Shown here piece after piece: positions 1 to 64,000 of a DNA stretch of 64,000 nt (position 1 is its first letter; the number at the start of each line of letters is the position of its first letter). The stretch is from positions 20,979 to 84,978 of the forward strand of contig JBASAA010000006.1 in NCBI GenBank assembly GCA_049650385.1. The letters are read 5' to 3'. Below the pieces are notes generated by a model, which did no database searches, had not been told where the DNA came from, and saw only the letters and a list, made by a program, of their open reading frames with translations. This DNA comes from Mesorhizobium sp. (lineage in GTDB: Bacteria > Pseudomonadota > Alphaproteobacteria > Rhizobiales > Rhizobiaceae). A program made the position numbers and the translations under genes.

Positions 1-1
1 C

Positions 2-262
2 GTGCTGCGCAAGACGAACGATGCGAACCTCGAACTGGTGCAACCGTTCGAGGATCCACTCGACGAGAAGGGCAAGCCCTCGCGCGGTTACGGCTCGGCC
101 TGGTTCCGCCGCGAGGACGAGGAACTGGTCGCAGCCTACAACGGCAAGCTTGCCGAGATCAGGGATAGCGGCAAGCTGCTGGAACTGATGGAGCCCTACG
201 GCTTCACGGCCGCGCAGGTCCCGGCTGCGGACGTCATGTCGGCCGAGCTCTGCAAGGCCTGA
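2..262 (+). CDS. Polar amino-acid ABC transporter substrate-binding protein, C-terminal fragment (5' end outside window)
   Basis: Frame is open from the window edge to the stop at 260-262. It is followed within 47 nt by two polar-amino-acid-type permeases and an ATPase. The family call rests on context plus the tail ...GKLAEIRDSGKLLELMEPYGF... Confidence 0.6.
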   Translation: MLRKTNDANLELVQPFEDPLDEKGKPSRGYGSAWFRREDEELVAAYNGKLAEIRDSGKLLELMEPYGFTAAQVPAADVMSAELCKA

Positions 263-308
263 TGATCACCATGGCGCGGCGCGGCTGCAATGCCGTGCCG
301 CCTTCGGA

Positions 309-974
309 TTGCCGATGACGCTTGTCGATTTTCTTCCTACCCTGCTCAGGGGTGCCCTCGTTACACTCGAGGCCACGCTGCTTTCGGCGGCTGTCGCCCT
401 TATAGTATCGGTCGTCGTCGGCCTGGTGCGGCTGTCGCGCTTCCGCGTCTTGCGGGGCGTGGCGCTGGTCTATGTCGAGGTCTTCCGCGGCACGTCCGCT
501 CTGGTGCAACTCTTCTATTTCTTCTTCGTACTGCCGCTTCTTGGCATCGACCTGTCCCCGATGACCGCCGGCGTGCTGGCGCTGGGGCTCAATTTCGGCT
601 CTTACGGGTCGGAGGTCGTGCGTGCCGCCGTGCTCAATGTGCCGCGTGGCCAGCACGAGGCGGCCATCGCGCTCAACTACTCCCCTGCGTTGGCCATGCG
701 CCGCATCATCTTCCCGCAAGCGCTTGCCGCCATGCTGCCGCCTTTCGGCAACCTGCTGATCGACCTCCTGAAGGCGACATCCCTCTTGTCGCTCATCACC
801 ATTGGCGACCTCACCTTTGCCGGCAAGACACTGGTGCAGGGACAGGGCCATGTCACCGAGGTCTACTCGCTGCTGCTCGTCATCTATTTCGTCATGGCAC
901 TGGGGCTCGGCCGGCTGATGCAGGCGGCGGAGCGGCGGGTGCCCGGCGCTGTTACGAAGGAGGCGGCGCGATGA
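309..974 (+). CDS. Amino-acid ABC transporter permease (His/Glu/Gln/Arg/opine family)
   Basis: 221-aa hydrophobic ORF with the family-typical ...VFRGTSALVQLFYFFFVLP... and ...PRGQHEAAIALN... segments. Its stop overlaps the next start (ATGA at 971-974). Confidence 0.9.
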   Translation: MPMTLVDFLPTLLRGALVTLEATLLSAAVALIVSVVVGLVRLSRFRVLRGVALVYVEVFRGTSALVQLFYFFFVLPLLGIDLSPMTAGVLALGLNFGSYGSEVVRAAVLNVPRGQHEAAIALNYSPALAMRRIIFPQALAAMLPPFGNLLIDLLKATSLLSLITIGDLTFAGKTLVQGQGHVTEVYSLLLVIYFVMALGLGRLMQAAERRVPGAVTKEAAR

Positions 975-1639
975 GCTTCGACTTCGACTACGCCTGGCAG
1001 ATTCTGCCCGTACTTCTACAGGCCACGCTGGTCACCTTCCAGGCTACCGTCGGCGGCATGGTGTTTGCCATGGTCCTGGGCCTCCTGCTGGAACTGCTGC
1101 GCCGCTCGGGCGTCGCGCCCATCGTCTACGCGACGCGCGGGGCGGTTTCCTTCATTCGTGGCACGCCGCTGTTGATCCAGCTCTATTTCCTCTACTACGT
1201 GCTGCCGCTCTACGGGCTGACGCTGAATACGCTGACAACCGGCATTTTCGGCCTTGGCCTGCACTATGGCGCCTATCTGTCGGAAGTCTACCGCGCCGGC
1301 ATCGACGGCGTGCCGAAAGGACAGTGGGAGGCGGCCGTCGCGCTCAATGCCTCGCGTTCCCACACCTGGGCGCGCCTCATCCTGCCGCAGGCCGTGCCGC
1401 CCATGCTGCCGGTCTTCGGCAACTACCTGATCGCCATGTTCAAGGACACGCCGCTGTTGGCAACCATCACTCTGCTTGAGTTGCTCGGCACGGCGCAGGC
1501 GGAAGCGGCCATTTCCTACCGCTACCTCGAACCCTACACGCTGGTCGGGTTGATCTTCCTTGCTCTGAGCTGGCCTTCCGCCTCGCTGGTCCGGCTCCTC
1601 GAAAAACGCATAAACGCGGAGAACCGCAATGGGCGCTGA
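971..1639 (+). CDS. Amino-acid ABC transporter permease (second subunit)
   Basis: In-frame ATG at 971 inside the shadow-extended ORF 290..1639. The sequence MSFDFDYAWQILP... carries ...FIRGTPLLIQLYFLYYVLP... and ...PKGQWEAAVALN..., paralogous to the previous permease. Confidence 0.88.
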   Translation: MSFDFDYAWQILPVLLQATLVTFQATVGGMVFAMVLGLLLELLRRSGVAPIVYATRGAVSFIRGTPLLIQLYFLYYVLPLYGLTLNTLTTGIFGLGLHYGAYLSEVYRAGIDGVPKGQWEAAVALNASRSHTWARLILPQAVPPMLPVFGNYLIAMFKDTPLLATITLLELLGTAQAEAAISYRYLEPYTLVGLIFLALSWPSASLVRLLEKRINAENRNGR

Positions 1640-2414
1640 ATCTCGCCAACCGATCCTCAGGCTGCGCGGCGTCTCCAAATCCTACGGCAGCGTCCAGATC
1701 CTGCGCGAGATCGACCTGGACGTCGGTGCGGGTCAGCGCATCGCACTGATCGGCCCCAGCGGCTCGGGCAAGACCACGCTGCTGCGGCTGGTGATGACGC
1801 TGGAGACGCCTGAGGCTGGCACGATCGAGGTGGAGGGCGAGCTTCTGGGGCTGAGGCGGGCTGGCGACAGGCTGGTCAAGGACAGGGGCGCCCATCTGCG
1901 GTCGGTGCGAGGCAAGATCGGCATGGTCTTCCAGCATTTCAATCTTTTTCCGCATATGACCGCGCTGCAGAACATCATGGACGGGCCGGTGCATGTGCGC
2001 GGCCTGCCGAAGGAGCAGGTGCGCGCCCGCGCGCTCGATCTCCTGTCCAAGGTGGGGCTGAGGCAGAAGGCCGACTCCTACCCGCGCCAGCTCTCAGGCG
2101 GGCAACAGCAGCGCGTGGCGATTGCCCGCGCGCTTGCCATGGAGCCTAAAATCCTGCTTTTCGACGAGATCACGTCGGCCCTGGATCCCGAACTGGTGGG
2201 CGAGGTGCTGACGATCGTGCGCAACCTGGCGAACGAGACCGGCACCACGATGCTGATCGTCACGCACGAGATGGGCTTCGCGCGCGAAGTCGCCGATCGC
2301 GTCCTTTTCATGGAGGGCGGCCGTATCGTGGAGGACGGGGATCCGGAGCAGGTTTTCGCAAATCCCCGCAGCGAGCGTACCAGGGCGTTTCTTGGCGCTG
2401 TGCTGCACCGGTGA
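1629..2414 (+). CDS. Polar amino-acid ABC transporter ATP-binding protein (EhuA-like insertion after Walker A region)
   Basis: Walker A GPSGSGKTT, signature [15 protein letters not shown] and Walker B ILLFDE. The start overlaps the permease stop by 11 nt. The stretch ...GDRLVKDRGAHLRSVRGKIGMVFQ... resembles ectoine-type EhuA ATPases from memory. Confidence 0.93.
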   Translation: MGAESRQPILRLRGVSKSYGSVQILREIDLDVGAGQRIALIGPSGSGKTTLLRLVMTLETPEAGTIEVEGELLGLRRAGDRLVKDRGAHLRSVRGKIGMVFQHFNLFPHMTALQNIMDGPVHVRGLPKEQVRARALDLLSKVGLRQKADSYPRQLSGGQQQRVAIARALAMEPKILLFDEITSALDPELVGEVLTIVRNLANETGTTMLIVTHEMGFAREVADRVLFMEGGRIVEDGDPEQVFANPRSERTRAFLGAVLHR

Positions 2415-2436
2415 CGGACAGGCAGGAGGCGACGCG

Positions 2437-3690
2437 GTGATCTTCAGTAGCGGACAAGGTCTCGAGAGAGTGCGGCTGGTTTGCGCGTGGTGTGGCGCTG
2501 GCCGCCCGGCCGATCTCGATCCCTGGTGCCATGTCTGCGGCGGCTCGCTGATCGCGGAGAATGACGGTGCCGCCGCACTGCCGGAAAGCTGGAAGAGTTT
2601 TTCCGAAATTGCATCACTGCTGCCGGCCGGCGGCAATCTCGTCAGCCTGGGTGAGGGTAATACGCCGCTGGTTTCTCTCGCCCGGCTTTGCGGTGAAGAC
2701 GCGGTCCATGCCAAGGCTGACTGGATGAACCCTACCGGATCGTTCAAGGACCGAGGCGCGGCAGTGGCTGTGTCGGCTGCGCGTGGCCTCGGCGCCGAGG
2801 GCGTGGTTTGCGCTTCGACGGGCAACAACGCGACCTCCGTCAGCGCCTATGCCGCGCGCGCCGGGTTACCCTGCATCATCACGCTGTCATCGTCCACGCC
2901 TGCCAGCAAAGTCGCGCATGCGCGAGCCTATGGCGCGACACTGGTGGAGGTGGAGGGAACCTTCAGCGACGCCTACCACATGGCCGAGGCGATCAGGCTG
3001 GCGGCGCCGCGCTGGGCCAATCTCACTTCGACCTATGCCAATCCGTACATGACGGCGGCGCACGCCACGATCTTCTACGAGCTTTGCCGGCAACTTGGCA
3101 GCGTCCCCGGAACCATCATCGTGCCGATCGGTGCAGGTCCGATGCTCGCCGGCATTCTACAGGGCGCGGAACATCTCCTGCGTCAGGGCGAGATATCGCG
3201 GCTTCCGGTATTGGTGGGCGTGCAGTCGGCAGGCTGCGCGCCGATCGCCCGGGCTTTTGAGTTGGGTCGCGAGACCGTGGAGGAATGGACCGGCGCCGAT
3301 TTCGGCATCGCGGGCTCCATCAACGATCCGCTGCGCGGCTATCCGGCCGACGGAACCCGTACCCTGCGGGATATCCGCCGCACCGGCGGCTTCGCGGTAG
3401 CCGTGGACGACACGGAAATACGGGCCGCCATGAGCGATCTCGCCCGGTTCGAGGGCATCGCCGCCGAGCCGGCCGCCGCGGCTCCCCTGGCCGCGTTGCG
3501 CAGGCTGATGGGCAGCCACGACCTGCCACGACCGATTACGCTTGTCGTCTCGGGGCATGCGCTGAAGGACCCCGGTGCGCTTCCGGGCTCGTCGCCGCGC
3601 CTTTCGGCCAGGGACGGCAATGGGCCGCACGATTTCATTGCTGCCGCCATCGAATATTTTGCCGGGACGGCTCAACCGTCGGCAAGCTGA
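2437..3690 (+). CDS. Threonine-synthase-like PLP-dependent enzyme with N-terminal CxxC...CxxC zinc-ribbon
   Basis: PLP-lysine motif NPTGSFKDRGA followed by ASTGNNATS, which is the ThrC/tryptophan-synthase-beta fold. The N-terminus carries CAWCG-x12-CHVCG. I prefer the GTG at 2437 because AGGAGG lies 7 nt upstream (2424-2429). The track ORF starts at 2392. Confidence 0.8.
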   Translation: MIFSSGQGLERVRLVCAWCGAGRPADLDPWCHVCGGSLIAENDGAAALPESWKSFSEIASLLPAGGNLVSLGEGNTPLVSLARLCGEDAVHAKADWMNPTGSFKDRGAAVAVSAARGLGAEGVVCASTGNNATSVSAYAARAGLPCIITLSSSTPASKVAHARAYGATLVEVEGTFSDAYHMAEAIRLAAPRWANLTSTYANPYMTAAHATIFYELCRQLGSVPGTIIVPIGAGPMLAGILQGAEHLLRQGEISRLPVLVGVQSAGCAPIARAFELGRETVEEWTGADFGIAGSINDPLRGYPADGTRTLRDIRRTGGFAVAVDDTEIRAAMSDLARFEGIAAEPAAAAPLAALRRLMGSHDLPRPITLVVSGHALKDPGALPGSSPRLSARDGNGPHDFIAAAIEYFAGTAQPSAS

Positions 3691-3731
3691 CGGGCACTGC
3701 CCGCTGACAAGACAATCAAAGGAGACGGAAT

Positions 3732-4112
3732 TTGCGCAAGACCGCGATGATCGACGAGGCCGTAGCGCCTGCAGGCCATTACTCCCATGCGATTATCGCC
3801 AATGGCTTGGTCTACGTTTCCGGGCAGGGGCCGGTCGATCCCCGAACAGGTGAAATGCCAGCGACATTCGCCGGGCAGGTAGGGCAGACCCTTCGCAACC
3901 TGGATACGATCCTGCGGGGCGTCGGCACGGAACTGAAGAACGCGGTCAAGATCAACGCCTATCTCAGCGACGTCGCCAATTTTCCCGAATTCGATGCTGT
4001 CTACCGGAATTTCTTTGCCGACGAACCGCCGGCCAGAACCACTGTCGGCTGCCAACTCGTAGACATCATGGTGGAGATAGATTGTACGGCGGTCCTTCCC
4101 TCCGCTGCTTGA
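3732..4112 (+). CDS. RidA/YjgF-family reactive-intermediate (enamine/imine) deaminase
   Basis: 126-aa ORF with ...GHYSHAIIANGLVYVSGQGP... and the C-terminal ...PPARTTVGCQL..VEIDC... including the conserved Arg. AAGGAG lies 8 nt upstream of the TTG at 3732. An alternative ATG is at 3747. Confidence 0.85.
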   Translation: MRKTAMIDEAVAPAGHYSHAIIANGLVYVSGQGPVDPRTGEMPATFAGQVGQTLRNLDTILRGVGTELKNAVKINAYLSDVANFPEFDAVYRNFFADEPPARTTVGCQLVDIMVEIDCTAVLPSAA

Positions 4113-4173
4113 CGGACTTCCAGGAAAACCAACGCGGTTTCCATTTCCGGAAGACGTGCATTAAGCGCAGGGA

Positions 4174-4953
4174 TCACTCGGCCGCGCGCGAAACGGAGGT
4201 GAGGGACAGGCGGTCGGCGCTTGCGGTGAGGCGCTGGACAAGCGATCTTACCTCGTCCTGGCTCCGATCGATGGTCACGACTGCGCACAACGTCGCCATC
4301 GCCTTGCCGGTTTCGTCGCGGATGGGCGCCGCAAGGCATTGCGTAAGACCGTCGATCAGTCCCGATGTGATGGCGTAGCCGGCGGCGCCCGCCTCGAGCA
4401 CGTCGCGGCAGAATTCATCGACCCCGATGCTTCGGCCGTCCGGGAGCATGAAATCCTCCGGCGGAACGAGGGCGATGATTTCCTCGCGCGTCATGCCGGC
4501 CAGCAACAAGCGCCCGGAAGCCGTCCATGGAATCGGCAGCCTGACACCGACTTCCGAACTGATGCGGAACATGCGCGCGCCCGTCTGCACATAGGCGATG
4601 GTGTATTTATTGCCTTGCAAGGTGCAGAACTCGAACGTTTCCCCGGTTTCGCCAGCCAGCCGATCGACCTCGTTGCGTGCCCGGCGCATGAGGTCGTTGC
4701 GCCTCAGGTAGTCGGCGGCGTAGAAATGGACGGCCCGCCCGAAGAATATCCTGCCGCGCGGCCCGTAATCCTCCAGGATATCAGACCGGATAAAGCGCTT
4801 GACGATGTTGTAGATGGTTGAGCGTGGAGCACCGAGGCGCTGCGCCATCTGGGCAATGGACATCGGTTCGCCCGCCTCATGCAGGCACTCCAGTATATCG
4901 ATCGCGCGGTCGAGCCCGCTTTCTCGCAGCTTGGTTTTCGGTTCGCTCGTCAT
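4174..4953 (-). CDS. IclR-family transcriptional regulator
   Basis: The winged-HTH segment LDRAIDILECLHEAGEPMSIAQMAQRLGAPRSTIYNIVKRF is followed by an IclR effector domain. I prefer the internal ATG (MTSEPK...) over the track start at 4995. Confidence 0.88.
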   Translation of the reverse strand: MTSEPKTKLRESGLDRAIDILECLHEAGEPMSIAQMAQRLGAPRSTIYNIVKRFIRSDILEDYGPRGRIFFGRAVHFYAADYLRRNDLMRRARNEVDRLAGETGETFEFCTLQGNKYTIAYVQTGARMFRISSEVGVRLPIPWTASGRLLLAGMTREEIIALVPPEDFMLPDGRSIGVDEFCRDVLEAGAAGYAITSGLIDGLTQCLAAPIRDETGKAMATLCAVVTIDRSQDEVRSLVQRLTASADRLSLTSVSRAAE

Positions 4954-5360
4954 GCGCAGCAGATTGTCCTCTTGCGGGCAACGCCGATGTCGCACCGCCA
5001 GCTCTACGATAGGTGACTTTTATGTAGGAAGGCCGTCGGTGTCACGCCCAGATCGCCGAGGGTAGAAAAAGCCTGGACCGACCAGAACTCATTTTTTGGG
5101 GCTGTCGACCAGCTTTTTCGTGCTGAAAGCCGGGACGGGTGGACAGACGTTGCTGCCGATGGCGGATTGCGAGACCGTTCCCCAGCATGATCGATGCCTG
5201 CGGCTTTCTTGTAATTCTCGAAAGAAATACCCTAGGCACTGCAAGTTGCAGGACCCTTGGAGGTCGACAGGCCGCCTTTGAATGGATCGCCTAGTCCGCG
5301 AGCGCCGTTCAAGCTCTCGCAGATGCCGTGACAGGCGGGTCACGGTGCCCAATCCTCATC

Positions 5361-5393
5361 AAAAAACCAAAGCGGGTTCGCTTCAGGCTTTGG
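5361..5393 (-). terminator. Candidate intrinsic terminator of the CDO-like cupin gene
   Basis: On the minus strand: CCAAAGC (complement of 5387-5393), a 13-nt loop, GCTTTGG (5367-5373), then TTTTTT (5361-5366). The stem straddles the stop codon at 5383-5385. Confidence 0.45.
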
Positions 5394-5964
5394 AAGCCCT
5401 TGTCTTGACGCCGATACCCATCACGCTGGCCGTTCCCGCTTCCATGTCGAAGGTCAGGCGTTCGGACAGGCTCTCCAGCGCCCTGCCGTAGAAATGAAGA
5501 TGCCGGATCAACGAGCCGCCGCGAATCTCGACCGAATGGATGTCGTCCGGCATGAGCGCCACGCCGTTGCCCGGCGCGATGTCGACTTCCCGGAGCAGAT
5601 TGAGCCGGGCGCTCCCTGCGCCGGTTCCGCCGTCGACACGTTCGTACAGCTTGTTGTGCTCGGTGCCTTCAACCGCAGCGATGCATGCCCAGGTGGTGTG
5701 ATTATGAGGGGGGATCAGTTTTCCCGGGCGCATGACGTTCAGGTAAAGGGTGTAGCCCGTCTTGTCGTCGGCGTGCACGAGATATCGCGCTTGACGCTCG
5801 TCCGCTTCCGGGTCGGGATAGACGGAATCCGCCCACGCTTCCCGTTGGCCTGCAAGCGACAGCAGTTCTGTGAGAATGGTGTCGAGAGAGGAACGGTTGA
5901 CACCGTCCCGGCCAATCGTCTCAGTGGCAAGCGCCATAAAGGCGTCGACCTTGTTCTGCGCCAT
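5383..5964 (-). CDS. Cupin, cysteine-dioxygenase-like (thiol dioxygenase fold) protein
   Basis: Contains ...PPHNHTTWACIAAVEGTEHNKLY... (an HxH cupin motif spaced like the CDO-type IHDH...G..E) and a distal ...DDIHSVE... His. The start is taken at MAQNKV (5964); the track ORF extends to 6018. Confidence 0.7.
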   Translation of the reverse strand: MAQNKVDAFMALATETIGRDGVNRSSLDTILTELLSLAGQREAWADSVYPDPEADERQARYLVHADDKTGYTLYLNVMRPGKLIPPHNHTTWACIAAVEGTEHNKLYERVDGGTGAGSARLNLLREVDIAPGNGVALMPDDIHSVEIRGGSLIRHLHFYGRALESLSERLTFDMEAGTASVMGIGVKTRASKA

Positions 5965-6025
5965 CGGTAAACTCCCTGATCTGCCTGAAGATGTGTATGT
6001 AGGATGGCAGAAAGGCATGATCGGG

Positions 6026-6046
6026 TCAATGAATACATGTCATTGA
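6026..6046. promoter_or_regulatory. Dyad TCAATGA-N7-TCATTGA in the cupin / MmgE-PrpD divergent region
   Basis: Perfect 7-bp inverted arms at 6026-6032 and 6040-6046. It contains AATGAA...ATGTCATT, the halves of the motif also seen at 12632, 18381 and 25255. Confidence 0.35.
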
Positions 6047-6117
6047 GATGTTGTTTTTGATAAAAGAAATGTTAGGTTTGGCGACCGGATCGCGACGACC
6101 TGGAGGGGATGTGCCGC

Positions 6118-7608
6118 ATGGGAGCGGACTCGACGGCGACACCACGAACAGACGGACATTCGGCCAATCGTGTCGGAAGCGTCACGGCGCAGCTTGCGCG
6201 GTATATTGTCGATGCGCGCCTGCAGGACTTTCCACCGGAAGTGATCCGCAAGGCGGCGCTTTGCCTTCTCGACAGCATCGGCTGTTCCATGGCCGGCAGC
6301 CATACCCGTCGGGGTGACATTTTATATTCGCTGCTGACTCCGGTGGCGGAAGGAGGCATGCAGATTTTCGGGCGCCAGTTTCGCACGACCCCTTATGAAG
6401 CGGTTTTCTACAACGCACTGACTGCAAATTTCCTGGAACTCGATGATAGCTATGACCGGCCGGGCAGCATCATGTTCGCGCACCCGGGCGCGAATGTCGT
6501 GCCGCCGGTGCTTGCGCTGGCGCAGATGCGTGGCGCTTCCGGCCAGGAGGTGCTGGAGGCAATCGTGGTGGGATACGAAACCTGCCTGCGCGTGGGTGCG
6601 GCGATACAGCCAAGCTACCGCCGTGCGACCGAAGAAGTATGGGGCTGCGCCACCTTCCAGACGTTTGGCTCGGTGGCCGCTGCCGCGAAACTGCTGAAGC
6701 TTGACCTGGAGCAGACCCTGAACGCGCTCGGTATTGCCGGTGCGACTGCCCCGGTTCCGTCCACGCTCAAGGTCTGGCGCGACGACCATCCGGATATGCA
6801 CAACGGCTATGGGTGGGCGGCGGAGGCGGGCCTGCGTGCCGCGCTGATTGCCGAGCGTGGCTATACCGCGCCGCACGACATCCTCGACGGAAACAACGGC
6901 TTCTGGAGAATGTACGGTTCCGACCAGTGCGACTTCGCCCTGTTTACCGAGGGCCTTGGAAAACGTTTCGCCATTCTCGACGTCGCCTTCAAGCCGTGGC
7001 CCGCCTGCCGTTGGACGCATCCCGTCATGGATGCGGGCAAGGCCCTTACGGAAAGACAGGGGCTACGGCTAAGGACGTTGGAAGACATTGAACGCGTCCG
7101 CAAGGTCACCGTCCGGATTTTTGCGCAGGCGACACGGTATCCCTATGCCAACTACAAGCCCGGGACGCTGCTGGAGGGACAGTTCAGCACGCCTTTCTGC
7201 GCCGCTGCGGCATTGCTCCGTGTCTGGCCCGAAGAGTCGCTGTTCCGATCGGGAGGAATGTGCGATCCGCGCTTGCCGGCGCTGATGGGGAAGATTGAAT
7301 TGCAGGTCGATCCGGGCGCGGAGGCGGCTTTTCCCGGCAACGGCGGCGATGCGCTCTCAGCAGGAATGACCGTGGAGACACGGGACGGTACGTACGACAT
7401 CTTCATACCGGCCCCGTTCGGAGACCGGCGCAATCCCATGGAACTGGACGATCTGATCGCCAAGTTTCATTCGAGCAACGCCAATCGCATCACCAAGACT
7501 GAAGTGTCTTCGATAGCCGATACCGTGATCGCTCTTTGCGACGACGTGCCGGCAGCCCCGCTCCTGGCGATGCTATCCCACGCGGCCACGGTTGAAGCGG
7601 CCTTTTGA
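6118..7608 (+). CDS. MmgE/PrpD-family protein (2-methylcitrate dehydratase superfamily; substrate unknown)
   Basis: About 496 aa, with the N-terminal ...LARYIVDARLQDFPPEVIRKAALCLLDSIGCSMAG... typical of MmgE/PrpD. The ATG at 6118 lies 11 nt after GGAGG (6102-6106). The track start at 6109 abuts the SD. Confidence 0.85.
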   Translation: MGADSTATPRTDGHSANRVGSVTAQLARYIVDARLQDFPPEVIRKAALCLLDSIGCSMAGSHTRRGDILYSLLTPVAEGGMQIFGRQFRTTPYEAVFYNALTANFLELDDSYDRPGSIMFAHPGANVVPPVLALAQMRGASGQEVLEAIVVGYETCLRVGAAIQPSYRRATEEVWGCATFQTFGSVAAAAKLLKLDLEQTLNALGIAGATAPVPSTLKVWRDDHPDMHNGYGWAAEAGLRAALIAERGYTAPHDILDGNNGFWRMYGSDQCDFALFTEGLGKRFAILDVAFKPWPACRWTHPVMDAGKALTERQGLRLRTLEDIERVRKVTVRIFAQATRYPYANYKPGTLLEGQFSTPFCAAAALLRVWPEESLFRSGGMCDPRLPALMGKIELQVDPGAEAAFPGNGGDALSAGMTVETRDGTYDIFIPAPFGDRRNPMELDDLIAKFHSSNANRITKTEVSSIADTVIALCDDVPAAPLLAMLSHAATVEAAF

Positions 7609-7639
7609 TAAATGCGCTTCCGGGGGAAGGCCTTCTTTG

Positions 7640-7668
7640 TTGACATGCTGCTTGGCCGAACGTAACAT
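7640..7668 (+). promoter_or_regulatory. Sigma70-like promoter upstream of the LLM monooxygenase operon
   Basis: TTGACA (7640-7645), a 17-nt spacer, then TAACAT (7663-7668), 40 nt upstream of the ATG at 7708. It lies in a locally AT-rich gap after the MmgE/PrpD stop. Confidence 0.4.
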
Positions 7669-7707
7669 CTTAGAAAATATATCTAACATTCTATAAGGTT
7701 GGGACTC

Positions 7708-8736
7708 ATGGATTTCGGTGCATTTATCCTCTTTCAGCGTCTCGACGAGAGTGTGGCGACGAAGGACGTCTACAGGCATTCGCTGGATCTCGTCTGTCGG
7801 GCCGAGGAGCTTGGATTTTCCACCGCCTGGTTTCCAGAGCACCACCTCATCCACTACGTTTCGTGCCCTTCGCCGCTGATGATGACCGTGGCCGCGGCGG
7901 CCCGGACCTCGAAGATACGGCTGGGCACGGCGATCGCGGTCGCCCCGTACTACCATCCGATACGCCTCGCCGGCGAAATCGCCCAGGCCGACACCCTGAC
8001 CGGCGGCCGGCTCGAGATCGGCATCGGTCGTGGGGCGGTCAACTACGAGTTTGCGCGCTTCGGCGTGGATGCCAAGCTGGCATCGGCAAGGTTTTTCGAG
8101 TCCGCGTCCGTCGTCAAGCGCTTCCTGAGCGAGGAGGAGGTTGAGCATCAGGGCGAGTTCTGGAATTTCCCCGCCTCGACTACGGTGCCTCGGCCCGCGC
8201 AGACGCCGTTCCCGCGCATGTGGGTGGCTGCCCGGTCGATCGACACGATCCGCTGGTCGATAGGCAACGGCTTCAACGTGATGACCAACGTCGGATGGGG
8301 CGAGCCGTTCACGGTCATCGAGCAGGTGGCGCAGCAGGTGAATGCGGCGATCCGCGAGATCAATCCGCCGGTGCGACCGAAGTTCGGGGTTTCCAGGGTG
8401 TGCTTCGTGGCCGAAACCGATGCCCTGGCGAGGGAGGCGATGCGCGCGGCCCAGGTCAGCAGCCGCATCTTCAGCCGCCTTTTCCGGGATCAGGTCGAGG
8501 TGCGGAACGGATTCCCGGTGCCGGAGCCCCTGGAGGGGGAGGCGTCAGCGGAACATCTCAGCGAGACCCTGGTCGTGGGCTCGCCGGCGACCTGCATCGA
8601 GAAGCTGAAGCGTTACAAAGAGATCGGTGTAGACCATTTCATGATGTTCGTATTCGGACCGGACCAGGCCTCGATGAAGCGATCGATGGAACTCTTCGGC
8701 ACCGAGGTCATGCCCTATTTCAGCGATACGAAGTAA
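7708..8736 (+). CDS. Luciferase-like (LLM class) flavin-dependent monooxygenase/oxidoreductase
   Basis: MDFGAFILFQ...AEELGFSTAWFPEHHL...GRLEIGIGRG... are LuxA-like TIM-barrel motifs. The ATG at 7708 has AAGG 9 nt upstream. The track start is the TTG at 7699. Confidence 0.85.
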   Translation: MDFGAFILFQRLDESVATKDVYRHSLDLVCRAEELGFSTAWFPEHHLIHYVSCPSPLMMTVAAAARTSKIRLGTAIAVAPYYHPIRLAGEIAQADTLTGGRLEIGIGRGAVNYEFARFGVDAKLASARFFESASVVKRFLSEEEVEHQGEFWNFPASTTVPRPAQTPFPRMWVAARSIDTIRWSIGNGFNVMTNVGWGEPFTVIEQVAQQVNAAIREINPPVRPKFGVSRVCFVAETDALAREAMRAAQVSSRIFSRLFRDQVEVRNGFPVPEPLEGEASAEHLSETLVVGSPATCIEKLKRYKEIGVDHFMMFVFGPDQASMKRSMELFGTEVMPYFSDTK

Positions 8737-8815
8737 TCCCGGCTACTGCGGGCTGCTGCCGGTGCAGGCGCTCCCGCATGGAACGTCGAGCGATTGTTCT
8801 GGACGAGGTTTGAAT

Positions 8816-9832
8816 ATGAAGCACAAGTCTGACGAGCCGTTTACCGCGCTTGTTCTGGAGGCGGAGGGTCGCACTCAAACGGCGCGATTCCGCAGCTTGA
8901 CCGCAGCCGACCTGCCGGACCACGATACGCTGGTCCAGGTCTCCTTTTCCACGATGAACTACAAGGACGGCCTGGCCGTCTCGGGCAAGGGTCGCATAGC
9001 GCGGCGTCTGCCTATGGTCGCCGGCATCGACCTGATGGGAACGATCGTCGAGACCCGCTCCGCCGACTGGAAGCCGGGCGACAAGGTGATCGTCAATGGG
9101 TGGGGGATGTCGGAAACCGAGTGGGGCGGCTATTCCCGCTATCAGCGCGTGAAATCCGACTGGCTCGTCCGGCTTCCCGATACCCTGACCGAAGTCGAAG
9201 CCATGGCGATCGGCACCGCCGGATACACGGCCGCCTTATGCGTCGACGCCCTGGAAGACTGGGGCGTCGTCAAGCCGGGGACCGGTGAGGTTCTGGTGAC
9301 GGGTGCTGCCGGAGGCGTCGGCTCGGTGACGATCAGCCTGTTGTCCAAGGCAGGTTACCAGGTGACGGCGGCCACGCGTCGTCCCGAGACACACGGCTAC
9401 CTGGCCGAACTCGGCGCGACATCGTTCGTGGACCAGCCGTCGCTCGCGGAAAAGGGCGGCCCGCTGCAAAAGGAACGGTGGAGCGGCGCGGTGGATTCCA
9501 TCGGTTCCGTCACGCTGGCCAACGTCCTGTCCCAGACCGTCTACGGCGGCGCGGTGGCGGCATGCGGCCTGGCTGGCGGCGCGGATCTGCCGGGGACTGT
9601 GCTGCCGCATATCCTGCGTGGCGTAACTCTTATCGGGATCGACTCGGTATTTGCGCCGTTGGCGAAGCGCGAGCGGGCGTGGGCGAGGCTGGCGGCCGAC
9701 CTCGACCGTAGCAAGCTTGCCCGCATCATGCGCGTGGAGCCATTCGCGAAAGTCCCCGAGCTTGCGAACGAAATCCTCGACGGCAAGATCCGCGGCCGCG
9801 TCGTGATAGACATGTCCGGCGAGGGCCTGTAG
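8816..9832 (+). CDS. YhdH/YhfP-family NADPH:quinone/enoyl (acrylyl-CoA-type) reductase, MDR superfamily
   Basis: Contains ...VSFSTMNYKDGLAVSGKGRIARRLPMVAGIDLMGTIVE... and the NADPH loop TGAAGGVGS, which I recognise as the YhdH/AcuI subfamily. The start is at MKHKSD (8816). Confidence 0.88.
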   Translation: MKHKSDEPFTALVLEAEGRTQTARFRSLTAADLPDHDTLVQVSFSTMNYKDGLAVSGKGRIARRLPMVAGIDLMGTIVETRSADWKPGDKVIVNGWGMSETEWGGYSRYQRVKSDWLVRLPDTLTEVEAMAIGTAGYTAALCVDALEDWGVVKPGTGEVLVTGAAGGVGSVTISLLSKAGYQVTAATRRPETHGYLAELGATSFVDQPSLAEKGGPLQKERWSGAVDSIGSVTLANVLSQTVYGGAVAACGLAGGADLPGTVLPHILRGVTLIGIDSVFAPLAKRERAWARLAADLDRSKLARIMRVEPFAKVPELANEILDGKIRGRVVIDMSGEGL

Positions 9833-9872
9833 CAGCCGGATAGCGAAGCCTGAAACGCAAGTGAGGTGCTCA

Positions 9873-10820
9873 GTGCAAGAGAACATGGACCCCCTCTTCG
9901 ACGTGAAGGCCTTCCGTTCCGCGCTGGGAACTTTTCTGACCGGCATCACGGTGGTCACCACCGTCGATGCTGAGGGCATCCCCAGGGGCTTTACGGCGAA
10001 TTCCTTCACTTCGGTATCGCTCGAACCGCCGCTCGTCCTGGTCTGCATAGGAAAGGGCGCGAGTACCTACGAGGCCTTCCAGTCGGCCGGCCATTTCTGC
10101 ATCAACATTCTATCCGAAGAGCAGAAGAATATCAGCAGCCGCTTCTCGTCCCGGACCGCCGAACGGTTCAGCGCCGTCAACTGGCTGCCCGGAGCGTGCG
10201 GCAGTCCTGTTCTGCAGGACGTCTCCGCCTGGTTCGAATGCAAGATGCACCAGCAGGTCGACGCCGGCGATCACCTCGTACTGATAGGTCGCGTCGTGGA
10301 CTTCGCCCAAAGCAGTGTCAATCCGCTCGGTTATTGCCGGGGTGCCTATGTGACGCCCAGTCTGATGCAATCGCTGCTTGATTCCGCCTTTACAAGCCAA
10401 CTGCGCGTCGGGGTCATTCTCGAAAGCAACGGCGCTCTTCTGCTCCACAAGAACGAGGCCGGCGGTCTCGGCCTGTTGACGGCGAGTTCGTTGGGCTCGC
10501 GCGACGATCCTAGCTCGCTGCTTGGCCGGGCAGAGCGACTCGGTTTGAAGTTCAGCCTGAGCTTCCTTTTCTCGGTTTTCGAGGACGAGGTCGGCGGGAA
10601 GAACCGGGTTTCGGTCTACTATCGCGGAATACTTGAGGAAACCGCCGGGCTGGATGGCTCGCTCGTGCTCGCGACCGAGGATCGGATTCCCTGGGAGCGG
10701 ATCGTCGACGACAACGAGGTGCGGATGCTGCGCCGTTTCATCCGCGAGGCGCAGGACAAGGTCTTTTCGGTTTATTCCGGCGGAAATCAGCTGACAACGC
10801 CGCTGGCCGTATCCGGGTGA
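9873..10820 (+). CDS. Flavin reductase-like FMN-binding domain fused to a C-terminal ~150-aa Nudix-fold-like domain with degenerate Nudix box
   Basis: The N-terminal half has ...FRSALGTFLTGITVVTTVDAEGIPRGFTANSFTSVSLEPPLVLVCI... (HpaC/NtaB-type flavin reductase). The C-terminal half has ...RVGVILESNGALLLHKNEAGGLGLLTASSLGSRDDPSSLLGRAERLGLKF... The start is ambiguous: GTG 9861, GTG 9873 (GAGG 6 nt upstream) or ATG 9885. Confidence 0.75.
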   Translation: MQENMDPLFDVKAFRSALGTFLTGITVVTTVDAEGIPRGFTANSFTSVSLEPPLVLVCIGKGASTYEAFQSAGHFCINILSEEQKNISSRFSSRTAERFSAVNWLPGACGSPVLQDVSAWFECKMHQQVDAGDHLVLIGRVVDFAQSSVNPLGYCRGAYVTPSLMQSLLDSAFTSQLRVGVILESNGALLLHKNEAGGLGLLTASSLGSRDDPSSLLGRAERLGLKFSLSFLFSVFEDEVGGKNRVSVYYRGILEETAGLDGSLVLATEDRIPWERIVDDNEVRMLRRFIREAQDKVFSVYSGGNQLTTPLAVSG

Positions 10821-10842
10821 CGCTGGGTCGCAAGCATAGCAG

Positions 10843-12483
10843 GTGTTCGACAACCTGGTCGAACAGGACACGGCTACGGTTCGGGAGGACCTACGGTTGG
10901 TAACTGCGGTTACGCTGAAGCAATGGCTGCACGACGGCGGGGAAATCGCCCTGCTGGATGTGCGTGAGGAAGGCGAGTTCGGTGAGGGACATCTTTTTTA
11001 CGGTGTTCCTCTTCCATTCAGCCGGCTTGAGTCCGGTCTCGAACGATTGGTGCCCCGGTCCTCGTGCCGGATCGTGATGTATGACGACGGCGCCAGCGGT
11101 GTGGCCGCCAAAGCGCAAGCGCTCGCGCGGCGCTATGGCTACGGCGATGTCCATGTCCTGGATGGCGGGACAAGGGCGTGGAAAGAGGCGGGCTTTTCCT
11201 TGTTTGCGGGCGTGAATGTTCCCTCCAAGACTTTCGGGGAACTGGTCGAGCACGCCGAAGCGGTTCCGCTTATCACTGCTGGGGAATTGCACGAGAAGCT
11301 TGCGGCAAAGGAAGATGTGGTGGTGATCGATGGCCGCCCGATCGACGAGTACCGCAAGATGAACATTCCCGGCAGCCTGTGCTGTCCGAATGGCGAACTC
11401 GTCTATCGGATCAGCGAAATCATACGTAGTCCCGAAACCACGGTCGTAATCAACTGCGCTGGGCGCACGCGCAGCATCATGGGAGCGGCGACCTTGCGCC
11501 GTTTCGGCTGCGCCAACCGCGTGGTGGCGCTCGAAAATGGAACGATGGGCTGGCGGCTTGCCGGCTTCGAACTGGAACATGGCAGCGATCGCCTCTACCC
11601 GTCGCCTCCGCATGGCGCGCGCCTGGAGGAAATCCGCCGCGAGGCCGCCGGTCTTGCCGAGTCTTTCCATGTATCAAGAGCCGAGGCGGAAACGGTTGCC
11701 CGATGGCTGGGTGAGGAAAATCGTACGACTTACTTGCTCGACATACGGACGCCCGAGGAATTTGGCGAAGGTTCCGCTCCCGGTGCAGTGTCCGCGCCGG
11801 GAGGGCAGCTTCTACAGGCGACCGACCAATGGCTGGGGGTCCGCAACGCGCGTGTCGTGCTGCTTGATGACGATGAGGTGCGGGCGCCCGTCATCGCGAG
11901 CTGGCTGTCGCAGCTCGGCTGGGAGACTTACGTGCTCGAGGGTGGTTTGGCGGCGGCGGCTTCGCTGTCTTCCGATCCCGGCCTGAACTCCATAGCCGCC
12001 ATGCTGGCTGGGCAGCCTCCCATCGGGCCGCAAGACCTGGTTGCGCTGGGCGACGACATCGTTCTCGTGGATGCGCGCCATTCGAGCGAGTATCGCCGCT
12101 GTCACCTGCAAGGCGCGGTTTGGGCGACACGGGCCCGCCTGGAGAAGGTGCTCGGCCGTATCGGTAATCGCCCGGCCCTGGTAATTGCCGACAACGAGAC
12201 GGTCGGCCAGGCGTTTGCGGCGGATATCGCGGAAGCCGGAGGCAAGGTTGTCGGCCTGCATGTCGGCAACCCCGACCTATGGCGCCGGTTCGGTCTGCCG
12301 CTTGCCAGCACTCCCGACATGCCGTCGGATGCCGAATGTATCGACTACCTGTTTTTCGTGCATGACCGCCATGCGGGAAATCTGGACGCCGCGCGCCAAT
12401 ACATCGCCTGGGAAAAGGGCCTCGTCGACAAGCTCGATAAGCAGGAACTTGCCGGATACCGCATGAAGTTGCCTCGCGCCTGA
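10843..12483 (+). CDS. Multi-rhodanese-domain sulfurtransferase (four rhodanese modules, one catalytic Cys loop) with ~70-aa C-terminal extension
   Basis: Four repeats of the LLDVR/VIDGR/LLDIR/LVDAR ... E(F/Y) pattern are present. Only module 2 has a Cys loop (VINCAGRTRS). Modules 1, 3 and 4 have Asp at that position (MYDDGASG, LLDDDEVR, VIADNETV). An alternative TTG start at 10897 has GGGAGG 8 nt upstream. Confidence 0.85.
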   Translation: MFDNLVEQDTATVREDLRLVTAVTLKQWLHDGGEIALLDVREEGEFGEGHLFYGVPLPFSRLESGLERLVPRSSCRIVMYDDGASGVAAKAQALARRYGYGDVHVLDGGTRAWKEAGFSLFAGVNVPSKTFGELVEHAEAVPLITAGELHEKLAAKEDVVVIDGRPIDEYRKMNIPGSLCCPNGELVYRISEIIRSPETTVVINCAGRTRSIMGAATLRRFGCANRVVALENGTMGWRLAGFELEHGSDRLYPSPPHGARLEEIRREAAGLAESFHVSRAEAETVARWLGEENRTTYLLDIRTPEEFGEGSAPGAVSAPGGQLLQATDQWLGVRNARVVLLDDDEVRAPVIASWLSQLGWETYVLEGGLAAAASLSSDPGLNSIAAMLAGQPPIGPQDLVALGDDIVLVDARHSSEYRRCHLQGAVWATRARLEKVLGRIGNRPALVIADNETVGQAFAADIAEAGGKVVGLHVGNPDLWRRFGLPLASTPDMPSDAECIDYLFFVHDRHAGNLDAARQYIAWEKGLVDKLDKQELAGYRMKLPRA

Positions 12484-12631
12484 GTTGGCAAGGCAGGGAG
12501 CGTGACCGGTCAAATCGTCCGCTCCCGGGCGGTGGACGTGCCGCACGTTCTGAAACGGATCAGTGATGCCGGAGCGTCGGGTTCTGCCGGAAAGTCCGTG
12601 GCCGTACGCCAATGCCGGTGCGGCCGCATAG

Positions 12632-12694
12632 ATAATGAAATGTCATTACCATTCCTTGACATTCTACGACTCACAATTATTGTGCTTGTAGAAT
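12632..12694. promoter_or_regulatory. Composite operator-like region upstream of the PaaK-like ligase operon
   Basis: Four elements are present. ATAATGAAATGTCATT lies at 12632-12647. The inverted half-sites AATGTCA (12639-12645) and TGACATT (12657-12663) flank an 11-bp spacer. There is a nested dyad ATTCTAC (12661-12667) ... GTAGAAT (12688-12694). That dyad encloses the perfect palindrome CACAAT-T-ATTGTG (12672-12684). Confidence 0.4.
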
Positions 12695-12744
12695 TTTAAT
12701 AGGGCGATCGATCAGGGATCGCTGATGGGGAGCAGGCGCCTGAC

Positions 12745-14148
12745 ATGAGCATTTCGGAACTACCCTTCTACGCAAACGCCCTTGACATTCCTGCGCTATG
12801 GGAGGAGTTCCCGCCGCCGCCGCTCTATTTCAACGGCGTCGCGCGGATGGACCGCAGCAGCCTGGCCGCCTTGCAGGCGCGCAGGTTCATGCAGCAGGTG
12901 GAACGCGCATGGCAGGTGCCCTTCTATCAGCGACATTGGGGCAGGGCGGGTCTGAAACCCGGCGATATCCGCGGCATCGAGGATATCTCGATCATTCCTC
13001 CGTTCTCGGTCGCGGATTTGCGCGAGAGCATCGAACTGATGCCGCCCTTCGGGGACTACATGGGCTATGATCCGAAGTCGGATCCGCCGATGCCGCTGGT
13101 CATGCAGACGAGCGGCGGCACCACGGGCATTCCGCGCCCCATGCTTTACTCGCCGCGCGATCGCGAAGTCGTCAACATCATGGGCGCGCGAAGGCTCTAT
13201 GCGCACGGCGTACGGCCGCACGACCTGGTGCAGGTCACCCATTCGCTCGGCCTTTCGAACGCCGGTCTGTCCACCCGTGAATCGCTTTGGAAATATACCG
13301 GCGCCGTGCCCGTGATGACGGGTGCCGGCTCGGCGACGCCCACGCGCCGGCAGATCGAGTTGATGAAGGCCTGGAAGGTTAAGGTTCTGATCGGTTTTCC
13401 GGCCTATCTGCGCCACATGGCGCTCGTCGCTCGTGACGAAATGGGCATCGATCCGCGCACGATGGACGTGCGCTTCCTCAGCACGCATCTCGGCACCGAG
13501 GATCGCGGCGTTCTCGAGGACCTCTGGGGCGCGAAGGTCTACGACACCTATGGCGCCAACGAAGCCGGCATGATCGCGGCGGACTGCGAAGAGCAGAACG
13601 GAATGCACATCTACGAAGATGCGCACTTCGTGGAAGTGGTCGACCTGGAGAGCGGCAAGGCCGTTCCGGAAGGTGAGAACGGCACGGTGTTCGTGACCTG
13701 CCTGTTCAAGCATCTGGCGCCCATGATCCGCTTCAACATCAATGACATTTCAGCAGTCGTCCCCGGCGACTGCCCTTGCGGTTGTACTCACCGGCGGCTG
13801 GCCGGCATCTTCGGGCGCAGCGACAACATGGTGAAGTTGCGGGGGGTCAACGTGTATCCGGATGCCATCGGCTCCGTCATCGGCGATGTTATCGAGACTA
13901 CGGGCGAATATGTCTGCGTCGTGGATATGGTAGACGGGCGCGACGAGATGACCGTTCTGGTGGAATCGGTTCAGGAAGAAGAACCGGACGACCAGCCCGG
14001 ACAGGCTGCGCTCGAACTCCGCTTCAAGGAGGCGCTCAACGTAAAGGTGACGGCAAAGGTCGTGGCGCGCGGTGCGCTCGATCAGATGACGGGACTGTCG
14101 AAGACCTCCAAGATCAAGCGTCTGATAGATAATCGTAAAAAGGGCTGA
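12745..14148 (+). CDS. Phenylacetate-CoA-ligase-like (PaaK / coenzyme F390 synthetase family) adenylate-forming enzyme
   Basis: P-loop-like MQTSGGTTGIPRP, ...YDTYGANEAG..., and a C-terminal ...LSKTSKIKRLID with the catalytic-Lys region. The protein is 467 aa, and GGGGAG lies about 12 nt upstream of the ATG. Confidence 0.85.
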   Translation: MSISELPFYANALDIPALWEEFPPPPLYFNGVARMDRSSLAALQARRFMQQVERAWQVPFYQRHWGRAGLKPGDIRGIEDISIIPPFSVADLRESIELMPPFGDYMGYDPKSDPPMPLVMQTSGGTTGIPRPMLYSPRDREVVNIMGARRLYAHGVRPHDLVQVTHSLGLSNAGLSTRESLWKYTGAVPVMTGAGSATPTRRQIELMKAWKVKVLIGFPAYLRHMALVARDEMGIDPRTMDVRFLSTHLGTEDRGVLEDLWGAKVYDTYGANEAGMIAADCEEQNGMHIYEDAHFVEVVDLESGKAVPEGENGTVFVTCLFKHLAPMIRFNINDISAVVPGDCPCGCTHRRLAGIFGRSDNMVKLRGVNVYPDAIGSVIGDVIETTGEYVCVVDMVDGRDEMTVLVESVQEEEPDDQPGQAALELRFKEALNVKVTAKVVARGALDQMTGLSKTSKIKRLIDNRKKG

Positions 14149-14153
14149 GCGAC

Positions 14154-14948
14154 ATGGATCTGGGACTGAACGGAAAAGTTGCGATCGTCGGTGGCGCCAG
14201 CGGCGGGATCGGCTACGCCATATCCGAGCGCCTGGCGCGCGAGGGCTGCAAGCTGGTCATGTGGGCGCGGCGGGACCCGGCCCTGTCCGATGCGGTTGCG
14301 CGGGTGCGAGAGGCGGCCGGTGACGTCGAGATCGTCCCGGTGCTTGCCGATGTCCGCAAGGCCGAGGATCACGAACGGGTGGTCAATACTGCGCTGGAAC
14401 GTTTCGGCCGGATGGACGTCCTGGTCCATAACGATGGCGCGCCACCGCTCGGCCCCTTGATGAGCTTCGACGACGAGGCCTGGAACAAGGCCGTCAACCA
14501 GATGCTGATGAGCATCGTGCGCCTGTCCCGCCTCTGCGTACCGTCCATGCGCGACAACGGCGAAGGCCGCATCATCAGCATCGCGGCGCTGGCCGCGCGA
14601 GCGCCGCTGGTGAATTTCGGGCTCTCCGCCTCTACCCTCGCCGCGCTTATCGGCTATTGCAAGACGTTGTCGCGGGAACTCGCGGCGGACCGGATAACGG
14701 TCAATACCATCTGCCCCGGACGCCTGGACACCGACCTTACCCGGCGCGCGCTGAAGGCGCAGGCCGACATGCAGAAGCGGCCGCTGGAGGATATCGTCGC
14801 GGAGGCGCAGAACCGTATTCCGCTGAAGCGCTTCGGCAAGCCCGAGGAGGTAGCGGCGATGGTCGCCTTCCTGGCCTCGCATCATGCCGCCTTCATGACG
14901 GGAACGGCGATCCAGATCGACGGCGGCACCACCGAAGCCTTGTTCTAG
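14154..14948 (+). CDS. SDR-fold (short-chain dehydrogenase/reductase) protein lacking the canonical Ser-Tyr-Lys triad
   Basis: Rossmann motif VGGASGGIGYA and the C-terminal ...TGTAIQIDGG are present. The segment aligned to the FabG ...GS...YAAAKAG... region reads ...IAA...LSASTLAA..., so no YxxxK is present. Confidence 0.8.
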   Translation: MDLGLNGKVAIVGGASGGIGYAISERLAREGCKLVMWARRDPALSDAVARVREAAGDVEIVPVLADVRKAEDHERVVNTALERFGRMDVLVHNDGAPPLGPLMSFDDEAWNKAVNQMLMSIVRLSRLCVPSMRDNGEGRIISIAALAARAPLVNFGLSASTLAALIGYCKTLSRELAADRITVNTICPGRLDTDLTRRALKAQADMQKRPLEDIVAEAQNRIPLKRFGKPEEVAAMVAFLASHHAAFMTGTAIQIDGGTTEALF

Positions 14949-14975
14949 CCCGAACATGAGAAGCAGCACCGAGCC

Positions 14976-15833
14976 ATGACCCTATACGATCTGCATTCCC
15001 ACTGGTCGACGAAACGCGGTTACGCCCTGCGTTCGGAGGCCGAACTCGCCCAGCAGCGCAAAGTCTGGAACTCCGACCCGCGTTATGAAACCGAGCAGGA
15101 AATGGCGGACCATTTCCGCAAGAACGACGTCCGCGTGATCCTCGACTTCGGATTCGACAAATGGCTTCCTCTCGATGCCGCTGCTGAATTGCACGATTAC
15201 GGGATCGAAACCCAGAAGCAACATTCGGACGTGATCATCGGGAACTGGGTGCAGATCGATCCGCGTACGGGAGCTGACGGCGTGCGGGAGTTGCGGCGCT
15301 GCAAGGACATGGCGACCGGCTTTCTCGGGCTGGGCGTGTCGGGAAGCGGCGCCGGCCCGGCCAGCGATCCGGTCTGGGACCCCTATTACAGGTTCTGTGT
15401 CGAGGCCAGGATTCCGGTTCTGATCATGGTTGGAATGACGGGGCTGGGCGCCGGTCTTCCGGGCGGCAATGGCATACTGGTGGAGAACTGCCACCCGCGC
15501 TACCTCGATCAGGTCGCTGCGCGCTACCCGGACCTGCACATCGTTGCGGCGCGCCCCGGTTGGCCATGGCAGGCCGAGACCATCGCGGTGCTGCTGCACA
15601 AGACCAACATCTGGTACGAGTTGCACGGTTGGTCGCCCAAGCACTTCACGCCGGACCTGAAATACGACATCAATCGCCGGCTGAAGAGCCGTGTGATGTT
15701 CGGAGCCGACTATCCTCTGTTTCAGTATGAGCGCCTGCTCAATGACTGGAAGGCCGAGGGTTACAGCGACGATATCCTGGAGCGGGTGTTCACTAGGAAC
15801 CCAGAGGCGTTCCTCAAAAGCCTGGAGGCGTAA
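14976..15833 (+). CDS. Amidohydrolase-2 family (ACMSD/LigI-like metal-dependent hydrolase, decarboxylase or lactonase)
   Basis: N-terminal YDLHSHW (HxH), ...ENCHPRY... and ...MFGADYP... are spaced as in the TIM-barrel amidohydrolase_2 family. The protein is 285 aa. Confidence 0.8.
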   Translation: MTLYDLHSHWSTKRGYALRSEAELAQQRKVWNSDPRYETEQEMADHFRKNDVRVILDFGFDKWLPLDAAAELHDYGIETQKQHSDVIIGNWVQIDPRTGADGVRELRRCKDMATGFLGLGVSGSGAGPASDPVWDPYYRFCVEARIPVLIMVGMTGLGAGLPGGNGILVENCHPRYLDQVAARYPDLHIVAARPGWPWQAETIAVLLHKTNIWYELHGWSPKHFTPDLKYDINRRLKSRVMFGADYPLFQYERLLNDWKAEGYSDDILERVFTRNPEAFLKSLEA

Positions 15834-15903
15834 GGAAGGGTTGTCGTAGACAATAGGCGGTCTGCACGATCTCTTTCGCCCTTCTGGATCACAGCATGGC
15901 GTG

Positions 15904-15928
15904 CCGGCCCCTTGGGATAAGGGGTCGG
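15904..15928. terminator. GC-rich hairpin between convergent amidohydrolase-2 and GST genes
   Basis: CCGGCCCCTT (15904-15913), loop GGGAT, then AAGGGGTCGG (15919-15928). The stem is 10 bp with one G-U pair, and no clear U-tract follows on either strand. Confidence 0.35.
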
Positions 15929-15959
15929 CCCTCTTGCCGATCGTGCCATGCGGCTGCCT

Positions 15960-16580
15960 TTACGGCATTGCACCGAAAACAGAGGCCCTGCCGGTGGCTG
16001 CATAGGCTGGAACGGCCGCCTCGAACTCGCGCAGGAAATCGCACAGGCGCGGATGCTCTTCGCGCCAGCGGCCTTCGAACCGCAAGTCCATGTAGCCGAG
16101 CACGCAGGCGACCGCGATCGCGTCGATGCGGGGTCCGCTCCCCCCGATCGACGGAGGGTTGCCTTCCAGTTCGGCCAGGCCTCGTGCGGCCTTGCCGGCC
16201 TGGAAGGCTAGCCACTTCTCGCTTTGGCCTTCTTGCGGATGGAAGCGCTTTTCCTGCACCTGAAGCGATGCGGCCTCCAGAATACCATCCGCCAGCGCCT
16301 GCGCGGTCAACAGCAAGTACCTGTCTGCGCCGTGGCCGATGAGCTTGCCGCCGCTGAGGTCATCGAGCACTTCCACGATGACGACGGAATCGTAGACGGC
16401 CCGGCCGTCGGGTGTTTTGAGCACGGGAACCTTCGAGAGGGGATTCGCCAGAAGTGCCCTGTCTTCCTTGCTGGCTAGGTCGATGCCGCCCAGGCTGATC
16501 CTGTCCTGCAAGCCGGCGACCAATGTGGCAAGCCATACCTTTTGACAAAACGGCGAGCCCGCAACCCCGTAGATTATCAT
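15960..16580 (-). CDS. Glutathione S-transferase family protein
   Basis: Internal start MIIYGVAGSPFCQKV... at 16580, with GGGAG 8 nt upstream. The thioredoxin-like N-domain has ...LSKVPVLKTPDGRAVYDSVVI..., followed by a helical C-domain. The track ORF 15960..17456 is an artificial extension running antisense into the next gene. Confidence 0.85.
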   Translation of the reverse strand: MIIYGVAGSPFCQKVWLATLVAGLQDRISLGGIDLASKEDRALLANPLSKVPVLKTPDGRAVYDSVVIVEVLDDLSGGKLIGHGADRYLLLTAQALADGILEAASLQVQEKRFHPQEGQSEKWLAFQAGKAARGLAELEGNPPSIGGSGPRIDAIAVACVLGYMDLRFEGRWREEHPRLCDFLREFEAAVPAYAATGRASVFGAMP

Positions 16581-16699
16581 CCGTCCACTCCCTGAATCCG
16601 TTGAAGATCCTGTCGATCTGAATTGTAAATTTTCGATACCCGCCGGCGGAACACCTGGGCGATGGCGCTGGCATTTGAGACTGCACCGTGTCCCGCCGA

Positions 16700-18151
16700 T
16701 CAGGCGAGGATATCCTCCTGTAGCGGAGCGAAGCGTGCCGTGCGCCGGTCGAGGGAATAGGCCGCCTCCCAGCTTCTGGCAGTCCCGACAAGCTCGCGGA
16801 CGCTTTCTATGATGCGGTCGGCCTCTTCGTCTGAAAGGAGGTAGCCGAGATTCAGGCGGACCCAACCTGGGCGCCTGTCTTCTTCGCCGTGGTCGATAAG
16901 GTCCATCACCTCCTGTGATCCTTCCTCGTCGATTTCCAGCAAGCGGTGCGCATAGGGGCCGGCGCAGGCGCATCCGCCGCGAGCCTGGATGCCGTAGACA
17001 TCGCTGAGCAGGCGCGTGAAAAGCTGATGGTGAACGGGCCCGTGGGCATCGTGCACGACGAAGGAAAAAATCGGCAAGGCCTCGGCGCGCTTTCTCTGGC
17101 CGAGCAGCCGCAGGCCCTTGACGTCCCGCCACGCGTCGAGCGCCCGCCTTCTCAGCTCGGTTTCGCGGGCAACGATGCGATTGGTTCCGATCCAGTCCTT
17201 CAGGAGGATCACCAGCGCGGCCCGGATATCGCCGATCACGTTCGGGGTTCCGGCTTCTTCCCTGGCTTCGACGCGGCTGCTGTAACGATGCTTCCACGGT
17301 GAGACGAAGGCCACCGAGCCGCCTCCGGGAGCCGTCGGCACCTGCGTGCGCACGAGGTTGTCGCGCACGACCATGATACCGGATGCGCCGGGGCCACCGG
17401 GAAATTTGTGCGAAGAGTAGACGATTGCGTCCTTGGCGCAGTCCGTGCCAGAGCACATGTCCATTTCCAGATAGGGCGCGCCGGCAGCGTAGTCCCAGAT
17501 CGCCAGCGCCTCGTAGCGCTTGAGCAGCCGCGTTACAGGATCGGGGTCCGTCACGATTCCTGTGACATTGGAGGCAGCACTGAAACTGCCGATGACAAGA
17601 TCCGCGTGCCGATTCCCGACCAACGCCGCTTCCAAGGTCGCCAGATCGGGGCCGCCCGTTTCCGCTTCCGGGATTTCACAGATCGTGGCACCGGTTTCCC
17701 GCCACGGCAGGATATTCGAATGGTGTTCGTAAGGGCCGATTATCACGACGATCCGCTCGCCGGCTGCAATCCGCTCGCTGAGGCGAAGCAGCCGGGTGAT
17801 CCGGTTTAGTCCGGCCGTGGCGCCGCCACCCGCAAAGATCACATGGCAGTCGGCGGCCGCTTTCACATGCGCCGCGATGATTGCCCGCGCCTCTTCGCGC
17901 ATCCGGGTCATCATGCGACCGCATAGCGAAGCCTCGGTGTGGCTGTTGCCATAGAAAGGCAGGACGTCGCTCGCGATAAAGCTTTCGATCTGGCTCAGTG
18001 CCCGGCCGGACGCGACATAGTCCGCGTAGAGCAGCGGCACGGTGCCGTTGCGGCCTTCCAGCAGCAAGCCGTTTCCAATTTGTCCCTCGCGCAATGTCGC
18101 AATCGGGTCGGCCTCGCCGAGCGAGGTCAGGAATTTGTCGCACAGACTCAT
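16700..18151 (-). CDS. Aminotransferase class-V fold PLP-dependent enzyme (cysteine desulfurase / C-S lyase-like)
   Basis: 483 aa with ...YADYVASGRAL...FYGNSHTE... and the PLP-Lys motif SSHKFPGGPGASG. Confidence 0.85.
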   Translation of the reverse strand: MSLCDKFLTSLGEADPIATLREGQIGNGLLLEGRNGTVPLLYADYVASGRALSQIESFIASDVLPFYGNSHTEASLCGRMMTRMREEARAIIAAHVKAAADCHVIFAGGGATAGLNRITRLLRLSERIAAGERIVVIIGPYEHHSNILPWRETGATICEIPEAETGGPDLATLEAALVGNRHADLVIGSFSAASNVTGIVTDPDPVTRLLKRYEALAIWDYAAGAPYLEMDMCSGTDCAKDAIVYSSHKFPGGPGASGIMVVRDNLVRTQVPTAPGGGSVAFVSPWKHRYSSRVEAREEAGTPNVIGDIRAALVILLKDWIGTNRIVARETELRRRALDAWRDVKGLRLLGQRKRAEALPIFSFVVHDAHGPVHHQLFTRLLSDVYGIQARGGCACAGPYAHRLLEIDEEGSQEVMDLIDHGEEDRRPGWVRLNLGYLLSDEEADRIIESVRELVGTARSWEAAYSLDRRTARFAPLQEDILA

Positions 18152-18183
18152 TTATACGGCCCAATAATTTCCTAATGGCACCT

Positions 18184-18206
18184 CTGACATGTCAGATACA
18201 TTGTAT
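18184..18206. promoter_or_regulatory. Two abutting palindromes upstream of the class-V PLP enzyme gene
   Basis: The perfect 12-bp palindrome CTGACATGTCAG (18184-18195) is followed directly by ATACA-T-TGTAT (18196-18206). The pair lies 33-55 nt upstream of the minus-strand start at 18151. Confidence 0.35.
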
Positions 18207-18380
18207 GCCACGATTCGTCCATAGGAAAATTTACCGCCTTTTGGGCGAGGCGGGTGACCCTGTCGAAACAGCGATTTTTGAAAATATATATCAATAACAG
18301 TACGTTACAAAGAAAGTCGCTCTGGCGGGGCTTAAAAATTGCGATGCACCCTTGCTTGCCAACGGCAAAACTTTGTGGTT

Positions 18381-18396
18381 ACAATAAAATGTCATG
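18381..18396. promoter_or_regulatory. AT-rich motif copy upstream of the monocupin-ABC operon
   Basis: ACAATAAAATGTCATG matches 13 of 16 positions of ATAATGAAATGTCATT at 12632-12647. It lies about 80 nt upstream of the ATG at 18473. Confidence 0.3.
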
Positions 18397-18472
18397 GGGC
18401 CTTGCCTAATACATTAACGAGCCGGCGAGCCCTCGGCCAGTCATTACCAGCATTGAGGGAGGCCTGATTATC

Positions 18473-18940
18473 ATGGGTGAGCAAGCGACTTGGGGTGAAA
18501 AACTCGACGCTGCGATTGTCGAGGCGGCGAAGGAAAACCAACGCGCGAAGAAGGTGATCCGCTCCGAGGAACTTGTCTGGGAAGAAGACAAGATGGCGCG
18601 CTCGGCGCTGCTCATCAGTGCTCATACCGGCTTCAACCTGAAATCCATCCATTCCTTCCTCGCCGAAATGCCTGCCGGCGCAAGTACGGGCAAGCATCGT
18701 CACACCAGCGAGGCCATGATGTATGCCCTGTCGGGTGAGGCCTACACGATCATCGATGGTGAACGTATCGACTGGAAGGCCGGTGATGCCATCGCGATGC
18801 CGGCGATGTGCTGGCACCAGCATTTCAATGCAAGCACGGAAAAGCCCTTCTGCTATCTCGCGGCATCCAATTATCCGATGACGGTAAATCTCGGGATCGC
18901 GCTGATCGAGACCGCAGACATTCGCTCCGATCTCAAATAG
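18473..18940 (+). CDS. Monocupin protein resembling one barrel of gentisate-1,2-dioxygenase-type cupins
   Basis: ...GASTGKHRHTSEAMMYALSGEAYTIIDGERIDWKAGDAIAMPAMCWHQHFN... fits the cupin pattern G-x5-HxH...G...GD...P...H.H.N. GGGAGG lies about 10 nt upstream of the ATG. Confidence 0.75.
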   Translation: MGEQATWGEKLDAAIVEAAKENQRAKKVIRSEELVWEEDKMARSALLISAHTGFNLKSIHSFLAEMPAGASTGKHRHTSEAMMYALSGEAYTIIDGERIDWKAGDAIAMPAMCWHQHFNASTEKPFCYLAASNYPMTVNLGIALIETADIRSDLK

Positions 18941-18956
18941 CCGGTCGAGCGACCCC

Positions 18957-20033
18957 GTGCTTGATATCAAGAACCTTCGCCTTACCTACGCAGGCGCCGA
19001 CACCCCGGCGATCGACAATCTTTCGCTTTCGGTGCCCGATGGAACCATCGTGACGCTTCTCGGCGAAAGTGGCTGCGGAAAGACGTCCACGCTCCGCTCG
19101 GTGGCGGGGCTCGAGACGCCGGATTCGGGTGAGATCGTTATCGGCGGCCAGGCCGTTTTTTCGGGCGCTGGCGCTGTGGTGCCACCCTATCGCCGGCAGA
19201 TAGGGATGGTCTTTCAGAGTTACGCGATCTGGCCGCACAAGACGGTGTTCGAGAATGTGGCCTACGGGTTGCAGTCGGCGAAGGAACCCCGCACCGTCGT
19301 CGCCGAGCGGACGACCTGGGCGCTCTCGACTGTAGGTCTGGGCGACTTTGCCCAACGCTCGGCAGCGCTTCTGTCCGGCGGGCAGCAGCAGCGCGTAGCG
19401 CTGGCCCGGGCGCTCGCCACACGTCCAAGGCTGCTTCTGCTTGACGAGCCCTTGTCCAATCTTGACGCCAAACTGCGTGAGCAGATGCGGTTCGAGCTGC
19501 GCCGCATTCTGAAAGACCTTGGGATCACCGCGATCTATGTGACGCACGATCAGGAGGATGCTTTCGTCCTTTCGGACATGACTGCTTTGATGAATCGTGG
19601 CCGGATCGAGCAACTGGGTGCGCCTAACGACATCTACCAGCGACCGGCAACCCGGTTTGTTGCCGAGTTCCTGGGTCAGTCGTGCCGGACGGAGGGCGTG
19701 GTGCGCGGTCGTGAGGGGGATCGGCAGATGGTGGACACGCCGCTTGGTTCGCTCGCCTGCCTGTCGGCCCGAACCTTCACCGCGGGTGACAAAGTGCTTG
19801 TCTACGTGCGCCCGGAAGAGCTTCAGCCCGTCGAGGAGACATCCGAGGGGCAGGCTGTCTCGCTCGAACGTGTCAGCCTGCTCGGTGGAGTTGTCGACTG
19901 GGAGGGGGTGGCAGGAGGCGTGAGGCTGCGCGGCACCGTTCCCACCGGAACCCCGATCGCCAACCATCTCGTCTCGAACCGGCCCGAGAAGCTGACGGTG
20001 TCGATCCGCAATGCGCGTTGCGTCCCGGCATGA
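18957..20033 (+). CDS. ABC transporter ATP-binding protein (PotA/FbpC/UgpC type with C-terminal TOBE-like domain)
   Basis: Walker A GESGCGKTS, signature [15 protein letters not shown] and Walker B LLLLDEP. The protein is 358 aa with a GTG start. Confidence 0.92.
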   Translation: MLDIKNLRLTYAGADTPAIDNLSLSVPDGTIVTLLGESGCGKTSTLRSVAGLETPDSGEIVIGGQAVFSGAGAVVPPYRRQIGMVFQSYAIWPHKTVFENVAYGLQSAKEPRTVVAERTTWALSTVGLGDFAQRSAALLSGGQQQRVALARALATRPRLLLLDEPLSNLDAKLREQMRFELRRILKDLGITAIYVTHDQEDAFVLSDMTALMNRGRIEQLGAPNDIYQRPATRFVAEFLGQSCRTEGVVRGREGDRQMVDTPLGSLACLSARTFTAGDKVLVYVRPEELQPVEETSEGQAVSLERVSLLGGVVDWEGVAGGVRLRGTVPTGTPIANHLVSNRPEKLTVSIRNARCVPA

Positions 20034-20158
20034 GACGGCAGGGAGAGGTCGCTCGCGTCGCAAGGAACAGCGCCAAAGGGGAAAATCACAGCGTCTGAAA
20101 ACACGGTCGAGGACCCGTTCCATACGCTGTTGCAACGACTGGAAGAGGAGGAAATGCA

Positions 20159-21238
20159 ATGGGATACGCTACCAAGACAATTTTGAAATTCGGGACCGCG
20201 CTGCTGTTCCTGCAGGCCTTTGCCGCAGGTGCAACCGCGCAGTCGGTTCAGAAAGCTCTCGATGAGCTTGCGGCCAAGCCCGCAGGAGAACGCCAGGCCT
20301 TCCTCGAGGAGAAGGCCAAGCAGGACGGAAAGATCGTCGTATACGCTGCAGACGATCCGAATGTCATGCGCGCGTGGGAGGAGGCGTTCCACACGAAGTA
20401 TCCCGAGATCAAGGTCGAGTATGTCCGAATGAGCACCAAGGACATGCTTCAGCGAGTGGAGGCGGAAACCGCGGCCGGCCGGCCGGTCGCTTCGCTGTTG
20501 GGGGGCATCACCGCGAGCGAGATCAACTATCTCATGGAGCGCGGCATGCTCGCCTCCTATCATTCGCCCGAGGCGGCGGGTTTCCCCCCAAGCTATGCCG
20601 ATCCTGACGGCAAGTGGACCGTGCACTGGCTGATGCCGGAGGTCACCGCGTTCAATACGGACACGATCTCCAAGGAAGACGTGCCGGTCGACCAGGAAAA
20701 ACTCTGGGGTTCGGATTTCAAGGCTCCGATCGGGCGGCTTCAGTCAGGCGGCCGCTGGCTTGCTGGCTATGCATCCCTCAAGGGCGAGGAAGCCGCCGCG
20801 AAACTGGCCGATGCCGTGGCGGCGAAGAAGCCGCAGCTATTTCAAAGCAATTCCGACCTGACGAACGCCCTGACTGCGGGCCAGATCGCGGTCGCCGCCG
20901 ACATGCACGCTGGCAATGTTGCCATTGCGGCCGACCGTGGGGCCCCAATTGACTACGTCTTGCCGGAGCCCTTGCCGATCCTGCCCGCCTACACGGTGTT
21001 CCTCGCGGATGCTCCCAATCCCTACGCTGCTGCGCTCAATTACGACTGGCGCCTCGCTAAGGACGGAGGTCAGTCCTTCTACAAGGAATTCCACCAGTTC
21101 GGGCCACGCGAAGACACCGAGTACGACTTTGCCGATGTCGCCACCTCCGGCCGGACCTTGGTTCCTTTGACCGACAAGGTGCTGGCGACTATCGGCCAGT
21201 ACGACACCATGTTCCGGGAAAAGGTGTTGGGCAAGTAA
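20159..21238 (+). CDS. ABC transporter periplasmic substrate-binding protein (family 1, Fe3+/thiamine/aminoethylphosphonate-like)
   Basis: Sec signal ...LLFLQAFAAGATAQS. The protein is 359 aa, GGAGGA lies 7 nt upstream, and the gene sits between the ATPase and the fused permease. Confidence 0.85.
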   Translation: MGYATKTILKFGTALLFLQAFAAGATAQSVQKALDELAAKPAGERQAFLEEKAKQDGKIVVYAADDPNVMRAWEEAFHTKYPEIKVEYVRMSTKDMLQRVEAETAAGRPVASLLGGITASEINYLMERGMLASYHSPEAAGFPPSYADPDGKWTVHWLMPEVTAFNTDTISKEDVPVDQEKLWGSDFKAPIGRLQSGGRWLAGYASLKGEEAAAKLADAVAAKKPQLFQSNSDLTNALTAGQIAVAADMHAGNVAIAADRGAPIDYVLPEPLPILPAYTVFLADAPNPYAAALNYDWRLAKDGGQSFYKEFHQFGPREDTEYDFADVATSGRTLVPLTDKVLATIGQYDTMFREKVLGK

Positions 21239-21265
21239 GCTTCCAGAAGGCCAGGGAAAATTACG

Positions 21266-22996
21266 ATGCGGACCAACGGAACATCGTCCGGAGGCGGGTT
21301 AATCGCGCGCCTTCGTAGCAAGATCCTCACCATGGAGCCTCTGCGCGATGCTCTGCTTCTTGCCAGCACCGTGCTCCTGGTGGTGCTGGTGGTGGTGCCG
21401 TTGGCCCGCCTGCTCATCAACTCGTTTGCCACTGACCGAGAGGCTGCCGGCGGCAGCCTCTCCAACTACGTCAAGGTCCTGTCGGACCCGGCAAGCTATT
21501 GGTTGCTTTGGAATTCAGTGATTTATGCGACCGCGAGTTCGATCATCGCCATAACTATCGGTGCATCGCTCGCCTATCTTTTGCAGCGCACGAACGTTCG
21601 GGGCAAGGCGTTCTTTGGTTTCCTGGCGCTTGCTCCCGCCTTCATGCCGCCCGTGCTGATCGCGATGAGTTGGGTCCTGCTGCTCGACGAACACATCGGC
21701 GTCGTCAATCGCTGGCTCGCCCCGGTCTTCGGGCCTGGATTGTTCGACATCTATTCTTTCTGGGGCATGGTCTGGGTGGGTGGTCTGCTCGACGTGCCGC
21801 TTGCCTTCCTGTGGCTTTGGCCGGCCTTTGCGGCGCTTGATCCGGCGTTGGAGGAGGCGGCTGCCATGTCGGGCGCACGGCCCGTGCGAGTCCTGGGTAC
21901 GGTGACGATGCCGCTGGTGCGGCCGGCGCTTCTGGCCGCCTTCCTGGTCAGCTTCGTGATGTCGATCGAGGATGTCACGGTCCCGATTTTGATCGGACTT
22001 CAGGCGGATGTCAGGGTCTTTGCGACAGAGATCTATCTGACGCAGACGCAAATTCCGCCGGACGGGCCGCTGGCCTCCGCGCAGTCGGTGTTGCTGCTCG
22101 TCGTGACGATCGCACTGATGTTCTGGTATCGTCATTTCAACCGCCGCGCCGAACGCTTTTCGGTGGTCCGCGGCAAGGGGTATCGGCCCGCCGGCATCGT
22201 GCTTGGGCGCTGGCGTCCGGCGGCGCATCTCTATCTGGTCCTGTTCACCGTCCTGACCGTCGGGTTACCCCTTTTCGTCCTCGTCTGGACCTCGCTCAGC
22301 CCATTTGTACAGGCCCCGAGTTTCCGCGGTTTGTCGCGACTTTCCCTGAACTGGTATGCCATCGTGCTAAACGATAGCACGGCTATCCGTGGCATTCTCA
22401 ATTCGCTGGCCGCCGGCGTGATAGCGGCCATAGTCGTCCTGGCGCTGGCGCTGGTTATCGGCTGGGCCGTGCTCCGGTCCCGCCAGCGTATATGGGCCTT
22501 GCTCGACGTCCTGTCGTTTCTGCCTCTAGCCTTGCCGGGGGTGGTAATCGGCCTTGCGCTGATCGCCATGTGGATTCCGTCGACCTTGCCTGTTTACGGT
22601 ACGCTTCTCATCATCATCATTGCCTATGTGACGAAGTTCCTGCCCTACGGCGTACGCCTGATCTACGCAGGCATGGGACAGTTGCACAAGGAACTGGAGG
22701 AAGCGGCAGCTATCAGCGGTGCCAGTTGGTTGCGCATCCTGCGCACGATCTACTTTCCGCTGTTGCTTCCCACGATGGCGGCCGGGCTGCTCTACACGGT
22801 GATGCGCGGCTTCCGCGAGCTTCCGGCCTCCCTGATCCTGCTGGCGCACGGCAACGAGACCTATTCCGTCGTTGCGTATGAATTCTGGTCGGCCGGCGAA
22901 CCGGGTAAAACCGCCGCCTATGGGGTGGTAGTGATCCTTGTGATGACGGTACTGCTGATTTCGGTTCGCCGGCTGTTCGGTCGGCTAGGAATGTAG
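21266..22996 (+). CDS. ABC transporter permease, fused two-domain (FbpB/ThiP-like)
   Basis: 576-aa polytopic protein with two internal repeats, each carrying an EAA-type loop (...LEEAAAMSGARPVRVL... and ...LEEAAAISGASWLRIL...). Confidence 0.88.
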   Translation: MRTNGTSSGGGLIARLRSKILTMEPLRDALLLASTVLLVVLVVVPLARLLINSFATDREAAGGSLSNYVKVLSDPASYWLLWNSVIYATASSIIAITIGASLAYLLQRTNVRGKAFFGFLALAPAFMPPVLIAMSWVLLLDEHIGVVNRWLAPVFGPGLFDIYSFWGMVWVGGLLDVPLAFLWLWPAFAALDPALEEAAAMSGARPVRVLGTVTMPLVRPALLAAFLVSFVMSIEDVTVPILIGLQADVRVFATEIYLTQTQIPPDGPLASAQSVLLLVVTIALMFWYRHFNRRAERFSVVRGKGYRPAGIVLGRWRPAAHLYLVLFTVLTVGLPLFVLVWTSLSPFVQAPSFRGLSRLSLNWYAIVLNDSTAIRGILNSLAAGVIAAIVVLALALVIGWAVLRSRQRIWALLDVLSFLPLALPGVVIGLALIAMWIPSTLPVYGTLLIIIIAYVTKFLPYGVRLIYAGMGQLHKELEEAAAISGASWLRILRTIYFPLLLPTMAAGLLYTVMRGFRELPASLILLAHGNETYSVVAYEFWSAGEPGKTAAYGVVVILVMTVLLISVRRLFGRLGM

Positions 22997-23160
22997 GCCG
23001 GCACCCCTTATCCGCCAGGCCGGCCGCCGGCTACTATACATTGCGCTGAGCACCACGAGGTGGTAATTAACATGTTTACTTAACATGGCTGGCATGTCGC
23101 CATCGGACCAAGATTAACGAGTTGAACAGTGTAATCTGGTCTCCGTTGTGAGGAAATAAA

Positions 23161-23913
23161 ATGGGCGATGTGAAAGCAGTTCCGGTAGAAGGTAAGCTAA
23201 GCGACCAGGCGTTCGAAATGATTAAGCGCCTGATCATTCGCTGTGACCTTCGCCCGGGCAATGAGGTGACTGAGGCGCAGCTCTCGGTTCTGACCGGGCT
23301 CGGGAAAGCACCCATCCGCGCGGCACTCGCGAGGCTTTCCCAGCGAGGGCTGGTGTTCTCGGTGCAGCGGCGTGGCTATCGGATCGCGCCGATCACCGTG
23401 CGGGACATCACCAATATCTATCAGTTGCGCCTGATCATCGAGCCGCAGATTGCGCGGCTTGCTGCTCAAAAGGTTATTCCGCCTGATGTTATCGAACGGC
23501 TGCGCGACCTGGCCGCCGCCGGCTACGAGAAAGAAGACGGGGACAGTACCTCGGATTTTCTGGACAAGAACCGGCGCTTTCACCTGAGTATCGCGCACCT
23601 CACCGGCAACGACCGCCTGATCAAGCTCATGGAACAACTCTTTGAGGAAATGGACAGGTTGTTTTACGTTGGCCTGTCCATCCGCAACCGGTCGGGTGAG
23701 ATGCGGCGCGAGCACCAGGCCCTGATCGATGCGATCATCAACGGAGACGCCGAGCGGGCAGAGAAGGTGGCTGCCGCCGAGATTACCACATCGCAGAAGA
23801 TGGTCATCGAAGCCGTTCTTCAGGAATCCGAGTTCTTCGATACAAATATTCTCGAACTGGATCGAGTTTCCCTGATCACAGCAAATTCCTATAAATCCGC
23901 CCGGCTTTCATGA
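23161..23913 (+). CDS. GntR-family transcriptional regulator (FadR/FCD C-terminal domain type)
   Basis: Winged-HTH ...VTEAQLSVLTGLGKAPIRAALARLSQRGLV... followed by an all-helical C-domain. GAGGAAA lies 5 nt upstream of the ATG. Confidence 0.88.
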   Translation: MGDVKAVPVEGKLSDQAFEMIKRLIIRCDLRPGNEVTEAQLSVLTGLGKAPIRAALARLSQRGLVFSVQRRGYRIAPITVRDITNIYQLRLIIEPQIARLAAQKVIPPDVIERLRDLAAAGYEKEDGDSTSDFLDKNRRFHLSIAHLTGNDRLIKLMEQLFEEMDRLFYVGLSIRNRSGEMRREHQALIDAIINGDAERAEKVAAAEITTSQKMVIEAVLQESEFFDTNILELDRVSLITANSYKSARLS

Positions 23914-25102
23914 CCATAAGCATTCGCGCGGGGTCCTGGAACAGCGCGATCTCCTTGAGTGGGTTCCCTTCGACGACGATCAGGTCGGCGTATTTTCCGG
24001 GTTCGACCGTCCCTGTCAGATCGGCCATCCGCATGAGTTCCGCGTTGGTGCGGGTCGCCGACAGAAGGGATTCCATCGGTGTCATGACCTCGGCTTTCAA
24101 CTCGAGCTCCATCGGTTGATACTTCACCATGGTTCCCAGGAGATCTGTGCCGGTCCCTATCTTGAGGCCGGCGCGATAGGCGATCTCAAGGCCCCGCAAC
24201 CCGGAATTACGCGCCGCTTCCACCTTCTGGAGCTGGAACGGAGGAATGTTGAACTCCTTGCCATGGCGGGAAAGCGCTTCATACACCGCCAGCGTCGGCA
24301 CTAGCCACGCATCGGCGTCACGCACGGCAATGGCCGCCTCCTCGGTGATCAGGTTTCCGTGCTCGATCGAGCGCACGCCCGCGCGGGCGGCATTCATCAC
24401 TGCGGCGCCCGAATAGGCATGCGCCATGACATACCGGTTGGCAGCGGTCGCTTCCTCCACGGCGACCCGGATTTCCTCGAGCGTGAACTGGGCGACATCC
24501 AGTTCGTCGCCCGGCGACATCGCTCCGCCGGAACACATCAGCTTGATCTGGTCGGCGTGTCGACGCAGGTTCTCGCGCACGGCCTTGCGCATCTCGTGGG
24601 GACCATCCGCGACGGCCCCGACCAGCCCCACATCCGTTGCGGCCACACAGGTGCACAACTCCGCCGGCCGGCGTTTGTCGCCATGCCCGCCGGTCTGGTA
24701 GAGGTGATTTCCGCTTACCTTCATCCGCGGGCCTTTGATGTGGCCGTCTTCGACCGCCTGGCGGAATCCGAAATCGGCGCCGCCCGCGTCGCGCACCGTG
24801 GTGAAGCCCATCTGCAGCATCTGCTCCAGCTTCAGCATCGCCTGCACCGCGATGTAGCTGGGCGGAAGATTACGGTGCTGTTCCGCCGGGTTGGCCTGAA
24901 CCGCGCAGGCATGGACATGCGCGTCGATGAGCCCCGGCATGAGCGTCTTTCCGCCCAGGTCGATCACGTCTCCCGACCCAGCGGCGGAGGTATCGAGAAC
25001 GTCGCGAATCCTGCCGTTTTCGATGACGATCGAAGCTCCCTGCTTGGGCTCCGCGCCGGTGCAATCGATCAGGAAGGCATTGGCCAAAGTGACAACCGAC
25101 AT
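23876..25102 (-). CDS. Amidohydrolase-family metal-dependent hydrolase (imidazolonepropionase-related group)
   Basis: ...GKTLMPGLIDAHVHA..., ...VMAHAYS..., ...SIEHG... and ...GTGTDL... are amidohydrolase metal ligands. The start is at MSVVTL (25102). The 3' end overlaps the GntR gene by 38 nt, convergently. Confidence 0.85.
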   Translation of the reverse strand: MSVVTLANAFLIDCTGAEPKQGASIVIENGRIRDVLDTSAAGSGDVIDLGGKTLMPGLIDAHVHACAVQANPAEQHRNLPPSYIAVQAMLKLEQMLQMGFTTVRDAGGADFGFRQAVEDGHIKGPRMKVSGNHLYQTGGHGDKRRPAELCTCVAATDVGLVGAVADGPHEMRKAVRENLRRHADQIKLMCSGGAMSPGDELDVAQFTLEEIRVAVEEATAANRYVMAHAYSGAAVMNAARAGVRSIEHGNLITEEAAIAVRDADAWLVPTLAVYEALSRHGKEFNIPPFQLQKVEAARNSGLRGLEIAYRAGLKIGTGTDLLGTMVKYQPMELELKAEVMTPMESLLSATRTNAELMRMADLTGTVEPGKYADLIVVEGNPLKEIALFQDPARMLMVMKAGRIYRNLL

Positions 25103-25254
25103 CGAAATTCCTCCTGATTCTTCCACCCGACGAACTTCCGTCGATCCGAGGTGCGTCCCTCAGCGCCTATGGCGCAAGGCCGGCCGACTATAGGGGGTTG
25201 AAAGGACCTCGTCCGCTTTCGTAGTGGGAAAATTTAACATTTTACGATCGTGAG

Positions 25255-25271
25255 ATTGACATTTTCATTAT
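25255..25271. promoter_or_regulatory. AT-rich motif copy in the amidohydrolase / VOC divergent region
   Basis: The reverse complement reads ATAATGAAAATGTCAAT. Compared with 12632-12647 it has one extra A and one mismatch. A related TTAACATTTT sits 23 nt upstream (25234-25243) of the TTGACATTTT at 25256-25265. Confidence 0.3.
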
Positions 25272-25316
25272 GGAAGGGAGACTCATGCTGTCAAGTAAAA
25301 AAGGGACAAGCTCCAA

Positions 25317-26084
25317 ATGATCACAGCGATCGACCATGTCGTCATTCTGGCCCCGAAGCTTGAAGCCGCCACCAGATATTATCAATCCCTCGGGTTCGAC
25401 GTCCGCGCGGGCGGCCGTCATTCGACTGGAACCGAGAACGCGCTCATCGGTCTTGCCGACGGGACCTATATCGAGCTTCTGGCCTTCGCGATCCCCGACC
25501 CGAGCCATCGGTGGGCGCCGAAGCTCGAATTCGGCGGGGGATTCCTCGACGTCTGCCTGGTATCCGACGATATCGGCGGTGACGTGGCACGTTACCTCGA
25601 TGGTGGCATCGAGATGGCGCCGATCCGTGCAATGGGCCGCCAGCGCCCCGATGGCAAGGAGCTTTCCTGGCGGTTGACCATCCCCAAGGCGCCCTGGGCT
25701 GGACAGATGCCGTTTCTGATCGAAGATGTAAGCCCCAACGAGTGGCGCGTTCCGCCTGCGGGAAAGCATTCGAACGGGGCCTCAGGCATAGCTGCGCTAC
25801 GGTGGATCGTCGCCGATCACGCGGCGTTGTCGGAACTGCTTTCACGCACCCTCGGGAAGGGTGCCGAGCCGACCGTCAACGACACCTATAACGCTGCGGG
25901 GTCGAGGATCGAACTGGGCGCGACCCGGATCGAGATACTGTCGCCCTCCGGAGACGGCCCGGCAGCCGTTTGGCTCGCGGTCCAGAACGGTGGCCCCCAT
26001 AGCATGGCTTTCCGGACCAGCGACGGGCGCGAAATCGAGCACGGACCAGCGGCGGCGAGAAGCTGGACCGACTGGCCGCAATAG
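25317..26084 (+). CDS. VOC / glyoxalase-like domain protein
   Basis: MITAIDHVVILAPKLEAATRYYQSLGFDV..GGRH..GTENALIGLADGTYIELLAF is typical of glyoxalase-like (VOC) domains. The protein is 255 aa. Confidence 0.75.
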   Translation: MITAIDHVVILAPKLEAATRYYQSLGFDVRAGGRHSTGTENALIGLADGTYIELLAFAIPDPSHRWAPKLEFGGGFLDVCLVSDDIGGDVARYLDGGIEMAPIRAMGRQRPDGKELSWRLTIPKAPWAGQMPFLIEDVSPNEWRVPPAGKHSNGASGIAALRWIVADHAALSELLSRTLGKGAEPTVNDTYNAAGSRIELGATRIEILSPSGDGPAAVWLAVQNGGPHSMAFRTSDGREIEHGPAAARSWTDWPQ

Positions 26085-26474
26085 ACGTCTCGCTTCCCGG
26101 GCTGTCTGGGCTCTGCCGTGCCGCGACGGCTTTCGCCGGCGGCAGATGGGTACGATCTGTCAGGGTCATGGATATCGGAGCGGAGCTACTACCGCTGGCG
26201 CCGTGGGAACGGCGCGGCCTTGAGGTGACGCAGGCGTCGCCTGGCGGCTCTGGAGAAGGGCACACTCGGCGGCGAAAAGGCCGTGTCCATCCTGATGCCG
26301 GATGTGTCGATCCTCAAGGTCGTTGAGGAAAAGTACGGTTCTCCGCGATGCGCTCTCATATTCCCTTGGACCCGGCTTCGTGGCGCCTCGAATTCGCCGG
26401 CAGGCCGTCTACGGGTGCCTTTTATGGGATGCGGTCGGGCACGAAGCATTTGGTTTTCCGATATCAATGGGCTT

Positions 26475-26497
26475 AAAAATTTGCGTTCCAAATTTTT
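26475..26497. promoter_or_regulatory. Perfect AT-only 9-bp inverted repeat in the long leader before the D-amino-acid dehydrogenase operon
   Basis: AAAAATTTG (26475-26483), CGTTC, then CAAATTTTT (26489-26497), about 205 nt upstream of the ATG at 26702. Confidence 0.3.
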
Positions 26498-26701
26498 GCA
26501 CGATCCCTATGATCCTTCCCGGGAGGTGAAAAGGTTGGTTGATCGTCTTTCTGATCCAAGGCCGAGCGGTTTCGGACTGACGCGCGTGATGCCGTTGGTG
26601 CCTGCGCGTTTCTTCGCTGCGCTGCCGCTGATCCGCCTTGCCGTCGACTGCTTCCATTCCGCCGGACCCGGTCTCGCCCATTCCCCCCGGATCTCACCGC
26701 G

Positions 26702-27898
26702 ATGACGTCGTCTTCCTTTTCTTCGCCCGAAATCGATCGGGCAGATATTCTCATCGTTGGCGGTGGCATGGCCGGCGCCAGCGCGGCCTGGGAGCTCTCC
26801 GCCTTCGCGAAGGTCATCCTTCTGGAAAGGGAGGAGCAGTGCGGCTACCACGCCACGGGCCGTTCCGCAGCCAGCTTTACGGAAAACTATGGAACCACGA
26901 CTATCCGGCGGTTGGCCATGGCGAGCCGCGCTTTTCTGGAGCGCCCGCCGGAGGGTTTCTGCGAGCATCCGCTGATGAAGCCGCGCGGCATGATCACCAT
27001 TGCGCGTGAAGACCAGCTCAATCTGTTGGAAGAGGAACTGGCCCGGGCCAGGCAACTGGTGCCGTCCATCCGGCCGATGGAGGTGAAGGAGGCGCTCGAG
27101 CGCGTTGGCGTGTTGCGGCCGGATTATGTAGCGGCAGCCATCCTCGAGCCGGACTCGCGCGAGATCGACGTCAACGGCCTTCACCAGGGATTTCTGCGCG
27201 GCGCGCGAAAGCGGGGTGCTCGCATCGTTACCGGTGCGGGCGTGCAGGCGATTTCCCGACAGGGTGGAGACTGGCTCGTCGATGCGGGGAAGGAAAGATA
27301 CGGCGCTCCGGTCCTCGTCAACGCGGCCGGCGCCTGGGCCGACGGCATCGCCGCCATGGCAGGTGTCGCGCCGGTCGGGCTCACGCCGCTGCGGCGAACG
27401 GCTTTCAACATCCCGGTGCCGGAGGGCGTCTCCACCAGCGGCTGGCCGCTTGTCAACGACGTAGGGGGTGAGTTCTACTTCAAGCCCGATGCCGCGCAGA
27501 TATTCGTCTCGCCCGCCGATGCGACCCCGAGCGAACCTGTCGACGCCTATGCCGAGGATATCGACGTTGCGATCGGCGTCGATCGGCTGGAGAAGGCGAC
27601 GACGCTGAAGGTCGATCGCGTGACGCATAGCTGGGCCGGTCTGCGGACCTTCGCGGCCGACGGTTCCCCGGTCGTCGGGTTCGACCCTGTCGCGGAGGGC
27701 TTCTTCTGGCTCGCCGGGCAGGGCGGCTACGGGATCAAGACCGCGGCGGCGCTGGCGCGCACCTGCGCGGAATTGATCCGCTTCCAGCGGCTACCGGCCG
27801 ATATCCAGGCCCTCGGCGTGCAACCGGACGACCTGGCGCCGGCGCGGCTTACGCATTCACCGTTCCGAGAAACCACCAGAACAGGAATTATCGCATGA
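26702..27898 (+). CDS. FAD-dependent catabolic D-amino-acid dehydrogenase (DauA-like, DAO family)
   Basis: Dinucleotide fold ADILIVGGGMAGASAAWEL, then ...EREEQCGYHATGRSAASFTENYG..., ...VLVNAAGAWAD... and ...FFWLAGQGGYGI... These closely track my memory of the Pseudomonas D-arginine dehydrogenase DauA. Confidence 0.85.
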   Translation: MTSSSFSSPEIDRADILIVGGGMAGASAAWELSAFAKVILLEREEQCGYHATGRSAASFTENYGTTTIRRLAMASRAFLERPPEGFCEHPLMKPRGMITIAREDQLNLLEEELARARQLVPSIRPMEVKEALERVGVLRPDYVAAAILEPDSREIDVNGLHQGFLRGARKRGARIVTGAGVQAISRQGGDWLVDAGKERYGAPVLVNAAGAWADGIAAMAGVAPVGLTPLRRTAFNIPVPEGVSTSGWPLVNDVGGEFYFKPDAAQIFVSPADATPSEPVDAYAEDIDVAIGVDRLEKATTLKVDRVTHSWAGLRTFAADGSPVVGFDPVAEGFFWLAGQGGYGIKTAAALARTCAELIRFQRLPADIQALGVQPDDLAPARLTHSPFRETTRTGIIA

Positions 27899-28242
27899 CT
27901 ATTGAACGCCTCGCTGACGGACCCCGTTTCTGCCGTGCCCTGACGCACAACGGCACGCTCTATCTTTCGGGCATGACTGCCGACGATCTGGCCGGCGACA
28001 CGACGGCGCAGACCCGCGATATTCTCGCCAAGATCGACGGGTTCCTCGCCAAGGCAGGCACGGACAAGACTAAGGTCTTGAGCGCGGTGGTCTGGCTCCG
28101 GGATATCGCCGACTTCGAGAAGATGAATGCCGCCTGGGATGCCTGGATCGACAAGAGCGCGATGCCTGTGCGCGCGACGGTCGAGGCGCGGCTGGCCGGC
28201 GACGACTACCGCGTCGAGATCATGGTAACCGCTGCCGTATAA
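27895..28242 (+). CDS. RidA/YjgF-family deaminase (second copy)
   Basis: 115 aa with ...NGTLYLSGMTA... and ...MPVRATVEARL..VEIMV... including the conserved Arg. ATGA start/stop overlap with the dehydrogenase at 27895-27898. Confidence 0.8.
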   Translation: MTIERLADGPRFCRALTHNGTLYLSGMTADDLAGDTTAQTRDILAKIDGFLAKAGTDKTKVLSAVVWLRDIADFEKMNAAWDAWIDKSAMPVRATVEARLAGDDYRVEIMVTAAV

Positions 28243-28327
28243 TCGGCCGGCCTTATCCGTCCGATGCCGCGGGCGGGCCGTGGACAGTGACACGAAAACC
28301 AGTGAACAACAAAAAGGGGAAACGACG

Positions 28328-30028
28328 ATGAAAAAGCGCGATCACATTCTGTTGCCGAAACTGCGTGACCAACTCGACAGTGGGCGGATGAACCGCCGCG
28401 AGTTCGTCCGGTTCGCTGCGCTGCTCGGTGTCTCGGCCACTGCGGCCTATGGCATGGCCGGGATGGCAGCACCGGCGATGGCTGCGGACACTCTTCCTTT
28501 CGCGCCGGTCGATCCCAACGCCAAGAGCGGCGGGACGCTGAGAATAGCCCAGATGGTTGCCAAGATGGAGGATCCGGCAACCTATAGCTGGAACGAGATG
28601 TCGAACCAGTCACGACAGACCATCGAATACATGACCCAGGTCGGCCCCGACAACGTCGTGCGTCCGATGCTGGTCGAGTCCTGGGAGCCGTCCGACGACC
28701 TCAAGACCTGGACGCTGCATGTCCGCAAGGGTGTCATGTGGCACAATGGCGAGGAACTGAGCGCGGATCATCTTGCCTGGAACATCCTGCGCTGGACGGA
28801 TTCCGCCACCGGTTCCTCGACGCTCGGCCTTTCGACGTTTTCGGCGCTGTCGACGGCAACCGGTGACAAGAACGAGAAGGGCAAGCCCGTCCGCAAGCCG
28901 ACCGCCGGTGCTGTGGAAGTCGTGGACAGCCACACCCTGAAGCTGAACCTCTCGACGCCGGTGCTCTCGGTTGCCGAAGATTGCGCGGAATACCCGGCCC
29001 TCATCGTGCATCCGTCGTTCAAGCCGCCGTTTTCCGAGAACTGTATCGGCACCGGTCCCTTCACCGTCGCGGAGCTGAAAGTGGGTGAACGCTGCATCCT
29101 CAAGCGCATTGCCAAGACGACCGACGGGAAGGATTTCAAATACTGGGGCGGCGATGTTTTCCTCGATGAAATCCACTTCTACCACTATGAGCAGGAAAAT
29201 CAGGCGGCGGCGCTGGCGTCGGATTCCGTGGACGCCATCTATGAACTGACGGTGGAACAACTCGAACTGGCGCGCTCCATCGAGGGGGCGCAGATCGCGT
29301 CGGTGAAGACGGCGCAGACTATCTGCTGCCGCATGCAGGTCGACAAGGAACCCTTCACCGACATTCGCGTCCGTCAGGCCGTCGTCAAGGCCGCGGACAA
29401 CAATGCGATCCAGGCGCTGATCTTCCCGGAAGCGGGAGATGCGGCCCGCAACTATCACGTCAGCCCCGTGCATCCCGAGTTCTTCGACCTGCCGATGACG
29501 GAACGCGACGTGGAGGGGGCGAAGGCGCTTCTGGCCGAAGCCGGCCACGGCAACGGCCTTGATCTCACCATCGACGTGGGCAATACCGACGGCCAGTGGC
29601 AGCAGGCCGTTTGCGAGGCTTTGCGCGATCAGCTCAAGGACGCCGGCATCAATCTCAACGTCAACGTGATGCCGACCTCGAAGTTCTGGGAAATCTGGGA
29701 CAAGACGCCCTTTGGCGCCACGTCCTGGGCGCACAGGCCGCTGGGCACGATGGCGCTTGCCCAGGCTTACCGCACCGGCGTGCCGTGGAACGAAAGCCAC
29801 TTCTCCGATCCCGAATTCGACAAGGCGCTGTCGGATGCCGAAGCGACCATCGACGTCGAGGCCCGCCGGGCCAAGATGGAGAAGGTGGAAAAGATCCTCC
29901 AGGATGCCGCGATCATGGTCCAGCCGCTGTGGAGGCCCGTCTACACAATGACCTCGGCCAAGGTTCACGGCTACAGCGCCCACCCCTCGCGCCAGATGCA
30001 GTTGACCAAGGTCTGGATCGATAGTTGA
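28328..30028 (+). CDS. ABC transporter substrate-binding protein, family 5 (peptide/opine/nickel type) with twin-arginine signal
   Basis: Tat-like ...GRMNRREFVRFAALLGVSATAAYGMAGMAAPAMAA. The start is at MKKRDH, with GGGGA 7 nt upstream; the track ORF starts at 28280. Confidence 0.88.
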   Translation: MKKRDHILLPKLRDQLDSGRMNRREFVRFAALLGVSATAAYGMAGMAAPAMAADTLPFAPVDPNAKSGGTLRIAQMVAKMEDPATYSWNEMSNQSRQTIEYMTQVGPDNVVRPMLVESWEPSDDLKTWTLHVRKGVMWHNGEELSADHLAWNILRWTDSATGSSTLGLSTFSALSTATGDKNEKGKPVRKPTAGAVEVVDSHTLKLNLSTPVLSVAEDCAEYPALIVHPSFKPPFSENCIGTGPFTVAELKVGERCILKRIAKTTDGKDFKYWGGDVFLDEIHFYHYEQENQAAALASDSVDAIYELTVEQLELARSIEGAQIASVKTAQTICCRMQVDKEPFTDIRVRQAVVKAADNNAIQALIFPEAGDAARNYHVSPVHPEFFDLPMTERDVEGAKALLAEAGHGNGLDLTIDVGNTDGQWQQAVCEALRDQLKDAGINLNVNVMPTSKFWEIWDKTPFGATSWAHRPLGTMALAQAYRTGVPWNESHFSDPEFDKALSDAEATIDVEARRAKMEKVEKILQDAAIMVQPLWRPVYTMTSAKVHGYSAHPSRQMQLTKVWIDS

Positions 30029-30200
30029 CGCCATCGGTCCAGAGCCTGATCGGCGCGTACGCCATTACGTGCGCGCCGGCAGGTTTTCGCAATCGGCATT
30101 CCATCAGTGAAGAACGGGAACTTGTCTTGATCGGGAGCATACATAGCACCGGCGGCGCTGCTGCCGTCCGCTCCGCGGCATGTGGATGCAGCGGTGCCGC

Positions 30201-31151
30201 ATGCTGAGGCTGATCGCCCGCCGCGTGGCCCAGATGCTGCTCATCATGGCTACCGTCTCCCTGATCCTGTTCGCCATTTTCGACAGCGACCAGTTCCGCA
30301 AGCGGGTCGCGATATCCGAACTCGGTGGGTTCGGGGTCGCGACGCTGTCGGAGCAGGACTACCAGAACTGGTTGGAAAACAAGGGGTTGAACGCTCCCTT
30401 TCTCCTGCGTTACGGCGAATGGCTCGGCAAGCTGGCCCATGGCGATTTCGGCCGTTCTCTCGAGAAGAACGTGGAAGTCAGCACGCTTCTGTCCGAAAGA
30501 CTCTTCAACACCGGGGTCCTCGCTTTTTCGGTGCTGCTGATCATGGTGCCGGTCTCGCTTCTGCTGGGCGTCCTGGCCGGCATGGATGAAGGATCGCTGC
30601 TGGATCGCATCATTTCCATCGGAGCGGTGATCTCTACCTCCATCCCCCAGATTGCCACCGCCGTGCTGCTCACCGTCGTTCTCGCGCTGGGCCTCGGCTG
30701 GGTCCCGGCCAAATCGGCGATGGTCGACGGGTTCAATTTCAGGCAACTCGTCCTGCCACTGCTTACCCTGCTGATCTACGACATCGGCTATGTGGTGAGG
30801 ATGACGCGGGCCTCGATGGCCGAGGTCATGACCTCCCACTATATCCGCACGGCGGTGCTGAAAGGGCTGCCCTACTGGCGCGTGATCATGAAGCATGCGC
30901 TGCGCAATGCGCTCATCGTGCCGTTCACGCTGATCTTCCTGCAACTCAACTGGCTGCTCTCGGAAGTGGTCGTGGTCGAGGTCTTCTTCCAGTACGCCGG
31001 ATTTGGCCGGATGCTTTTCGACGCGGCCGTCTATGGCGATATCGCCGTCGTGCAGGCGGCGACGCTCGTTGCCGTCGGCGTGGCGGTGCTTTCGCAACTG
31101 ATGTCCGACATCGTCTACATGACGCTAAACCCGAGGGTGCGGTTCGCATGA
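30201..31151 (+). CDS. ABC transporter permease (DppB/OppB-like)
   Basis: MLRLIARRVAQMLLIMATVSLILFAIF... is a typical DppB N-terminus on a polytopic protein. Its stop overlaps the next start. Confidence 0.88.
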   Translation: MLRLIARRVAQMLLIMATVSLILFAIFDSDQFRKRVAISELGGFGVATLSEQDYQNWLENKGLNAPFLLRYGEWLGKLAHGDFGRSLEKNVEVSTLLSERLFNTGVLAFSVLLIMVPVSLLLGVLAGMDEGSLLDRIISIGAVISTSIPQIATAVLLTVVLALGLGWVPAKSAMVDGFNFRQLVLPLLTLLIYDIGYVVRMTRASMAEVMTSHYIRTAVLKGLPYWRVIMKHALRNALIVPFTLIFLQLNWLLSEVVVVEVFFQYAGFGRMLFDAAVYGDIAVVQAATLVAVGVAVLSQLMSDIVYMTLNPRVRFA

Positions 31152-32176
31152 CGACGGCTCTCGATCCGACACCCGCCTCGACCGTGCGGAGCCTCGCGCC
31201 CTCGTCCACCGGCAGCCGCGTCATCCTGCTGCTTTTGTTGATCTACGTGCCGCTCGCCGCCTACGTGATGTTCGGCGCGCAAATCGGCGCACTGAAACAT
31301 TACGTCCTGGTCCCGGCTATCCCGGCGGTGCTCGTTCTTTACGGCATGGCCGTTCGCGCATGGCGCGGGTCCACGATCGCGGTCATCGGGGCGACACTGG
31401 TTTTCTTCTGGCTGCTGATCGCGGTTTCGGCGCCCTATCTGCCGATCCTCGATCCCAACAAGCCGATTGCGCCCTATGCGCTGCCGGGTGCGGTGAAGAA
31501 CGGGGTCACCTTCCTGCTCGGGTCCGATCTTCGCGGCCGCGACATGCTTTCCCGAACCCTGTGGGGGTGCCAGCGCGTCCTGGTATGGGGCATCACCGCC
31601 ACCTCGATCGCCTATGTCGTCGGTGCCACCTTCGGCCTGGTCGCCGGCTATCTCGGCGGCTGGTGGGACGAAATCCTGTCCTTCATCTCCAACGTGCTTC
31701 TGTCCTTCCCCGTCATGGTTCTCTTCATCCTGATCCTCAATTATCTGGGGCAGAGCGGGTTCAACATCGTGGTCGCCGTGACGATTTCGTCGGCGCCGGC
31801 CATCATGCGCATCGTGCGCGGGCTGACCCTCGACATGCGGACACGCGACTACATCTTCGCCGCGCAGACGAGGGGCGAGCACCCGCTGTGGATCATGATG
31901 GTCGAGTTGTTGCCGAACGCCCGCGGCCCCCTCATCGTCGATGCCTGCCTGCGGCTGGGCTACACGACCGTCGCCATCACGACGCTCACCTTCCTGGGGC
32001 TGGGGTTGCAGCCGCCCGATCCCGACTGGGGCCTGATGATCAAGGAAGCAGCGACTGCGGCGTTGGTCTGGAAATTCACCTATATGCTCGTCATTCCTTC
32101 CATAGCGGTGTCCAGCCTCATCCTGGGCTTCAACCTCATGGCCGATGGCCTGAGGGAACTGAGCCTCAAGGACTGA
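31148..32176 (+). CDS. ABC transporter permease (DppC/OppC-like)
   Basis: Polytopic 342-aa ORF with an ATGA overlap at 31148-31151 and a C-terminal ...FNLMADGLRELSLKD typical of DppC-type permeases. Confidence 0.88.
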   Translation: MTTALDPTPASTVRSLAPSSTGSRVILLLLLIYVPLAAYVMFGAQIGALKHYVLVPAIPAVLVLYGMAVRAWRGSTIAVIGATLVFFWLLIAVSAPYLPILDPNKPIAPYALPGAVKNGVTFLLGSDLRGRDMLSRTLWGCQRVLVWGITATSIAYVVGATFGLVAGYLGGWWDEILSFISNVLLSFPVMVLFILILNYLGQSGFNIVVAVTISSAPAIMRIVRGLTLDMRTRDYIFAAQTRGEHPLWIMMVELLPNARGPLIVDACLRLGYTTVAITTLTFLGLGLQPPDPDWGLMIKEAATAALVWKFTYMLVIPSIAVSSLILGFNLMADGLRELSLKD

Positions 32177-32180
32177 GACG

Positions 32181-34244
32181 ATGCAGCCCACCGCTCAAAT
32201 CCCACGCGACGATGCGGTTCCGGTACTGGAATGCCGGAACCTGTCGATCTCCTATTTCACCCGCGGCGGCGAGGTGCCGGCCGTCATCGACTTCAACCTG
32301 AAGCTTATGCCCGGCCAGTCGCATGGCCTTGTCGGGGAATCCGGCTGCGGCAAATCCACGGTGGCGTTGGCCATCATGCGCTATCTCGGCAAGAACGGCC
32401 GCATCGTCGGAGGCGAGATCCTTCTGGAGGGCCGTAATATCCTGACCATGCAGGGCGCTGAGCTACGCCGGTTGCGGGGCTCGCAGATCGCGATGATCTA
32501 CCAGGAGCCGATGGCTTCGCTCAATCCATCCATGACGATCGCGGAGCAGCTCGCCGAGGTTCCGATCTACCAGGGCGGGGTAGGGCGGCAGGAGGCCTTG
32601 CAGCAGGCGCGCGCCATGCTGGAGCGCGTCCGGCTGACGGATTGCGACCGCCTGATGAACGCCTATCCGCACCAGATTTCAGGTGGCCAGCAGCAGCGCG
32701 TGGTGATCGCCATGGCGCTGCTCGCCAATCCTAAGGTGCTGCTGCTCGACGAGCCGACGACGGCGCTCGACGTGACCATCGAATCCGGCATCGTCGACCT
32801 GATCGGCGACCTGTCCCGGCAGTTCGGCATGTCGATGATCTATGTCTCGCACAATCTCGGTCTGGTGCGCGAGACGTGCGATTTCATCACCGTCATGTAT
32901 TCGGGCGAAGCCGTGGAGAGCGGACCGGTCGCCGACGTGTTCGGCGCGGTGCGCCATCCCTATACGCGCGGCCTGTTCGCTTCCATCCCGGTGCCCGGCG
33001 CCGACAAGAACACGCGTCCGCTGGTCGCCATTCCCGGCCAACTTCCGGCGCCCGGCGATCGGCCGCGCGGATGCAATTTCGGCCCGCGCTGCGAGTTCTT
33101 CGTTGCCGAACGCTGCGGCAGGGACGCGGTGCCGATGATCCGTCCGCAGGGACGAGCGGCCCGGCTTTCGCGTTGCGCGCGCGTGGACGAGATCGACTGG
33201 AACGCCGCCCCCCGGACCACCGGCAACAGGCCGGCTCCCGTTATTGGCGACGTTGCAGTGAAGGTCGACGCGCTCAGCAAGAGCTATGGTCGCGTCAAGG
33301 CCAACGATGCCCTGACATTCGATGCCAACGTGGCCGAAACGGTCGCGATCGTCGGCGAGTCCGGCTGCGGCAAGTCGACTTTCGCCAGGATACTGATGGG
33401 CCTGGAGGAAGCGACGGCGGGATCGCTGCGGGTGGGCGACCTGGACGTGGCGAAATTGCCTGTCCAGAAGCGGGACCGCAAGACGGTCGTCAACCTGCAG
33501 ATGGTCTTCCAGAATCCCTTCGACACGCTCAATCCAAGCCATACGGTCGGCTCGCAGATTGCGCGCGTGATCAGGAAGCTGGGAGGAACCAAGGACAGGA
33601 AGGCCATCGAGCAGCGGGTGCGCGAACTGCTCGATCTCGTCAAGCTGCCGCATGATTTCATGCACCGGCGGCCAAGGCAGCTCTCAGGAGGGCAGAAGCA
33701 ACGCGTGGGGATCGCGAGGGCCTTTGCGGGCAATCCGGCCGTGGTTGTTGCCGACGAGCCGGTTTCGGCGCTCGACGTTTCGGTGCAGGCCGCGATCACC
33801 GAACTGCTGCTGGATATCCAGCGCGATGAAAAGACGACGCTTCTGTTCATCAGCCATGACTTGTCGGTGGTGCGCTACCTGGCCGACCGGATCGTCGTCA
33901 TGTATCTCGGCCAGGTGATGGAGCAGGGCGGCGCGGACGCCGTGTTCTCTCCGCCCTACCACCCCTATACCGAGGCCCTGCTGTCGGCGATCCCGATCGC
34001 GGACAGCAGCATCAGCAAGCGCAAGGTCGTTCTTTCGGGCGAGATGCCGTCGCCGTCGAATCCGCCGGCCGGATGCCCTTTCTCGACGCGGTGTCCCTAT
34101 GTGCTGGGCGAGTTGTGCAGGGAAAAACGTCCGCCGGTCCACGAGTTTTCGGCAACCCACAAGATCGCCTGCCATCTGCCGCGCGAACGGCTTCTTGCCA
34201 TGCAGCCGGTGATCGCGGTGCCGTTGGAGGCACCCGATGCATGA
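32181..34244 (+). CDS. ABC transporter ATP-binding protein, fused tandem (DppD-DppF in one 687-aa chain)
   Basis: Two complete cassettes are present. The first has [24 protein letters not shown] and LLLDEP. The second has [24 protein letters not shown] and VVADEP. Each ends with the oligopeptide-type Cys-rich C-terminal motif. Confidence 0.92.
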
Positions 34245-35667
34245 TCTCGTCGTCCGTGGCGGACGGGTCGCGCTGGACGACGGCTGGGCGGAATGCGATA
34301 TCGGCATAACCGACGGTCGGATTGCCGAGTTAGGCACGGGCGTCCGGGCTGACACGGCAATCGACGCCGGCGGCCGCTGGGTGCTGCCGGGAGGCATCGA
34401 CGCGCACTGTCATCTCGACCAGCCTTCGTGGGGCGGCGCCGCCAGCGCGGACGATTTCGAATCCGGCTCGATCGCGGCCGCCTTCGGCGGCACCACCTGC
34501 ATGGTCCCGTTCGCCATGCCGGGGCCGGGCATGACGTCGATCGACGCCTTTGATCGCGCCACAAGATGCGCCGCTGGGCGCTCGGTGATCGACTACGGCC
34601 TGCACGGCGTGGTGACGGCCGAGACCGGCGCCGATCTGGCGCACCAATTCGACGTGCTGGCCCGGCAAGGCGTGACATCCATAAAAGTGTTCATGACCTA
34701 TGAAGGCTTCGCGGTCGGCGACGAGACCTTGCTGGCGGTTCTCGACGAGGCGCGCACGTTGGGCTTCCTCGTCATGGTCCATGCGGAAAACGACGCGGCA
34801 ATCAGGAGAACCCGCAACCGGCTGATCGAACTCGGCCGGACGGATCTGCGTTACCATGCCGTCGCGCATGCGAGGGTCATGGAACGCGAGGCGACGCACC
34901 GGGCCGTTGCGCTGGCGGAAATATCGGGCACGCGCCTTGTCGTCGTGCATGTTTCCTGCCGGCAGTCGGCCGAGGAAGTTCTTCGCGGACAGCAGCGCGG
35001 CGCCCGGGTTTTCGCGGAAACCTGCCCGCAATATCTTTTCCTGTCGGCCGCGGACCTCGACCGTGATGCGGCGCAGGCCGCCCGGTATGTCTTTTCGCCG
35101 CCACCACGCGCGCCGTCCGACCAGGCCTATCTGTGGGAAGCCCTTACGCGAGGCGACATCGCGCTGTGGTCGTCCGACCATTCGCCCTCGATGCTCGCCG
35201 ACAAACTGGGCGCCGACGGCAAGCCGGCCTTCCACAAGGCGGTCAGCGGCATACCCGGCATCGAGACGCGGTTGCCCCTCCTGTTCTGCGAGGGTCTTCT
35301 GACCGGCCGGCTTTCGCTTCAGCGCTATCTTGCCGTGACCGGCGGCAATGCGGCGTCCCTCTACGGGCTCGACCATGTCAAGGGACGTATCGCCCTCGGG
35401 CTCGATGCCGACCTTGCGATCTGGGACCCGGCCGTCCGGTGGCGGCTGATGCGCGAGGCCATGCACTCGAAGGTCGACTACATCCCGTACGAGGGCAGGA
35501 CGATCACCGGCAAGCCCGTCACCACGCTGGTGCGCGGGATGCCGGTGGTCCTGGACGGTATTCTATGTCCGGCCACGGGCGCCGGCCGGTTCGTTCCGCG
35601 CAAGGCGGGGGACCCACGAGATAATCCGATAGCAATCGAGGACACCACACCATGGCTAGACACCTGA
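34237..35667 (+). CDS. D-hydantoinase / dihydropyrimidinase (cyclic amidohydrolase)
   Basis: ...WVLPGGIDAHCHLDQ..., the carboxylated-Lys context ...TSIKVFMTY..., ...VMVHAEN... and ...LWSSDHSP... The protein is 476 aa and overlaps the ATPase stop by 8 nt. Confidence 0.9.
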   Translation: MHDLVVRGGRVALDDGWAECDIGITDGRIAELGTGVRADTAIDAGGRWVLPGGIDAHCHLDQPSWGGAASADDFESGSIAAAFGGTTCMVPFAMPGPGMTSIDAFDRATRCAAGRSVIDYGLHGVVTAETGADLAHQFDVLARQGVTSIKVFMTYEGFAVGDETLLAVLDEARTLGFLVMVHAENDAAIRRTRNRLIELGRTDLRYHAVAHARVMEREATHRAVALAEISGTRLVVVHVSCRQSAEEVLRGQQRGARVFAETCPQYLFLSAADLDRDAAQAARYVFSPPPRAPSDQAYLWEALTRGDIALWSSDHSPSMLADKLGADGKPAFHKAVSGIPGIETRLPLLFCEGLLTGRLSLQRYLAVTGGNAASLYGLDHVKGRIALGLDADLAIWDPAVRWRLMREAMHSKVDYIPYEGRTITGKPVTTLVRGMPVVLDGILCPATGAGRFVPRKAGDPRDNPIAIEDTTPWLDT

Positions 35668-36575
35668 CCATCGCGGTTTGCCAGACCGGGCCGATCCAGA
35701 GGCGCGCGACGCGCGCCGAGACGGTGGACAGGCTTGTTGCGCTTCTGGAACGCGCCGCCGCCGCGAAAGCGGAGGTCGCCGTCTTCCCCGAGATGGCGCT
35801 TACCAGCTTCTTCCCGCGCTGGGAGATGGAGGACGACGCCGAGATCGAGGCGTTCTTCGAGGAGGCCATGCCAGGGCGGGAAACCCGGCGTCTTTACGAC
35901 GCCGCCGCCGCGCTGAAGATCGGCTTTGCGCTCGGCTACTCGGAACTCGACCGCTCCGGCGCAAAGACACGGCGCTACAACACCATGGATCTGGTCGGCC
36001 CGGACGGCAAGTTCATCGGCCGCTACCGCAAGATGCACATTCCGGGCGGGACCGAGGCGTCGGCGGGCACGACGACGCATCTGGAGCGTCGTTATTTTGA
36101 ACTGGGCGATCTCGGCTTCCCGGTCTTCGACTATTGCGGCGTTCGCGTCGGGCTCGCCCTGTGCAACGACCGCCGCTGGCCGGAAACCTATCGCATGCTC
36201 GGGCTGGGCGGGGCAGAGGTGGTGCTGATCGGCTACAACACGCCGCTGCTTCTGGACGAGGCGCCGTCGCTGGGGCACCTGCGCATGTTCCACAATCATC
36301 TGCCGATGCAGGCGGGTGCCTATCAGAACACCGTCTGGGTGGCGGCAGCGGCCAAGGCCGGCAACGAGGACGGACAACAACTGATCGGGGGGTCGTGCAT
36401 CATCGCGCCGACGGGTGAACTCGCGGCCCAGACCACCTCGCTCGACGACGAGGTCATCGTCCATCGCGCGGACCTCGATCTCATCGCCGTTTGCCGCAAG
36501 GTCAATTTCGATTTCGAGCTTTACCGGCGCCCCGACCAGTATCGTCTTATCGCCGAACGCGCCGGCCCGATGTGA
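35652..36575 (+). CDS. N-carbamoyl-D-amino-acid hydrolase (D-carbamoylase, carbon-nitrogen hydrolase family)
   Basis: Glu-Lys-Cys triad contexts FPEMALTSFFPRW, GRYRKMHIPG and LALCNDRRWPE. It is colinear with my memory of the Agrobacterium DCase (...FPELALTTFFPRW...KYRKIHLPG...ICNDRRWPE...). Confidence 0.9.
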   Translation: MARHLTIAVCQTGPIQRRATRAETVDRLVALLERAAAAKAEVAVFPEMALTSFFPRWEMEDDAEIEAFFEEAMPGRETRRLYDAAAALKIGFALGYSELDRSGAKTRRYNTMDLVGPDGKFIGRYRKMHIPGGTEASAGTTTHLERRYFELGDLGFPVFDYCGVRVGLALCNDRRWPETYRMLGLGGAEVVLIGYNTPLLLDEAPSLGHLRMFHNHLPMQAGAYQNTVWVAAAAKAGNEDGQQLIGGSCIIAPTGELAAQTTSLDDEVIVHRADLDLIAVCRKVNFDFELYRRPDQYRLIAERAGPM

Positions 36576-37873
36576 TGGCCGGGCAGGTTGCGCCGACGCG
36601 AGCGGCAAAGGAGGCGCAACCGACCGCCGGCGCGGCCCTGTTGCGGCGCGTGCTGGACGAGTTGGCGCGCGAGACGCATGACCATCCGGGCGTGACGAGA
36701 GCGGCCTATGGCGCCGGCGAACAGTTCGCACACGACCTGGTGCGCCGTGAGGCCGAAGCGCTGGGAGCCGTGACGCGCACGGATGCCGCCGGCAACCTCT
36801 ATCTGACGCGGCCGGGGAGTGATCCATCCTTGCCCGCGTTGTTTTTCGGCTCGCATCTGGACAGCGTGCCGCATGGCGGCAATTTCGACGGAGCGGCGGG
36901 GGTGGTCGCCGGCCTTGCCGTGCTCGCCGAAATGGCTGCCCGCAATCTTGTCGTCCGCCGCGATGTGACCGTCATGGTCACGCGGGCGGAGGAGGCGGTA
37001 TGGTTTCCCGTTTCCTATCCGGGGGCGCGCGCCGCGCTGGGGCGGCTGGCGGCAGACGAACTGGAAGCCCGGCGGGCCGATACCGGCCGAACGCTGGCCG
37101 AGCACATGGCGGATGCCGGGTTCGATCCCGAGACGATCCGGGCCGGGACGCCACAGGTTCGGCCAGCCGACATCGCCGCCTTTGTCGAGGTCCATATCGA
37201 GCAGGGTCCACGCCTGGCCGGCATGGACCGGCCTTACGGCATCGTCACCGCGATCAACGGGGGATTTCGCCACCTCGCCGCGCGCTGTATCGGGGCCTAT
37301 GCGCATTCCGGCGCGGAACCGCGCTTTTCACGCAAGGACAGCGTGCTCGGTTTCGCCGATCTCGTGCAGGGCCTCGAGGCCGTATGGGACCGGCTGGAAG
37401 CGGAAGGCCGGCAGGCGACGATCACCTTCGGTCGGGTGGAGTCCGATCCTCGGCAGCATGGCGGCAGCCGCGTGCTCGGCGATATCGGTTTCACGCTCGA
37501 TATCCGCAGCGACCGCGAGAGCACGCTTGAGGATATTGCCGCCTCGATCCGCACGATCTGCCGGCAGATCGAGGTTCGACGAAATGTGCGCTTCGAGTTC
37601 GATGCGCCGCTTACCTGGGCGCCGGCGCCGATGGACGCCGCCTTGGTCGAGAAACTCACGGTCGTTGCCGGACCCGCAAGCGAGGTCCCGCTTCTCGCCA
37701 GCGGCGCGGGGCATGATACCGCTGCCTTTGCCGAGGCGGGCGTTCCGAGCGTCATGATCTTCGTGCGCAGCGAGAACGGCAGCCACAATCCGGAGGAAGC
37801 CATGGATGCGAGCGATCTCGACGCAGTCGTGGCGATGCTTGTTCGCTTCGTCACTGCCTTCGACGGCCCATGA
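36575..37873 (+). CDS. M20-family Zn-dependent amidohydrolase (N-carbamoyl-L-amino-acid hydrolase / allantoate amidohydrolase / beta-ureidopropionase type)
   Basis: ...GSHLDSVPHGGNFDGAAGVVAG... is the AmaB/AllC hallmark. The ATG at 36575 overlaps the TGA of the preceding gene. The track ORF starts at 36491 in shadow sequence. Confidence 0.87.
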   Translation: MAGQVAPTRAAKEAQPTAGAALLRRVLDELARETHDHPGVTRAAYGAGEQFAHDLVRREAEALGAVTRTDAAGNLYLTRPGSDPSLPALFFGSHLDSVPHGGNFDGAAGVVAGLAVLAEMAARNLVVRRDVTVMVTRAEEAVWFPVSYPGARAALGRLAADELEARRADTGRTLAEHMADAGFDPETIRAGTPQVRPADIAAFVEVHIEQGPRLAGMDRPYGIVTAINGGFRHLAARCIGAYAHSGAEPRFSRKDSVLGFADLVQGLEAVWDRLEAEGRQATITFGRVESDPRQHGGSRVLGDIGFTLDIRSDRESTLEDIAASIRTICRQIEVRRNVRFEFDAPLTWAPAPMDAALVEKLTVVAGPASEVPLLASGAGHDTAAFAEAGVPSVMIFVRSENGSHNPEEAMDASDLDAVVAMLVRFVTAFDGP

Positions 37874-37912
37874 AATTTCAAATCCCACCAGCCAACCAGC
37901 ACAGAGGCTATC

Positions 37913-38581
37913 TTGAACGTCCAGTCAGCGGCGGTTTTCGCTATCGATTTCCAGAACGAGTATCGCAGTTGCGGCGCCTATCCCGTGGAGGGTTTCGATG
38001 CGATCCTCGCCAATGCCGCCTCCGTCATCGCTGCCGCCAGACAGGCAGGCGTTCCGGTTCTTCATGCACAGGCGTGGGCCGAGCAGGAGGATGTGAAAAC
38101 AAGCTATCCGCTCCTGCACGAGAATCTCGCCGATGACCTTCGCTACGGGGTGGCCGGAGCCGACAGCGCCGCCATCTGCGAGGAAGTGATGCCGGCCGGC
38201 GACGAACTGGTGATCCGCAAGTCCTGGCCGAGCGCGTTTCGGGATAGGCGGCTGGCCGAGACGTTGCGGGAGCGGGGCGTGGAGCACCTTCTGGTGGCGG
38301 GTGTCTGGACCGACAGTTGTGTCCGCGCCACGGTGTTCGACGCCGTGTTCGCCGGGTTCCGGGTCTGGCTGATAAAGGATGCCTGCGGCAGCGGCACGGA
38401 TTTCATGAACCGGGTGGCGATCCTCGACATGGCGAACCGCCTCTATGGCGGCGGCGTACTCAAGACCGCCGAAGCCTTGAAGGCGCTTCGGGGAGAGCCC
38501 CACCAAGCCTGGCGCTGCTCTCGCCCCGTCGAATTCCAGTATACGGCCGCCACGGCCGATACGTTCTACGAGTCCCTGTAG
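37913..38581 (+). CDS. Isochorismatase-fold cysteine hydrolase (nicotinamidase / RutB / N-carbamoylsarcosine amidase superfamily)
   Basis: Asp-Lys-Cys triad contexts AIDFQNEY, LVIRKSWPSAF and VAGVWTDSCVRAT. The TTG start has AGAGG 6 nt upstream. Confidence 0.82.
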   Translation: MNVQSAAVFAIDFQNEYRSCGAYPVEGFDAILANAASVIAAARQAGVPVLHAQAWAEQEDVKTSYPLLHENLADDLRYGVAGADSAAICEEVMPAGDELVIRKSWPSAFRDRRLAETLRERGVEHLLVAGVWTDSCVRATVFDAVFAGFRVWLIKDACGSGTDFMNRVAILDMANRLYGGGVLKTAEALKALRGEPHQAWRCSRPVEFQYTAATADTFYESL

Positions 38582-38604
38582 GGGGAAGGGAAGTCGGCGG
38601 CTGG

Positions 38605-38631
38605 GCAGCCGGCTTCCTCAATGCCGGCTGC
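38605..38631. terminator. Hairpin between convergent isochorismatase-fold and D-aminoacylase genes
   Basis: GCAGCCGGC (38605-38613), a 9-nt loop, then GCCGGCTGC (38623-38631). The loop contains the D-aminoacylase stop codon (38618-38620). No strong U-tract is present. Confidence 0.3.
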
Positions 38632-40066
38632 TTGCCGTCGGTTTCAGCACCTTGCCCGGGCGCGCACCGGTTGCCTTGCCTTCCTTCCATACCGGTTGGC
38701 CGTTCACCAGAACGAGGTCTATCCCCACCGATTCCAGGGTCGGCTGTTCGAACGTCGCCTTGTCGGCGATAGTCGCGGCGTCGAAAAGCACGACGTCGGC
38801 AAAGTTGCCGACCGCCAGACGACCGCGCCGGTCGAACCCGAATTCCTTTGCCGGCAGCCCCGTCATCCGGAAGACGGCCTCTTCGAGCGTAAAAAGGCCG
38901 AGATCACGGCAATAGTGCCCGAGGATGCGCGGGAACGTCCCCCATAGCCGCGGATGGGGATGCTTGTCGTGCGGCAGGCCGTCCGAGCCGATCATCGTGC
39001 GCGGATGGGCGAGAATGCGCTGGACGTCGTTTTCGTCGAGCTGGAAATAGACGGCGCCGGCCGGCAGCAGGCGCGCCGCCGCCTCCCTCTCGGTACACTG
39101 CCATTCGCCGGCGATATCGGCCAGGTAGCGGTTCGCCATGTCGGGATAAGGGTCGGACCAGGTGATGAGGATCGGCAGGCCGATATCGCAGCGCTCGAAT
39201 TTGAGCACGGTCGAGGAGGCAGCATAGGGGTAGCAGTCCTGGGCGATGTCGAGCGTCTGGCGGGCGGCGTCGATCTGGTCGAGGGTCGGCCCGCTCTTGC
39301 CGAAATTGTCGCGGCCCGTAACCTGATGGTGGGAGATGATCAACTTGTTGCCGGCATCGGTCGCAATCTCGATGGCCTCGTCGATCGCTTCCTCGAGCTT
39401 CTCGAAATAATTGCGGGTGTGAGTGACGTAGAGCCCGCCCGATTGCGCGGCGGTATGCGCCAATGCCTTGACCTCGCCGGTGGATGAATTCACGGCGGGG
39501 GCGTAGTCGAGGCCGCTCGAGAGGCCGAAGGCGCCGGCGGCCATGGCCTTGGCCACCTCATCCTGCATCAGCACGATCTCGTCTTCCGTCGCCGCATTGT
39601 CCATGCTGGGAAGAAAACGCTGCCTGAGCGTGGTATGGCCGACCAGAAGTGCTGCATTGGTCATCGCCCCGATGCGCGAAAGCTCGGAAACGTAATCCTC
39701 GAAACGGTCGAAGCGGAAATTTTCCTGGCCGCCGACAAGGGTGAAAGGCGGCGGCGGCGTGGCATCGAGCAGCAGCGGCGCCAGGCTTATGCCGCAGTTT
39801 CCGGCAACCACGGTCGTGACGCCCTGGCTGGTCTTCGCGGTCATCCCCTCGCTGGACAACAGCGCGCTGTCGTCATGGGTGTGGGCGTCGATGAAACCCG
39901 GCGCGACGACGCGGCCCGATGCGTCGATTTCCTGCCGGGCCTTCTCCCGCGACAGATCCCCCAGCGCCGCGATCATGCCGCCGTCGATGGCGACGTCGCC
40001 GGCGAAACGCGGCCCGCCGCTGCCGTCCACGACGGTGCCGCCGCGGATGATGATGTCGTATGTCAT
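38618..40066 (-). CDS. N-acyl-D-amino-acid deacylase (D-aminoacylase)
   Basis: MTYDIIIRGGTVVDGSGGPRFAGDVAI.GG.I..LG... and ...VAPGFIDAHTHDD... are the D-aminoacylase family N-terminus. The protein is 482 aa. Confidence 0.88.
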   Translation of the reverse strand: MTYDIIIRGGTVVDGSGGPRFAGDVAIDGGMIAALGDLSREKARQEIDASGRVVAPGFIDAHTHDDSALLSSEGMTAKTSQGVTTVVAGNCGISLAPLLLDATPPPPFTLVGGQENFRFDRFEDYVSELSRIGAMTNAALLVGHTTLRQRFLPSMDNAATEDEIVLMQDEVAKAMAAGAFGLSSGLDYAPAVNSSTGEVKALAHTAAQSGGLYVTHTRNYFEKLEEAIDEAIEIATDAGNKLIISHHQVTGRDNFGKSGPTLDQIDAARQTLDIAQDCYPYAASSTVLKFERCDIGLPILITWSDPYPDMANRYLADIAGEWQCTEREAAARLLPAGAVYFQLDENDVQRILAHPRTMIGSDGLPHDKHPHPRLWGTFPRILGHYCRDLGLFTLEEAVFRMTGLPAKEFGFDRRGRLAVGNFADVVLFDAATIADKATFEQPTLESVGIDLVLVNGQPVWKEGKATGARPGKVLKPTASSRH

Positions 40067-40088
40067 GCTTTCCCCCAGGGTGATGGTT

Positions 40089-40946
40089 CTAGGCCCCGGA
40101 CGACAGTGTCGCGGCTACGCCGCGCACGCCGCCAAGCGCCAGCGATTGCAGTTCGGGATCCCGGCTGAACGCCGGATAGACCAGATAGACGGGCCGCTCG
40201 AATACCGGGGCGCCTTCCACGGGGCAGAGGCGCCGCTCGGCTAGCATGGAGCCGACCAGCGATCGCGGCAGGTAGGCTGCCCCCTTGAGAGCGAGCACGT
40301 ACTGGAGCCCGAGCGCTCCGAGCCCGACGGATATGGTGGGGATGGGAGCGTCGGGAAACGCTTCGACGAATTCTCTGCCGAAGTCCTGGCCCCAGTTGAC
40401 CATGACGAAATGGTCCTGCCAGGCACCCTCCATCCGGGGATGGCGGACGAGAACGAGCTTTTCGATGAGCAGTTCCTCGACGACCAGGCCCGGGCGCTGG
40501 CGCGGCAGGTACAGGGTCGTCGCATCCATCGTTCCGGCCAGGATGCGGTCCGTCAGCGTATCGGAATAGCCGGCCTCCAGTTGGAGGGCGACGGTGGGCG
40601 CGTGCTCCTTCATCCAGAGAACCCACGCCACGTTCAACTGGTCCTGCAAGGCCACCGGGCCGCCGAAGCGGAACGTCGCGGTAAAGCCGTCCGGCAGCGC
40701 GACCTGGTGGCGGGCCTGATCCCAGGTCTGGAGGATGCGTTCGGCAAGCGGGCGGAAATCATGGCCGGCAGGCGTCAGTTCCGCGCCGGCCCGGCCACGC
40801 CGGAAAAGGACGCAGCCCAGTTCCTTTTCCAACGACTGGATGCGCCCGCTGATCGTGGATTGCATGACGCCGAGGCGGGCCGCCGCGATGCTGAAACTGC
40901 CGGCGTTGGCAACGCTGCGAAAGCTTTGCAGGGAATCGAGATTCAT
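40089..40946 (-). CDS. LysR-family transcriptional regulator
   Basis: HTH MNLDSLQSFRSVANAGSFSIAAARLGVMQSTISGRIQSLEKELG. The gene is divergent from the aminotransferase gene at 41135. Confidence 0.9.
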   Translation of the reverse strand: MNLDSLQSFRSVANAGSFSIAAARLGVMQSTISGRIQSLEKELGCVLFRRGRAGAELTPAGHDFRPLAERILQTWDQARHQVALPDGFTATFRFGGPVALQDQLNVAWVLWMKEHAPTVALQLEAGYSDTLTDRILAGTMDATTLYLPRQRPGLVVEELLIEKLVLVRHPRMEGAWQDHFVMVNWGQDFGREFVEAFPDAPIPTISVGLGALGLQYVLALKGAAYLPRSLVGSMLAERRLCPVEGAPVFERPVYLVYPAFSRDPELQSLALGGVRGVAATLSSGA

Positions 40947-41134
40947 GGCAACCATCTTGATTTTCGATAATAAAGCACGATGGTATTCTCATTCCAAAAA
41001 TTACCAAGCCGGCGGCACAAAAAATCGAAGGCCATTGACGATGCATTTTTCGTTATGAATTGGCCGCCTGATCCCGTCTCCTGAAGGAACTGATGATGTG
41101 TCGCTTGGCGGCAGGTGAAGGGAGCACCGTACGG

Positions 41135-42208
41135 ATGCGGCTGTTTTCTCGGGTCGAGGGGATCGAGGCTTTTCCGCTGGCCGATTTCGGCGGGCACGAC
41201 AAGCCGACGCTGGCACAGAACGAAAGCGCATTTGCGCCGAGCCCGGCCGCGCTCGAAGCGGGAAGGGTCGCCCTTGCCCGGGCGGCGCTCTACCCCGATC
41301 CCGACTGGAACGAACTGCGTAGCGCGATTGCCGAAATCCATGGAGTGGAGCGCGGCCTCGTCCTGTGCGGCGCCGGCTCGATGGATTTGATTTCCTGTGT
41401 CATCAGGGCCTATTCGGGACCCGGGGATGAAATCCTTGCCAGCGCCTATACCTACCTGTTCGTCGCTTCCGCGGCCGCCCAGGCCGGCGCGACCTATGTG
41501 CAGGTAGCGGAAGACGATTTCGCCGTTTCGGTCGATCGCCTCATAGCCGCGGTAACGCCCGCTACCCGGATCGTCTTCCTGTGCAATCCGGGCAATCCCA
41601 CCGGCACCCGCATCGGGAACGCGGAGATCGTGCGCCTGCGAGCCTCATTGCCAGCCGATGTCCTGCTGGTGATCGACCAGGCCTATGGGGAGTTCGACGA
41701 CCAGGACCCGCGGCCGGTATTTCAACTCGTGAACGAGCGCAACACGGTCGTGCTGCGGACGCTGTCCAAGGCTTATGGTCTGGCGGGGCTGCGGGTGGGG
41801 TGGGGGCTGTTTCCGGCTGCCATCGGCCGGGAAGTGCGGAAGCTGGTGAACTCGAACAACGTCACCAGCGTGGCGCTGGCCATGGCAACCGCGGCGCTGC
41901 GGGACCGCGCCTACGTCAGCGATGTCGTCGGGCGTACAGCCATCATTCGCGACCGTCTCGCCGGCCAGTTGAGGGACGTCGGGTTCGAGGTCCCGTCCAG
42001 CTTCACGAATTTCGTTCTGGTCCGGTTTTCCGGCGAGGCGGAAGCCGCGCTGGCGGACGAGCGGCTGCGCGCGGACGGCCTGATCGCTCGCAAGGTTGCG
42101 GGCTACGGCCTGCGCGACTGCCTGCGCATAACGATCGGCCCCGAAGACGAAATGGCGCGTGTCGGCCACGTCCTCACCGGTCACGAACGGAAGAGCGGTG
42201 CGGCCTGA
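41135..42208 (+). CDS. Histidinol-phosphate-aminotransferase-like class I/II PLP aminotransferase
   Basis: ...FLCNPGNPTG... and the PLP-Lys context LRTLSKAYGLAGLRVGW. The start is at MRLFSRV, with GGGAG 11 nt upstream; the track ORF starts at 41093. Confidence 0.82.
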   Translation: MRLFSRVEGIEAFPLADFGGHDKPTLAQNESAFAPSPAALEAGRVALARAALYPDPDWNELRSAIAEIHGVERGLVLCGAGSMDLISCVIRAYSGPGDEILASAYTYLFVASAAAQAGATYVQVAEDDFAVSVDRLIAAVTPATRIVFLCNPGNPTGTRIGNAEIVRLRASLPADVLLVIDQAYGEFDDQDPRPVFQLVNERNTVVLRTLSKAYGLAGLRVGWGLFPAAIGREVRKLVNSNNVTSVALAMATAALRDRAYVSDVVGRTAIIRDRLAGQLRDVGFEVPSSFTNFVLVRFSGEAEAALADERLRADGLIARKVAGYGLRDCLRITIGPEDEMARVGHVLTGHERKSGAA

Positions 42209-42214
42209 AGGATG

Positions 42215-43192
42215 TTAATGGCCGCGCGCCCGTAGCGGTGCCTGCCGGTACTTGAACCGGTAGCATTTCGAGAAATGCGAGGCTGAAAGGAAGCCGCAGG
42301 CGAGGCCGATCTCGGAAATCGTCATGTCGGTCTGCTGCAGCAGATGCCTGGCGCGTGCCAGCCTGAGGTCCATGTAGTATTTCAGCGGCGTACGGCCGAT
42401 ATGGCGCTGGAACAGGCGCTCCAGGTGCCGCGGCGAAATCCCGGCGGCCTCGGCAAGCTTCGGCGTCGGAACCGGGTCTTCGAGCCGCTCTTCCATCAAC
42501 CGGATGACAGCGCTCAGCCGGGGGTGGCGCAGGGCCATTCGGCCCGGCAGCGAGGTGCTGGCGGTTTCCTGTATCTTCCGGATCGAGGAATAGATCAGTT
42601 GCTCGGCGATCTCGCCGGCAAGCGCTGGCCCATGCATGTCCTCGACGAAACTCAGCACCAGGTCGACGGACGAAGTGCCGCCTGCGGTCGAGTAGCGGTG
42701 CCCGTCGATGACATAGGGGGAATGGCTGAGGATGACTTGCGGGAACTCCTCGGCAAAGCTGGTTTCGTTCTCCCAGTGGATGGTGGCGCGCTTGCCGTTG
42801 AGCAGGCCCGCCTTCGCCAGCGTATAGGTTGCGGTGCACAGGCCCCCTACGGGTACGCCATGCACCGCCTGGCGGCGCAGCCAGTCGATTATGGCCCTGG
42901 TTGAGGCGTGCTTGATATTGTCGCCGCCGCAAACCAGCACCGTTTCGGCCCCGTCAAGATTGGCCAGCCCCCGGTCGACGGGAAAGGGCACGCCGAGAGA
43001 CGAGCGAACCGGCTCGCCGGTTTCCGACATGAAGCTCCAACGGAAGGTTTCACTGCCGGCGATACGGTTGGCGACCCGCATCGTCTCGGCGCAGCAGGAC
43101 AGGGACAGCATCGAGAATCCGTCGAGAAGGAGGAAGACGAATGGCCTTGCGGCCTCGCATCGCTCCATTCCTTTCGGGATAACCAGCACCAT
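42215..43192 (-). CDS. GlxA-type (DJ-1/PfpI domain + AraC HTH) transcriptional regulator, GbdR/CdhR-like
   Basis: N-terminal ...FVFLLLDGFSMLSLSCCAETMRVAN... (DJ-1/ThiJ-like) and C-terminal ...ISEIGLACGFLSASHFSKCYRFKY (AraC HTH). It is the last gene of the sox/dmgdh same-strand run. Confidence 0.85.
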   Translation of the reverse strand: MVLVIPKGMERCEAARPFVFLLLDGFSMLSLSCCAETMRVANRIAGSETFRWSFMSETGEPVRSSLGVPFPVDRGLANLDGAETVLVCGGDNIKHASTRAIIDWLRRQAVHGVPVGGLCTATYTLAKAGLLNGKRATIHWENETSFAEEFPQVILSHSPYVIDGHRYSTAGGTSSVDLVLSFVEDMHGPALAGEIAEQLIYSSIRKIQETASTSLPGRMALRHPRLSAVIRLMEERLEDPVPTPKLAEAAGISPRHLERLFQRHIGRTPLKYYMDLRLARARHLLQQTDMTISEIGLACGFLSASHFSKCYRFKYRQAPLRARGH

Positions 43193-43261
43193 GTCCCTAG
43201 CCCCGGATGGTTAGAGAATTTCCAGCAAGAGTGTGAAACGCCTTTGCGTCCGTCATAGGGG

Positions 43262-45682
43262 TCAGGTACGCAGCTTTTCGCCCTTCGGGTCGAAGGGAGG
43301 GCGTTCCAGCACGCGCGCCTTGTGGGGACGGCCGAGGATGGCGACGGAAACCTCGTCGCCGGGCCTTGCCTTGCCAGCCTTGAGGGTGCCGAGCGCCAGC
43401 GACATGCCGACCGAATAGCCGTAAGCTCCAGAGGTCACCTGTCCGGCCGGCGTGCCGTCGGGCAGGAAGATCGGCTCGCCGCCGGTGGCGTCGGCATCGG
43501 CGGCCTCGATGGCCACCATCACCAGCGTGTCGCGCGCCGGCCGGTCGGCGATGGCGGCATAGGCATCGCGGTTGAGGAAGTCGCCCTTGTCCATCTTGAC
43601 CAGGCGGGCCATCCCCACTTCCTGCGGCCAGTATTCGGTCGAATATTCGCGCCCCCAACTGCCATAGCCTTTCTCCACACGCAGCGACATCAGCGCACGC
43701 GAACCCACCGGGCCACCGCCGAGCTTGCGGGCCTCGTCGATCAGCGCGCGATAGAGCGCGATCTGATCGGCTTCGGCGCAATGCAGTTCCCAGCCTAGGT
43801 CGCCGGTGAAGGAAACGCGCAGCGCGATCACTTTTATGCCCGCCACCTCGATGCGGCGCGAGCGCATGAACGAGAACGCCGGAGTGGAAAGGTCTGCATT
43901 CGTCAGCGCCTGCAACAACTGCCGCGCCTTCGGCCCTGCGACATTGAAGCCGGACATCTGCTCGGTCATCGAGGTGAAGCTGGTGCCGGCCGGCAGGGGA
44001 ACGGCCCGGAAATAGCGCTGGTGGAAGCGCTCGGCCATGCCGGAGCCGAACATCATGAACTCTTCCTCGCCCAGACGCGTCACCGTGAAGTCGCCGGCGA
44101 TGCCGCCGCGCTTGCCGATCATCGGCGTCAGGCACGAACGGCCGATCTCGGCCGGCATGCGGTTGGCGAGCAGCCCGTTCAGCCAGTCTTCGGCGCCCGG
44201 TCCCTCGATCCGGTATCTGGCGTAGTTGGAAATGTCGATGACGCCGACATGTTCGCGCAGCATGCGCGCCTCGCGGCCGACCGGCTGCCACCAGTTCTGG
44301 CGCGTGAAGCCGTTGGTCTCCTCGCGCGGTTCGTCATCGGCCGCGAACCACAGCGGATGCTCCCACCCGTAATTGAGGCCGAACACGGCTCCCATTTCCT
44401 TCTGCATGGCATAGGCCGGGCGCGTGCGCACCGGCCGGCCGGCCGCACGTTCCTCGTTCGGAAAATGGATCTTGAAGCGATGGCTGTACTGGTCCTGCAC
44501 GCGCGCTTTGGTGAAGGCCTTGTTCGCCCAGTGGCCGAAGCGGGCCATGTCCCAGCCGAACATGTCGAGCGACGGCTCGCCGTCGATGATCCATTCCGCC
44601 GCCAGCTTGCCCAGCCCGCCCGATTGCGAGAAGCCGGGGATCAGGCCGATGCAGCAGAAATAGTTGGTGAGCTCGGGCACCGGCCCGAACAGCGCCGAAC
44701 TGTCGGGCGACCAGATCATCGGCCCGTTGATCACCCGCTTGATGCCGGCGCTGCCGGCCGCAGGCACGCGCGTGATGGCGCGCATCATGTTTTCCTCGAT
44801 CCGCTCGAGATCGTCGGGGAACAGTTCGTGGCCGAAATCCAGCGGCGTGCCGTCCTCGGCCCAGAACTTCATGTTGCGTTCATAGGCGCCGATGAGCAGG
44901 CCGAGGCCTTCCTGGCGAAGGTAGTATTCGCCGTCGCGGTCGGCCACCGACGGCAGCCGCCGGTCGAGCGCGGCGATCTCGGGGATCGTCTCGGTAACGA
45001 AATACTGGTGCTCGGTCGGGATCAGGGGCACCGTCAGTCCTGCCAGCGCCGCCACCTCGCGCGCCCACAGGCCGGCGGCGTTGACCACCCATTGCGTGCG
45101 GATGTCGCCCTTGTCGGTGCGCACGATCCAGCTTCCGTCGGCCTGCTGCTCCGTCGCGGTCGCGGCGGTGAAGCGATGGATATCGGCGCCGCGCTGGCGC
45201 GCTCCTGCCGCATAGGCCATGGTGACGCCGGACGGGTCGACATTGCCGCCCTGCGGCTCGAACATGATGCAGCGCACGCCGTCGAAATCGACCAGCGGAT
45301 GCAGCCGCTCGGCGTCGGCCCGGCTGACCTCGTAGAAGTCCATGCCGTAGCGGCGCGCCTTGGCCTCCTGCAACCGCAACTGGTGCTCGCGCGCCTCGGT
45401 TTGCGCCAGATAGAGCGAACCCGGCTGGAAGACGCCGCAGCCTTGCCCCGTCTCGGCCTCCAGTTCCTTGTAGAGCGCCATCGTATAGTGCTGGAGCCGG
45501 CTGATATTGGTCGAATCGTGCAGGCCGTGGATGTTGGCCGCCGCGTGCCAGGTCGAGCCGGACGTGAGCTCGGAGCGTTCCAGGAGAACGACGTCGGACC
45601 AGCCGTGCTTGGCGAGGTGGTACAGGATCGAGCAGCCGATCAGCCCGCCGCCGATAACAACCACCTGGGCATGTGTACGCAT
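43262..45682 (-). CDS. Dimethylglycine/sarcosine-dehydrogenase-type enzyme (FAD DAO domain + GcvT folate-binding domain)
   Basis: MRTHAQVVVIGGGLIGCSILYHL and ...SGSTWHAAANIHG..., the site context for covalent flavin His. The C-terminal aminomethyltransferase-like half carries ...GFTGDLGWELH... The protein is 806 aa from the ATG at 45682; the track ORF extends to 45874. Confidence 0.88.
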   Translation of the reverse strand: MRTHAQVVVIGGGLIGCSILYHLAKHGWSDVVLLERSELTSGSTWHAAANIHGLHDSTNISRLQHYTMALYKELEAETGQGCGVFQPGSLYLAQTEAREHQLRLQEAKARRYGMDFYEVSRADAERLHPLVDFDGVRCIMFEPQGGNVDPSGVTMAYAAGARQRGADIHRFTAATATEQQADGSWIVRTDKGDIRTQWVVNAAGLWAREVAALAGLTVPLIPTEHQYFVTETIPEIAALDRRLPSVADRDGEYYLRQEGLGLLIGAYERNMKFWAEDGTPLDFGHELFPDDLERIEENMMRAITRVPAAGSAGIKRVINGPMIWSPDSSALFGPVPELTNYFCCIGLIPGFSQSGGLGKLAAEWIIDGEPSLDMFGWDMARFGHWANKAFTKARVQDQYSHRFKIHFPNEERAAGRPVRTRPAYAMQKEMGAVFGLNYGWEHPLWFAADDEPREETNGFTRQNWWQPVGREARMLREHVGVIDISNYARYRIEGPGAEDWLNGLLANRMPAEIGRSCLTPMIGKRGGIAGDFTVTRLGEEEFMMFGSGMAERFHQRYFRAVPLPAGTSFTSMTEQMSGFNVAGPKARQLLQALTNADLSTPAFSFMRSRRIEVAGIKVIALRVSFTGDLGWELHCAEADQIALYRALIDEARKLGGGPVGSRALMSLRVEKGYGSWGREYSTEYWPQEVGMARLVKMDKGDFLNRDAYAAIADRPARDTLVMVAIEAADADATGGEPIFLPDGTPAGQVTSGAYGYSVGMSLALGTLKAGKARPGDEVSVAILGRPHKARVLERPPFDPKGEKLRT

Positions 45683-45759
45683 ATGGGAATCTTCCTTGTT
45701 CAATCTGACGAGATGGCCCGGACCTCGAGGCCGGGCCGATAGGCGAGCTGGCCCGTGCG

Positions 45760-47298
45760 TCACGGTTCGTCGGAACCGATCTCCTCGCGCCGTCTCGCGA
45801 CATAGGCGTCCAGTTCCTCGCGAATGGCGGGGTCCATCTGCGGTTCTTCGTATTCGTGCAAGGCCTGCTGCCACAAAAGGGTCGCCCGATCGAGCGCGTC
45901 CTTGCCGCCGGCTTCCTGCCAGGCGCCGTAGTTCTGCCAGTTCGACAGCATCGGCTGGTAGAAGGCGGTCGAGTAGCGCGCCATCGTATGCTCCGAGCCG
46001 AAGAAGTGGCCGCCCGTCGGCACACCCTTGATGGCCTCGAAGCCGAGGTCGTCTTCCTGGAACGGCACCGGGCGCAGGAACTCGATCATGTTCTGGAGGA
46101 TTTCCACGTCGAGGATCAGCTTTTCATAGGAAGCGGTCAGGCCGCCCTCCAGCCAGCCGGCGGCATGGTAGATCATGTTGGCGCCGCCGAGCATCGCGCC
46201 CCAGGTCGCCATCTCGGTCTCGTAGGCCGCCTGCAGGTCGACCGCGTTGGAGGCATTGGCGTTGGAGGTGCGGTAGGGCAGCCCGTAGCGGCGGGCAAGC
46301 TGGCCGCCGATAATGTTGGCCTTGGCGTTTTCCGGCGTGCCGAAGGCGGGCGCACCAGAACGCATGTCCACGTTGGAAGTGAAGGCCCCGTACATGACCG
46401 GTGTTCCCGGATTGACGAGCTGGGTAAGCACGGCGCCGAACAGCGCCTCGGCGTTCTGCTGCGACAGGGCCGCCGCCAGCGTCACCGGCGTCATCGCCCC
46501 CATCAGGGTGAACGGGGTTATGGTGACCGGCTGGCCGTGCTCGGCCATGGCGATCAGCCCCTCGGCCATCGCCCCGTCGAACAGGCGCGGCGAGTTGACC
46601 GAGATGATGGTGATGACGCCGGGCGAAGCCCGCATCTCCTCGACCGGGATGCCCCGGGCGATCGCCATCATGTTGATGCCGTCGGTGGCGCGGCCCCGGC
46701 CGATGGCCGTGCAGTGGAAGCTGAGGTCGCTCAGCGTCAGGTTGGCCCGATAGGTATCGAGATGGCGTGAATTCGCCGGCAGTTCCACCGGGGCGACGAC
46801 CTGGTTGCCGATGATGTGGATGGCGTTGAAATAATGCGCCAGGCGGATGAAATTTTTGTAGTCCTCCAGGTTTCCCTGGCGCCTGCCGTTCACCCGGTCA
46901 TGGACGTTGGGCGGACCAGCGACGAGACCGAAGGCGATGTTGCTGCCGCCGATCTCGAGTTGCTTGGCGGGATTGCGGCTGGTCAACGTAAACGTGTGCG
47001 GCGCGGATTTCAGCGCCGCCATCACCAGGCTTTCGTCGATGCGCACGGTTCCTTCGCCGCGGTCGACGATGGCGCCGGCCTTTTCGAAGATGCCGAGCAC
47101 CTTTTCATCGAGCACCCGGATGCCGAGTTCGGACAGGATACGCATCGAAGTCCGATGCAGGGCCTCCATCCTGTCCTCGTCGAAAAGCTGCATCGGCGCG
47201 TTGTTGTTGACGACCTGCTGCCAGGGCAGTTGCGGGATGCTGGCGCCTGCCCGTTCGGTCTTTCCCCGCCGTCCGCCGCTTCGTCTTTCCTGCGTCAT
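45760..47298 (-). CDS. MttB-family (trimethylamine methyltransferase superfamily) protein, non-pyrrolysine type
   Basis: 512-aa uninterrupted ORF with no in-frame TAG. Blocks ...NSPRL..., ...SNVDMRSGAPAFGTPE..., ...AAGWLEGGLTASYEKLILD... and ...GGHFFGSEHTMARY... are shared with the paralogue at 56680. Confidence 0.88.
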   Translation of the reverse strand: MTQERRSGGRRGKTERAGASIPQLPWQQVVNNNAPMQLFDEDRMEALHRTSMRILSELGIRVLDEKVLGIFEKAGAIVDRGEGTVRIDESLVMAALKSAPHTFTLTSRNPAKQLEIGGSNIAFGLVAGPPNVHDRVNGRRQGNLEDYKNFIRLAHYFNAIHIIGNQVVAPVELPANSRHLDTYRANLTLSDLSFHCTAIGRGRATDGINMMAIARGIPVEEMRASPGVITIISVNSPRLFDGAMAEGLIAMAEHGQPVTITPFTLMGAMTPVTLAAALSQQNAEALFGAVLTQLVNPGTPVMYGAFTSNVDMRSGAPAFGTPENAKANIIGGQLARRYGLPYRTSNANASNAVDLQAAYETEMATWGAMLGGANMIYHAAGWLEGGLTASYEKLILDVEILQNMIEFLRPVPFQEDDLGFEAIKGVPTGGHFFGSEHTMARYSTAFYQPMLSNWQNYGAWQEAGGKDALDRATLLWQQALHEYEEPQMDPAIREELDAYVARRREEIGSDEP

Positions 47299-47318
47299 CG
47301 ATACGTCCTTCCTTTGCG

Positions 47319-48296
47319 TCAGTAGCCGCGCTGCGGCATCACGACGTTCTGCAACGGTTCGCCGCGCCTGTAGCGCGCAAGGTTGTCAGAGAACATGCGC
47401 ACCGCCTTGAGATCCCAGCCTTCATAGATGGAGGAGCAATGCGGAGTGATCGTCACGTTCTCGTAAGCCCATAACGGGTTTTCCGGCGGCAGCGGTTCGG
47501 CCTCGAATACGTCGAGCGCCGCCCCCGCGAGGCGTCCCGCGTCGAGGGCCGCCATCAACGCCGTCTGGTCGACGACGCCGCCGCGCGAGACGTCGACCAG
47601 GAAGGCTCCCGGCTTGATCGACGCCAGCGCGGCAGGGCCGACGAGGCCTTTGGTGCCGGGAAGAAGAGGCACGCAGACGACGATGAAATCAGCGCGCGGC
47701 CATAGCGATGGCAGTCCCTGTTCGCCATGGACTTCGTCGACGCCAGCGACGGCGGCAGGCTGCGCCCTGACCCCGATGACGGTCATGCCCATGGCCTTGG
47801 CGCGCTGCGCCACCGCCTGCCCGGTCTTGCCCAGGCCGAGGACGAGGACGGTGCGGCCCTCGATCGGGCGCATCGGTTGGGGTGCCCAGCGCCGCTCCTG
47901 CTGTCGGTGTTGGAAGCCGCGCAGGTCGAGCGAGAACGACAGCATGGCGCCGAGCACGTATTCCGCCATCATGTTGGCGGCGACACCTGCGGCGTTCGTC
48001 ACCGTTACCTTCCCGGGGTCCCATGGCTGCAGGTGGTCCGTGCCGGACCCGCCGACCGATACCCACCTGACCGTCGGGTTCTCGACGAGCGTGGTGCGGG
48101 GGAATTGCGGCGTTCCAGCGAAACGGACGGAGTAGACAACCTCCGCCCCGGTGCGCGCGATGAGACCGGGCAGGCCCGAATAGTCGTCACAGGCATGGAT
48201 ATCGAGATCGCCATGATCAACACGAAGTGCCTCCAGCGCCGGGGCCGGGGCGTTCGTGTGCAGGATGACGGTCGGCTGCCGGGACATCGCGATCAT
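47319..48296 (-). CDS. D-isomer-specific 2-hydroxyacid dehydrogenase family (NAD-binding)
   Basis: NAD loop VLVLGLGKTGQAVA and the Arg-Glu-His catalytic contexts VSRGGVVD, DVFEAEPLP and TITPHCSS. The start ATG at 48296 directly abuts the soxG stop at 48293-48295. The track ORF extends to 48623. Confidence 0.85.
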   Translation of the reverse strand: MIAMSRQPTVILHTNAPAPALEALRVDHGDLDIHACDDYSGLPGLIARTGAEVVYSVRFAGTPQFPRTTLVENPTVRWVSVGGSGTDHLQPWDPGKVTVTNAAGVAANMMAEYVLGAMLSFSLDLRGFQHRQQERRWAPQPMRPIEGRTVLVLGLGKTGQAVAQRAKAMGMTVIGVRAQPAAVAGVDEVHGEQGLPSLWPRADFIVVCVPLLPGTKGLVGPAALASIKPGAFLVDVSRGGVVDQTALMAALDAGRLAGAALDVFEAEPLPPENPLWAYENVTITPHCSSIYEGWDLKAVRMFSDNLARYRRGEPLQNVVMPQRGY

Positions 48297-48913
48297 CTCG
48301 ACGGCCCGGCGGAAGAGCGGACATCCTCGGTTTCCGGCATCGTTTGCCGGATGGTTTCGGCAATCCCGACCGCCCGCGCGAAGAAGGCCGCGAGCGAAAT
48401 GTCGAACAGGATATCGAAGCCGTCCCCGCTTCTCGCCACGACCGCTTCTATCGAAGCCGCGCGGGTTTGCGCAATCCGGCCGGGGCCGAAGTGTTCGGGG
48501 CGAAGGTCCATGGCGCAGAGCCGCGCCATCAGGGCGCCCGCATCCGGGCCGGACAGGCGCATCCACGCCCAGCCTTCCTCGCGCCAGGAGGAATAGCCGC
48601 GGACGCCGTCTGCCTTGTTCCACGTGTCCACCAGCCGGCCGAGAGCGCTTGCGGCATCCTCGGCCAGGAACAAGACGTCATCGCTTCCGAGGCGCAGGAC
48701 CCGCATGCCGTCATGCATGCCGACGTGGTTGATGGCGGGAAGGTCGAGTCCCTGGGAAGCCAGCCAGTTGGCGGTACTGGGACCTTTGATCCCGAAGCGG
48801 GGTTTTGCGGTAAGGTCGTTCAGCGCGATGCGGCCGCTGGGCAGCGGCAGGTCCGCTGCGGCACCGCCGGGTGCGAACGGAAACAGGCGCTGCGCGGAGG
48901 AAAATTGCATCAT
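48293..48913 (-). CDS. soxG: Sarcosine oxidase gamma subunit
   Basis: A 206-aa ORF starting 1 nt after the soxA stop. The sequence carries ...PRFGIKGP...WLASQGLDLP... and ...RLSGPDAGALMARLCAMDL... Position and size are typical of SoxG. Confidence 0.85.
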   Translation of the reverse strand: MMQFSSAQRLFPFAPGGAAADLPLPSGRIALNDLTAKPRFGIKGPSTANWLASQGLDLPAINHVGMHDGMRVLRLGSDDVLFLAEDAASALGRLVDTWNKADGVRGYSSWREEGWAWMRLSGPDAGALMARLCAMDLRPEHFGPGRIAQTRAASIEAVVARSGDGFDILFDISLAAFFARAVGIAETIRQTMPETEDVRSSAGPSR

Positions 48914-48914
48914 G

Positions 48915-51773
48915 CTACAGGTCCTGACGCCTGTTTTCCGGGTCGAAGAACGTATGCGCGACCACGGAAGCCTCGATGATTCGCCCGTTGCCGCATCGAA
49001 TGGAGATACGCGACCCTTTCGCGTTGTCCTCGGCATGAACATAGGCGAGGGCGATCGGATAGCCCAGCGTCGGCGAATGACCGATCGAGGTGATGGCGCC
49101 GACCGGGTTGCCGTGGCGCAGCACCAGGCTGCCCTCATCCGGCAGGTCGCCGGCGTCGGACGGAAACGCCAGCCCGACGAGACGACGCTTCTGGTCAAGG
49201 CGCGCCCGCATCTCGATCGAGCGCTTGCCTACGAAAAAGGGCTTCTTCTTCGATAAGGCCCAGGTGAAGTCCAATTCATCGGGGGTGGTCAGGGCGTCGG
49301 TATCCTGGCCGATCAGGATGTGCCCTTTTTCCAGCCGCAGGATGCGGGACGCTTCCAGCCCGTAGGGGCGCAGGCCATGCGGCTGGCCGGCCGCCATGAC
49401 CGCATCCCACAGCGCTGGCGCGTAACTCGAAGGGCAGTGCAGTTCGTAACTGATCTCGCCGGTGAAGCCGATGCGCATGGCGCGAACCGGGACGCCGGCC
49501 AGCACGCCTTCATGTCCGCCGAGATAAGGGAATGCTTCGCGGCTGAAATCGATGTCGCTTTCCATCGCCTCAAGGACAGCCCGCGCGTTCGGCCCGGTCA
49601 GGTTGAGGCCCGAAAAAGCGCTGGTGAGATTGAGCACGTCGACCTTCAGCCGCCACTGCGCATTCCAGAACAGCATGTCGGCATAGACGCGCGCGACGGC
49701 GCCGGTCGTCGAGGTGACGTAGAAACGGTCCTCGGCAAGGCGGTAGGCGACCCCGTCGTCGATGACGGAACCCATCTCGTTGAGCATCAGGCAATAGCGC
49801 ACCCTGCCGACCGGCTGGTTCGCGTGCGCCATCGTATAGAGCCGGTCCATGAAGAGGCCGGCGTCCGGGCCGCGGACTTCGAGCTTGCCGAGCGTAGACA
49901 CATCGAGCAGTCCGGCCTGGTTGCGTACGGCCGCCACTTCCTGCCTGGTCAGTTCGGCGGCCTGCTCCGGCGCGCCGTAGAAATAGGGTCGCCACCAGGA
50001 GCCGACGGGCTTCATGCGCGCCGCGAGCGCGACGTGCCGGGCGTGCAGCGAGGTTCGCCGTTCGAGGGCGTGGTGATGGCCGGCGAGCAGCCCCAGCTTT
50101 TCCGGTCCGGTCGGGGGCCGTGCGGTCGTCACCCCCATCTGGCCGACCCGGCGCCCGGTAGCGGTAGCGACGATGCGTGCGGTGGCGACCGCCGAATGGC
50201 GGCCCTGGCTGGGACCCATGCCGACCGTGGTGAAGCGCTTGGTCAGTTCGAGTTCGCTGTAACCTTCCTCGACGGCGTTCAGAAGATCCTTGATCTGGAG
50301 GTCCTCGTCGAAATCGACGAAATCGCGCCCCTTGGGATGCGGGACGAGCGGCTGCGCATATCCATTCGCGGCCGGCGGACGCAAGCGGTCCTCCGTGACC
50401 GGCAGCGACCCATGCCCGAGGTCGGAAAGGGCTGCCTGCGCGACCCGCTGTCCATCCATGATCGCGCTTTCCAACCCGGTGTTGCCGGCGATGGAGCCGC
50501 ACAGGCGAACATTGTCGCGCTCAAGCTCCAGCACCATGCGCGCAGAAGCGTCTTCATAGCCGACTTTTGCCCCTGCCTGGCATGGGAGCTGCCATGCGGG
50601 AGCCTTGCCGATCGATACGGAAAGCAGGTCGCACTCCATCCAGCGGCCCGCCACCTTCACGGCGGCGACATGCCTGTTGCCGGCGGTGCCCCTGGCTTCT
50701 TCGACCATGACCCCGGACAGAATTTCGACGCCCTGGGCGCGTAACGCCGCCTGCGCGCCGTTTGCGGTTCCGGCGGGGCGAGGGTCGATCAGCGCCGTGA
50801 TTGTGACGCCGGCGTCGAGCAGGTCCTGCGCGACATCGTAGCCGTCGCCGTCGGCCGCCAGCACCACGGCACGCGTGCCGGGCCGCACCGCGTAGTGCCG
50901 CATCAGCCGCTGCACCGCGCCGCCGTGGAGGATGCCGGGCAGATCGTTGTTGCGGAAGACGGCCGGTTGCTCGATCGTTCCGGCGGCGAGGACGACCTGA
51001 CGCGCACGGGCACGATAGAGCCGGTTTTGCTGGATCAGCGGCAGCCAGTTGTCTTCGAACCAGCCATTGCAGATGGTGCCGGTGAGGATGCGCAGGTTCG
51101 GCAGCGAGCGCGCTTCCCTCACGAGGTCGGACAAGGCCACTCCGTCGCTGCGCCGATAGGTCAGCGATCCGCCCGGCTCGGTGTTCTCGTCGCAGATGAC
51201 CACGTCCGCGCCGGCCTTCGCCGCGAGGATGGCGGCGGAAAGTCCCGCAGGACCAGCGCCGACGACCAGCACGTCGCAATGCAGGTTGACCTGATCGAAA
51301 AACTGGTGCGGCGTGGCGGTGTCGACCGTGCCGAGGCCCGCCTTTCGGCGGATCAAGGGCTCCCACAGCTTCAGCCAGCTGTCGCGCCGGGGTCCCATGA
51401 AGGTGCGGTAGTAGAAGCCGACCGGCAGGAAGCGCCCGAGCCGGTCCATCAGCGCATCACGGTCGCGATCCAGCGAACCGGAGACGTTCTGGGCGCTGAC
51501 GGTCATGCCGTCGCGGATTGGTTCCCGGTCGGCCTGCACGTTCGGCTCATGCCCGGCCTGCACCAGCGTATTGGCTTCGGCGCCGGCCATGCTGACCGCC
51601 CCTCGCGGCCTGTGGTATTTGAAGGAGCGCGACAGCACCCATTGCCCCGACGCGGCCAGGGCGCTGGCGATCGTATCGCCGTCGAAACCTTCGAAAGCCT
51701 TGCCCTCGAAGGTGAAGCGGACCGGGCGCAGCCGGTCGAGGCGGGTGCCCCATGGAGCGGGAAGCCGGTTCAT
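48915..51773 (-). CDS. soxA: Sarcosine oxidase alpha subunit
   Basis: MNRLPAPWGTRLDRLRPVRFTFEGKAFEGFDGDTIASALAASG...SFKYHRPRG, then VLVVGAGPAGLSAA, and a C-terminal GcvT-like domain ...IGFTGEISYELH... The protein is 952 aa from the ATG at 51773. Confidence 0.92.
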   Translation of the reverse strand: MNRLPAPWGTRLDRLRPVRFTFEGKAFEGFDGDTIASALAASGQWVLSRSFKYHRPRGAVSMAGAEANTLVQAGHEPNVQADREPIRDGMTVSAQNVSGSLDRDRDALMDRLGRFLPVGFYYRTFMGPRRDSWLKLWEPLIRRKAGLGTVDTATPHQFFDQVNLHCDVLVVGAGPAGLSAAILAAKAGADVVICDENTEPGGSLTYRRSDGVALSDLVREARSLPNLRILTGTICNGWFEDNWLPLIQQNRLYRARARQVVLAAGTIEQPAVFRNNDLPGILHGGAVQRLMRHYAVRPGTRAVVLAADGDGYDVAQDLLDAGVTITALIDPRPAGTANGAQAALRAQGVEILSGVMVEEARGTAGNRHVAAVKVAGRWMECDLLSVSIGKAPAWQLPCQAGAKVGYEDASARMVLELERDNVRLCGSIAGNTGLESAIMDGQRVAQAALSDLGHGSLPVTEDRLRPPAANGYAQPLVPHPKGRDFVDFDEDLQIKDLLNAVEEGYSELELTKRFTTVGMGPSQGRHSAVATARIVATATGRRVGQMGVTTARPPTGPEKLGLLAGHHHALERRTSLHARHVALAARMKPVGSWWRPYFYGAPEQAAELTRQEVAAVRNQAGLLDVSTLGKLEVRGPDAGLFMDRLYTMAHANQPVGRVRYCLMLNEMGSVIDDGVAYRLAEDRFYVTSTTGAVARVYADMLFWNAQWRLKVDVLNLTSAFSGLNLTGPNARAVLEAMESDIDFSREAFPYLGGHEGVLAGVPVRAMRIGFTGEISYELHCPSSYAPALWDAVMAAGQPHGLRPYGLEASRILRLEKGHILIGQDTDALTTPDELDFTWALSKKKPFFVGKRSIEMRARLDQKRRLVGLAFPSDAGDLPDEGSLVLRHGNPVGAITSIGHSPTLGYPIALAYVHAEDNAKGSRISIRCGNGRIIEASVVAHTFFDPENRRQDL

Positions 51774-52036
51774 GGCCGTTCCCCGATTCCGGCAGGCAGG
51801 AAGGTGCGGACGACCTCGTTGGATTCCGTGTCGCGCTCGGCCAGGAAGAACACGTTGCTGGGCACGTGGCGCCACCATTCGACGATGATGCCCTTGCGGT
51901 TGTCGGCCCTGAACAGGTGCAGGCCCCATTCGGCGTCGCTTGCCTTTTCCGGGTCGAGTGCTTCGCGCAGGGGGCCGAACGACTGGAACTCGTCGATGTT
52001 GCGAAGGCCGTTCACGGGACATGCCAGGAGTTTCAT
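51770..52036 (-). CDS. soxD: Sarcosine oxidase delta subunit
   Basis: 88 aa, MKLLACPVNGLRNIDEF...WWRHVPS... It has an ATGA overlap with the soxA start. Confidence 0.9.
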   Translation of the reverse strand: MKLLACPVNGLRNIDEFQSFGPLREALDPEKASDAEWGLHLFRADNRKGIIVEWWRHVPSNVFFLAERDTESNEVVRTFLPAGIGERP

Positions 52037-52043
52037 CGCCGCC

Positions 52044-53285
52044 TCAGTGACTCGCCGCCGTTGCGCCCATTTCGTTCAGGAGACTGAACGACTGGAACCG
52101 TTCCAGGGAAAACGGCTTCAGGATGTCCGGCACCCTGCCACCGGCGATCGTTTCGGCCATGCGCTTGCCGGCCACAGGCGTGGCCTTGAACCCCCAGGTG
52201 CCCCAGCCGCAATCGAGCCACAGATTGGCGAGCGGACTCGCTCCCATGATCGGGCTGTAGTCGGGCGTCATGTCGGTGATGCCGGCCCATTGCCGGAGCA
52301 GGCGCACGTTTTGCAGAAACGGGAAAAGATGCACGGCGCCCGCAGCGAGGTGCTCCTTCATGTCCAGCGTCGAGCGTGTCGAATAAAGCTGGTAGGGATC
52401 CGAACCGCCGCCGATGACGATCTCGCCCCGGGAGGACTGGACGAGATAGGTGTGCAGCGACACCGACGACACGAGCGTGTGCAGCCACGGCTTGAGCGGC
52501 TGCGTCACCATCGCCTGGAGGGGGTAGCAGCGGATCGGCAATTCAACGCCCGCCTTCAGCGCCATCTCGTAGTTCATTCCTCCGGTGGCGATCATGGCCT
52601 GCCCGCAGGAGATCGCGCCGCGGTCGGTTACGACCTTCCGGACACGCCCGCCGCCGATCTCGAAGGCGGTCACCTCGGTGCGCTGATGTATTTCGACGCC
52701 GCGCCGGCTTGCCTGCGCGGCGTACCCCCAGGCGACCGCGTCATGGCGGGCCGTGCCGCCGTCGGCGTGCCAAAGGCCGCCGAGGATCTCGAGCGGACCG
52801 CCATAATCCATGTTCAGCAGGGGCGAGAGCTTCTCGACTTCCTTCTGGTCGACCACCTCGGTGCGCGTGCCGAGATGGGTCCCCATCGCGGCGCGCGCCT
52901 TGAAGCTGCGCAGCGTCGCCTCGGTATGCGCCAGCGTGAGCTGGCCCCGCTGGGAAAACATCACGTTGAAGTCGAGTTCCTGCGACATGCGCTCGTAGAG
53001 TTCGACCCCTTCCTTATAGAAGGCAATACCCTCGGGCGTGATGTAGTTGGAGCGGATGGTGGTGGTGTTGCGGGCCGTATTGCCGCCCGCCAGATAGCCC
53101 TTCTCCAGAACCGCGACATCGGTGATGCCATGATATTTCGACAGATAGTGCGCGCAAGCAAGGCCGTGCCCGCCCCCACCGATGATGACGACGTCGTAGT
53201 GGCGTTTCAGGTCGGGTGTCGGCGGTATGTCGCGCCGCGCAGGATAGGTGCGGCTGAAACCGTATTTGAGGAGGCTAAAGGGCAT
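52044..53285 (-). CDS. soxB: Sarcosine oxidase beta subunit
   Basis: MPFSLLKYGFSR...HYDVVIIGGGGHGLACAHYL...GGNTARNTTTIRSNY... The protein is 413 aa from the ATG at 53285; the track ORF extends to 53411. Confidence 0.92.
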   Translation of the reverse strand: MPFSLLKYGFSRTYPARRDIPPTPDLKRHYDVVIIGGGGHGLACAHYLSKYHGITDVAVLEKGYLAGGNTARNTTTIRSNYITPEGIAFYKEGVELYERMSQELDFNVMFSQRGQLTLAHTEATLRSFKARAAMGTHLGTRTEVVDQKEVEKLSPLLNMDYGGPLEILGGLWHADGGTARHDAVAWGYAAQASRRGVEIHQRTEVTAFEIGGGRVRKVVTDRGAISCGQAMIATGGMNYEMALKAGVELPIRCYPLQAMVTQPLKPWLHTLVSSVSLHTYLVQSSRGEIVIGGGSDPYQLYSTRSTLDMKEHLAAGAVHLFPFLQNVRLLRQWAGITDMTPDYSPIMGASPLANLWLDCGWGTWGFKATPVAGKRMAETIAGGRVPDILKPFSLERFQSFSLLNEMGATAASH

Positions 53286-53438
53286 GGCGACCGGGAGCCT
53301 CGGGCCGGCCGAAGGCGAAAATGCGCGCGCTTTCCTCGTGGGGGTGCGATGGCGCCAGACCCGCCGCGCGGATGTTCGTGCAACTGGAGACGAGGCCCGT
53401 CCCATGATCACGCTGCGATCGGCTCACGAACGCCACTT

Positions 53439-53466
53439 TCATATCTCCCCCATCGTCGAGATATGA
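53439..53466. promoter_or_regulatory. LysR-type dyad in the soxB / LysR divergent region
   Basis: TCATATCTC (53439-53447), a 10-nt spacer, then GAGATATGA (53458-53466), forming perfect 9-bp arms. It lies immediately upstream of the candidate LysR promoter. Confidence 0.4.
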
Positions 53467-53471
53467 TTAAT

Positions 53472-53499
53472 TTGACCTCATATGGAATTCACGTAATAA
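53472..53499 (+). promoter_or_regulatory. Sigma70-like promoter for the LysR gene
   Basis: TTGACC (53472-53477), a 16-nt spacer, then TAATAA (53494-53499), about 95 nt upstream of the ATG at 53595. Confidence 0.3.
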
Positions 53500-53594
53500 G
53501 TTCAGCCTCATTGCTCAAAAAAAACGATGCCACTGCCCTGCCACACCGCAACTGCCGGAGGTAAGGGCGCTTTCGAGAGCCTTGGGAACCGGGG

Positions 53595-54479
53595 ATGAAG
53601 CCGCCACCGCCTCTGAATTACATTCGCTCCTTCGAGTGCTCGGCGCGGCATTTGAGCTTCACCGCGGCCGCGAGCGAACTCGGATACACCCAGGCTGCCG
53701 TCAGCAATCATGTGCGGGCGCTGGAGCATTATATCGGCCGGCAGCTATTCGTCCGCTATCCGCGCAGCCTCAAGCTGACCGAGGTCGGGGAGGCGTTCCT
53801 GCCGACGTTGCGGCAGGCGCTCGAACAGATCGACTTCGCCACCGACGCGATCGTGGCTTCGGCGCGCAACCGTACCGTCGTCGTCTCCTGCCCGATGAGC
53901 CTTGCCGAGAATTGGCTGGCCGGCTGCATGGCTGCCTTCAACGTGAAGCATCCGGAGACGGAGCTGCTCCTGCACGGCACCATATGGGAGGACATGAACG
54001 AACAGGCGGCCGACATCACCATTTCCATTCGCCGCTTCGATGACCGCCCGGCCGATGCTGTTCCGCTGTGGCGCGACAAGCTGGCGCTTTTATGCGCGCC
54101 GGGGCTGCTCGAAGGACCCCGCAAGCTTGAGGAACCGGCCGATATCCTGAATTTCGACTGGATATTCGTCCATGGCCGCCAGGAATACTGGAAGGCCATG
54201 AGCGAGGCGCTGGGGATCACCACGTCGGGGCATGAAAAGGGCATCACCACCAATGCCTCCAACATCGCGCTGGAACTGGCGGCGATGGGCACTGGCTGCG
54301 TCGCCATGCAGGTTTCGCTGGCGCGCATCTATCTGCAACGGGGTCTGCTCGTGGAGCCGTTTGCAATCCGTGCCGCCAGCCCGTGGAGCTATTACCTCGG
54401 CACCAACCAGCTTTCGAAGAGCAGTGCCGTCAGGCGGGCGAAGGAATGGATCATCGCGCACGGCAAGGAAATGGAATAG
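53595..54479 (+). CDS. LysR-family transcriptional regulator (GcvA-like)
   Basis: HTH ...LNYIRSFECSARHLSFTAAASELGYTQAAVSNHVRALEHYIG... The gene is divergent from soxB. Confidence 0.9.
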   Translation: MKPPPPLNYIRSFECSARHLSFTAAASELGYTQAAVSNHVRALEHYIGRQLFVRYPRSLKLTEVGEAFLPTLRQALEQIDFATDAIVASARNRTVVVSCPMSLAENWLAGCMAAFNVKHPETELLLHGTIWEDMNEQAADITISIRRFDDRPADAVPLWRDKLALLCAPGLLEGPRKLEEPADILNFDWIFVHGRQEYWKAMSEALGITTSGHEKGITTNASNIALELAAMGTGCVAMQVSLARIYLQRGLLVEPFAIRAASPWSYYLGTNQLSKSSAVRRAKEWIIAHGKEME

Positions 54480-54565
54480 GCGAGGGCATCCGGTGGACGC
54501 TTTCGCGCGCAATCGCGTCCGAATCGAACGCGACAGCGGTTCAAAGCCGTGCTCTTGCTCGCCAA

Positions 54566-54597
54566 CCGGCAGGAGGGTTGACGTTGCGACCTGCCGG
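54566..54597 (+). other. Stem-loop between the LysR gene and the aminotransferase gene
   Basis: CCGGCAGG (54566-54573), a 16-nt loop, then CCTGCCGG (54590-54597). It lies 33 nt upstream of the ATG at 54631 and has no U-tract. Confidence 0.25.
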
Positions 54598-54630
54598 CAA
54601 ATGCCCTGGGACTGGAAAGACGGGATATAA

Positions 54631-55848
54631 ATGAGTTCGATCGAGACGAAGTTCGCGAAACTGGCAACCGACAATGCGCCGGGCCAGGAGGCGCGCCAGG
54701 GCACGGGCGCTGTCGACGCCCTCCTGCGCGGGGGCAGCATCCCGGGCGTCCCGGTCGATTTCTCCCATGGCGACGTCGATGCCTTCCTCCCCACGCCCGG
54801 CGCGTTCGAGGAATTCTCGGCCGGGGTCGAGCGTGGCGGCCGGCAGGCCTATACCGAATATCGCGGCAGTCCCGAGATTCGTGACATGCTGGCGGGCAGG
54901 CTGGCCCGCTTCACCGGCGCTCCCGTTTCGGGTGGGGACGGGTTGATCATCACGCCGGGAACGCAAGGCGCGCTGTTTCTCGCCCTCGCCGCGACCGTGT
55001 CGGCGGGCGACAAGGTGGCGATCGTGCAGCCGGATTATTTTGCCAACCGTAAGCTGGTCCAGTTCTTCGACGGCGAGATCGTTCCCGTCAGGCTCGACTA
55101 TCTCGGCACGCAGGGGGCGGCAGGCCTCGATCTCGACGCGCTTCACGATGCGTTCAAGGCGGGTGCCAGGTTGTTCGTGTTCTCCAATCCGAACAACCCC
55201 GCCGGCGTCGTCTATTCGCAACAGGAGATTGCGACGATCGCCGAGCTTGCCGGCAGATATGGCGCGACCGTCATCGTCGACCAGCTCTACTCGCGGCTGT
55301 TGTACGACGGCAGGGACTACACCCATCTTCGTGCGTCCGCTATCGATCCCGAAAACGTCGTAACCATCATGGGGCCTTCCAAGACGGAGTCGCTGAGCGG
55401 CTACCGGCTGGGCGTGGCCTTCGGCTCGCCGCGCGTCATCGATCGCATGGAAAAGCTGCAGGCAATCGTTTCGCTGCGGGCACCGGGTTACAGCCAGGCG
55501 GTCCTGAACACCTGGTTTGCGGAACAGGCGGGTTGGATGGATGAGCGCATCGTGCTGCACAGGGCCATTCGCGACGACCTGCTCTCAGCGCTGGGCGCCG
55601 TCGAGGGGCTGCGGGCGCGCAAGCCCGAAGCGGGAAGCTATCTCTTTCCGAAACTGCCGGCGCTCGATGTCTCGACCCAGGATTTCGTCCGTATCCTGCG
55701 CCAGCAGGCCGCCGTCACGGTAACGCCGGGTTCCGAGTTCGGCCCGCACTCGCTGGACAGCGTGCGCCTCAACTTTTCGCAGGACCACAAGGCAGCCGTC
55801 CACGCCATCGAGAGGACGGTGGAACTCATCAGACGCTACCGGAAATAA
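54631..55848 (+). CDS. Class I/II PLP-dependent aminotransferase
   Basis: ...FSNPNNPAGVVYS... and the PLP-Lys context IMGPSKTESLSGYRLG. The protein is 405 aa. Confidence 0.85.
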   Translation: MSSIETKFAKLATDNAPGQEARQGTGAVDALLRGGSIPGVPVDFSHGDVDAFLPTPGAFEEFSAGVERGGRQAYTEYRGSPEIRDMLAGRLARFTGAPVSGGDGLIITPGTQGALFLALAATVSAGDKVAIVQPDYFANRKLVQFFDGEIVPVRLDYLGTQGAAGLDLDALHDAFKAGARLFVFSNPNNPAGVVYSQQEIATIAELAGRYGATVIVDQLYSRLLYDGRDYTHLRASAIDPENVVTIMGPSKTESLSGYRLGVAFGSPRVIDRMEKLQAIVSLRAPGYSQAVLNTWFAEQAGWMDERIVLHRAIRDDLLSALGAVEGLRARKPEAGSYLFPKLPALDVSTQDFVRILRQQAAVTVTPGSEFGPHSLDSVRLNFSQDHKAAVHAIERTVELIRRYRK

Positions 55849-55886
55849 GAGAAAGCCACGCTTGTCCGCTCGGCACGTGCGCCTGA

Positions 55887-56558
55887 CTATTTTTGAACGG
55901 AATTGACGCTCCTGGCATAGGCGGCGAAGTCGGTGATATCCTCGTGCGTCGGCTCCTGGCCCGTAAAGCTGCGCAGATAGGCGGCAACCAGCGAAAGGCG
56001 GTTGTCCAGCGGCTCGTGCAGTTCCAGCGAATAGTAGCCGATCTGCATGAAATAAAGGACGCGCGCTCGCACGAAAGCATCGTCCGGCGCATAGCCATGC
56101 CTCAGGAACATGTCGCGGATCGCCGCCACGCGCTCGTCGTCGGCCTGGTCGATCCGCCGCCTTACCGAGCCGGATTGACGGGCCCATGCGCGGATCGCGA
56201 AATCCAGTCGCGGGTCGAAAAGCTTCACGTCCAGCCAGCACTCGAAAACGCTCATCACGCCACGGATGATCGTCGCCGATGGCCGTGACGCACGGTCGAC
56301 GATGAAATGCGTGTTGGTTTCGCGCCAGTAGGCGAGCAACTGGTCAAGCAGATCCTGCCGGCTCTGGAAGTACCAATAGAAGCTGGATCGGGAGACACCC
56401 AGCTTCTGGCCACGCGACAGCACCCGGACACTCTCGACTCCGTCCGAGATCAAGGTGTCCAGGGCCAGCTTCAGCCAGTCTTCCCGGGTTACCTTGACGT
56501 TTCCGTTTGCGGCGATCGGCCGCTTCGCTGTCTTGCCCATCGCAAGCACCATTGTCAC
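55887..56558 (-). CDS. TetR/AcrR-family transcriptional regulator
   Basis: HTH ...VRVLSRGQKLGVSRSSFYWYFQSRQDLL... The start is uncertain among GTG 56558, ATG 56552 and ATG 56540. The gene is divergent from the second mttB paralogue. Confidence 0.85.
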   Translation of the reverse strand: MTMVLAMGKTAKRPIAANGNVKVTREDWLKLALDTLISDGVESVRVLSRGQKLGVSRSSFYWYFQSRQDLLDQLLAYWRETNTHFIVDRASRPSATIIRGVMSVFECWLDVKLFDPRLDFAIRAWARQSGSVRRRIDQADDERVAAIRDMFLRHGYAPDDAFVRARVLYFMQIGYYSLELHEPLDNRLSLVAAYLRSFTGQEPTHEDITDFAAYARSVNSVQK

Positions 56559-56582
56559 GGCCGGGTTCGCCGATCAAGTGTA

Positions 56583-56613
56583 TGGACATACGTGTCCAGA
56601 ATTTGTCTGGACA
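56583..56613. promoter_or_regulatory. TetR-type operator: three TGGACA/TGTCCA half-sites forming two overlapping dyads
   Basis: TGGACA (56583-56588), TACG, then TGTCCA (56593-56598). A second dyad is TGTCCAGA (56593-56600), ATTTG, then TCTGGACA (56606-56613). The site lies between the divergent TetR and mttB-2 genes. Confidence 0.5.
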
Positions 56614-56679
56614 ACTATGTACAGAGTCAATAGGCTCCGTCTCCGGATTTAGTCGCAACAGGTTCTGGGGGCTGGTTTC

Positions 56680-58248
56680 GTGGAGGAAGCTTCGACGCTG
56701 GATAATCCGGCCGGTGCGGAAAAACGGCAGCGCGGCGGCCGCAGGCTTCGCGGTGGTCACACGCCGCCCGCGCGCCAGCCGGATTATCGCAACCTTCGCA
56801 ACACGTTCACGCCGCAACCGGTGTTTTCAGCGGACCAGGTCGAGGCGATCCACGACACCGCCCTGCGTATCCTCGAAGACCTCGGGCTGAAAGTGCTGTT
56901 GCCGCAGGCGCGCGATATCTTCCGGGCGGCCGGTTGTCTTGTCGACGACGACACCATGATGGTTCGCATCGGGCGCGATGCGGTGGCGGCTGCGTTGTCG
57001 AGCGCGCCGAAGTCGATTGTCGCACGCGCTGGTATCCGTGAGCGCGACGTCGTCCTCGAGCACGGCGCGCTCGCCTTCGTCGCCGGCTGCGGCTGCCCCA
57101 ACGTGACGGACCTTGACCGGGGCCGGCGGACGGGGACGCTGGTCGATTTCGAGGAATTGACCCGGCTCGTCCAGCATTTCGATGTTCTGCACATGCACGG
57201 CCCGCACGTCGAACCCCAGGATGTCGACCTGCGCTTTCGGCATTATGCCACCTTGCGCGCGCAACTGACGCTTTCGGACAAGCTGCCGTTCATCTTCGCC
57301 AGAGGCACGCCGCAGGTCGAGGACAGCTTCGAGATGATGCGCATCGCGCGTAGCCTTGGCGAGGACGAGTTCCGCGCCGGCGTCCACTGCTACGCCATCA
57401 TCAACACCAATTCGCCCCGCCTGCTCGACATCCCGATGGCGCAGGGCATCATCGATTTTGCCAAGGCCGGCCAGTTGACCGTCATCACGCCCTTCTGCCT
57501 TGCCGGGGCGATGGCGCCGATAACCGTAGCCGGCGCGCTCGTGTTGCAGCACGCGGAGGCATTGGCCGGGATCACGCTGGCGCAACTGACGCGGCCGGGG
57601 GCGCCGGTCGTCTATGGTAGTTTCTCCTCCAACGTCGACATGAAATCCGGTGCTCCGGCGTTCGGGACGCCGGAACATGCCAAGGCGACCCTTGGGGCGG
57701 GCCAGCTTGCGCGGTATCTCGGGCTGCCGTGGCGGGCCGGCGGCGGCAGTGCGGCCAACATCGCCGATGCCCAGGCCGCCAACGAGACGCAGTTCGCGCT
57801 GTGGGGGGCGGTGCTTGCGGGTGCGACCATGCTGGTCCATTCGGCCGGCTGGCTGGAGGGCGGGCTGAGCCTCTCCTACGAGAAGCTGATCACCGATATC
57901 GAAGTCCTGCAGATGATGGCGGAACTCTTTTCCGCCACACCGGGGGATGCCGATGCGATCGCCTTCGAGGCGATCCGGGAAATCCAGCCGGGCGGTCACT
58001 TCTTCGCGGCCGAGCACACCATGGCGCGCTATCGGACGGCATTCTACGAGCCTTTCGTCGCCGACTGGTCGAATTTCGGCAACTGGACCGCAGCCGGCGG
58101 CAAGGACGCGACGCGGCGGGCAAATGCGGTGTGGAAGGACGTGCTGGAACAGGCCGGCCCACCGGCGTGGGCGGCCGAACTCGGACCCGCGCTGGATGAA
58201 TTCATCGAGCGGCGAAAGACGGAAGGCGGCGCATCTCCGGTTTCCTAG
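56680..58248 (+). CDS. MttB-family methyltransferase, non-pyrrolysine type (second paralogue)
   Basis: 522-aa uninterrupted ORF with a GTG start. It has ...QPDYRNLRNTFTPQPVFSADQVEAIHDTALRILEDLG... and the same conserved blocks as 45760..47298 (NSPRL, SNVDMKSGAPAFGTPE, AGWLEGGLSLSYEKLITD, GGHFFAAEHTMARY). Confidence 0.88.
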   Translation: MEEASTLDNPAGAEKRQRGGRRLRGGHTPPARQPDYRNLRNTFTPQPVFSADQVEAIHDTALRILEDLGLKVLLPQARDIFRAAGCLVDDDTMMVRIGRDAVAAALSSAPKSIVARAGIRERDVVLEHGALAFVAGCGCPNVTDLDRGRRTGTLVDFEELTRLVQHFDVLHMHGPHVEPQDVDLRFRHYATLRAQLTLSDKLPFIFARGTPQVEDSFEMMRIARSLGEDEFRAGVHCYAIINTNSPRLLDIPMAQGIIDFAKAGQLTVITPFCLAGAMAPITVAGALVLQHAEALAGITLAQLTRPGAPVVYGSFSSNVDMKSGAPAFGTPEHAKATLGAGQLARYLGLPWRAGGGSAANIADAQAANETQFALWGAVLAGATMLVHSAGWLEGGLSLSYEKLITDIEVLQMMAELFSATPGDADAIAFEAIREIQPGGHFFAAEHTMARYRTAFYEPFVADWSNFGNWTAAGGKDATRRANAVWKDVLEQAGPPAWAAELGPALDEFIERRKTEGGASPVS

Positions 58249-58296
58249 TTCGAGGATGCACAAAGTAACCAGCAACAGGCAAGGCAAGGGGAAAAG

Positions 58297-59955
58297 ATGG
58301 CGTTTTTCAATCGCAACGGCAAGCCGGTCTCACGCTTCGTATCGGCGCTTGTGGGTGAGGTCGGGGCCGAAAGGATGGATCGGCGGGAATTCCTCTCGAT
58401 CGCCAGTGCGATGGGAGCGTCGGCCGCGACCGCCTATGCCATGATCGGCCTCGCCGCGCCGGCGCCCGCGATGGCCGAGGACCAGCAGCCGAAGAAGGGG
58501 GGCGTGCTCAAGATCGCGATGCTGTGCAAGCCGATCCGCGATCCGCGGACCTTCGACTGGGTGGAAGGCTCCAACGCCGCCCGGCAGTTTCTCGAACCGC
58601 TGGTGAAGTACGAGCGGGATTTCACCTTCAAGCCGATGCTGCTGGAAAGCTGGGAAACCAATGACGACGCGACGGAATACGTCCTGCATGTGCGCAAGGG
58701 CGTGACGTGGAACAACGGCGACACCTTCGATGCCGACGACGTCATCTTCAACCTGAAGCGCTGGTGCGATTCCTCCGTGGAAGGCAATTCGATGGCCGGG
58801 CGCATGGTTTCGCTCATCGACCCGGCGACGGGCAAGGCCAGCGAGAGTGCGATCGTCAAGGTGGACGACTACACGATCAGGCTGGTGCTTCCGGCATCGG
58901 ACATTTCCATCATTCCGGGCTTTGTCGATTTCCCCGGCCTGATCGTCCATCGCGACTACGAGAAGATGGGGTCGGACCTCGTCAAGAATCCCATCGGCAC
59001 CGGCGCCTTCGAGCTGGTTTCCTATTCGGTGGGCGAGCGCATCGTGGTCAAGCGGCGCGAAAGCGGCAAGTGGTGGGGCGGCGAAGCCTATCTCGACGGC
59101 GTGGAATTCATCGACTACGGCAACGATCCGTCGGCGATGGTCAATGCCTTCGAGTCCAGGGAAGTCCACACCAACTACGAAACCAACGCGGATTTCGTGG
59201 AGGTTCTCGACGGAATGGGGCTGGTCAAGTCCGAGGTGGAAACCGCCGCGACGATCGTTGCCCGCACCAATGTCACCAGCGATCCGTTCCAGGACCAGCG
59301 CGTGCGCAAGGCGTTGCAGCTTGCGGTCGATAACGCCGGCGTGCTGAAGCTCGCCTATGGCGACCACGGCACGCTGGCCGAGCATCACCATGTCAGCCCG
59401 ATCCATCCCGAATATGCGAAAATCCCGCCGGTCGAGCGCGATCTGGCCAAGGCGAAGGAACTGATGGAAGCGGCCGGGAAACTGGACCACGAGTTCGAAC
59501 TCATCACCGTGGACGAGGAGTGGCAGAAAAATGCCGGCGATGTAATCGCCGCCCAGCAGCGCGAGGCCGGGTTCAAGATCAAGAGGACCGTCATCCCCGG
59601 CAGTTCCTTCTGGAACGACTGGACCAAATATCCGTATTCGATGACCATCTGGAACATGCGGCCGCTTGGCGTGCAGGCGCTTGCGCTTGCCTATCGAACC
59701 GGCGGAACGTGGAACGAGACGGGCTACGCCAATCCCGATTTCGATGCCAAGCTCGACAAGGCCATGACCGTCGCCGACGTTGAGGAACGCCGCAAGCTGA
59801 TGGCCGAAATCCAGCAAATTCTCCAGGCTTCGGGCATCATCGCGCAACCGTTCTGGCGCAAGTTCTACAATCACTCGGTCCCGGCCGTGAAGAACCACGG
59901 CATGCACCAGACCAATGAGATCAACGTGGAAAGCGTCTGGCTGGACGAATCCTGA
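58297..59955 (+). CDS. ABC transporter substrate-binding protein, family 5, twin-arginine signal; no cognate permease on its strand (orphan)
   Basis: ...[36 protein letters not shown]... It is a paralogue of the protein at 28328..30028, sharing ...LESWE...DD...L.VRKGV.W.NG... GGGGA lies 5 nt upstream of the ATG. Confidence 0.85.
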
Positions 59956-59957
59956 CT

Positions 59958-60926
59958 TCAGCCGGCCGGCGCCTCCAGCGGGTGGTGGCAGGCGACCTGC
60001 TGCCGCTCGCCGATCGGCCGCATCTGTGGATCGGTGGTCCGGCACAGTTCGCTTGCGCGCGGGCAGCGCGGATGAAAGCTGCAGCCGGACGGGCGGGCCG
60101 CGGGGTCGGGCGTTTCCCCTTTCAGGACCGTCCGCACGCGGGTACGCTCGCGCACGGGATCGGGGAGCGGGATCGCCGACAGCAGGGCGGCCGTGTAGGG
60201 ATGCCGCGGCGTCTCGAACAGGCTCGCGCGCGGCGCGATCTCGACGATGCGTCCCAGATACATCACCGCGACATCCCGGCACATATGCGCCACGACGCTG
60301 AGATCGTGGCTGATGAACAGCATGGTCGTGCCGCGGTCGGCCTGCAAGGCGCGCAGCAGGTTCATGATCTGCGCCCGCGTCGAGACATCGAGCGCGGAGA
60401 CGGGTTCGTCCGCGACGATGAAGGCGGGATCGGTGCTGATCGCCCGGGCGATGACCGCCCGCTGCCGCTGGCCGCCGGAAATCTCGTGCGGATAGCGCGG
60501 CAGGAACGCCGCCGGCAGCCCGGCCTGCTCGATCACCTCGGCCGCCCGGCTGCGCGCATCCGCCCGCGACCATCCCTGCACCCGCAGGTGCTCCACGATG
60601 GTATCGCCGATCGTCATGCGTGGATTGAGCGCGCTCGACGGATCCTGGAAGATGATCTGTCGCTGGCGCCTCAGCTTTGCCAGCGCCGTACGGTCGGGCG
60701 AGGCCGTGTCGAGGCCGTCGAAAACGACCTTGCCGAGCGTCGGTTTCTGCAACCCGACAAGCGTGCGCCCCAGCGTGCTCTTGCCGCTACCGCTCTCGCC
60801 GACGAGGCCGATCGTGGCGCCTCGGAGAATCTCGAGGTCGACGCCGTCGAGTGCACGCAGCGTACGTTGCTCCGACAGCCGGTAATGGCGCGCCACGCCA
60901 ACCGCTTCAATGAGGATGTCGCTCAT
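59958..60926 (-). CDS. ABC transporter ATP-binding protein (DppF/OppF-like)
   Basis: [15 protein letters not shown]..., Walker A GESGSGKST, signature ISGGQRQRAVIARAI and Walker B IVADEP. ATGA overlap with the upstream ATPase at 60923-60926. Confidence 0.92.
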   Translation of the reverse strand: MSDILIEAVGVARHYRLSEQRTLRALDGVDLEILRGATIGLVGESGSGKSTLGRTLVGLQKPTLGKVVFDGLDTASPDRTALAKLRRQRQIIFQDPSSALNPRMTIGDTIVEHLRVQGWSRADARSRAAEVIEQAGLPAAFLPRYPHEISGGQRQRAVIARAISTDPAFIVADEPVSALDVSTRAQIMNLLRALQADRGTTMLFISHDLSVVAHMCRDVAVMYLGRIVEIAPRASLFETPRHPYTAALLSAIPLPDPVRERTRVRTVLKGETPDPAARPSGCSFHPRCPRASELCRTTDPQMRPIGERQQVACHHPLEAPAG

Positions 60927-61882
60927 GGGGCGTTCCAGCATGCCACGAAATGCCCCTCCGCGATCTCGCGCAAAGCGGGAACTGCCTTGCAGGCTTCGGT
61001 CGCGCGGGGGCAACGCGGCGCAAAACGGCATCCGCTGAGTTCCATCGCCCCCTGGACGCTGCCGGGAATGGTCGGCACCGGTTCGTCCCAGCCGCCGTCC
61101 AGCTTCGGAATGGAGTGAAGCAGGCCGCGTGTATAAGGATGGGCGGGGTTCGCGAACAGGGCGGTGGTCGGGGCCATCTCGACGATCACCCCGGCATACA
61201 TCACCGCCACGCGATCGGTCATGTCGGCGACGACTCCGAGGTCGTGCGTGATGAGGACGACGCCCATGCCCAGCCCGCTGGTCAGTTCACGCAGGAGATC
61301 GAGGATCTGCGCCTGCACGGTGACGTCGAGCGCGGTCGTGGGCTCGTCCGCGATCAGCAGGCGCGGCGAGCAGGCCATGGCGATGGCGATCATGGCCCGC
61401 TGGCACATCCCGCCCGACATCTCATGCGGATAGGCGAAGAAGCGCTCTTCCGGCGCGGCGATCCCGACCTGCCGCAGGAGATCGACCGCACGCCGGTGGG
61501 CTTCTTGGCGCGAAAGCTTCATATGGGCGTTGAGCGTTTCGACGATCTGGTCGCCGACGCGGATCATCGGGTGCAGCGCGGTGCCCGGGTCCTGGAAGAT
61601 CATGGCGATATCGGCGCCACGGCGCGCGCGCATGGAATCTTCATCGATGTCAAGCAGGTCGACGCCGTCGAGCCGCGCCGCGCCGCCGACCCGCACGTCG
61701 CGCAGCAGGCGCATCAAGGCCAGCGCCGTCGTCGATTTGCCGCAGCCGCTTTCGCCGACAAGGCCCAGCGTCTCGCCCCGCCGGACATCGAAGGAGATGC
61801 CGTCGACGGCTTTTGCGCGCCCGAAGCTGACCTCGAGGCCGCGGACTTCAAGCAGGCTGGAAGCGGCGTCCGGTTCGTTCAT
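60923..61882 (-). CDS. ABC transporter ATP-binding protein (DppD/OppD-like)
   Basis: [20 protein letters not shown]..., Walker [10 protein letters not shown], signature [15 protein letters not shown] and Walker B LIADEP. ATGA overlap with the permease at 61879-61882. Confidence 0.92.
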
Positions 61883-62760
61883 CGGTCGCGTATCTTCGGA
61901 TCGAGAGCGTCGCGCAGGCCGTCGCCGAGGAAGTTGAAGCTGGAGACGGCCAGCGTAATGGCGATGCCCGGAAAGACCGCCAGCCAGGGGTCCACCTGGA
62001 AGTCGCTCTGCGCATTGGTGAGCATGTTGCCCCAACTCGCGGCCGGTGGCTGGATACCGTAGCCGAGGAAGCTGATATAGCTTTCGAGCAGGATGGCGTT
62101 GGCCGTGTTCAGGGTTGCTGCGACCAGAACTGGCGAAAGCGTGTTGGGCAGGATCTGGCGCAGGATTATGCGCCACGACGGCGCCCCGACCATCTGGGCT
62201 GCGGCGATGAAGTCGGCGGACTTGAGGACGAGAATCTGCGAATAGACGATGCGCGCGATCTCCATCCAGCAGGTCAGGCCGATCATCAGCGACATCGACG
62301 TCAGGCTGGGCGTGACGAAGGCCGCCACGAACAGGAGAAGGAACACGCTCGGGAAGCACAGCATGATGTCGGTCAGCCGCATCAGCAGCGTTCCGATCCA
62401 TCCGCTGTAATAGGCGGCGAATGCACCAATGGAAAAGCCGATGACCACCGTCACCAGCATGGCGGCGATGCCGACCGAAAGCGATATCTGGCCCGCATAC
62501 ATCAGCCGCGTCAGCACGTCCCTGCCGAGATCGTCGGTGCCGAGGATATGGCCGGCAGCAAAGGGCGCCGCGTAGCGGTTGGCGATGTCGAGTTCCTCGG
62601 GATCGAACGGGGCGAGCCAGGGTGCCCCTGCCGAGCCGATCACCAGCACGGCAAGCACGATCAGGGCGGCGACGGCGAGGCGGTGCCGCATTAGGCGTTT
62701 CACCGCCCCGGCTCGTGCCGGTGCCGCGATCGGCGCGATATCGAGGGTCCCTTCAATCAT
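61879..62760 (-). CDS. ABC transporter permease (DppC/OppC-like)
   Basis: 293-aa polytopic ORF with a C-terminal ...FNFLGDGLRDALDPK... typical of DppC. Confidence 0.88.
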   Translation of the reverse strand: MIEGTLDIAPIAAPARAGAVKRLMRHRLAVAALIVLAVLVIGSAGAPWLAPFDPEELDIANRYAAPFAAGHILGTDDLGRDVLTRLMYAGQISLSVGIAAMLVTVVIGFSIGAFAAYYSGWIGTLLMRLTDIMLCFPSVFLLLFVAAFVTPSLTSMSLMIGLTCWMEIARIVYSQILVLKSADFIAAAQMVGAPSWRIILRQILPNTLSPVLVAATLNTANAILLESYISFLGYGIQPPAASWGNMLTNAQSDFQVDPWLAVFPGIAITLAVSSFNFLGDGLRDALDPKIRDR

Positions 62761-63709
62761 GCCCGAGCTTCACCCGCGGATCGACGAACGCCACCACGAT
62801 ATCGGCCAGTAGATTGCCGAGGATCACCACGAAGGCGCCCACCATGAGGATGGCCATCAGCACCGGATAGTCGCGCGTGCCGAGCGCGCTCAGGAACAGG
62901 AGGCCCATGCCCGGCCAGCTGAACACCGTCTCGGCCACCAGCGCGCCGCCCACCAGAAGCGGCAGTTGCAGACCGGCGAGCGTGACCAGCGGAACCAGCG
63001 CCGCCCGCAGGCCGTGGTTCAGGAGCACGCGCGAAGACGTAAGGCCCTTCGAACGGGCGGTGCGCATGAAATCCTGGTCGAGGATTTCCAGCATCGAGGA
63101 GCGCGTATAGCGGCTCCATTGCGCGACCAGCACCAGCGCCAGCACCACCACGGGCAGCACGAGGTGCTGGACCCTGTCGACGAATCCGCCGCCACCGGTA
63201 CTGACCATGCCGCCGGCGGGTAGCCAACCCAGGGTCTGGGCAAAGACGAAGATCGCCAGGAGGCCGAACCAGAAGGTCGGCAGGGACAGCGCCAGCATCG
63301 AGGCTATGGCGCTTGCGTAATCGAAGATCGAGTTGCGGCGCACAGCCGAGACGATGCCGATCGTAACGCCGATCACCAGCGCCAGTGCCAGCGCCGAACC
63401 CATCAGGAGCAGGGTGGCCGGAACGCGGTCGAGGACGATTTCCCGGACCTGCTGGCCGCCGAAAAAGGAATAGCCCCAGTTTCCGGTAGCCATGCCGGAG
63501 GCCCATTTCAGGTATTGGATATAGGCCGGCTGGTCGAGGCCGAACTGGACCTTGATACGCTCGATATCCTGCGCGGTGACGGTGGGGTTCAGCGTATAGA
63601 GCGCCAGTGGGCCGCCCGGCGCGAGATGCATCAGCATGAAGCCGACGACCGAGACGCCGAGCAACAGGACAACGGATTGGGCAAGCCGGCTTATCAGGAA
63701 GCGTGCCAT
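62753..63709 (-). CDS. ABC transporter permease (DppB/OppB-like)
   Basis: MARFLISRLAQSVVLLLGVSVVGFMLMHLAPGGP... is a typical DppB N-terminus. The start is at 63709; the track ORF extends to 63751. Confidence 0.88.
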   Translation of the reverse strand: MARFLISRLAQSVVLLLGVSVVGFMLMHLAPGGPLALYTLNPTVTAQDIERIKVQFGLDQPAYIQYLKWASGMATGNWGYSFFGGQQVREIVLDRVPATLLLMGSALALALVIGVTIGIVSAVRRNSIFDYASAIASMLALSLPTFWFGLLAIFVFAQTLGWLPAGGMVSTGGGGFVDRVQHLVLPVVVLALVLVAQWSRYTRSSMLEILDQDFMRTARSKGLTSSRVLLNHGLRAALVPLVTLAGLQLPLLVGGALVAETVFSWPGMGLLFLSALGTRDYPVLMAILMVGAFVVILGNLLADIVVAFVDPRVKLGHD

Positions 63710-63845
63710 TGGCGGCCCTGCTGCTGGTGCCTCATGATGCGCCGTGCCCACCTGCCTGCGGGCACAGCCGGCAGGCAGGGTTCGATACCCGCCTGCCCGT
63801 CAAGTCCGCTCTTGCCTTCATGATCCCCGTATCGTGCTGTTGCGA

Positions 63846-64000
63846 TCAGGTCGCGGTCCACTCCACGGTATTCCATGAATTGATCGGCGTATAGGCATTG
63901 GGCTTGTAGTTGCCGATGCGGTCCCTGACGCCGACGATCTGCTGGTAGGCATAGATCGGCGCGAACGGCATGTCGTCCAGCAATATCTCCTGGATGCGGT
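63846..64000 (-). CDS. ABC transporter substrate-binding protein, family 5, C-terminal fragment (5' end outside window)
   Basis: My own translation of the reverse strand gives an open frame from the window edge to the TGA (complement of 63846-63848). It reads ...RIQEILLDDMPFAPIYAYQQIVGVRDRIGNYKPNAYTPINSWNTVEWTAT*, a typical family-5 SBP tail, and it heads the permease/ATPase operon. Confidence 0.6.
   Translation of the reverse strand, partial: RIQEILLDDMPFAPIYAYQQIVGVRDRIGNYKPNAYTPINSWNTVEWTAT

Follow-up and report, generated by a model that had tools for sequence, protein, structure and literature searches.

The locus analysed here raises the question of whether a block of about 20 kb, composed of enzymes that are mostly recognisable by family, forms a single catabolic system and, if so, for which compound. 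The window, i.e. the whole 64 kb stretch of DNA that was analysed, derives from a Mesorhizobium strain, and a preliminary description had read the block as one inducible catabolic system with its own importer. This reading is supported by co-inheritance of the genes in an uncultured gammaproteobacterial MAG (gamma MAG) and by a shared predicted operator. We consider it rather probable that the block is a GntR/FCD-repressed catabolic regulon of about 19 genes for an imported, probably sulfur-containing, amide-linked carboxylic acid.

Pfam and NCBIfam scans recovered all the genes and families of the preliminary description at their positions, with small corrections only (Table 1). The genes form nine transcription units with seven promoter regions, in the order Msdo (minus strand), MmgE/PrpD, LLM-AcuI-flavin reductase-rhodanese, PaaK-like ligase-SDR-Amido2, class-V PLP enzyme-GST (minus strand), cupin-ATPase-binding protein-permease, GntR, Amido1 (minus strand) and VOC. 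The last three had been listed as one unit; the genes are present, but Amido1 lies on the minus strand, convergent with gntR (38 bp overlap) and divergent from VOC, and thus three units result. Housekeeping genes are indeed missing between the units, yet this does not discriminate, since the rest of the 64 kb likewise consists of accessory transporters and hydrolases. The limits of the block agree with those proposed earlier: synteny with Aquamicrobium soli sets in at about 5190, and the series of operator-like sites ends with the one at 25257.

Table 1. Features of the block in window coordinates, with amino-acid identity of the counterparts in the gamma MAG.
Feature	Position	Strand	Basis or remark	Identity to gamma counterpart
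Terminator-like hairpin and T-run	5367..5386	-	directly 3' of Msdo stop, near A. soli synteny break at ~5190	
Msdo-type thiol dioxygenase, 192 aa	5383..5961	-	PDB 8VNI match, E 8.5e-64	
Three operator-like sites, Msdo/MmgE divergent promoter region	6033..6078	.	cores 6033, 6044, 6065, last two 21 bp apart; PWM	
MmgE/PrpD-family protein	6109..7608	+	family scan, structure-database relatives	
Promoter-like TTGACA-17-TAACAT and two operator-like sites	7640..7693	+	sites 7663-7672 and 7684-7693, 21 bp apart, overlapping and following -10	
Luciferase-like flavin monooxygenase (LLM), 342 aa from likely start	7708..8736	+	Pfam 208.8 bits	64%
YhdH/AcuI-family acrylyl-CoA reductase	8816..9832	+	ORF from 8762, likely ATG 8816	48-51%
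Two-domain NAD(P)H:flavin reductase	9861..10820	+	Pfam; full-length match to PDB 3RH7, E 1e-69	42%
Multi-domain rhodanese	10843..12483	+	one canonical active-site loop, C205-AGRTRS	43%
Ligase operon upstream region	12636..12698	+	operator-like sites 12636 and 12689, promoter-like element 12656-12683; PWM	
PaaK-like acyl-CoA ligase	12745..14148	+	family scans	63%
SDR-fold protein without Ser-Tyr-Lys triad	14154..14948	+	family scan, sequence inspection	61%
Amidohydrolase_2 protein (Amido2)	14976..15833	+		78%
Glutathione S-transferase (GST), 206 aa	15960..16580	-	family scan	
Class-V PLP enzyme, cysteine-desulfurase-like	16700..18151	-	motif RGGCACAGP keeps catalytic Cys position	
Operator-like palindrome TGACATGTCA	18185..18194	.	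34 bp upstream of start of class-V PLP enzyme	
Promoter-like TTGCCA-18-TACAAT, then operator-like site TAAAATGTCA	18356..18394	+	PWM	
Monocupin, 3-His/1-Glu type	18473..18940	+	family scan	76%
ABC importer ATPase	18957..20033	+	family scan	54%
Periplasmic binding protein, FbpA/PhnS2 class	20159..21238	+	family scan	58%
Fused double permease, 576 aa	21266..22996	+	family scan	57-59%
Top operator-like site of window, TAACATGTTT, 19 bits	23068..23077	.	upstream of gntR; PWM	
GntR/FCD transcription regulator, predicted regulon repressor	23161..23913	+	PF00392 and PF07729	51%
Prolidase/N-acyl-proline amidohydrolase-type enzyme, M38 family (Amido1, Amidohydro_1), 416 aa	23876..25126	-	PDB 3MKV, E 1.9e-103; 3FEQ, E 2.9e-95	65%
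Two operator-like sites, Amido1/VOC divergent promoter region	25235..25270	.	sites 25235 and 25257, 22 bp apart	
Glyoxalase_3 (VOC) protein	25317..26084	+	family scan	50%

Orthologues of the block genes are found together rather than scattered. A. soli is colinear with the window from 5190 to the locus end at 24157 (91.7% DNA identity), and the operator-like sites are conserved there. On contig CAYGJZ010000002.1 of the gamma MAG, 16 of the 19 genes have a counterpart, all clustered within about 24 kb, in a different order and with 36-78% amino-acid identity to the window proteins. The full-length clusters amount to two independent cases, the Aquamicrobium/Mesorhizobium-complex lineage and one gamma lineage present in three assemblies. 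Partial linkage is seen in locus L012 (cupin-ABC-flavin reductase, with two operator-like sites upstream of the cupin gene), in locus L023 (flavin reductase-VOC-LLM) and on a JGI contig that carries the smallest related cluster, LLM-Amido1-GntR-ABC-flavin reductase. By these comparisons, the block genes are co-inherited, and part of their linkage may stem from the cluster having been transferred horizontally as a whole in the distant past. A GST is encoded in both full clusters, that of the gamma MAG being of another type with weak similarity (39% over 72 aa). We propose that the MmgE/PrpD protein, the cysteine-desulfurase-like PLP enzyme and this GST type joined the regulon as lineage-specific additions.

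Co-regulation is supported by the predicted operator. The gamma cluster contains four perfect TAACATGTTA palindromes, all of them in promoter regions, while 0.01 are expected. A PWM derived from the gamma sites only, though picked after the motif had been seen in the window and therefore not a fully blind test, yields nine matches of at least 12 bits in the window versus 1.59 +/- 1.25 in local shuffles, and none of 500 shuffles reaches nine. All nine are located inside the block, with none in the 43 kb outside it. Strong and weaker matches together mark all seven promoter regions, so that the related promoter motifs noticed earlier extend to every one of them, beyond chance.

As regulator, either the GntR protein or a neighbouring IclR protein had been suggested. 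The first choice stands: the GntR/FCD protein is conserved in the gamma cluster with a nearly identical recognition helix, and it is likely the repressor of the regulon. The IclR gene, in contrast, has no operator-like site and is absent beside the block in A. soli, where synteny begins further downstream, and it was rejected as block member and regulator. The repressor would bind TAACATGTTA-type palindromes at the seven promoter regions, and the site upstream of gntR is consistent with autoregulation. Many of the predicted sites come in pairs with a spacing of 21-22 bp, and they overlap or adjoin -10/-35 elements; an inducer bound to the FCD domain would free the repressor from its operators.

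At 5383-5961, the preliminary description had placed a CDO-like cupin; the gene is confirmed, but its assignment to family level only does not hold. No match was obtained in a Pfam scan of the protein, and 184 of its 192 residues align with PDB 8VNI, the mercaptosuccinate dioxygenase (Msdo) of V. paradoxus, at about 65% identity. Q64, R66, N82, K88, H93, H95, H149, H163, Y165 and R175 are retained in this alignment; the 3-His iron site, the carboxylate-binding Gln64, Arg66, Asn82 and Arg175, and His163/Tyr165 are all identical to 8VNI (residue roles from preprint 10.64898/2026.05.19.726356). The predicted activity is thus that of a mercaptosuccinate-dioxygenase-type enzyme. The thiol dioxygenase of the gamma MAG lacks Q64, R66 and N82, and therefore its thiol is probably not mercaptosuccinate. 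It is part of a 733-aa Msdo-rhodanese fusion, whose Msdo-like domain is 43-44% identical to the window protein. About 14 of the best 150 representatives of the Msdo family are 600-776 aa long, and those long members that were scanned combine the thiol dioxygenase with one to four rhodanese domains, in either order, or are aminotransferase, peptidase or hydrolase fusions. Persulfide dioxygenase (PDO)-rhodanese fusions exist as well, and the likeness lies in a sulfur-oxidising non-haem iron dioxygenase that is coupled, and sometimes fused, to rhodanese domains. However, persulfide dioxygenases have a metallo-beta-lactamase fold and act on persulfide, while the block enzyme is a CDO/Msdo-superfamily cupin with a predicted thiol acid substrate. 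The class-V PLP enzyme scores 136 bits against the SufS/CsdA cysteine desulfurase family (cutoff 475), and its Cys-containing motif presumably lines up with the SufS RTGHHCAxP loop.

The MmgE/PrpD protein is not a 2-methylcitrate dehydratase PrpD (41.9, 34.3 and 24.6 bits versus equivalog cutoffs of 950, 575 and 458), and among solved structures it comes closest to IDS-epimerase and cis-aconitate decarboxylase. The PaaK-like ligase is not a phenylacetate-CoA ligase PaaK (207.9 versus 700 and 179.9 versus 646 bits, equivalog cutoffs). The SDR, already called atypical, is no classical dehydrogenase: the triad positions (YxxxK), which we take from a comparison with E. coli FabG, read Ala, Ser and Leu, also in the gamma orthologue. 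The AcuI-type reductase reaches 401.9 bits for subfamily TIGR02823 (cutoff 297.25) and 423.1 bits for the AcuI equivalog NF051456 (cutoff 440). Amido2 belongs to a very conserved family without assigned function. The monocupin represents a rare family that is invariably encoded first in the importer operon; it has no DMSP_lyase Pfam match and is only weakly similar to DddQ. The PDB relatives of Amido1 are N-acyl-Pro/Xaa-Pro hydrolases (PMC11511702).

These families suggest, tentatively, that a natural organosulfur compound is broken down in several steps by a route not yet described, in which a TgnB-like monooxygenase and a prolidase-type hydrolase would free a thiol acid that is desulfurised by the Msdo-rhodanese pair. 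Possible substrates include N-acylated thia-imino acids and S-succinyl/S-carboxyalkyl conjugates. As judged from families and linkage, the substrate would be taken up by the FbpA/PhnS2-class ABC importer, with the co-transcribed monocupin acting early. The flavin reductase would supply reduced flavin to the LLM for oxidative cleavage of a C-heteroatom bond or a ring, as in TgnAB, RutAF and YxeK, and the resulting amide would be hydrolysed by Amido1. The acid fragment may then be activated by the PaaK-like ligase and passed to Amido2, the triad-less SDR and VOC, and an acrylyl-CoA-like enoyl-CoA would be reduced by the AcuI-type enzyme. The thiol acid fragment, in this organism mercaptosuccinate, would be converted by Msdo to the sulfinate, followed by sulfite loss, with the rhodanese handling sulfur. 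The roles of cupin, VOC, Amido2 and SDR in this scheme are guesses.

According to the preliminary description, the enzyme combination matched no known pathway. This is no longer the case for Msdo, which maps to a characterised enzyme, but literature and family searches found no described pathway with the whole enzyme set, which, given the limited literature coverage, is weak evidence of absence. The B. subtilis operons for S-(2-succino)cysteine (yxe) and S-alkylcysteine (Cmo) share with the block an ABC importer, a C-S-cleaving flavin monooxygenase, a flavin reductase and an amidohydrolase. The yxe substrate also bears a succinyl-sulfur moiety, and the yxe operon additionally encodes YxeQ, a member of the PrpD family. 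In contrast, YxeK and CmoO/J belong to the NtaA/DszA branch of about 440 aa, whereas the window LLM (342-345 aa) is of the LuxA/TgnB-like branch, and the B. subtilis routes recover cysteine without a thiol dioxygenase. A yxe-type 2SC pathway was rejected on the LLM branch and because the block encodes no YxeL-like acetyltransferase. AcuI/YhdH enzymes of DMSP, acrylate and 3-hydroxypropionate metabolism resemble the block reductase at the level of subfamily TIGR02823, but no evident DMSP lyase and no Dmd genes are present in the block.

A different view of the same regulon, which we regard as rather unlikely, is that it serves to degrade an N-heterocycle or a peptide-like compound that contains no sulfur. 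As in Tgn- or Rut-like routes, ring opening by the monooxygenase and amide hydrolysis would yield a C3/C4 acid, and thiol dioxygenase, rhodanese and GST would be auxiliary or detoxifying. The trigonelline TgnAB system of Acinetobacter baylyi and the pyrimidine RutA/RutF system of E. coli also combine an LLM and a separate flavin reductase with a subsequent amide hydrolase in a regulated catabolic cluster, and a Rut-like route, by ending in the C3 compound 3-hydroxypropionate, could account for the acrylyl-CoA reductase. The similarity of Amido1 to N-acyl-Pro hydrolases fits as well. LLM orthologues are 59-64% identical to the window protein; this protein and a 98%-identical copy carry a generic name only, but relatives at 47-54% identity are named trigonelline monooxygenase by JGI. 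For relatives at about 53% identity, the gene context is of an N-heterocycle type and includes a xanthine-dehydrogenase-like enzyme, and M20 and HutI-like enzymes are encoded in related clusters. No sulfur enzyme was found within 9.5 kb of the minimal LLM-Amido1-GntR-ABC-flavin reductase cluster. For our main reading, too, this cluster and the contexts of the LLM relatives mean that sulfur may not be intrinsic to the core chemistry. On the other hand, both full clusters retain thiol dioxygenase, rhodanese and GST together with the operator, the window Msdo has the full mercaptosuccinate-binding residue set, and in Aquamicrobium the predicted operator also precedes the gene of an additional, cysteine-desulfurase-like enzyme. 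The block also lacks the succinate-semialdehyde dehydrogenase TgnE and RutB/C/D-type proteins. The trigonelline tgn pathway itself was rejected: there is no aldehyde dehydrogenase, and the TgnB label, by which likeness was judged rather than by the TgnB sequence, is found only on relatives of at most 54% identity.

It is improbable that the block is the described degradation system for mercaptosuccinate, or for a related xenobiotic thiol or thioether, next to unrelated neighbours. The msdo loci of Variovorax paradoxus B4 and Advenella mimigardefordensis DPN7 do share with it the Msdo (about 65% identity to the B4 enzyme), a rhodanese, a PLP sulfur enzyme (a C-S lyase) and an ABC importer (PMC5373536). 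However, these loci are short and LysR-regulated, have a cystathionine beta-lyase in place of the class-V enzyme, and contain no flavin monooxygenase, flavin reductase, prolidase-type hydrolase, CoA-ligase trio, AcuI, cupin, VOC or MmgE/PrpD. In the block, the LLM, flavin reductase, Amido1, ligase trio, AcuI, cupin and VOC genes stand under the same predicted operator as Msdo, and in the gamma MAG they are again found together with a thiol dioxygenase. Moreover, mercaptosuccinate is regarded as a xenobiotic in the B4/DPN7 studies, and Msdo alone suffices for its degradation, because sulfinosuccinate decays spontaneously.

It is very improbable that the block makes, rather than degrades, a small molecule containing sulfur. 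Ligases, flavin monooxygenases, PLP enzymes and GSTs occur in biosynthetic clusters too, but the periplasmic binding protein identifies the transporter as an importer, Msdo, the prolidase-type hydrolase and the acrylyl-CoA reductase belong to degradative metabolism, and family scans of the block revealed neither NRPS/PKS nor exporter or tailoring genes. That independent catabolic operons came to lie side by side by chance is strongly disfavoured, even though accessory catabolic genes fill the whole window and the ligase-SDR-Amido2 trio stands alone with other transporters in many genomes, since 16 of 19 genes occur together in another class in different order and the operator is present in all promoter regions but absent from the remaining 43 kb.

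If the proposed organosulfur pathway is true, it would provide a physiological context for mercaptosuccinate dioxygenase, an enzyme known to date only through growth on a synthetic compound, and would establish the GntR protein with its TAACATGTTA operator as the centre of a new regulon.

The block (around 5383-26084 of the window) is a 19-gene, probably catabolic set, and all genes named in the preliminary description were recovered by ORF listing and by Pfam and NCBIfam scans. The GntR, amidohydrolase and VOC genes had been grouped into a single unit, but this grouping does not hold: the Amidohydro_1 gene (Amido1) is located on the minus strand, and the block thus comprises nine transcription units and seven promoter regions. 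Housekeeping genes are indeed absent from the block, but this does not set it apart, as accessory transporters and hydrolases also make up its flanks and the remaining window.

Gene content of the block and positions of operator-like sites
Feature	Position	Strand	Source
Cupin (mercaptosuccinate-dioxygenase type, Msdo)	5383-5961	-	ORF + match to PDB 8VNI
MmgE/PrpD	6109-7608	+	ORF + Pfam/NCBIfam scans
Luciferase-like monooxygenase (LLM)	7708-8736	+	ORF + Pfam/NCBIfam scans
YhdH/AcuI reductase	8816-9832	+	ORF + Pfam/NCBIfam scans
Flavin reductase	9861-10820	+	ORF + Pfam/NCBIfam scans
Multi-domain rhodanese	10843-12483	+	ORF + Pfam/NCBIfam scans
PaaK-like ligase	12745-14148	+	ORF + Pfam/NCBIfam scans
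SDR	14154-14948	+	ORF + Pfam/NCBIfam scans
Amidohydro_2 (Amido2)	14976-15833	+	ORF + Pfam/NCBIfam scans
GST	15960-16580	-	ORF + Pfam/NCBIfam scans
Class-V PLP enzyme (PLP-V)	16700-18151	-	ORF + Pfam/NCBIfam scans
Monocupin	18473-18940	+	ORF + Pfam/NCBIfam scans
ABC ATPase, binding protein, fused permease	18957-22996	+	ORF + Pfam/NCBIfam scans
GntR/FCD	23161-23913	+	ORF + Pfam/NCBIfam scans
Amidohydro_1 (Amido1)	23876-25126	-	ORF + Pfam/NCBIfam scans
Glyoxalase_3 VOC	25317-26084	+	ORF + Pfam/NCBIfam scans
Operator-like sites, seven promoter regions	6033/6044/6065; 7663/7684; 12636/12689; 18185; 18385; 23068; 25235/25257		Gamma weight matrix

With the ligase as anchor, a genome scan yielded only three loci, owing to strict single-protein patterns. 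These include Aquamicrobium soli KCTC 52165 and an uncultured gammaproteobacterial genome (contig CAYGJZ010000002.1), in which the locus was extended via the LLM orthologue. The resulting gamma cluster of about 24 kb contains rhodanese, GST, ligase, SDR, Amido2, AcuI (minus strand), cupin and ATPase, followed by binding protein, permease, flavin reductase, VOC (minus strand), LLM, Amido1, GntR (minus strand) and a 733-amino-acid protein, which shares 43-44% identity with the window Msdo at its N-terminus and 36.5% with the window rhodanese over the remainder. That the block genes travel together is borne out by their full colinearity in A. soli (88-98% amino-acid identity) and by counterparts of 16 of the 19 genes in this single, rearranged gamma cluster (36-78% identity), from which MmgE/PrpD, PLP-V and the window GST type are missing. 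Partial linkages were observed for cupin-ABC-flavin reductase (locus L012), flavin reductase-VOC-LLM (L023) and, on a JGI contig, LLM-Amido1-GntR-ABC-flavin reductase. The ligase-SDR-Amido2 trio is also widespread beside other transporters, and the system is therefore modular. Searching metagenomes with an LLM alignment gave 12 loci, most of them short, and a plasmid search with the whole block gave nothing useful, its sole match being an AcuI-type gene (74%).

DNA synteny with A. soli begins at about 5190, just past the Msdo terminator, and further upstream A. soli carries an amidase where the window has IclR and PALP genes; the left edge of the block is therefore sharp and IclR lies outside. 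The synteny break falls within a 387-bp non-coding stretch between the IclR gene and Msdo (4996-5382). Flanking repeats and mobile-element genes or signatures were sought at the block boundaries and none were detected.

The intergenic regions of the window contain recurrent palindromes centred on ACAT. In the gamma cluster, four perfect TAACATGTTA sites (0.01 expected) and near copies are present, all in promoter regions and frequently paired at a distance of 22 bp; the gamma sites were chosen after the motif had been noticed in the window, while the statistics of the perfect gamma copies are independent of that choice. A weight matrix derived solely from nine gamma sites produced 9 matches of at least 12 bits in the 64 kb window, compared to 1.59 +/- 1.25 in 500 local-composition shuffles, none of which (0/500) reached 9. 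All nine strong matches are located within the block and none of that strength in the other 43 kb; together with weaker matches they cover every promoter region of the block and overlap or abut promoter-like elements. The sites are conserved in A. soli, and two more precede the L012 cupin. Between the window and the gamma cluster, the GntR proteins share 51% identity and have almost the same recognition helix. The operator sites in every promoter region and the conserved helix point to one regulon, to which the GntR/FCD protein is predicted to bind, probably as an autoregulated repressor. The co-inherited cluster and the common operator thus support the earlier proposal of a single inducible system. 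IclR, the other proposed regulator, is rejected because it is missing next to the A. soli block and has no operator site. Two operator-like matches lie in coding regions, at 6315-6324 (MmgE/PrpD) and 13743-13752 (ligase), with 14.1 and 10.8 bits, respectively, and the former is conserved in A. soli; they may be chance or internal sites.

NCBI annotation of the block orthologues is generic only. Msdo has no Pfam match, but it matches the crystallised mercaptosuccinate dioxygenase (PDB 8VNI) at E 8.5e-64. Its iron ligands and Gln64, Arg66, Asn82, Lys88, His163, Tyr165 and Arg175, to which a structural study assigned mercaptosuccinate-binding roles (10.64898/2026.05.19.726356), are all identical to 8VNI. 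Amido1 matches 3MKV (E 1e-103) and 3FEQ (E 3e-95), which are N-acyl-proline/Xaa-Pro hydrolases (PMC11511702). The AcuI-type protein scores above the YhdH subfamily cutoff and narrowly under the AcuI equivalog cutoff, and LLM subfamily members at 47-54% identity carry the JGI label trigonelline monooxygenase. MmgE/PrpD is distant from PrpD and nearest to IDS-epimerase and cis-aconitate decarboxylase. According to the NCBIfam scan, the ligase is not PaaK proper; PLP-V scores under the SufS cutoff and keeps a Cys in the desulfurase loop, and the rhodanese has a single canonical active-site loop. The SDR lacks the Ser-Tyr-Lys triad, in agreement with its description as atypical. A cupin structure model of modest confidence (pLDDT 66) matched generic cupins only. 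The flavin reductase has an additional C-terminal domain of about 150 amino acids and matches PDB 3RH7 over its full length, unlike the single-domain versions in the gamma genome and L012 (compared with L015 8560-9108). The Amido2 family has more than 1200 matches, the best 120 of which are all at least 66% identical and span Alpha-, Beta- and Gammaproteobacteria. Its neighbours are nearly always an SDR, an acyl-CoA ligase and a LIV-type ABC transporter, and often a TetR regulator (L004, L006, L008, L009, L011). A characterised member was not found, the top PDB match being the uncharacterised BB4693.

Published msdo loci include a rhodanese, a PLP C-S lyase and an ABC transporter (PMC5373536). 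HMMER, run in full against 1.84 billion representatives, retrieved 858 Msdo-family members, and about 14 of the best 150 are 600-776 amino acids long. Among the multi-domain members scanned, six join the dioxygenase to rhodanese domains, which number one to four and stand on either side of it. In three (P0296, P0294, P0277) the fusion partner is a class I/II aminotransferase, an M28 peptidase and an alpha/beta hydrolase, respectively, and in one a partner domain was not seen. The dioxygenase-rhodanese fusions, including the gamma 733-amino-acid protein, tie Msdo functionally to the rhodanese of the block, as judged from domain architecture, and the other fusions suggest that hydrolases or PLP lyases free its thiol substrate from a conjugate. 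Both the window and gamma clusters encode a GST. Some observations speak against a sulfur-centred reading: no sulfur enzyme occurs in the minimal related cluster, LLM relatives at about 53% identity are located in N-heterocycle-type clusters, and the distal-carboxylate residues are absent from the gamma dioxygenase.

In the proposed pathway, the FbpA/PhnS2-class transporter would import the substrate, which the two-component flavin monooxygenase would cleave oxygenatively before amide hydrolysis by Amido1. The acid fragment would be CoA-activated and processed, with the AcuI-type reductase as the last step, and the thiol fragment would undergo Msdo-rhodanese desulfurisation; MmgE/PrpD, PLP-V and GST would be genes added in this lineage and placed under the common operator. 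As candidate substrate classes, N-acylated thia-imino acids and S-succinyl or S-carboxyalkyl conjugates are to be considered leads and not findings.

Other assignments fared less well. A role of MmgE/PrpD as mercaptosuccinate racemase is weakened by the acceptance of both enantiomers by Msdo (10.64898/2026.05.19.726356). The homarine hom operon, as described, does not fit the families of the block. For either cupin, a DMSP lyase role is unsupported, with no DMSP_lyase Pfam match and only weak DddQ similarity (E 0.004). A thiophene-2-carboxylate pathway, for which Aquamicrobium is known, was rejected because the known route requires a molybdenum hydroxylase and none is encoded in the block.

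A separate unit at 26702-37873, free of operator-like sites, looks like peptide- or hydantoin-type utilisation; it encodes a DAO oxidoreductase, SBP_5, OppBC permeases, a fused OppDF ATPase, an amidohydrolase, a CN-hydrolase and an M20 peptidase. Its permeases share only about 35% identity with the Opp genes that adjoin the gamma cluster, and the Opp-type transporters adjoining both clusters are thus not orthologous. At 45760-47298 and 48915-52022 (both minus strand), an MttB-family methyltransferase (684 bits) and a nearby sarcosine-oxidase alpha subunit look like a quaternary-amine demethylation region. A second uncharacterised cluster surrounds a 53%-identical LLM in soil metagenomes (L019-L022, L032). 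It starts with MmgE/PrpD, an ABC transporter with fused permease, LLM, SBP_5, GntR/FCD and an M20 peptidase, followed by a xanthine-dehydrogenase-like three-subunit enzyme, Opp permeases and a HutI-like amidohydrolase, and contains no TAACATGTTA-type sites.

Single components or logic of the block recur in the msdo loci, the Tgn and Rut pathways, the Bacillus subtilis yxe/Cmo operons and AcuI-dependent routes, but the block does not show the full set of features that defines any of them. No description of this enzyme combination was found in the literature searched. On its predicted functions, the block is a repressor-controlled catabolic gene cluster, a kind already known. A new operator is predicted from it for an FCD-type regulator, and it provides a functional context for several large families without known function: the highly conserved Amido2 (more than 1200 close homologues), the triad-less SDR, the Glyoxalase_3 proteins and the rare monocupin. 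Knowing what the binding protein or the FCD domain binds would reveal the pathway. Mercaptosuccinate dioxygenase has hitherto been studied solely as a xenobiotic-degrading enzyme; here it belongs to a conserved system of 19 genes that are co-regulated and include an importer, which makes the question of its natural role directly testable.

Follow-up and report, generated by a model that had tools for sequence, protein, structure and literature searches.

A non-pyrrolysine MttB paralogue in a demethylase gene run of a Mesorhizobium-group bacterium: a candidate substrate module of an aerobic cobalamin-dependent system

INTRODUCTION

What does an MttB-family methyltransferase demethylate when its gene lies among those of two predicted N-demethylases, and where would it find a corrinoid partner? 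The question is raised by a 64-kb stretch of DNA (hereafter the window) from a soil bacterium of the Aquamicrobium/Mesorhizobium group. In marine, soil, and rhizosphere habitats, methylated osmolytes rank among the main sources of carbon, nitrogen, and energy. A first-pass annotation of the window suggested that the MttB homologue, here called MttB1, performs the first demethylation of a betaine-like amine in an aerobe ahead of the neighboring demethylases. It added that such a role had not been established and that the characterized members of the family come from anaerobes.

Both of these latter statements have been overtaken at the genetic level. Mausz et al. (2025) reported that the aerobe Ruegeria pomeroyi demethylates glycine betaine through MtgB (PF06253), MtgC, MtgD, RamA, and a DUF1638 protein, on the evidence of proteomics and of knockouts in which the deleted genes were mtgC and mtgD only (PMC12478193). 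In this bacterium mtgB1 and mtgB2 are remote from mtgC, mtgD, and ramA, on which they nevertheless depend, and with up to seven PF06253 paralogues per genome the authors propose that other methylated compounds feed the same core (PMC12478193). Because an aerobic MtgBCD-type system was thus shown in 2025, the remaining question is which methylated compound MttB1, an uncharacterized paralogue, uses.

RESULTS

Organization of the gene run

After the start codons were refined and the gene coordinates compared with gene calls on an identical contig, the open reading frame (ORF) listing reproduced the eight same-strand genes of the first-pass annotation in both order and spacing (−4 to 77 nt). The run reads from the soxB-like gene to the GlxA/AraC regulator gene on the minus strand (Table 1), with successive intergenic gaps of 7, −4, 1, 5, 20, 77, and 69 nt, and judged by this spacing the eight genes probably form one operon. 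A promoter and terminator scan returned nothing above chance, and an Rfam scan of the window found neither a cobalamin riboswitch nor any other Rfam family. A second MttB paralogue in the window was absent from the first-pass annotation.

Table 1. Features of the window, with coordinates, strand, and supporting domain or model matches
Feature	Coordinates	Strand	Evidence
HisC-like class I/II aminotransferase, convergent with the run	41093..42208	+	PF00155; TIGR01141 hisC, 249 bits, below cut-off 276.55
GlxA/AraC regulator (GATase1-like + HTH), GbdR-like, no equivalog	42215..43192	-	DJ-1_PfpI + HTH_18
DMGDH/sarcosine-dehydrogenase-type FAD- and tetrahydrofolate-dependent N-demethylase (predicted), 806 aa	43262..45682	-	DAO + FAO_M + GCV_T + GCV_T_C
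MttB1, non-pyrrolysine MttB-superfamily methyltransferase (predicted), 512 aa	45760..47298	-	PF06253
2-Hydroxyacid dehydrogenase	47319..48287	-	PF02826 (2-Hacid_dh_C)
soxG-like gamma subunit, 206 aa	48293..48913	-	weak TIGR01375 match, E 1.5e-8
soxA-like alpha subunit, 952 aa, C-terminal tetrahydrofolate-binding GCV_T domain	48915..51773	-	Fer2_4, SO_alpha_A3, GCV_T, GCV_T_C; TIGR01372
soxD-like delta subunit, 88 aa	51770..52036	-	PF04267 SoxD, E 4.7e-19
soxB-like beta subunit of heterotetrameric sarcosine-oxidase-family N-demethylase, 413 aa	52044..53285	-	PF01266 DAO; TIGR01373
LysR (GcvA-like) regulator, divergent from the run	53595..54479	+	HTH_1 + LysR_substrate; GcvA subfamily, 210 bits
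Second MttB paralogue	56680-58248	+	46% identical to MttB1

The four subunit genes stand in B-D-A-G order, and the predicted alpha subunit has a tetrahydrofolate-binding GCV_T domain. The soxD-like gene overlaps the soxA-like start by 4 nt, and the soxG-like ATG lies 1 nt past the soxA-like stop, a position held by an unannotated gene of 187-193 aa in loci L004 and L005. Scores fall below the curated NCBIfam cut-offs for soxA (TIGR01372, 863.8 bits against 1164), soxB (TIGR01373, 454.5 against 529.45), and soxG (TIGR01375, 34.7 against 143.95); against solved TSOX subunits, the alpha subunit gave 413 bits to 1VRQ_A and the beta subunit 361 bits to TSOX beta (2GAG_B). We therefore call these genes sox-like rather than naming a proven sarcosine oxidase. 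The first-pass annotation had left these sub-cut-off scores out.

The DMGDH-type protein matches human DMGDH (5L46) over residues 3-796 with 599 bits and has the domain architecture of the DMGDH/sarcosine dehydrogenase family, so that both predicted demethylases carry a tetrahydrofolate-binding GCV_T domain. For the 2-hydroxyacid dehydrogenase, D-2-hydroxyacid dehydrogenase was the highest-scoring NCBIfam model, at 212 bits against a cut-off of 400. The GlxA/AraC regulator has the DJ-1_PfpI + HTH_18 architecture, and its best model was GbdR (NF052371) at 300.6 bits against a cut-off of 480; by this measure it is GbdR-like and not a GbdR equivalog.

Taken by itself, this gene content could be read, as in the first-pass annotation, as a stepwise conversion of glycine betaine to dimethylglycine, sarcosine, and finally glycine, with MttB1 as a second glycine betaine MtgB isozyme, a reading that we consider unlikely once the evidence below is included. 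Each of its three demethylases would account for one methyl group of glycine betaine, GbdR is the best model for the regulator, and mttB and fhs are salt-induced in Mesorhizobium alhagi. Two MtgB paralogues are also induced on glycine betaine in R. pomeroyi (PMC12478193). Against it stand the shortfalls of the sox-like and regulator scores and one sox operon of P. inhibens that glycine betaine does not induce. In P. inhibens, a sox operon carries mttB and ldh.

MttB1 within the MttB superfamily

The PF06253 match of MttB1 covers positions 1-500 of the 500-position profile (E 8.9e-206). Residues 6-509 align with 4YYC, 9YCE/2QNE, and 7XCL, and the end-to-end alignment with the MtgB structures 9YCE and 2QNE and with 4YYC has no large gaps. 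On this alignment evidence MttB1 is a full-length MttB-superfamily member. Its 512 codons contain no internal stop, in agreement with the earlier description of an uninterrupted ORF with no in-frame amber. The pyrrolysine site of M. barkeri MttB (Pyl334; X in 7XCL) aligns with Ala347, and the TIGR02369 score of 304.9 bits is under the cut-off of 525. By both measures MttB1 is not the pyrrolysine-dependent trimethylamine methyltransferase MttB.

MttB1 is 37% identical to Desulfitobacterium hafniense MtgB and 37% identical to canonical aerobic MtgB (4YYC and the L090 and L091 proteins), whereas these two share 43-45% identity and both keep Tyr97, which argues against the isozyme reading. The canonical 4YYC-type orthogroup is marked by more than 80% identity within Rhizobiales and by adjacency to mtgC, DUF1638, metF2, mtgD, and ramA genes, and MttB1 shows neither. 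We accordingly classify it, by sequence and gene order, as a paralogue that does not belong to the canonical glycine betaine MtgB group. S. meliloti has both types, an 84% identical MttB1 orthologue on pSymA and a canonical MtgB on the chromosome. Literature searches on 4YYC, and on MttB with MmgE/PrpD, found no functional study of the MttB1 clade.

The predicted substrate pocket

In D. hafniense MtgB, Tyr97 and Phe356 bind glycine betaine, caging its trimethylammonium group, and Arg312 and His348 are essential for activity; the Y97A and F356L variants show Km values raised several hundred-fold (PMC13080624). The Arg312/His348 pair is conserved in all characterized quaternary-amine members, His348 only largely so in those of E. 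limosum (PMC13080624). In the alignment, the positions of Tyr97, Arg312, His348, and Phe356 correspond to Ala127, Arg343, His378, and Gly386 of MttB1. The carboxylate-ligand Arg/His pair is therefore retained, while the aromatic pair is replaced by Ala and Gly, and all four residues are invariant in MttB1 and in all 86 orthologue sequences examined.

For the isozyme reading these residues point both ways. The retained Arg/His pair favors it, and Phe356 may be dispensable, because canonical aerobic MtgB also lacks it (Gly at this position, with Tyr97 kept). Ala at the Tyr97 position counts against it, given the effect of Y97A in D. hafniense MtgB. Without the aromatic cage, MttB1 could differ from D. 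hafniense MtgB in how it binds its substrate and even in the class of substrate bound.

The missing cage also leaves room for a non-quaternary substrate (a tertiary amine, for instance, or DMSP or another sulfonium compound) or for a non-catalytic relic, and the DddP-like M24 protein encoded beside the orthologue in Sinorhizobium-type loci is compatible with the former. We regard either as very unlikely. MttB1-type proteins share 75-99% identity across Rhizobiales (Mesorhizobium, Aquamicrobium, Sinorhizobium) and roseobacters (Ruegeria, Leisingera), their pocket signature does not vary, the MttB1 ORF has GC3 typical of coding DNA and an intact frame, and the orthologues are linked to N-demethylases and OpuAC-type betaine binding proteins.

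Corrinoid partner genes

Pfam scans detected no B12-binding, Pterin_bind, RACo/RamA, DUF1638, or MTHFR domain in 58 ORF translations that together span the window, and phmmer searches with four E. coli MetH domains against six-frame window segments of at least 50 aa returned nothing at E <= 10. The earlier report that a corrinoid partner, a pterin methyltransferase, and an activase are missing from the 64 kb was thus confirmed. Nor did corrinoid, pterin-binding, or activase genes occur within ±10 kb of any of 80 MttB1 orthologues, counted at one locus per species. Matches to the B12-binding motif DxHxxG...SxL...GG among the ORFs of the 80 loci and the six window frames were confined to shadow frames and low-complexity sequence and were discarded; the phmmer search with the MetH domains bore out the negative result.

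Relatives do carry such genes. A canonical locus in which MttB, B12-binding, DUF1638, MTHFR, Pterin_bind, RACo, and S-methyl_trans genes stand together is present in Sinorhizobium (L089), in a relative with a 7.9-Mb genome (L090), and in the Aquamicrobium-type assemblies L091 and L092, so called because the 90% cluster of their corrinoid protein is named from Aquamicrobium terrae. Sinorhizobium has this MtgC/MtgD/RamA/DUF1638 locus as well as the MttB1 type. The 4YYC-type MttB genes adjoin the corrinoid gene, and in the 80 orthologous loci the MttB1-type genes never do.

With no partner in cis in the window or the 80 loci, the case that MttB1 depends on cobalamin and uses a shared MtgC/MtgD core rests on homology and the R. 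pomeroyi precedent, from which we infer that it probably does both. A protein working without a corrinoid partner, by direct methyl transfer to tetrahydrofolate, homocysteine, or another acceptor, or by use of free cobalamin, would account for the consistent lack of a linked partner gene, and its altered pocket would fit. This we judge highly improbable, because every characterized superfamily member methylates a corrinoid, dispersed partner genes are documented in R. pomeroyi, members of the same genus and family carry the partner locus, and MttB1 has no extra domain or insertion relative to corrinoid-dependent members. The alternative methyl acceptor allowed for by the first-pass annotation is conceivable, but no result of the analysis points to it.

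Neighboring genes across orthologous loci

The most conserved partner of the cluster is the LysR gene, which occurs in 72 of the 80 loci and in every one of these is transcribed divergently from the operon. A 2-hydroxyacid dehydrogenase gene lies directly upstream of the MttB1 orthologue in 60/80 loci, a PrpD-like gene occurs in 57/80, and a DHDPS-like gene in 49/80. In roseobacter and Parvibaculaceae loci, the gene directly following MttB1 encodes an orthologue of the HisC-like protein (54-60% identical). None of these four metabolic genes is needed for glycine betaine catabolism, and the frequency of the first three near MttB1 is a further point against the isozyme reading.

Across the survey, MttB1 orthologues are linked with sox-like genes, a DMGDH-type gene, or both. 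The soxB-like orthologues (83-87% identical) occur in about 40 loci, and DMGDH-type orthologues (66-98% identical) adjoin MttB1 orthologues in 31. In most Mesorhizobium loci just one of the two downstream demethylase genes is close by, again contrary to what a complete glycine betaine route would suggest. The GlxA/AraC regulator was found only in the window, the identical metagenome-assembled contig (L001), and A. soli.

In Sinorhizobium/Shinella/Labrys-type loci, an OpuAC/ProX-type quaternary-amine binding protein and an ABC transporter are encoded beside the MttB1 orthologue. The MR_MLE gene beside the Sinorhizobium-type locus corresponds to PDB 2PGW. An NCBIfam search with the 2PGW-type protein gave no equivalog, and a link to HpbD was dropped, since 2PGW is not close to any solved HpbD at E <= 1e-30. 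In P. denitrificans, (hydroxy)proline betaine is degraded by a pathway with Rieske demethylases and HpbA; the compound is kept as one candidate substrate among several.

DISCUSSION

We think it probable that MttB1 is the substrate-specific "B" module of an aerobic, split cobalamin-dependent system like that of R. pomeroyi. Most likely it would demethylate a carboxylated quaternary amine, possibly not glycine betaine, through a shared MtgC/MtgD core. The substrate may be glycine betaine, but a different, probably bulkier, carboxylated betaine is at least as likely, because the predicted pocket has changed and the neighboring genes are conserved. The proposal that an MttB homologue carries out the first demethylation in an aerobe with partners encoded elsewhere is therefore supported, by analogy with R. 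pomeroyi and by the core locus found at the genus level. Its specific form, betaine to dimethylglycine, is doubtful for MttB1, because canonical MtgB differs from it, the aromatic residues are lost, and the neighbors are not needed for glycine betaine.

In the mechanism that we propose, with substrate and order of steps inferred, a carboxylate-bearing quaternary amine would be bound in the TIM-barrel pocket of MttB1, which would pass one of the amine's N-methyl groups to the Co(I) corrinoid carried by an MtgC-type protein whose gene lies elsewhere in the genome. An MtgD-type pterin methyltransferase would transfer the methyl group to tetrahydrofolate, and a RamA-type activase would keep the corrinoid reduced. 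The resulting N,N-dimethyl product would be demethylated by the adjacent DMGDH-type enzyme, and the N-methyl product by the adjacent SoxBDAG-like enzyme, to give a primary amine or amino acid, the carbon skeleton of which is probably processed by the 2-hydroxyacid dehydrogenase and the HisC-like aminotransferase. The divergent LysR and terminal GlxA regulators would control expression.

Of the known systems, that of R. pomeroyi (MtgB-MtgC-MtgD with RamA, DUF1638, and MetF2) offers several parallels: a PF06253 protein in an aerobic alphaproteobacterium with several paralogues per genome, its gene distant from any for a corrinoid protein, a pterin methyltransferase, or an activase, and its predicted step followed by tetrahydrofolate-linked demethylation of the di- and monomethyl products. 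The two differ in gene neighbors, by which alone MttB1 was compared with SPO2108 and SPO2134: MttB1 is encoded inside a demethylase operon, whereas these are orphans beside guaA and an outer-membrane-protein gene. Canonical rhizobial MtgB of the 4YYC type resembles MttB1 in superfamily, length, the HxAGWLEGG motif, the Arg/His pair, and Gly at the Phe356 position. Besides being only 37% identical to MttB1, it has Tyr97 within VFAPVYGPPF where MttB1 has Ala in FGLVAGPPN, and its gene adjoins the corrinoid gene in a locus ordered mtgC-DUF1638-metF2-mtgD-ramA-bmt in Sinorhizobium, Aquamicrobium, and relatives.

Among anaerobes, the glycine betaine:corrinoid methyltransferase MtgB of D. hafniense (2QNE, 9YCE) aligns with MttB1 over its full length and has equivalents of the Arg/His pair, but its gene shares an operon with those of MtgC and MtgA, and where it relies on two aromatic residues to bind glycine betaine tightly, MttB1 has Ala and Gly. 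MtpB, MtcB, MtyB, and MthB of E. limosum act on proline betaine, carnitine, gamma-butyrobetaine, and phosphocholine, respectively. Compared by published residues, they are likewise non-pyrrolysine proteins that retain Arg312 and, for the most part, His348 but lack the aromatic pair (PMC13080624), and many such "B" modules use one common corrinoid protein (PMC12478193). E. limosum is, however, a strict anaerobe, and its products are not demethylated further by DMGDH-type or Sox-type enzymes. The P. aeruginosa regulon (GbcAB, DgcAB, SoxBDAG, and GbdR) likewise joins a GlxA/GATase1-AraC regulator with a soxBDAG-type operon for methylated-amine catabolism; its first step is taken by the Rieske oxygenase GbcAB where the window encodes an MttB protein, and the regulator and sox genes of the window score under the corresponding subfamily cut-offs.

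More tentatively, and with somewhat less than even confidence, we suggest that the MttB1 clade, recognized by the Ala/Arg/His/Gly pocket, is the sign of an undescribed catabolic pathway, aerobic and B12-dependent, whose substrate is a betaine but not glycine betaine. An amino-acid-type betaine would fit into the enlarged pocket and lose its methyl groups to MttB1 and the DMGDH-type and SoxBDAG-like enzymes, and breakdown of the skeleton would fall to the 2-hydroxyacid dehydrogenase and the PrpD-like, DHDPS-like, and HisC-like proteins. Speculative candidates are homoserine betaine (from DGTS lipids), beta-alanine betaine, hercynine or hypaphorine, and (hydroxy)proline betaine.

B12-dependent glycine betaine demethylation in aerobes has been known since 2025, and the discovery of the modular system left the role of many extra MttB paralogues unsettled. 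This locus gives a widespread paralogue a testable context, with its own regulators, two downstream demethylases, and a diagnostic pocket signature. If the substrate is glycine betaine, MttB1 would be an ordinary isozyme. Identification of its substrate would add a route of betaine turnover, widen the known cobalamin demand of aerobic bacteria, and improve the annotation of thousands of genes now called "trimethylamine methyltransferase family protein."

MttB1 is a paralogue distinct from the glycine betaine methyltransferase

MttB1, the MttB-family protein of an eight-gene minus-strand run, is covered by PF06253 over all 500 profile positions. The reading frame contains no internal stop, and in the alignment Ala347 occupies the position of the M. 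barkeri MttB pyrrolysine (X in PDB 7XCL), which bears out the first-pass annotation's description of an uninterrupted, non-pyrrolysine ORF. Aquamicrobium soli KCTC 52165 encodes a 99% identical protein in the same gene order (L007), and a 100% identical one is found in a MAG labelled Mesorhizobium sp. Orthologues sharing 75-85% identity are spread across Mesorhizobium, Phyllobacterium, Pseudaminobacter, Shinella, Labrys, Sinorhizobium (pSymA), Rhizobium, Aestuariivirga, Parvibaculaceae, and the roseobacters Ruegeria arenilitoris, Leisingera, Thalassobius, and Halocynthiibacter.

Among PDB entries, MttB1 matches 4YYC best; this entry was deposited as a "putative trimethylamine methyltransferase". 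A search with the 4YYC sequence identified it as a Sinorhizobium chromosomal protein, encoded in the order RACo/RamA, Pterin_bind, MTHFR, DUF1638, B12-binding, MttB (4YYC), S-methyl_trans (Bmt/MtgE), OpuAC, CbiA (L089), matching the arrangement reported for S. meliloti by Mausz et al. (PMC12478193). This unpublished structure is the MtgB (glycine betaine methyltransferase) of the Sinorhizobium canonical mtg locus. Proteins of the canonical aerobic MtgB group (4YYC, L090, and L091) share 81-84% pairwise identity, and 43-45% with D. hafniense MtgB. MttB1 shares 37% identity with either, and 45-53% with the further paralogues compared (MttB2, the second MttB-family protein of the window, and two extra Aestuariivirga copies in L048). 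Judged by sequence, MttB1 and the glycine betaine enzyme are separate paralogues.

Coordinates of features in the window and in compared loci; the eight genes from soxB-like to GlxA/AraC were assigned by Pfam and NCBIfam
Feature	Position	Strand	Details
soxB-like	52044-53285	-	413 aa
soxD	51770-52036	-	88 aa
soxA-like	48915-51773	-	952 aa
soxG-like	48293-48913	-	206 aa
D-2-hydroxyacid dehydrogenase	47319-48287	-	322 aa
MttB-family (MttB1)	45760-47298	-	512 aa
DMGDH-type	43262-45682	-	806 aa
GlxA/AraC regulator	42215-43192	-	325 aa
soxB/LysR divergent intergenic region	53286-53594		309 nt
Sigma-70-like match	53438-53467	+	
TetR, divergent from MttB2	55887-56558		
MttB2	56680-58248	+	522 aa; PF06253 E 1.7e-191
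SBP_bac_5	58297-59955		
Opp/Dpp-type ABC genes	59958-63751	-	
Amidohydrolase-containing cluster	34237-40066		
MmgE/PrpD-containing run	6109-15833	+	
S. meliloti betaine island (L087)	7399-10095; 13977-28209		plasmid pB
Aestuariivirga MAG paralogues (L048)	9914-19049		
Sinorhizobium mtg locus (L089)	1335-16163		
mtg locus of a 7.9-Mb relative (L090)	3133-14620		
Aquamicrobium-type mtg locus (L091)	1256-15821		

The substrate pocket retains the carboxylate ligands and lacks both aromatic residues

In the glycine betaine-bound D. hafniense MtgB structure solved by Picking et al. in 2026, the trimethylammonium group is caged by Tyr97 and Phe356, and the carboxylate is held by Arg312 and His348 (PMC13080624). 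The Km rises several hundred-fold in Y97A and F356L, while R312L has no detected activity and H348E only a trace; the aromatic pair is not conserved across characterised quaternary-amine members (PMC13080624).

Residues aligned with the D. hafniense MtgB pocket
Protein	97	312	348	356	Loop around 97
D. hafniense MtgB	Tyr	Arg	His	Phe	VFMPGYGAPFI
Canonical aerobic MtgB	Tyr	Arg	His	Gly	VFAPVYGPPF
Window MttB1	Ala127	Arg343	His378	Gly386	FGLVAGPPN
Window MttB2	Cys	Arg	His	Gly	AFVAGCGCPNV

The Ala/Arg/His/Gly signature of MttB1 was present in 86/86 MttB1-type sequences aligned, one of which is a more distant L048 paralogue (47% identity). With this signature MttB1 fits the pattern of methyltransferases acting on carboxylated quaternary amines, with a substrate that need not be glycine betaine, and the replacement of both aromatics by smaller residues suggests a roomier pocket. 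That MttB1 acts on a non-quaternary substrate, or is a relic, we regard as very unlikely.

MttB2, which had gone unmentioned in the first-pass annotation, is 46% identical to MttB1 and carries a Cys/Arg/His/Gly signature. Together with its divergent TetR, SBP_bac_5, and Opp/Dpp-type neighbours (55887-63751), it looks like a second uptake-plus-demethylation module, putatively for another methylated compound. In Mesorhizobium loci without sox genes, an SBP_bac_5 protein 57% identical to this neighbour is encoded next to the MttB1 cluster. The Aestuariivirga MAG locus holds three MttB paralogues in 9 kb, which are 81%, 52%, and 47% identical to MttB1 with Ala/Arg/His/Gly, Gly/Arg/His/Gly, and Ala/Arg/His/Gly signatures, respectively; a DMGDH-type gene is present there and a corrinoid gene is not.

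The gene run and its conserved neighbourhood

Coordinates, Pfam, and NCBIfam agree with the first-pass order of eight same-strand genes separated by gaps of -4 to 77 nt; from soxB to the regulator (42215-53285) the spacings are 7, -4, 1, 5, 20, 77, and 69 nt. Start positions, refined on the basis of the ORF list, agree with gene calls on an identical public contig. The window has a G+C content of 59-68%, and genuine genes are distinguished by a GC3 of ~0.75-0.85. The region between soxB and a divergent GcvA-like LysR gene at 53595-54479, which contains the sole sigma-70-like match of our promoter scan, is likely the operon control region. Against solved sarcosine oxidases, SoxB and SoxA scored 361 and 413 bits, both under the NCBIfam subfamily cut-offs, and the DMGDH-type protein scored 599 bits against human DMGDH. 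The regulator reached 300 bits against the GbdR model, below the cut-off of 480. Of the three sox operons in Phaeobacter inhibens, glycine betaine strongly induces one; another is induced by algae and not by glycine betaine (PMC13381886). Sox paralogues therefore differ in inducer.

Elsewhere in the window, Amidohydro_1, CN_hydrolase, peptidase M20, isochorismatase, and Amidohydro_3 genes form a cluster, and four genes (DMGDH-type, GlxA, aminotransferase, and LysR) lie between it and MttB1. In Mesorhizobium the syntenic genes immediately follow the MttB1 orthologue, and DAO, FrhB-like, and RidA genes are additional there. The cluster resembles hydantoin or N-carbamoyl-amino-acid type pathways. 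A plus-strand run encodes MmgE/PrpD-family, luciferase-like monooxygenase, zinc alcohol dehydrogenase, flavin reductase, triple-rhodanese, AMP-binding ligase, SDR, and Amidohydro_2 proteins; its PrpD has only ~27% identity to the PrpD-like protein that accompanies MttB1 in other genomes.

We compared 80 species-level loci (+-10 kb) around MttB1 orthologues, labelling ORFs by BLASTP against window proteins and reference-locus proteins.

Genes accompanying MttB1 orthologues
Gene	Loci
Divergent GcvA-like LysR	72/80
2-Hydroxyacid dehydrogenase, directly upstream	60/80
PrpD/MmgE-family protein	57/80
Isochorismatase	57/80
DHDPS-family protein	49/80
SoxBDAG-like	about 40/80
DMGDH-type	31/80
MLE-subgroup enolase and OpuAC-type betaine binding protein	13/80
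HisC-like aminotransferase	10/80

Type I loci (Mesorhizobium and roseobacters) are arranged as LysR / PrpD-like - (SoxBDAG) - DHDPS-like - 2-hydroxyacid dehydrogenase - MttB, and their Sox-less variants have DMGDH-type and SBP_bac_5 genes just upstream. Type II loci (Sinorhizobium, Shinella, Labrys, and Rhizobium) read DMGDH / LysR / MttB - GlxA - DddP-like M24 protein - isochorismatase, continuing with OpuA-type ABC transporter - MLE enolase (PDB 2PGW) - Ldh_2. The window and A. soli are hybrids with SoxBDAG, DMGDH, and their own GlxA regulator, and no PrpD-like or DHDPS-like gene occurs in their MttB1 locus. Some roseobacters (L079, L081, and L084) carry all three demethylases and the aminotransferase. 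The S. meliloti orthologue lies in a betaine island matching strain 1021 pSymA near 812 kb, with a Rieske oxygenase pair, DMGDH-type, GlxA, isochorismatase, OpuA-type betaine ABC transporter, Ldh_2 oxidoreductase, and the enolase-superfamily protein of PDB 2PGW; its DddP-like M24 protein scored 315 bits and did not reach the cut-off of 600.

The constant tie to THF-domain N-demethylases and betaine binding proteins supports a role of MttB1 in demethylating an ammonium compound. MttB1 could be a plain glycine betaine isozyme, which we consider unlikely though still a serious candidate; glycine betaine catabolism, however, leaves the constant linkage to 2-hydroxyacid dehydrogenase, PrpD-like, and DHDPS-like genes unexplained.

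Corrinoid partners are absent in cis and present in relatives

The first-pass annotation saw no corrinoid partner, and each search of the window upheld this. The 58 ORF translations spanning the window gave no Pfam match to a B12-binding, Pterin_bind, RACo/RamA, DUF1638, or MTHFR domain. With the four E. coli MetH domains (homocysteine, pterin, cobalamin, and activation) as phmmer queries, all six-frame window segments of >= 50 aa yielded nothing at E <= 10, and neither a cobalamin riboswitch nor any other Rfam family was detected in the window. Likewise, 0/80 orthologue loci (+-10 kb) had a B12-binding or pterin-binding protein near MttB1. Methyl transfer by MttB1 independent of a corrinoid partner is nevertheless highly improbable in our estimate.

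The canonical locus seen in Sinorhizobium also occurs in a 7.9-Mb relative (L090). A search with the MtgC (corrinoid protein) of that relative led to corrinoid protein cluster P0265, named after Aquamicrobium terrae; its loci (L091/L092) encode S-methyl_trans, a 533-aa MttB, MtgC, DUF1638, formyl-THF deformylase-like, MTHFR, Pterin_bind, and RACo proteins. The canonical aerobic locus (RamA, MtgD, MetF2, DUF1638, MtgC, MtgB, and Bmt/MtgE) is conserved in Sinorhizobium, the L090 relative, and Aquamicrobium-type genomes. An OpuAC gene is present at the locus in L089 and L090, and a GlxA-type regulator adjoins it in L090. S. meliloti has both canonical MtgB and, on pSymA, an 84% identical MttB1 orthologue. 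Because the canonical locus exists in Aquamicrobium-type genomes and both paralogues coexist in S. meliloti, a partner encoded elsewhere is well supported for the genus and family.

MttB1 in light of the known aerobic system

In R. pomeroyi, whose mtg genes are dispersed in the genome, glycine betaine induces the PF06253 proteins MtgB1 (SPO2108) and MtgB2 (SPO2134) along with MtgC (SPO2160), MtgD (SPO1863), MetF2, RamA (SPO2041), and DUF1638 (SPO2162), and its use is lost in mtgC and in mtgD knockouts; MtgB was neither deleted nor assayed in vitro (PMC12478193). Up to seven PF06253 paralogues occur per genome, and other methylated compounds were proposed to enter the same cobalamin route (PMC12478193). 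Salt strongly induces an mttB and fhs in Mesorhizobium alhagi, where mutating that mttB gives no salt phenotype (PMC4302635).

The earlier proposal that an MttB homologue performs the first demethylation in an aerobe with partners elsewhere is partly supported. It holds in kind, given the R. pomeroyi precedent and the partner locus in relatives. Its statement that such a role had not been established is out of date, this having been published in 2025 for glycine betaine (PMC12478193), and its betaine-to-dimethylglycine substrate is probably too narrow in view of the 37% identity to MtgB, the altered pocket, and the conserved neighbours. We favour, with moderate confidence, MttB1 as a substrate-specific module of a shared MtgC/MtgD/RamA system (corrinoid protein, pterin methyltransferase, and activase). 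MttB1 would methylate the corrinoid protein from a carboxylated quaternary amine, and the methyl group would then pass to tetrahydrofolate; the remaining methyls would yield methylene-THF via the DMGDH-type and SoxBDAG-like enzymes, and the skeleton would be processed by the dehydrogenase and aminotransferase. As an MttB paralogue, MttB1 is widespread and uncharacterised, and both its pocket and its conserved neighbourhood are distinct.
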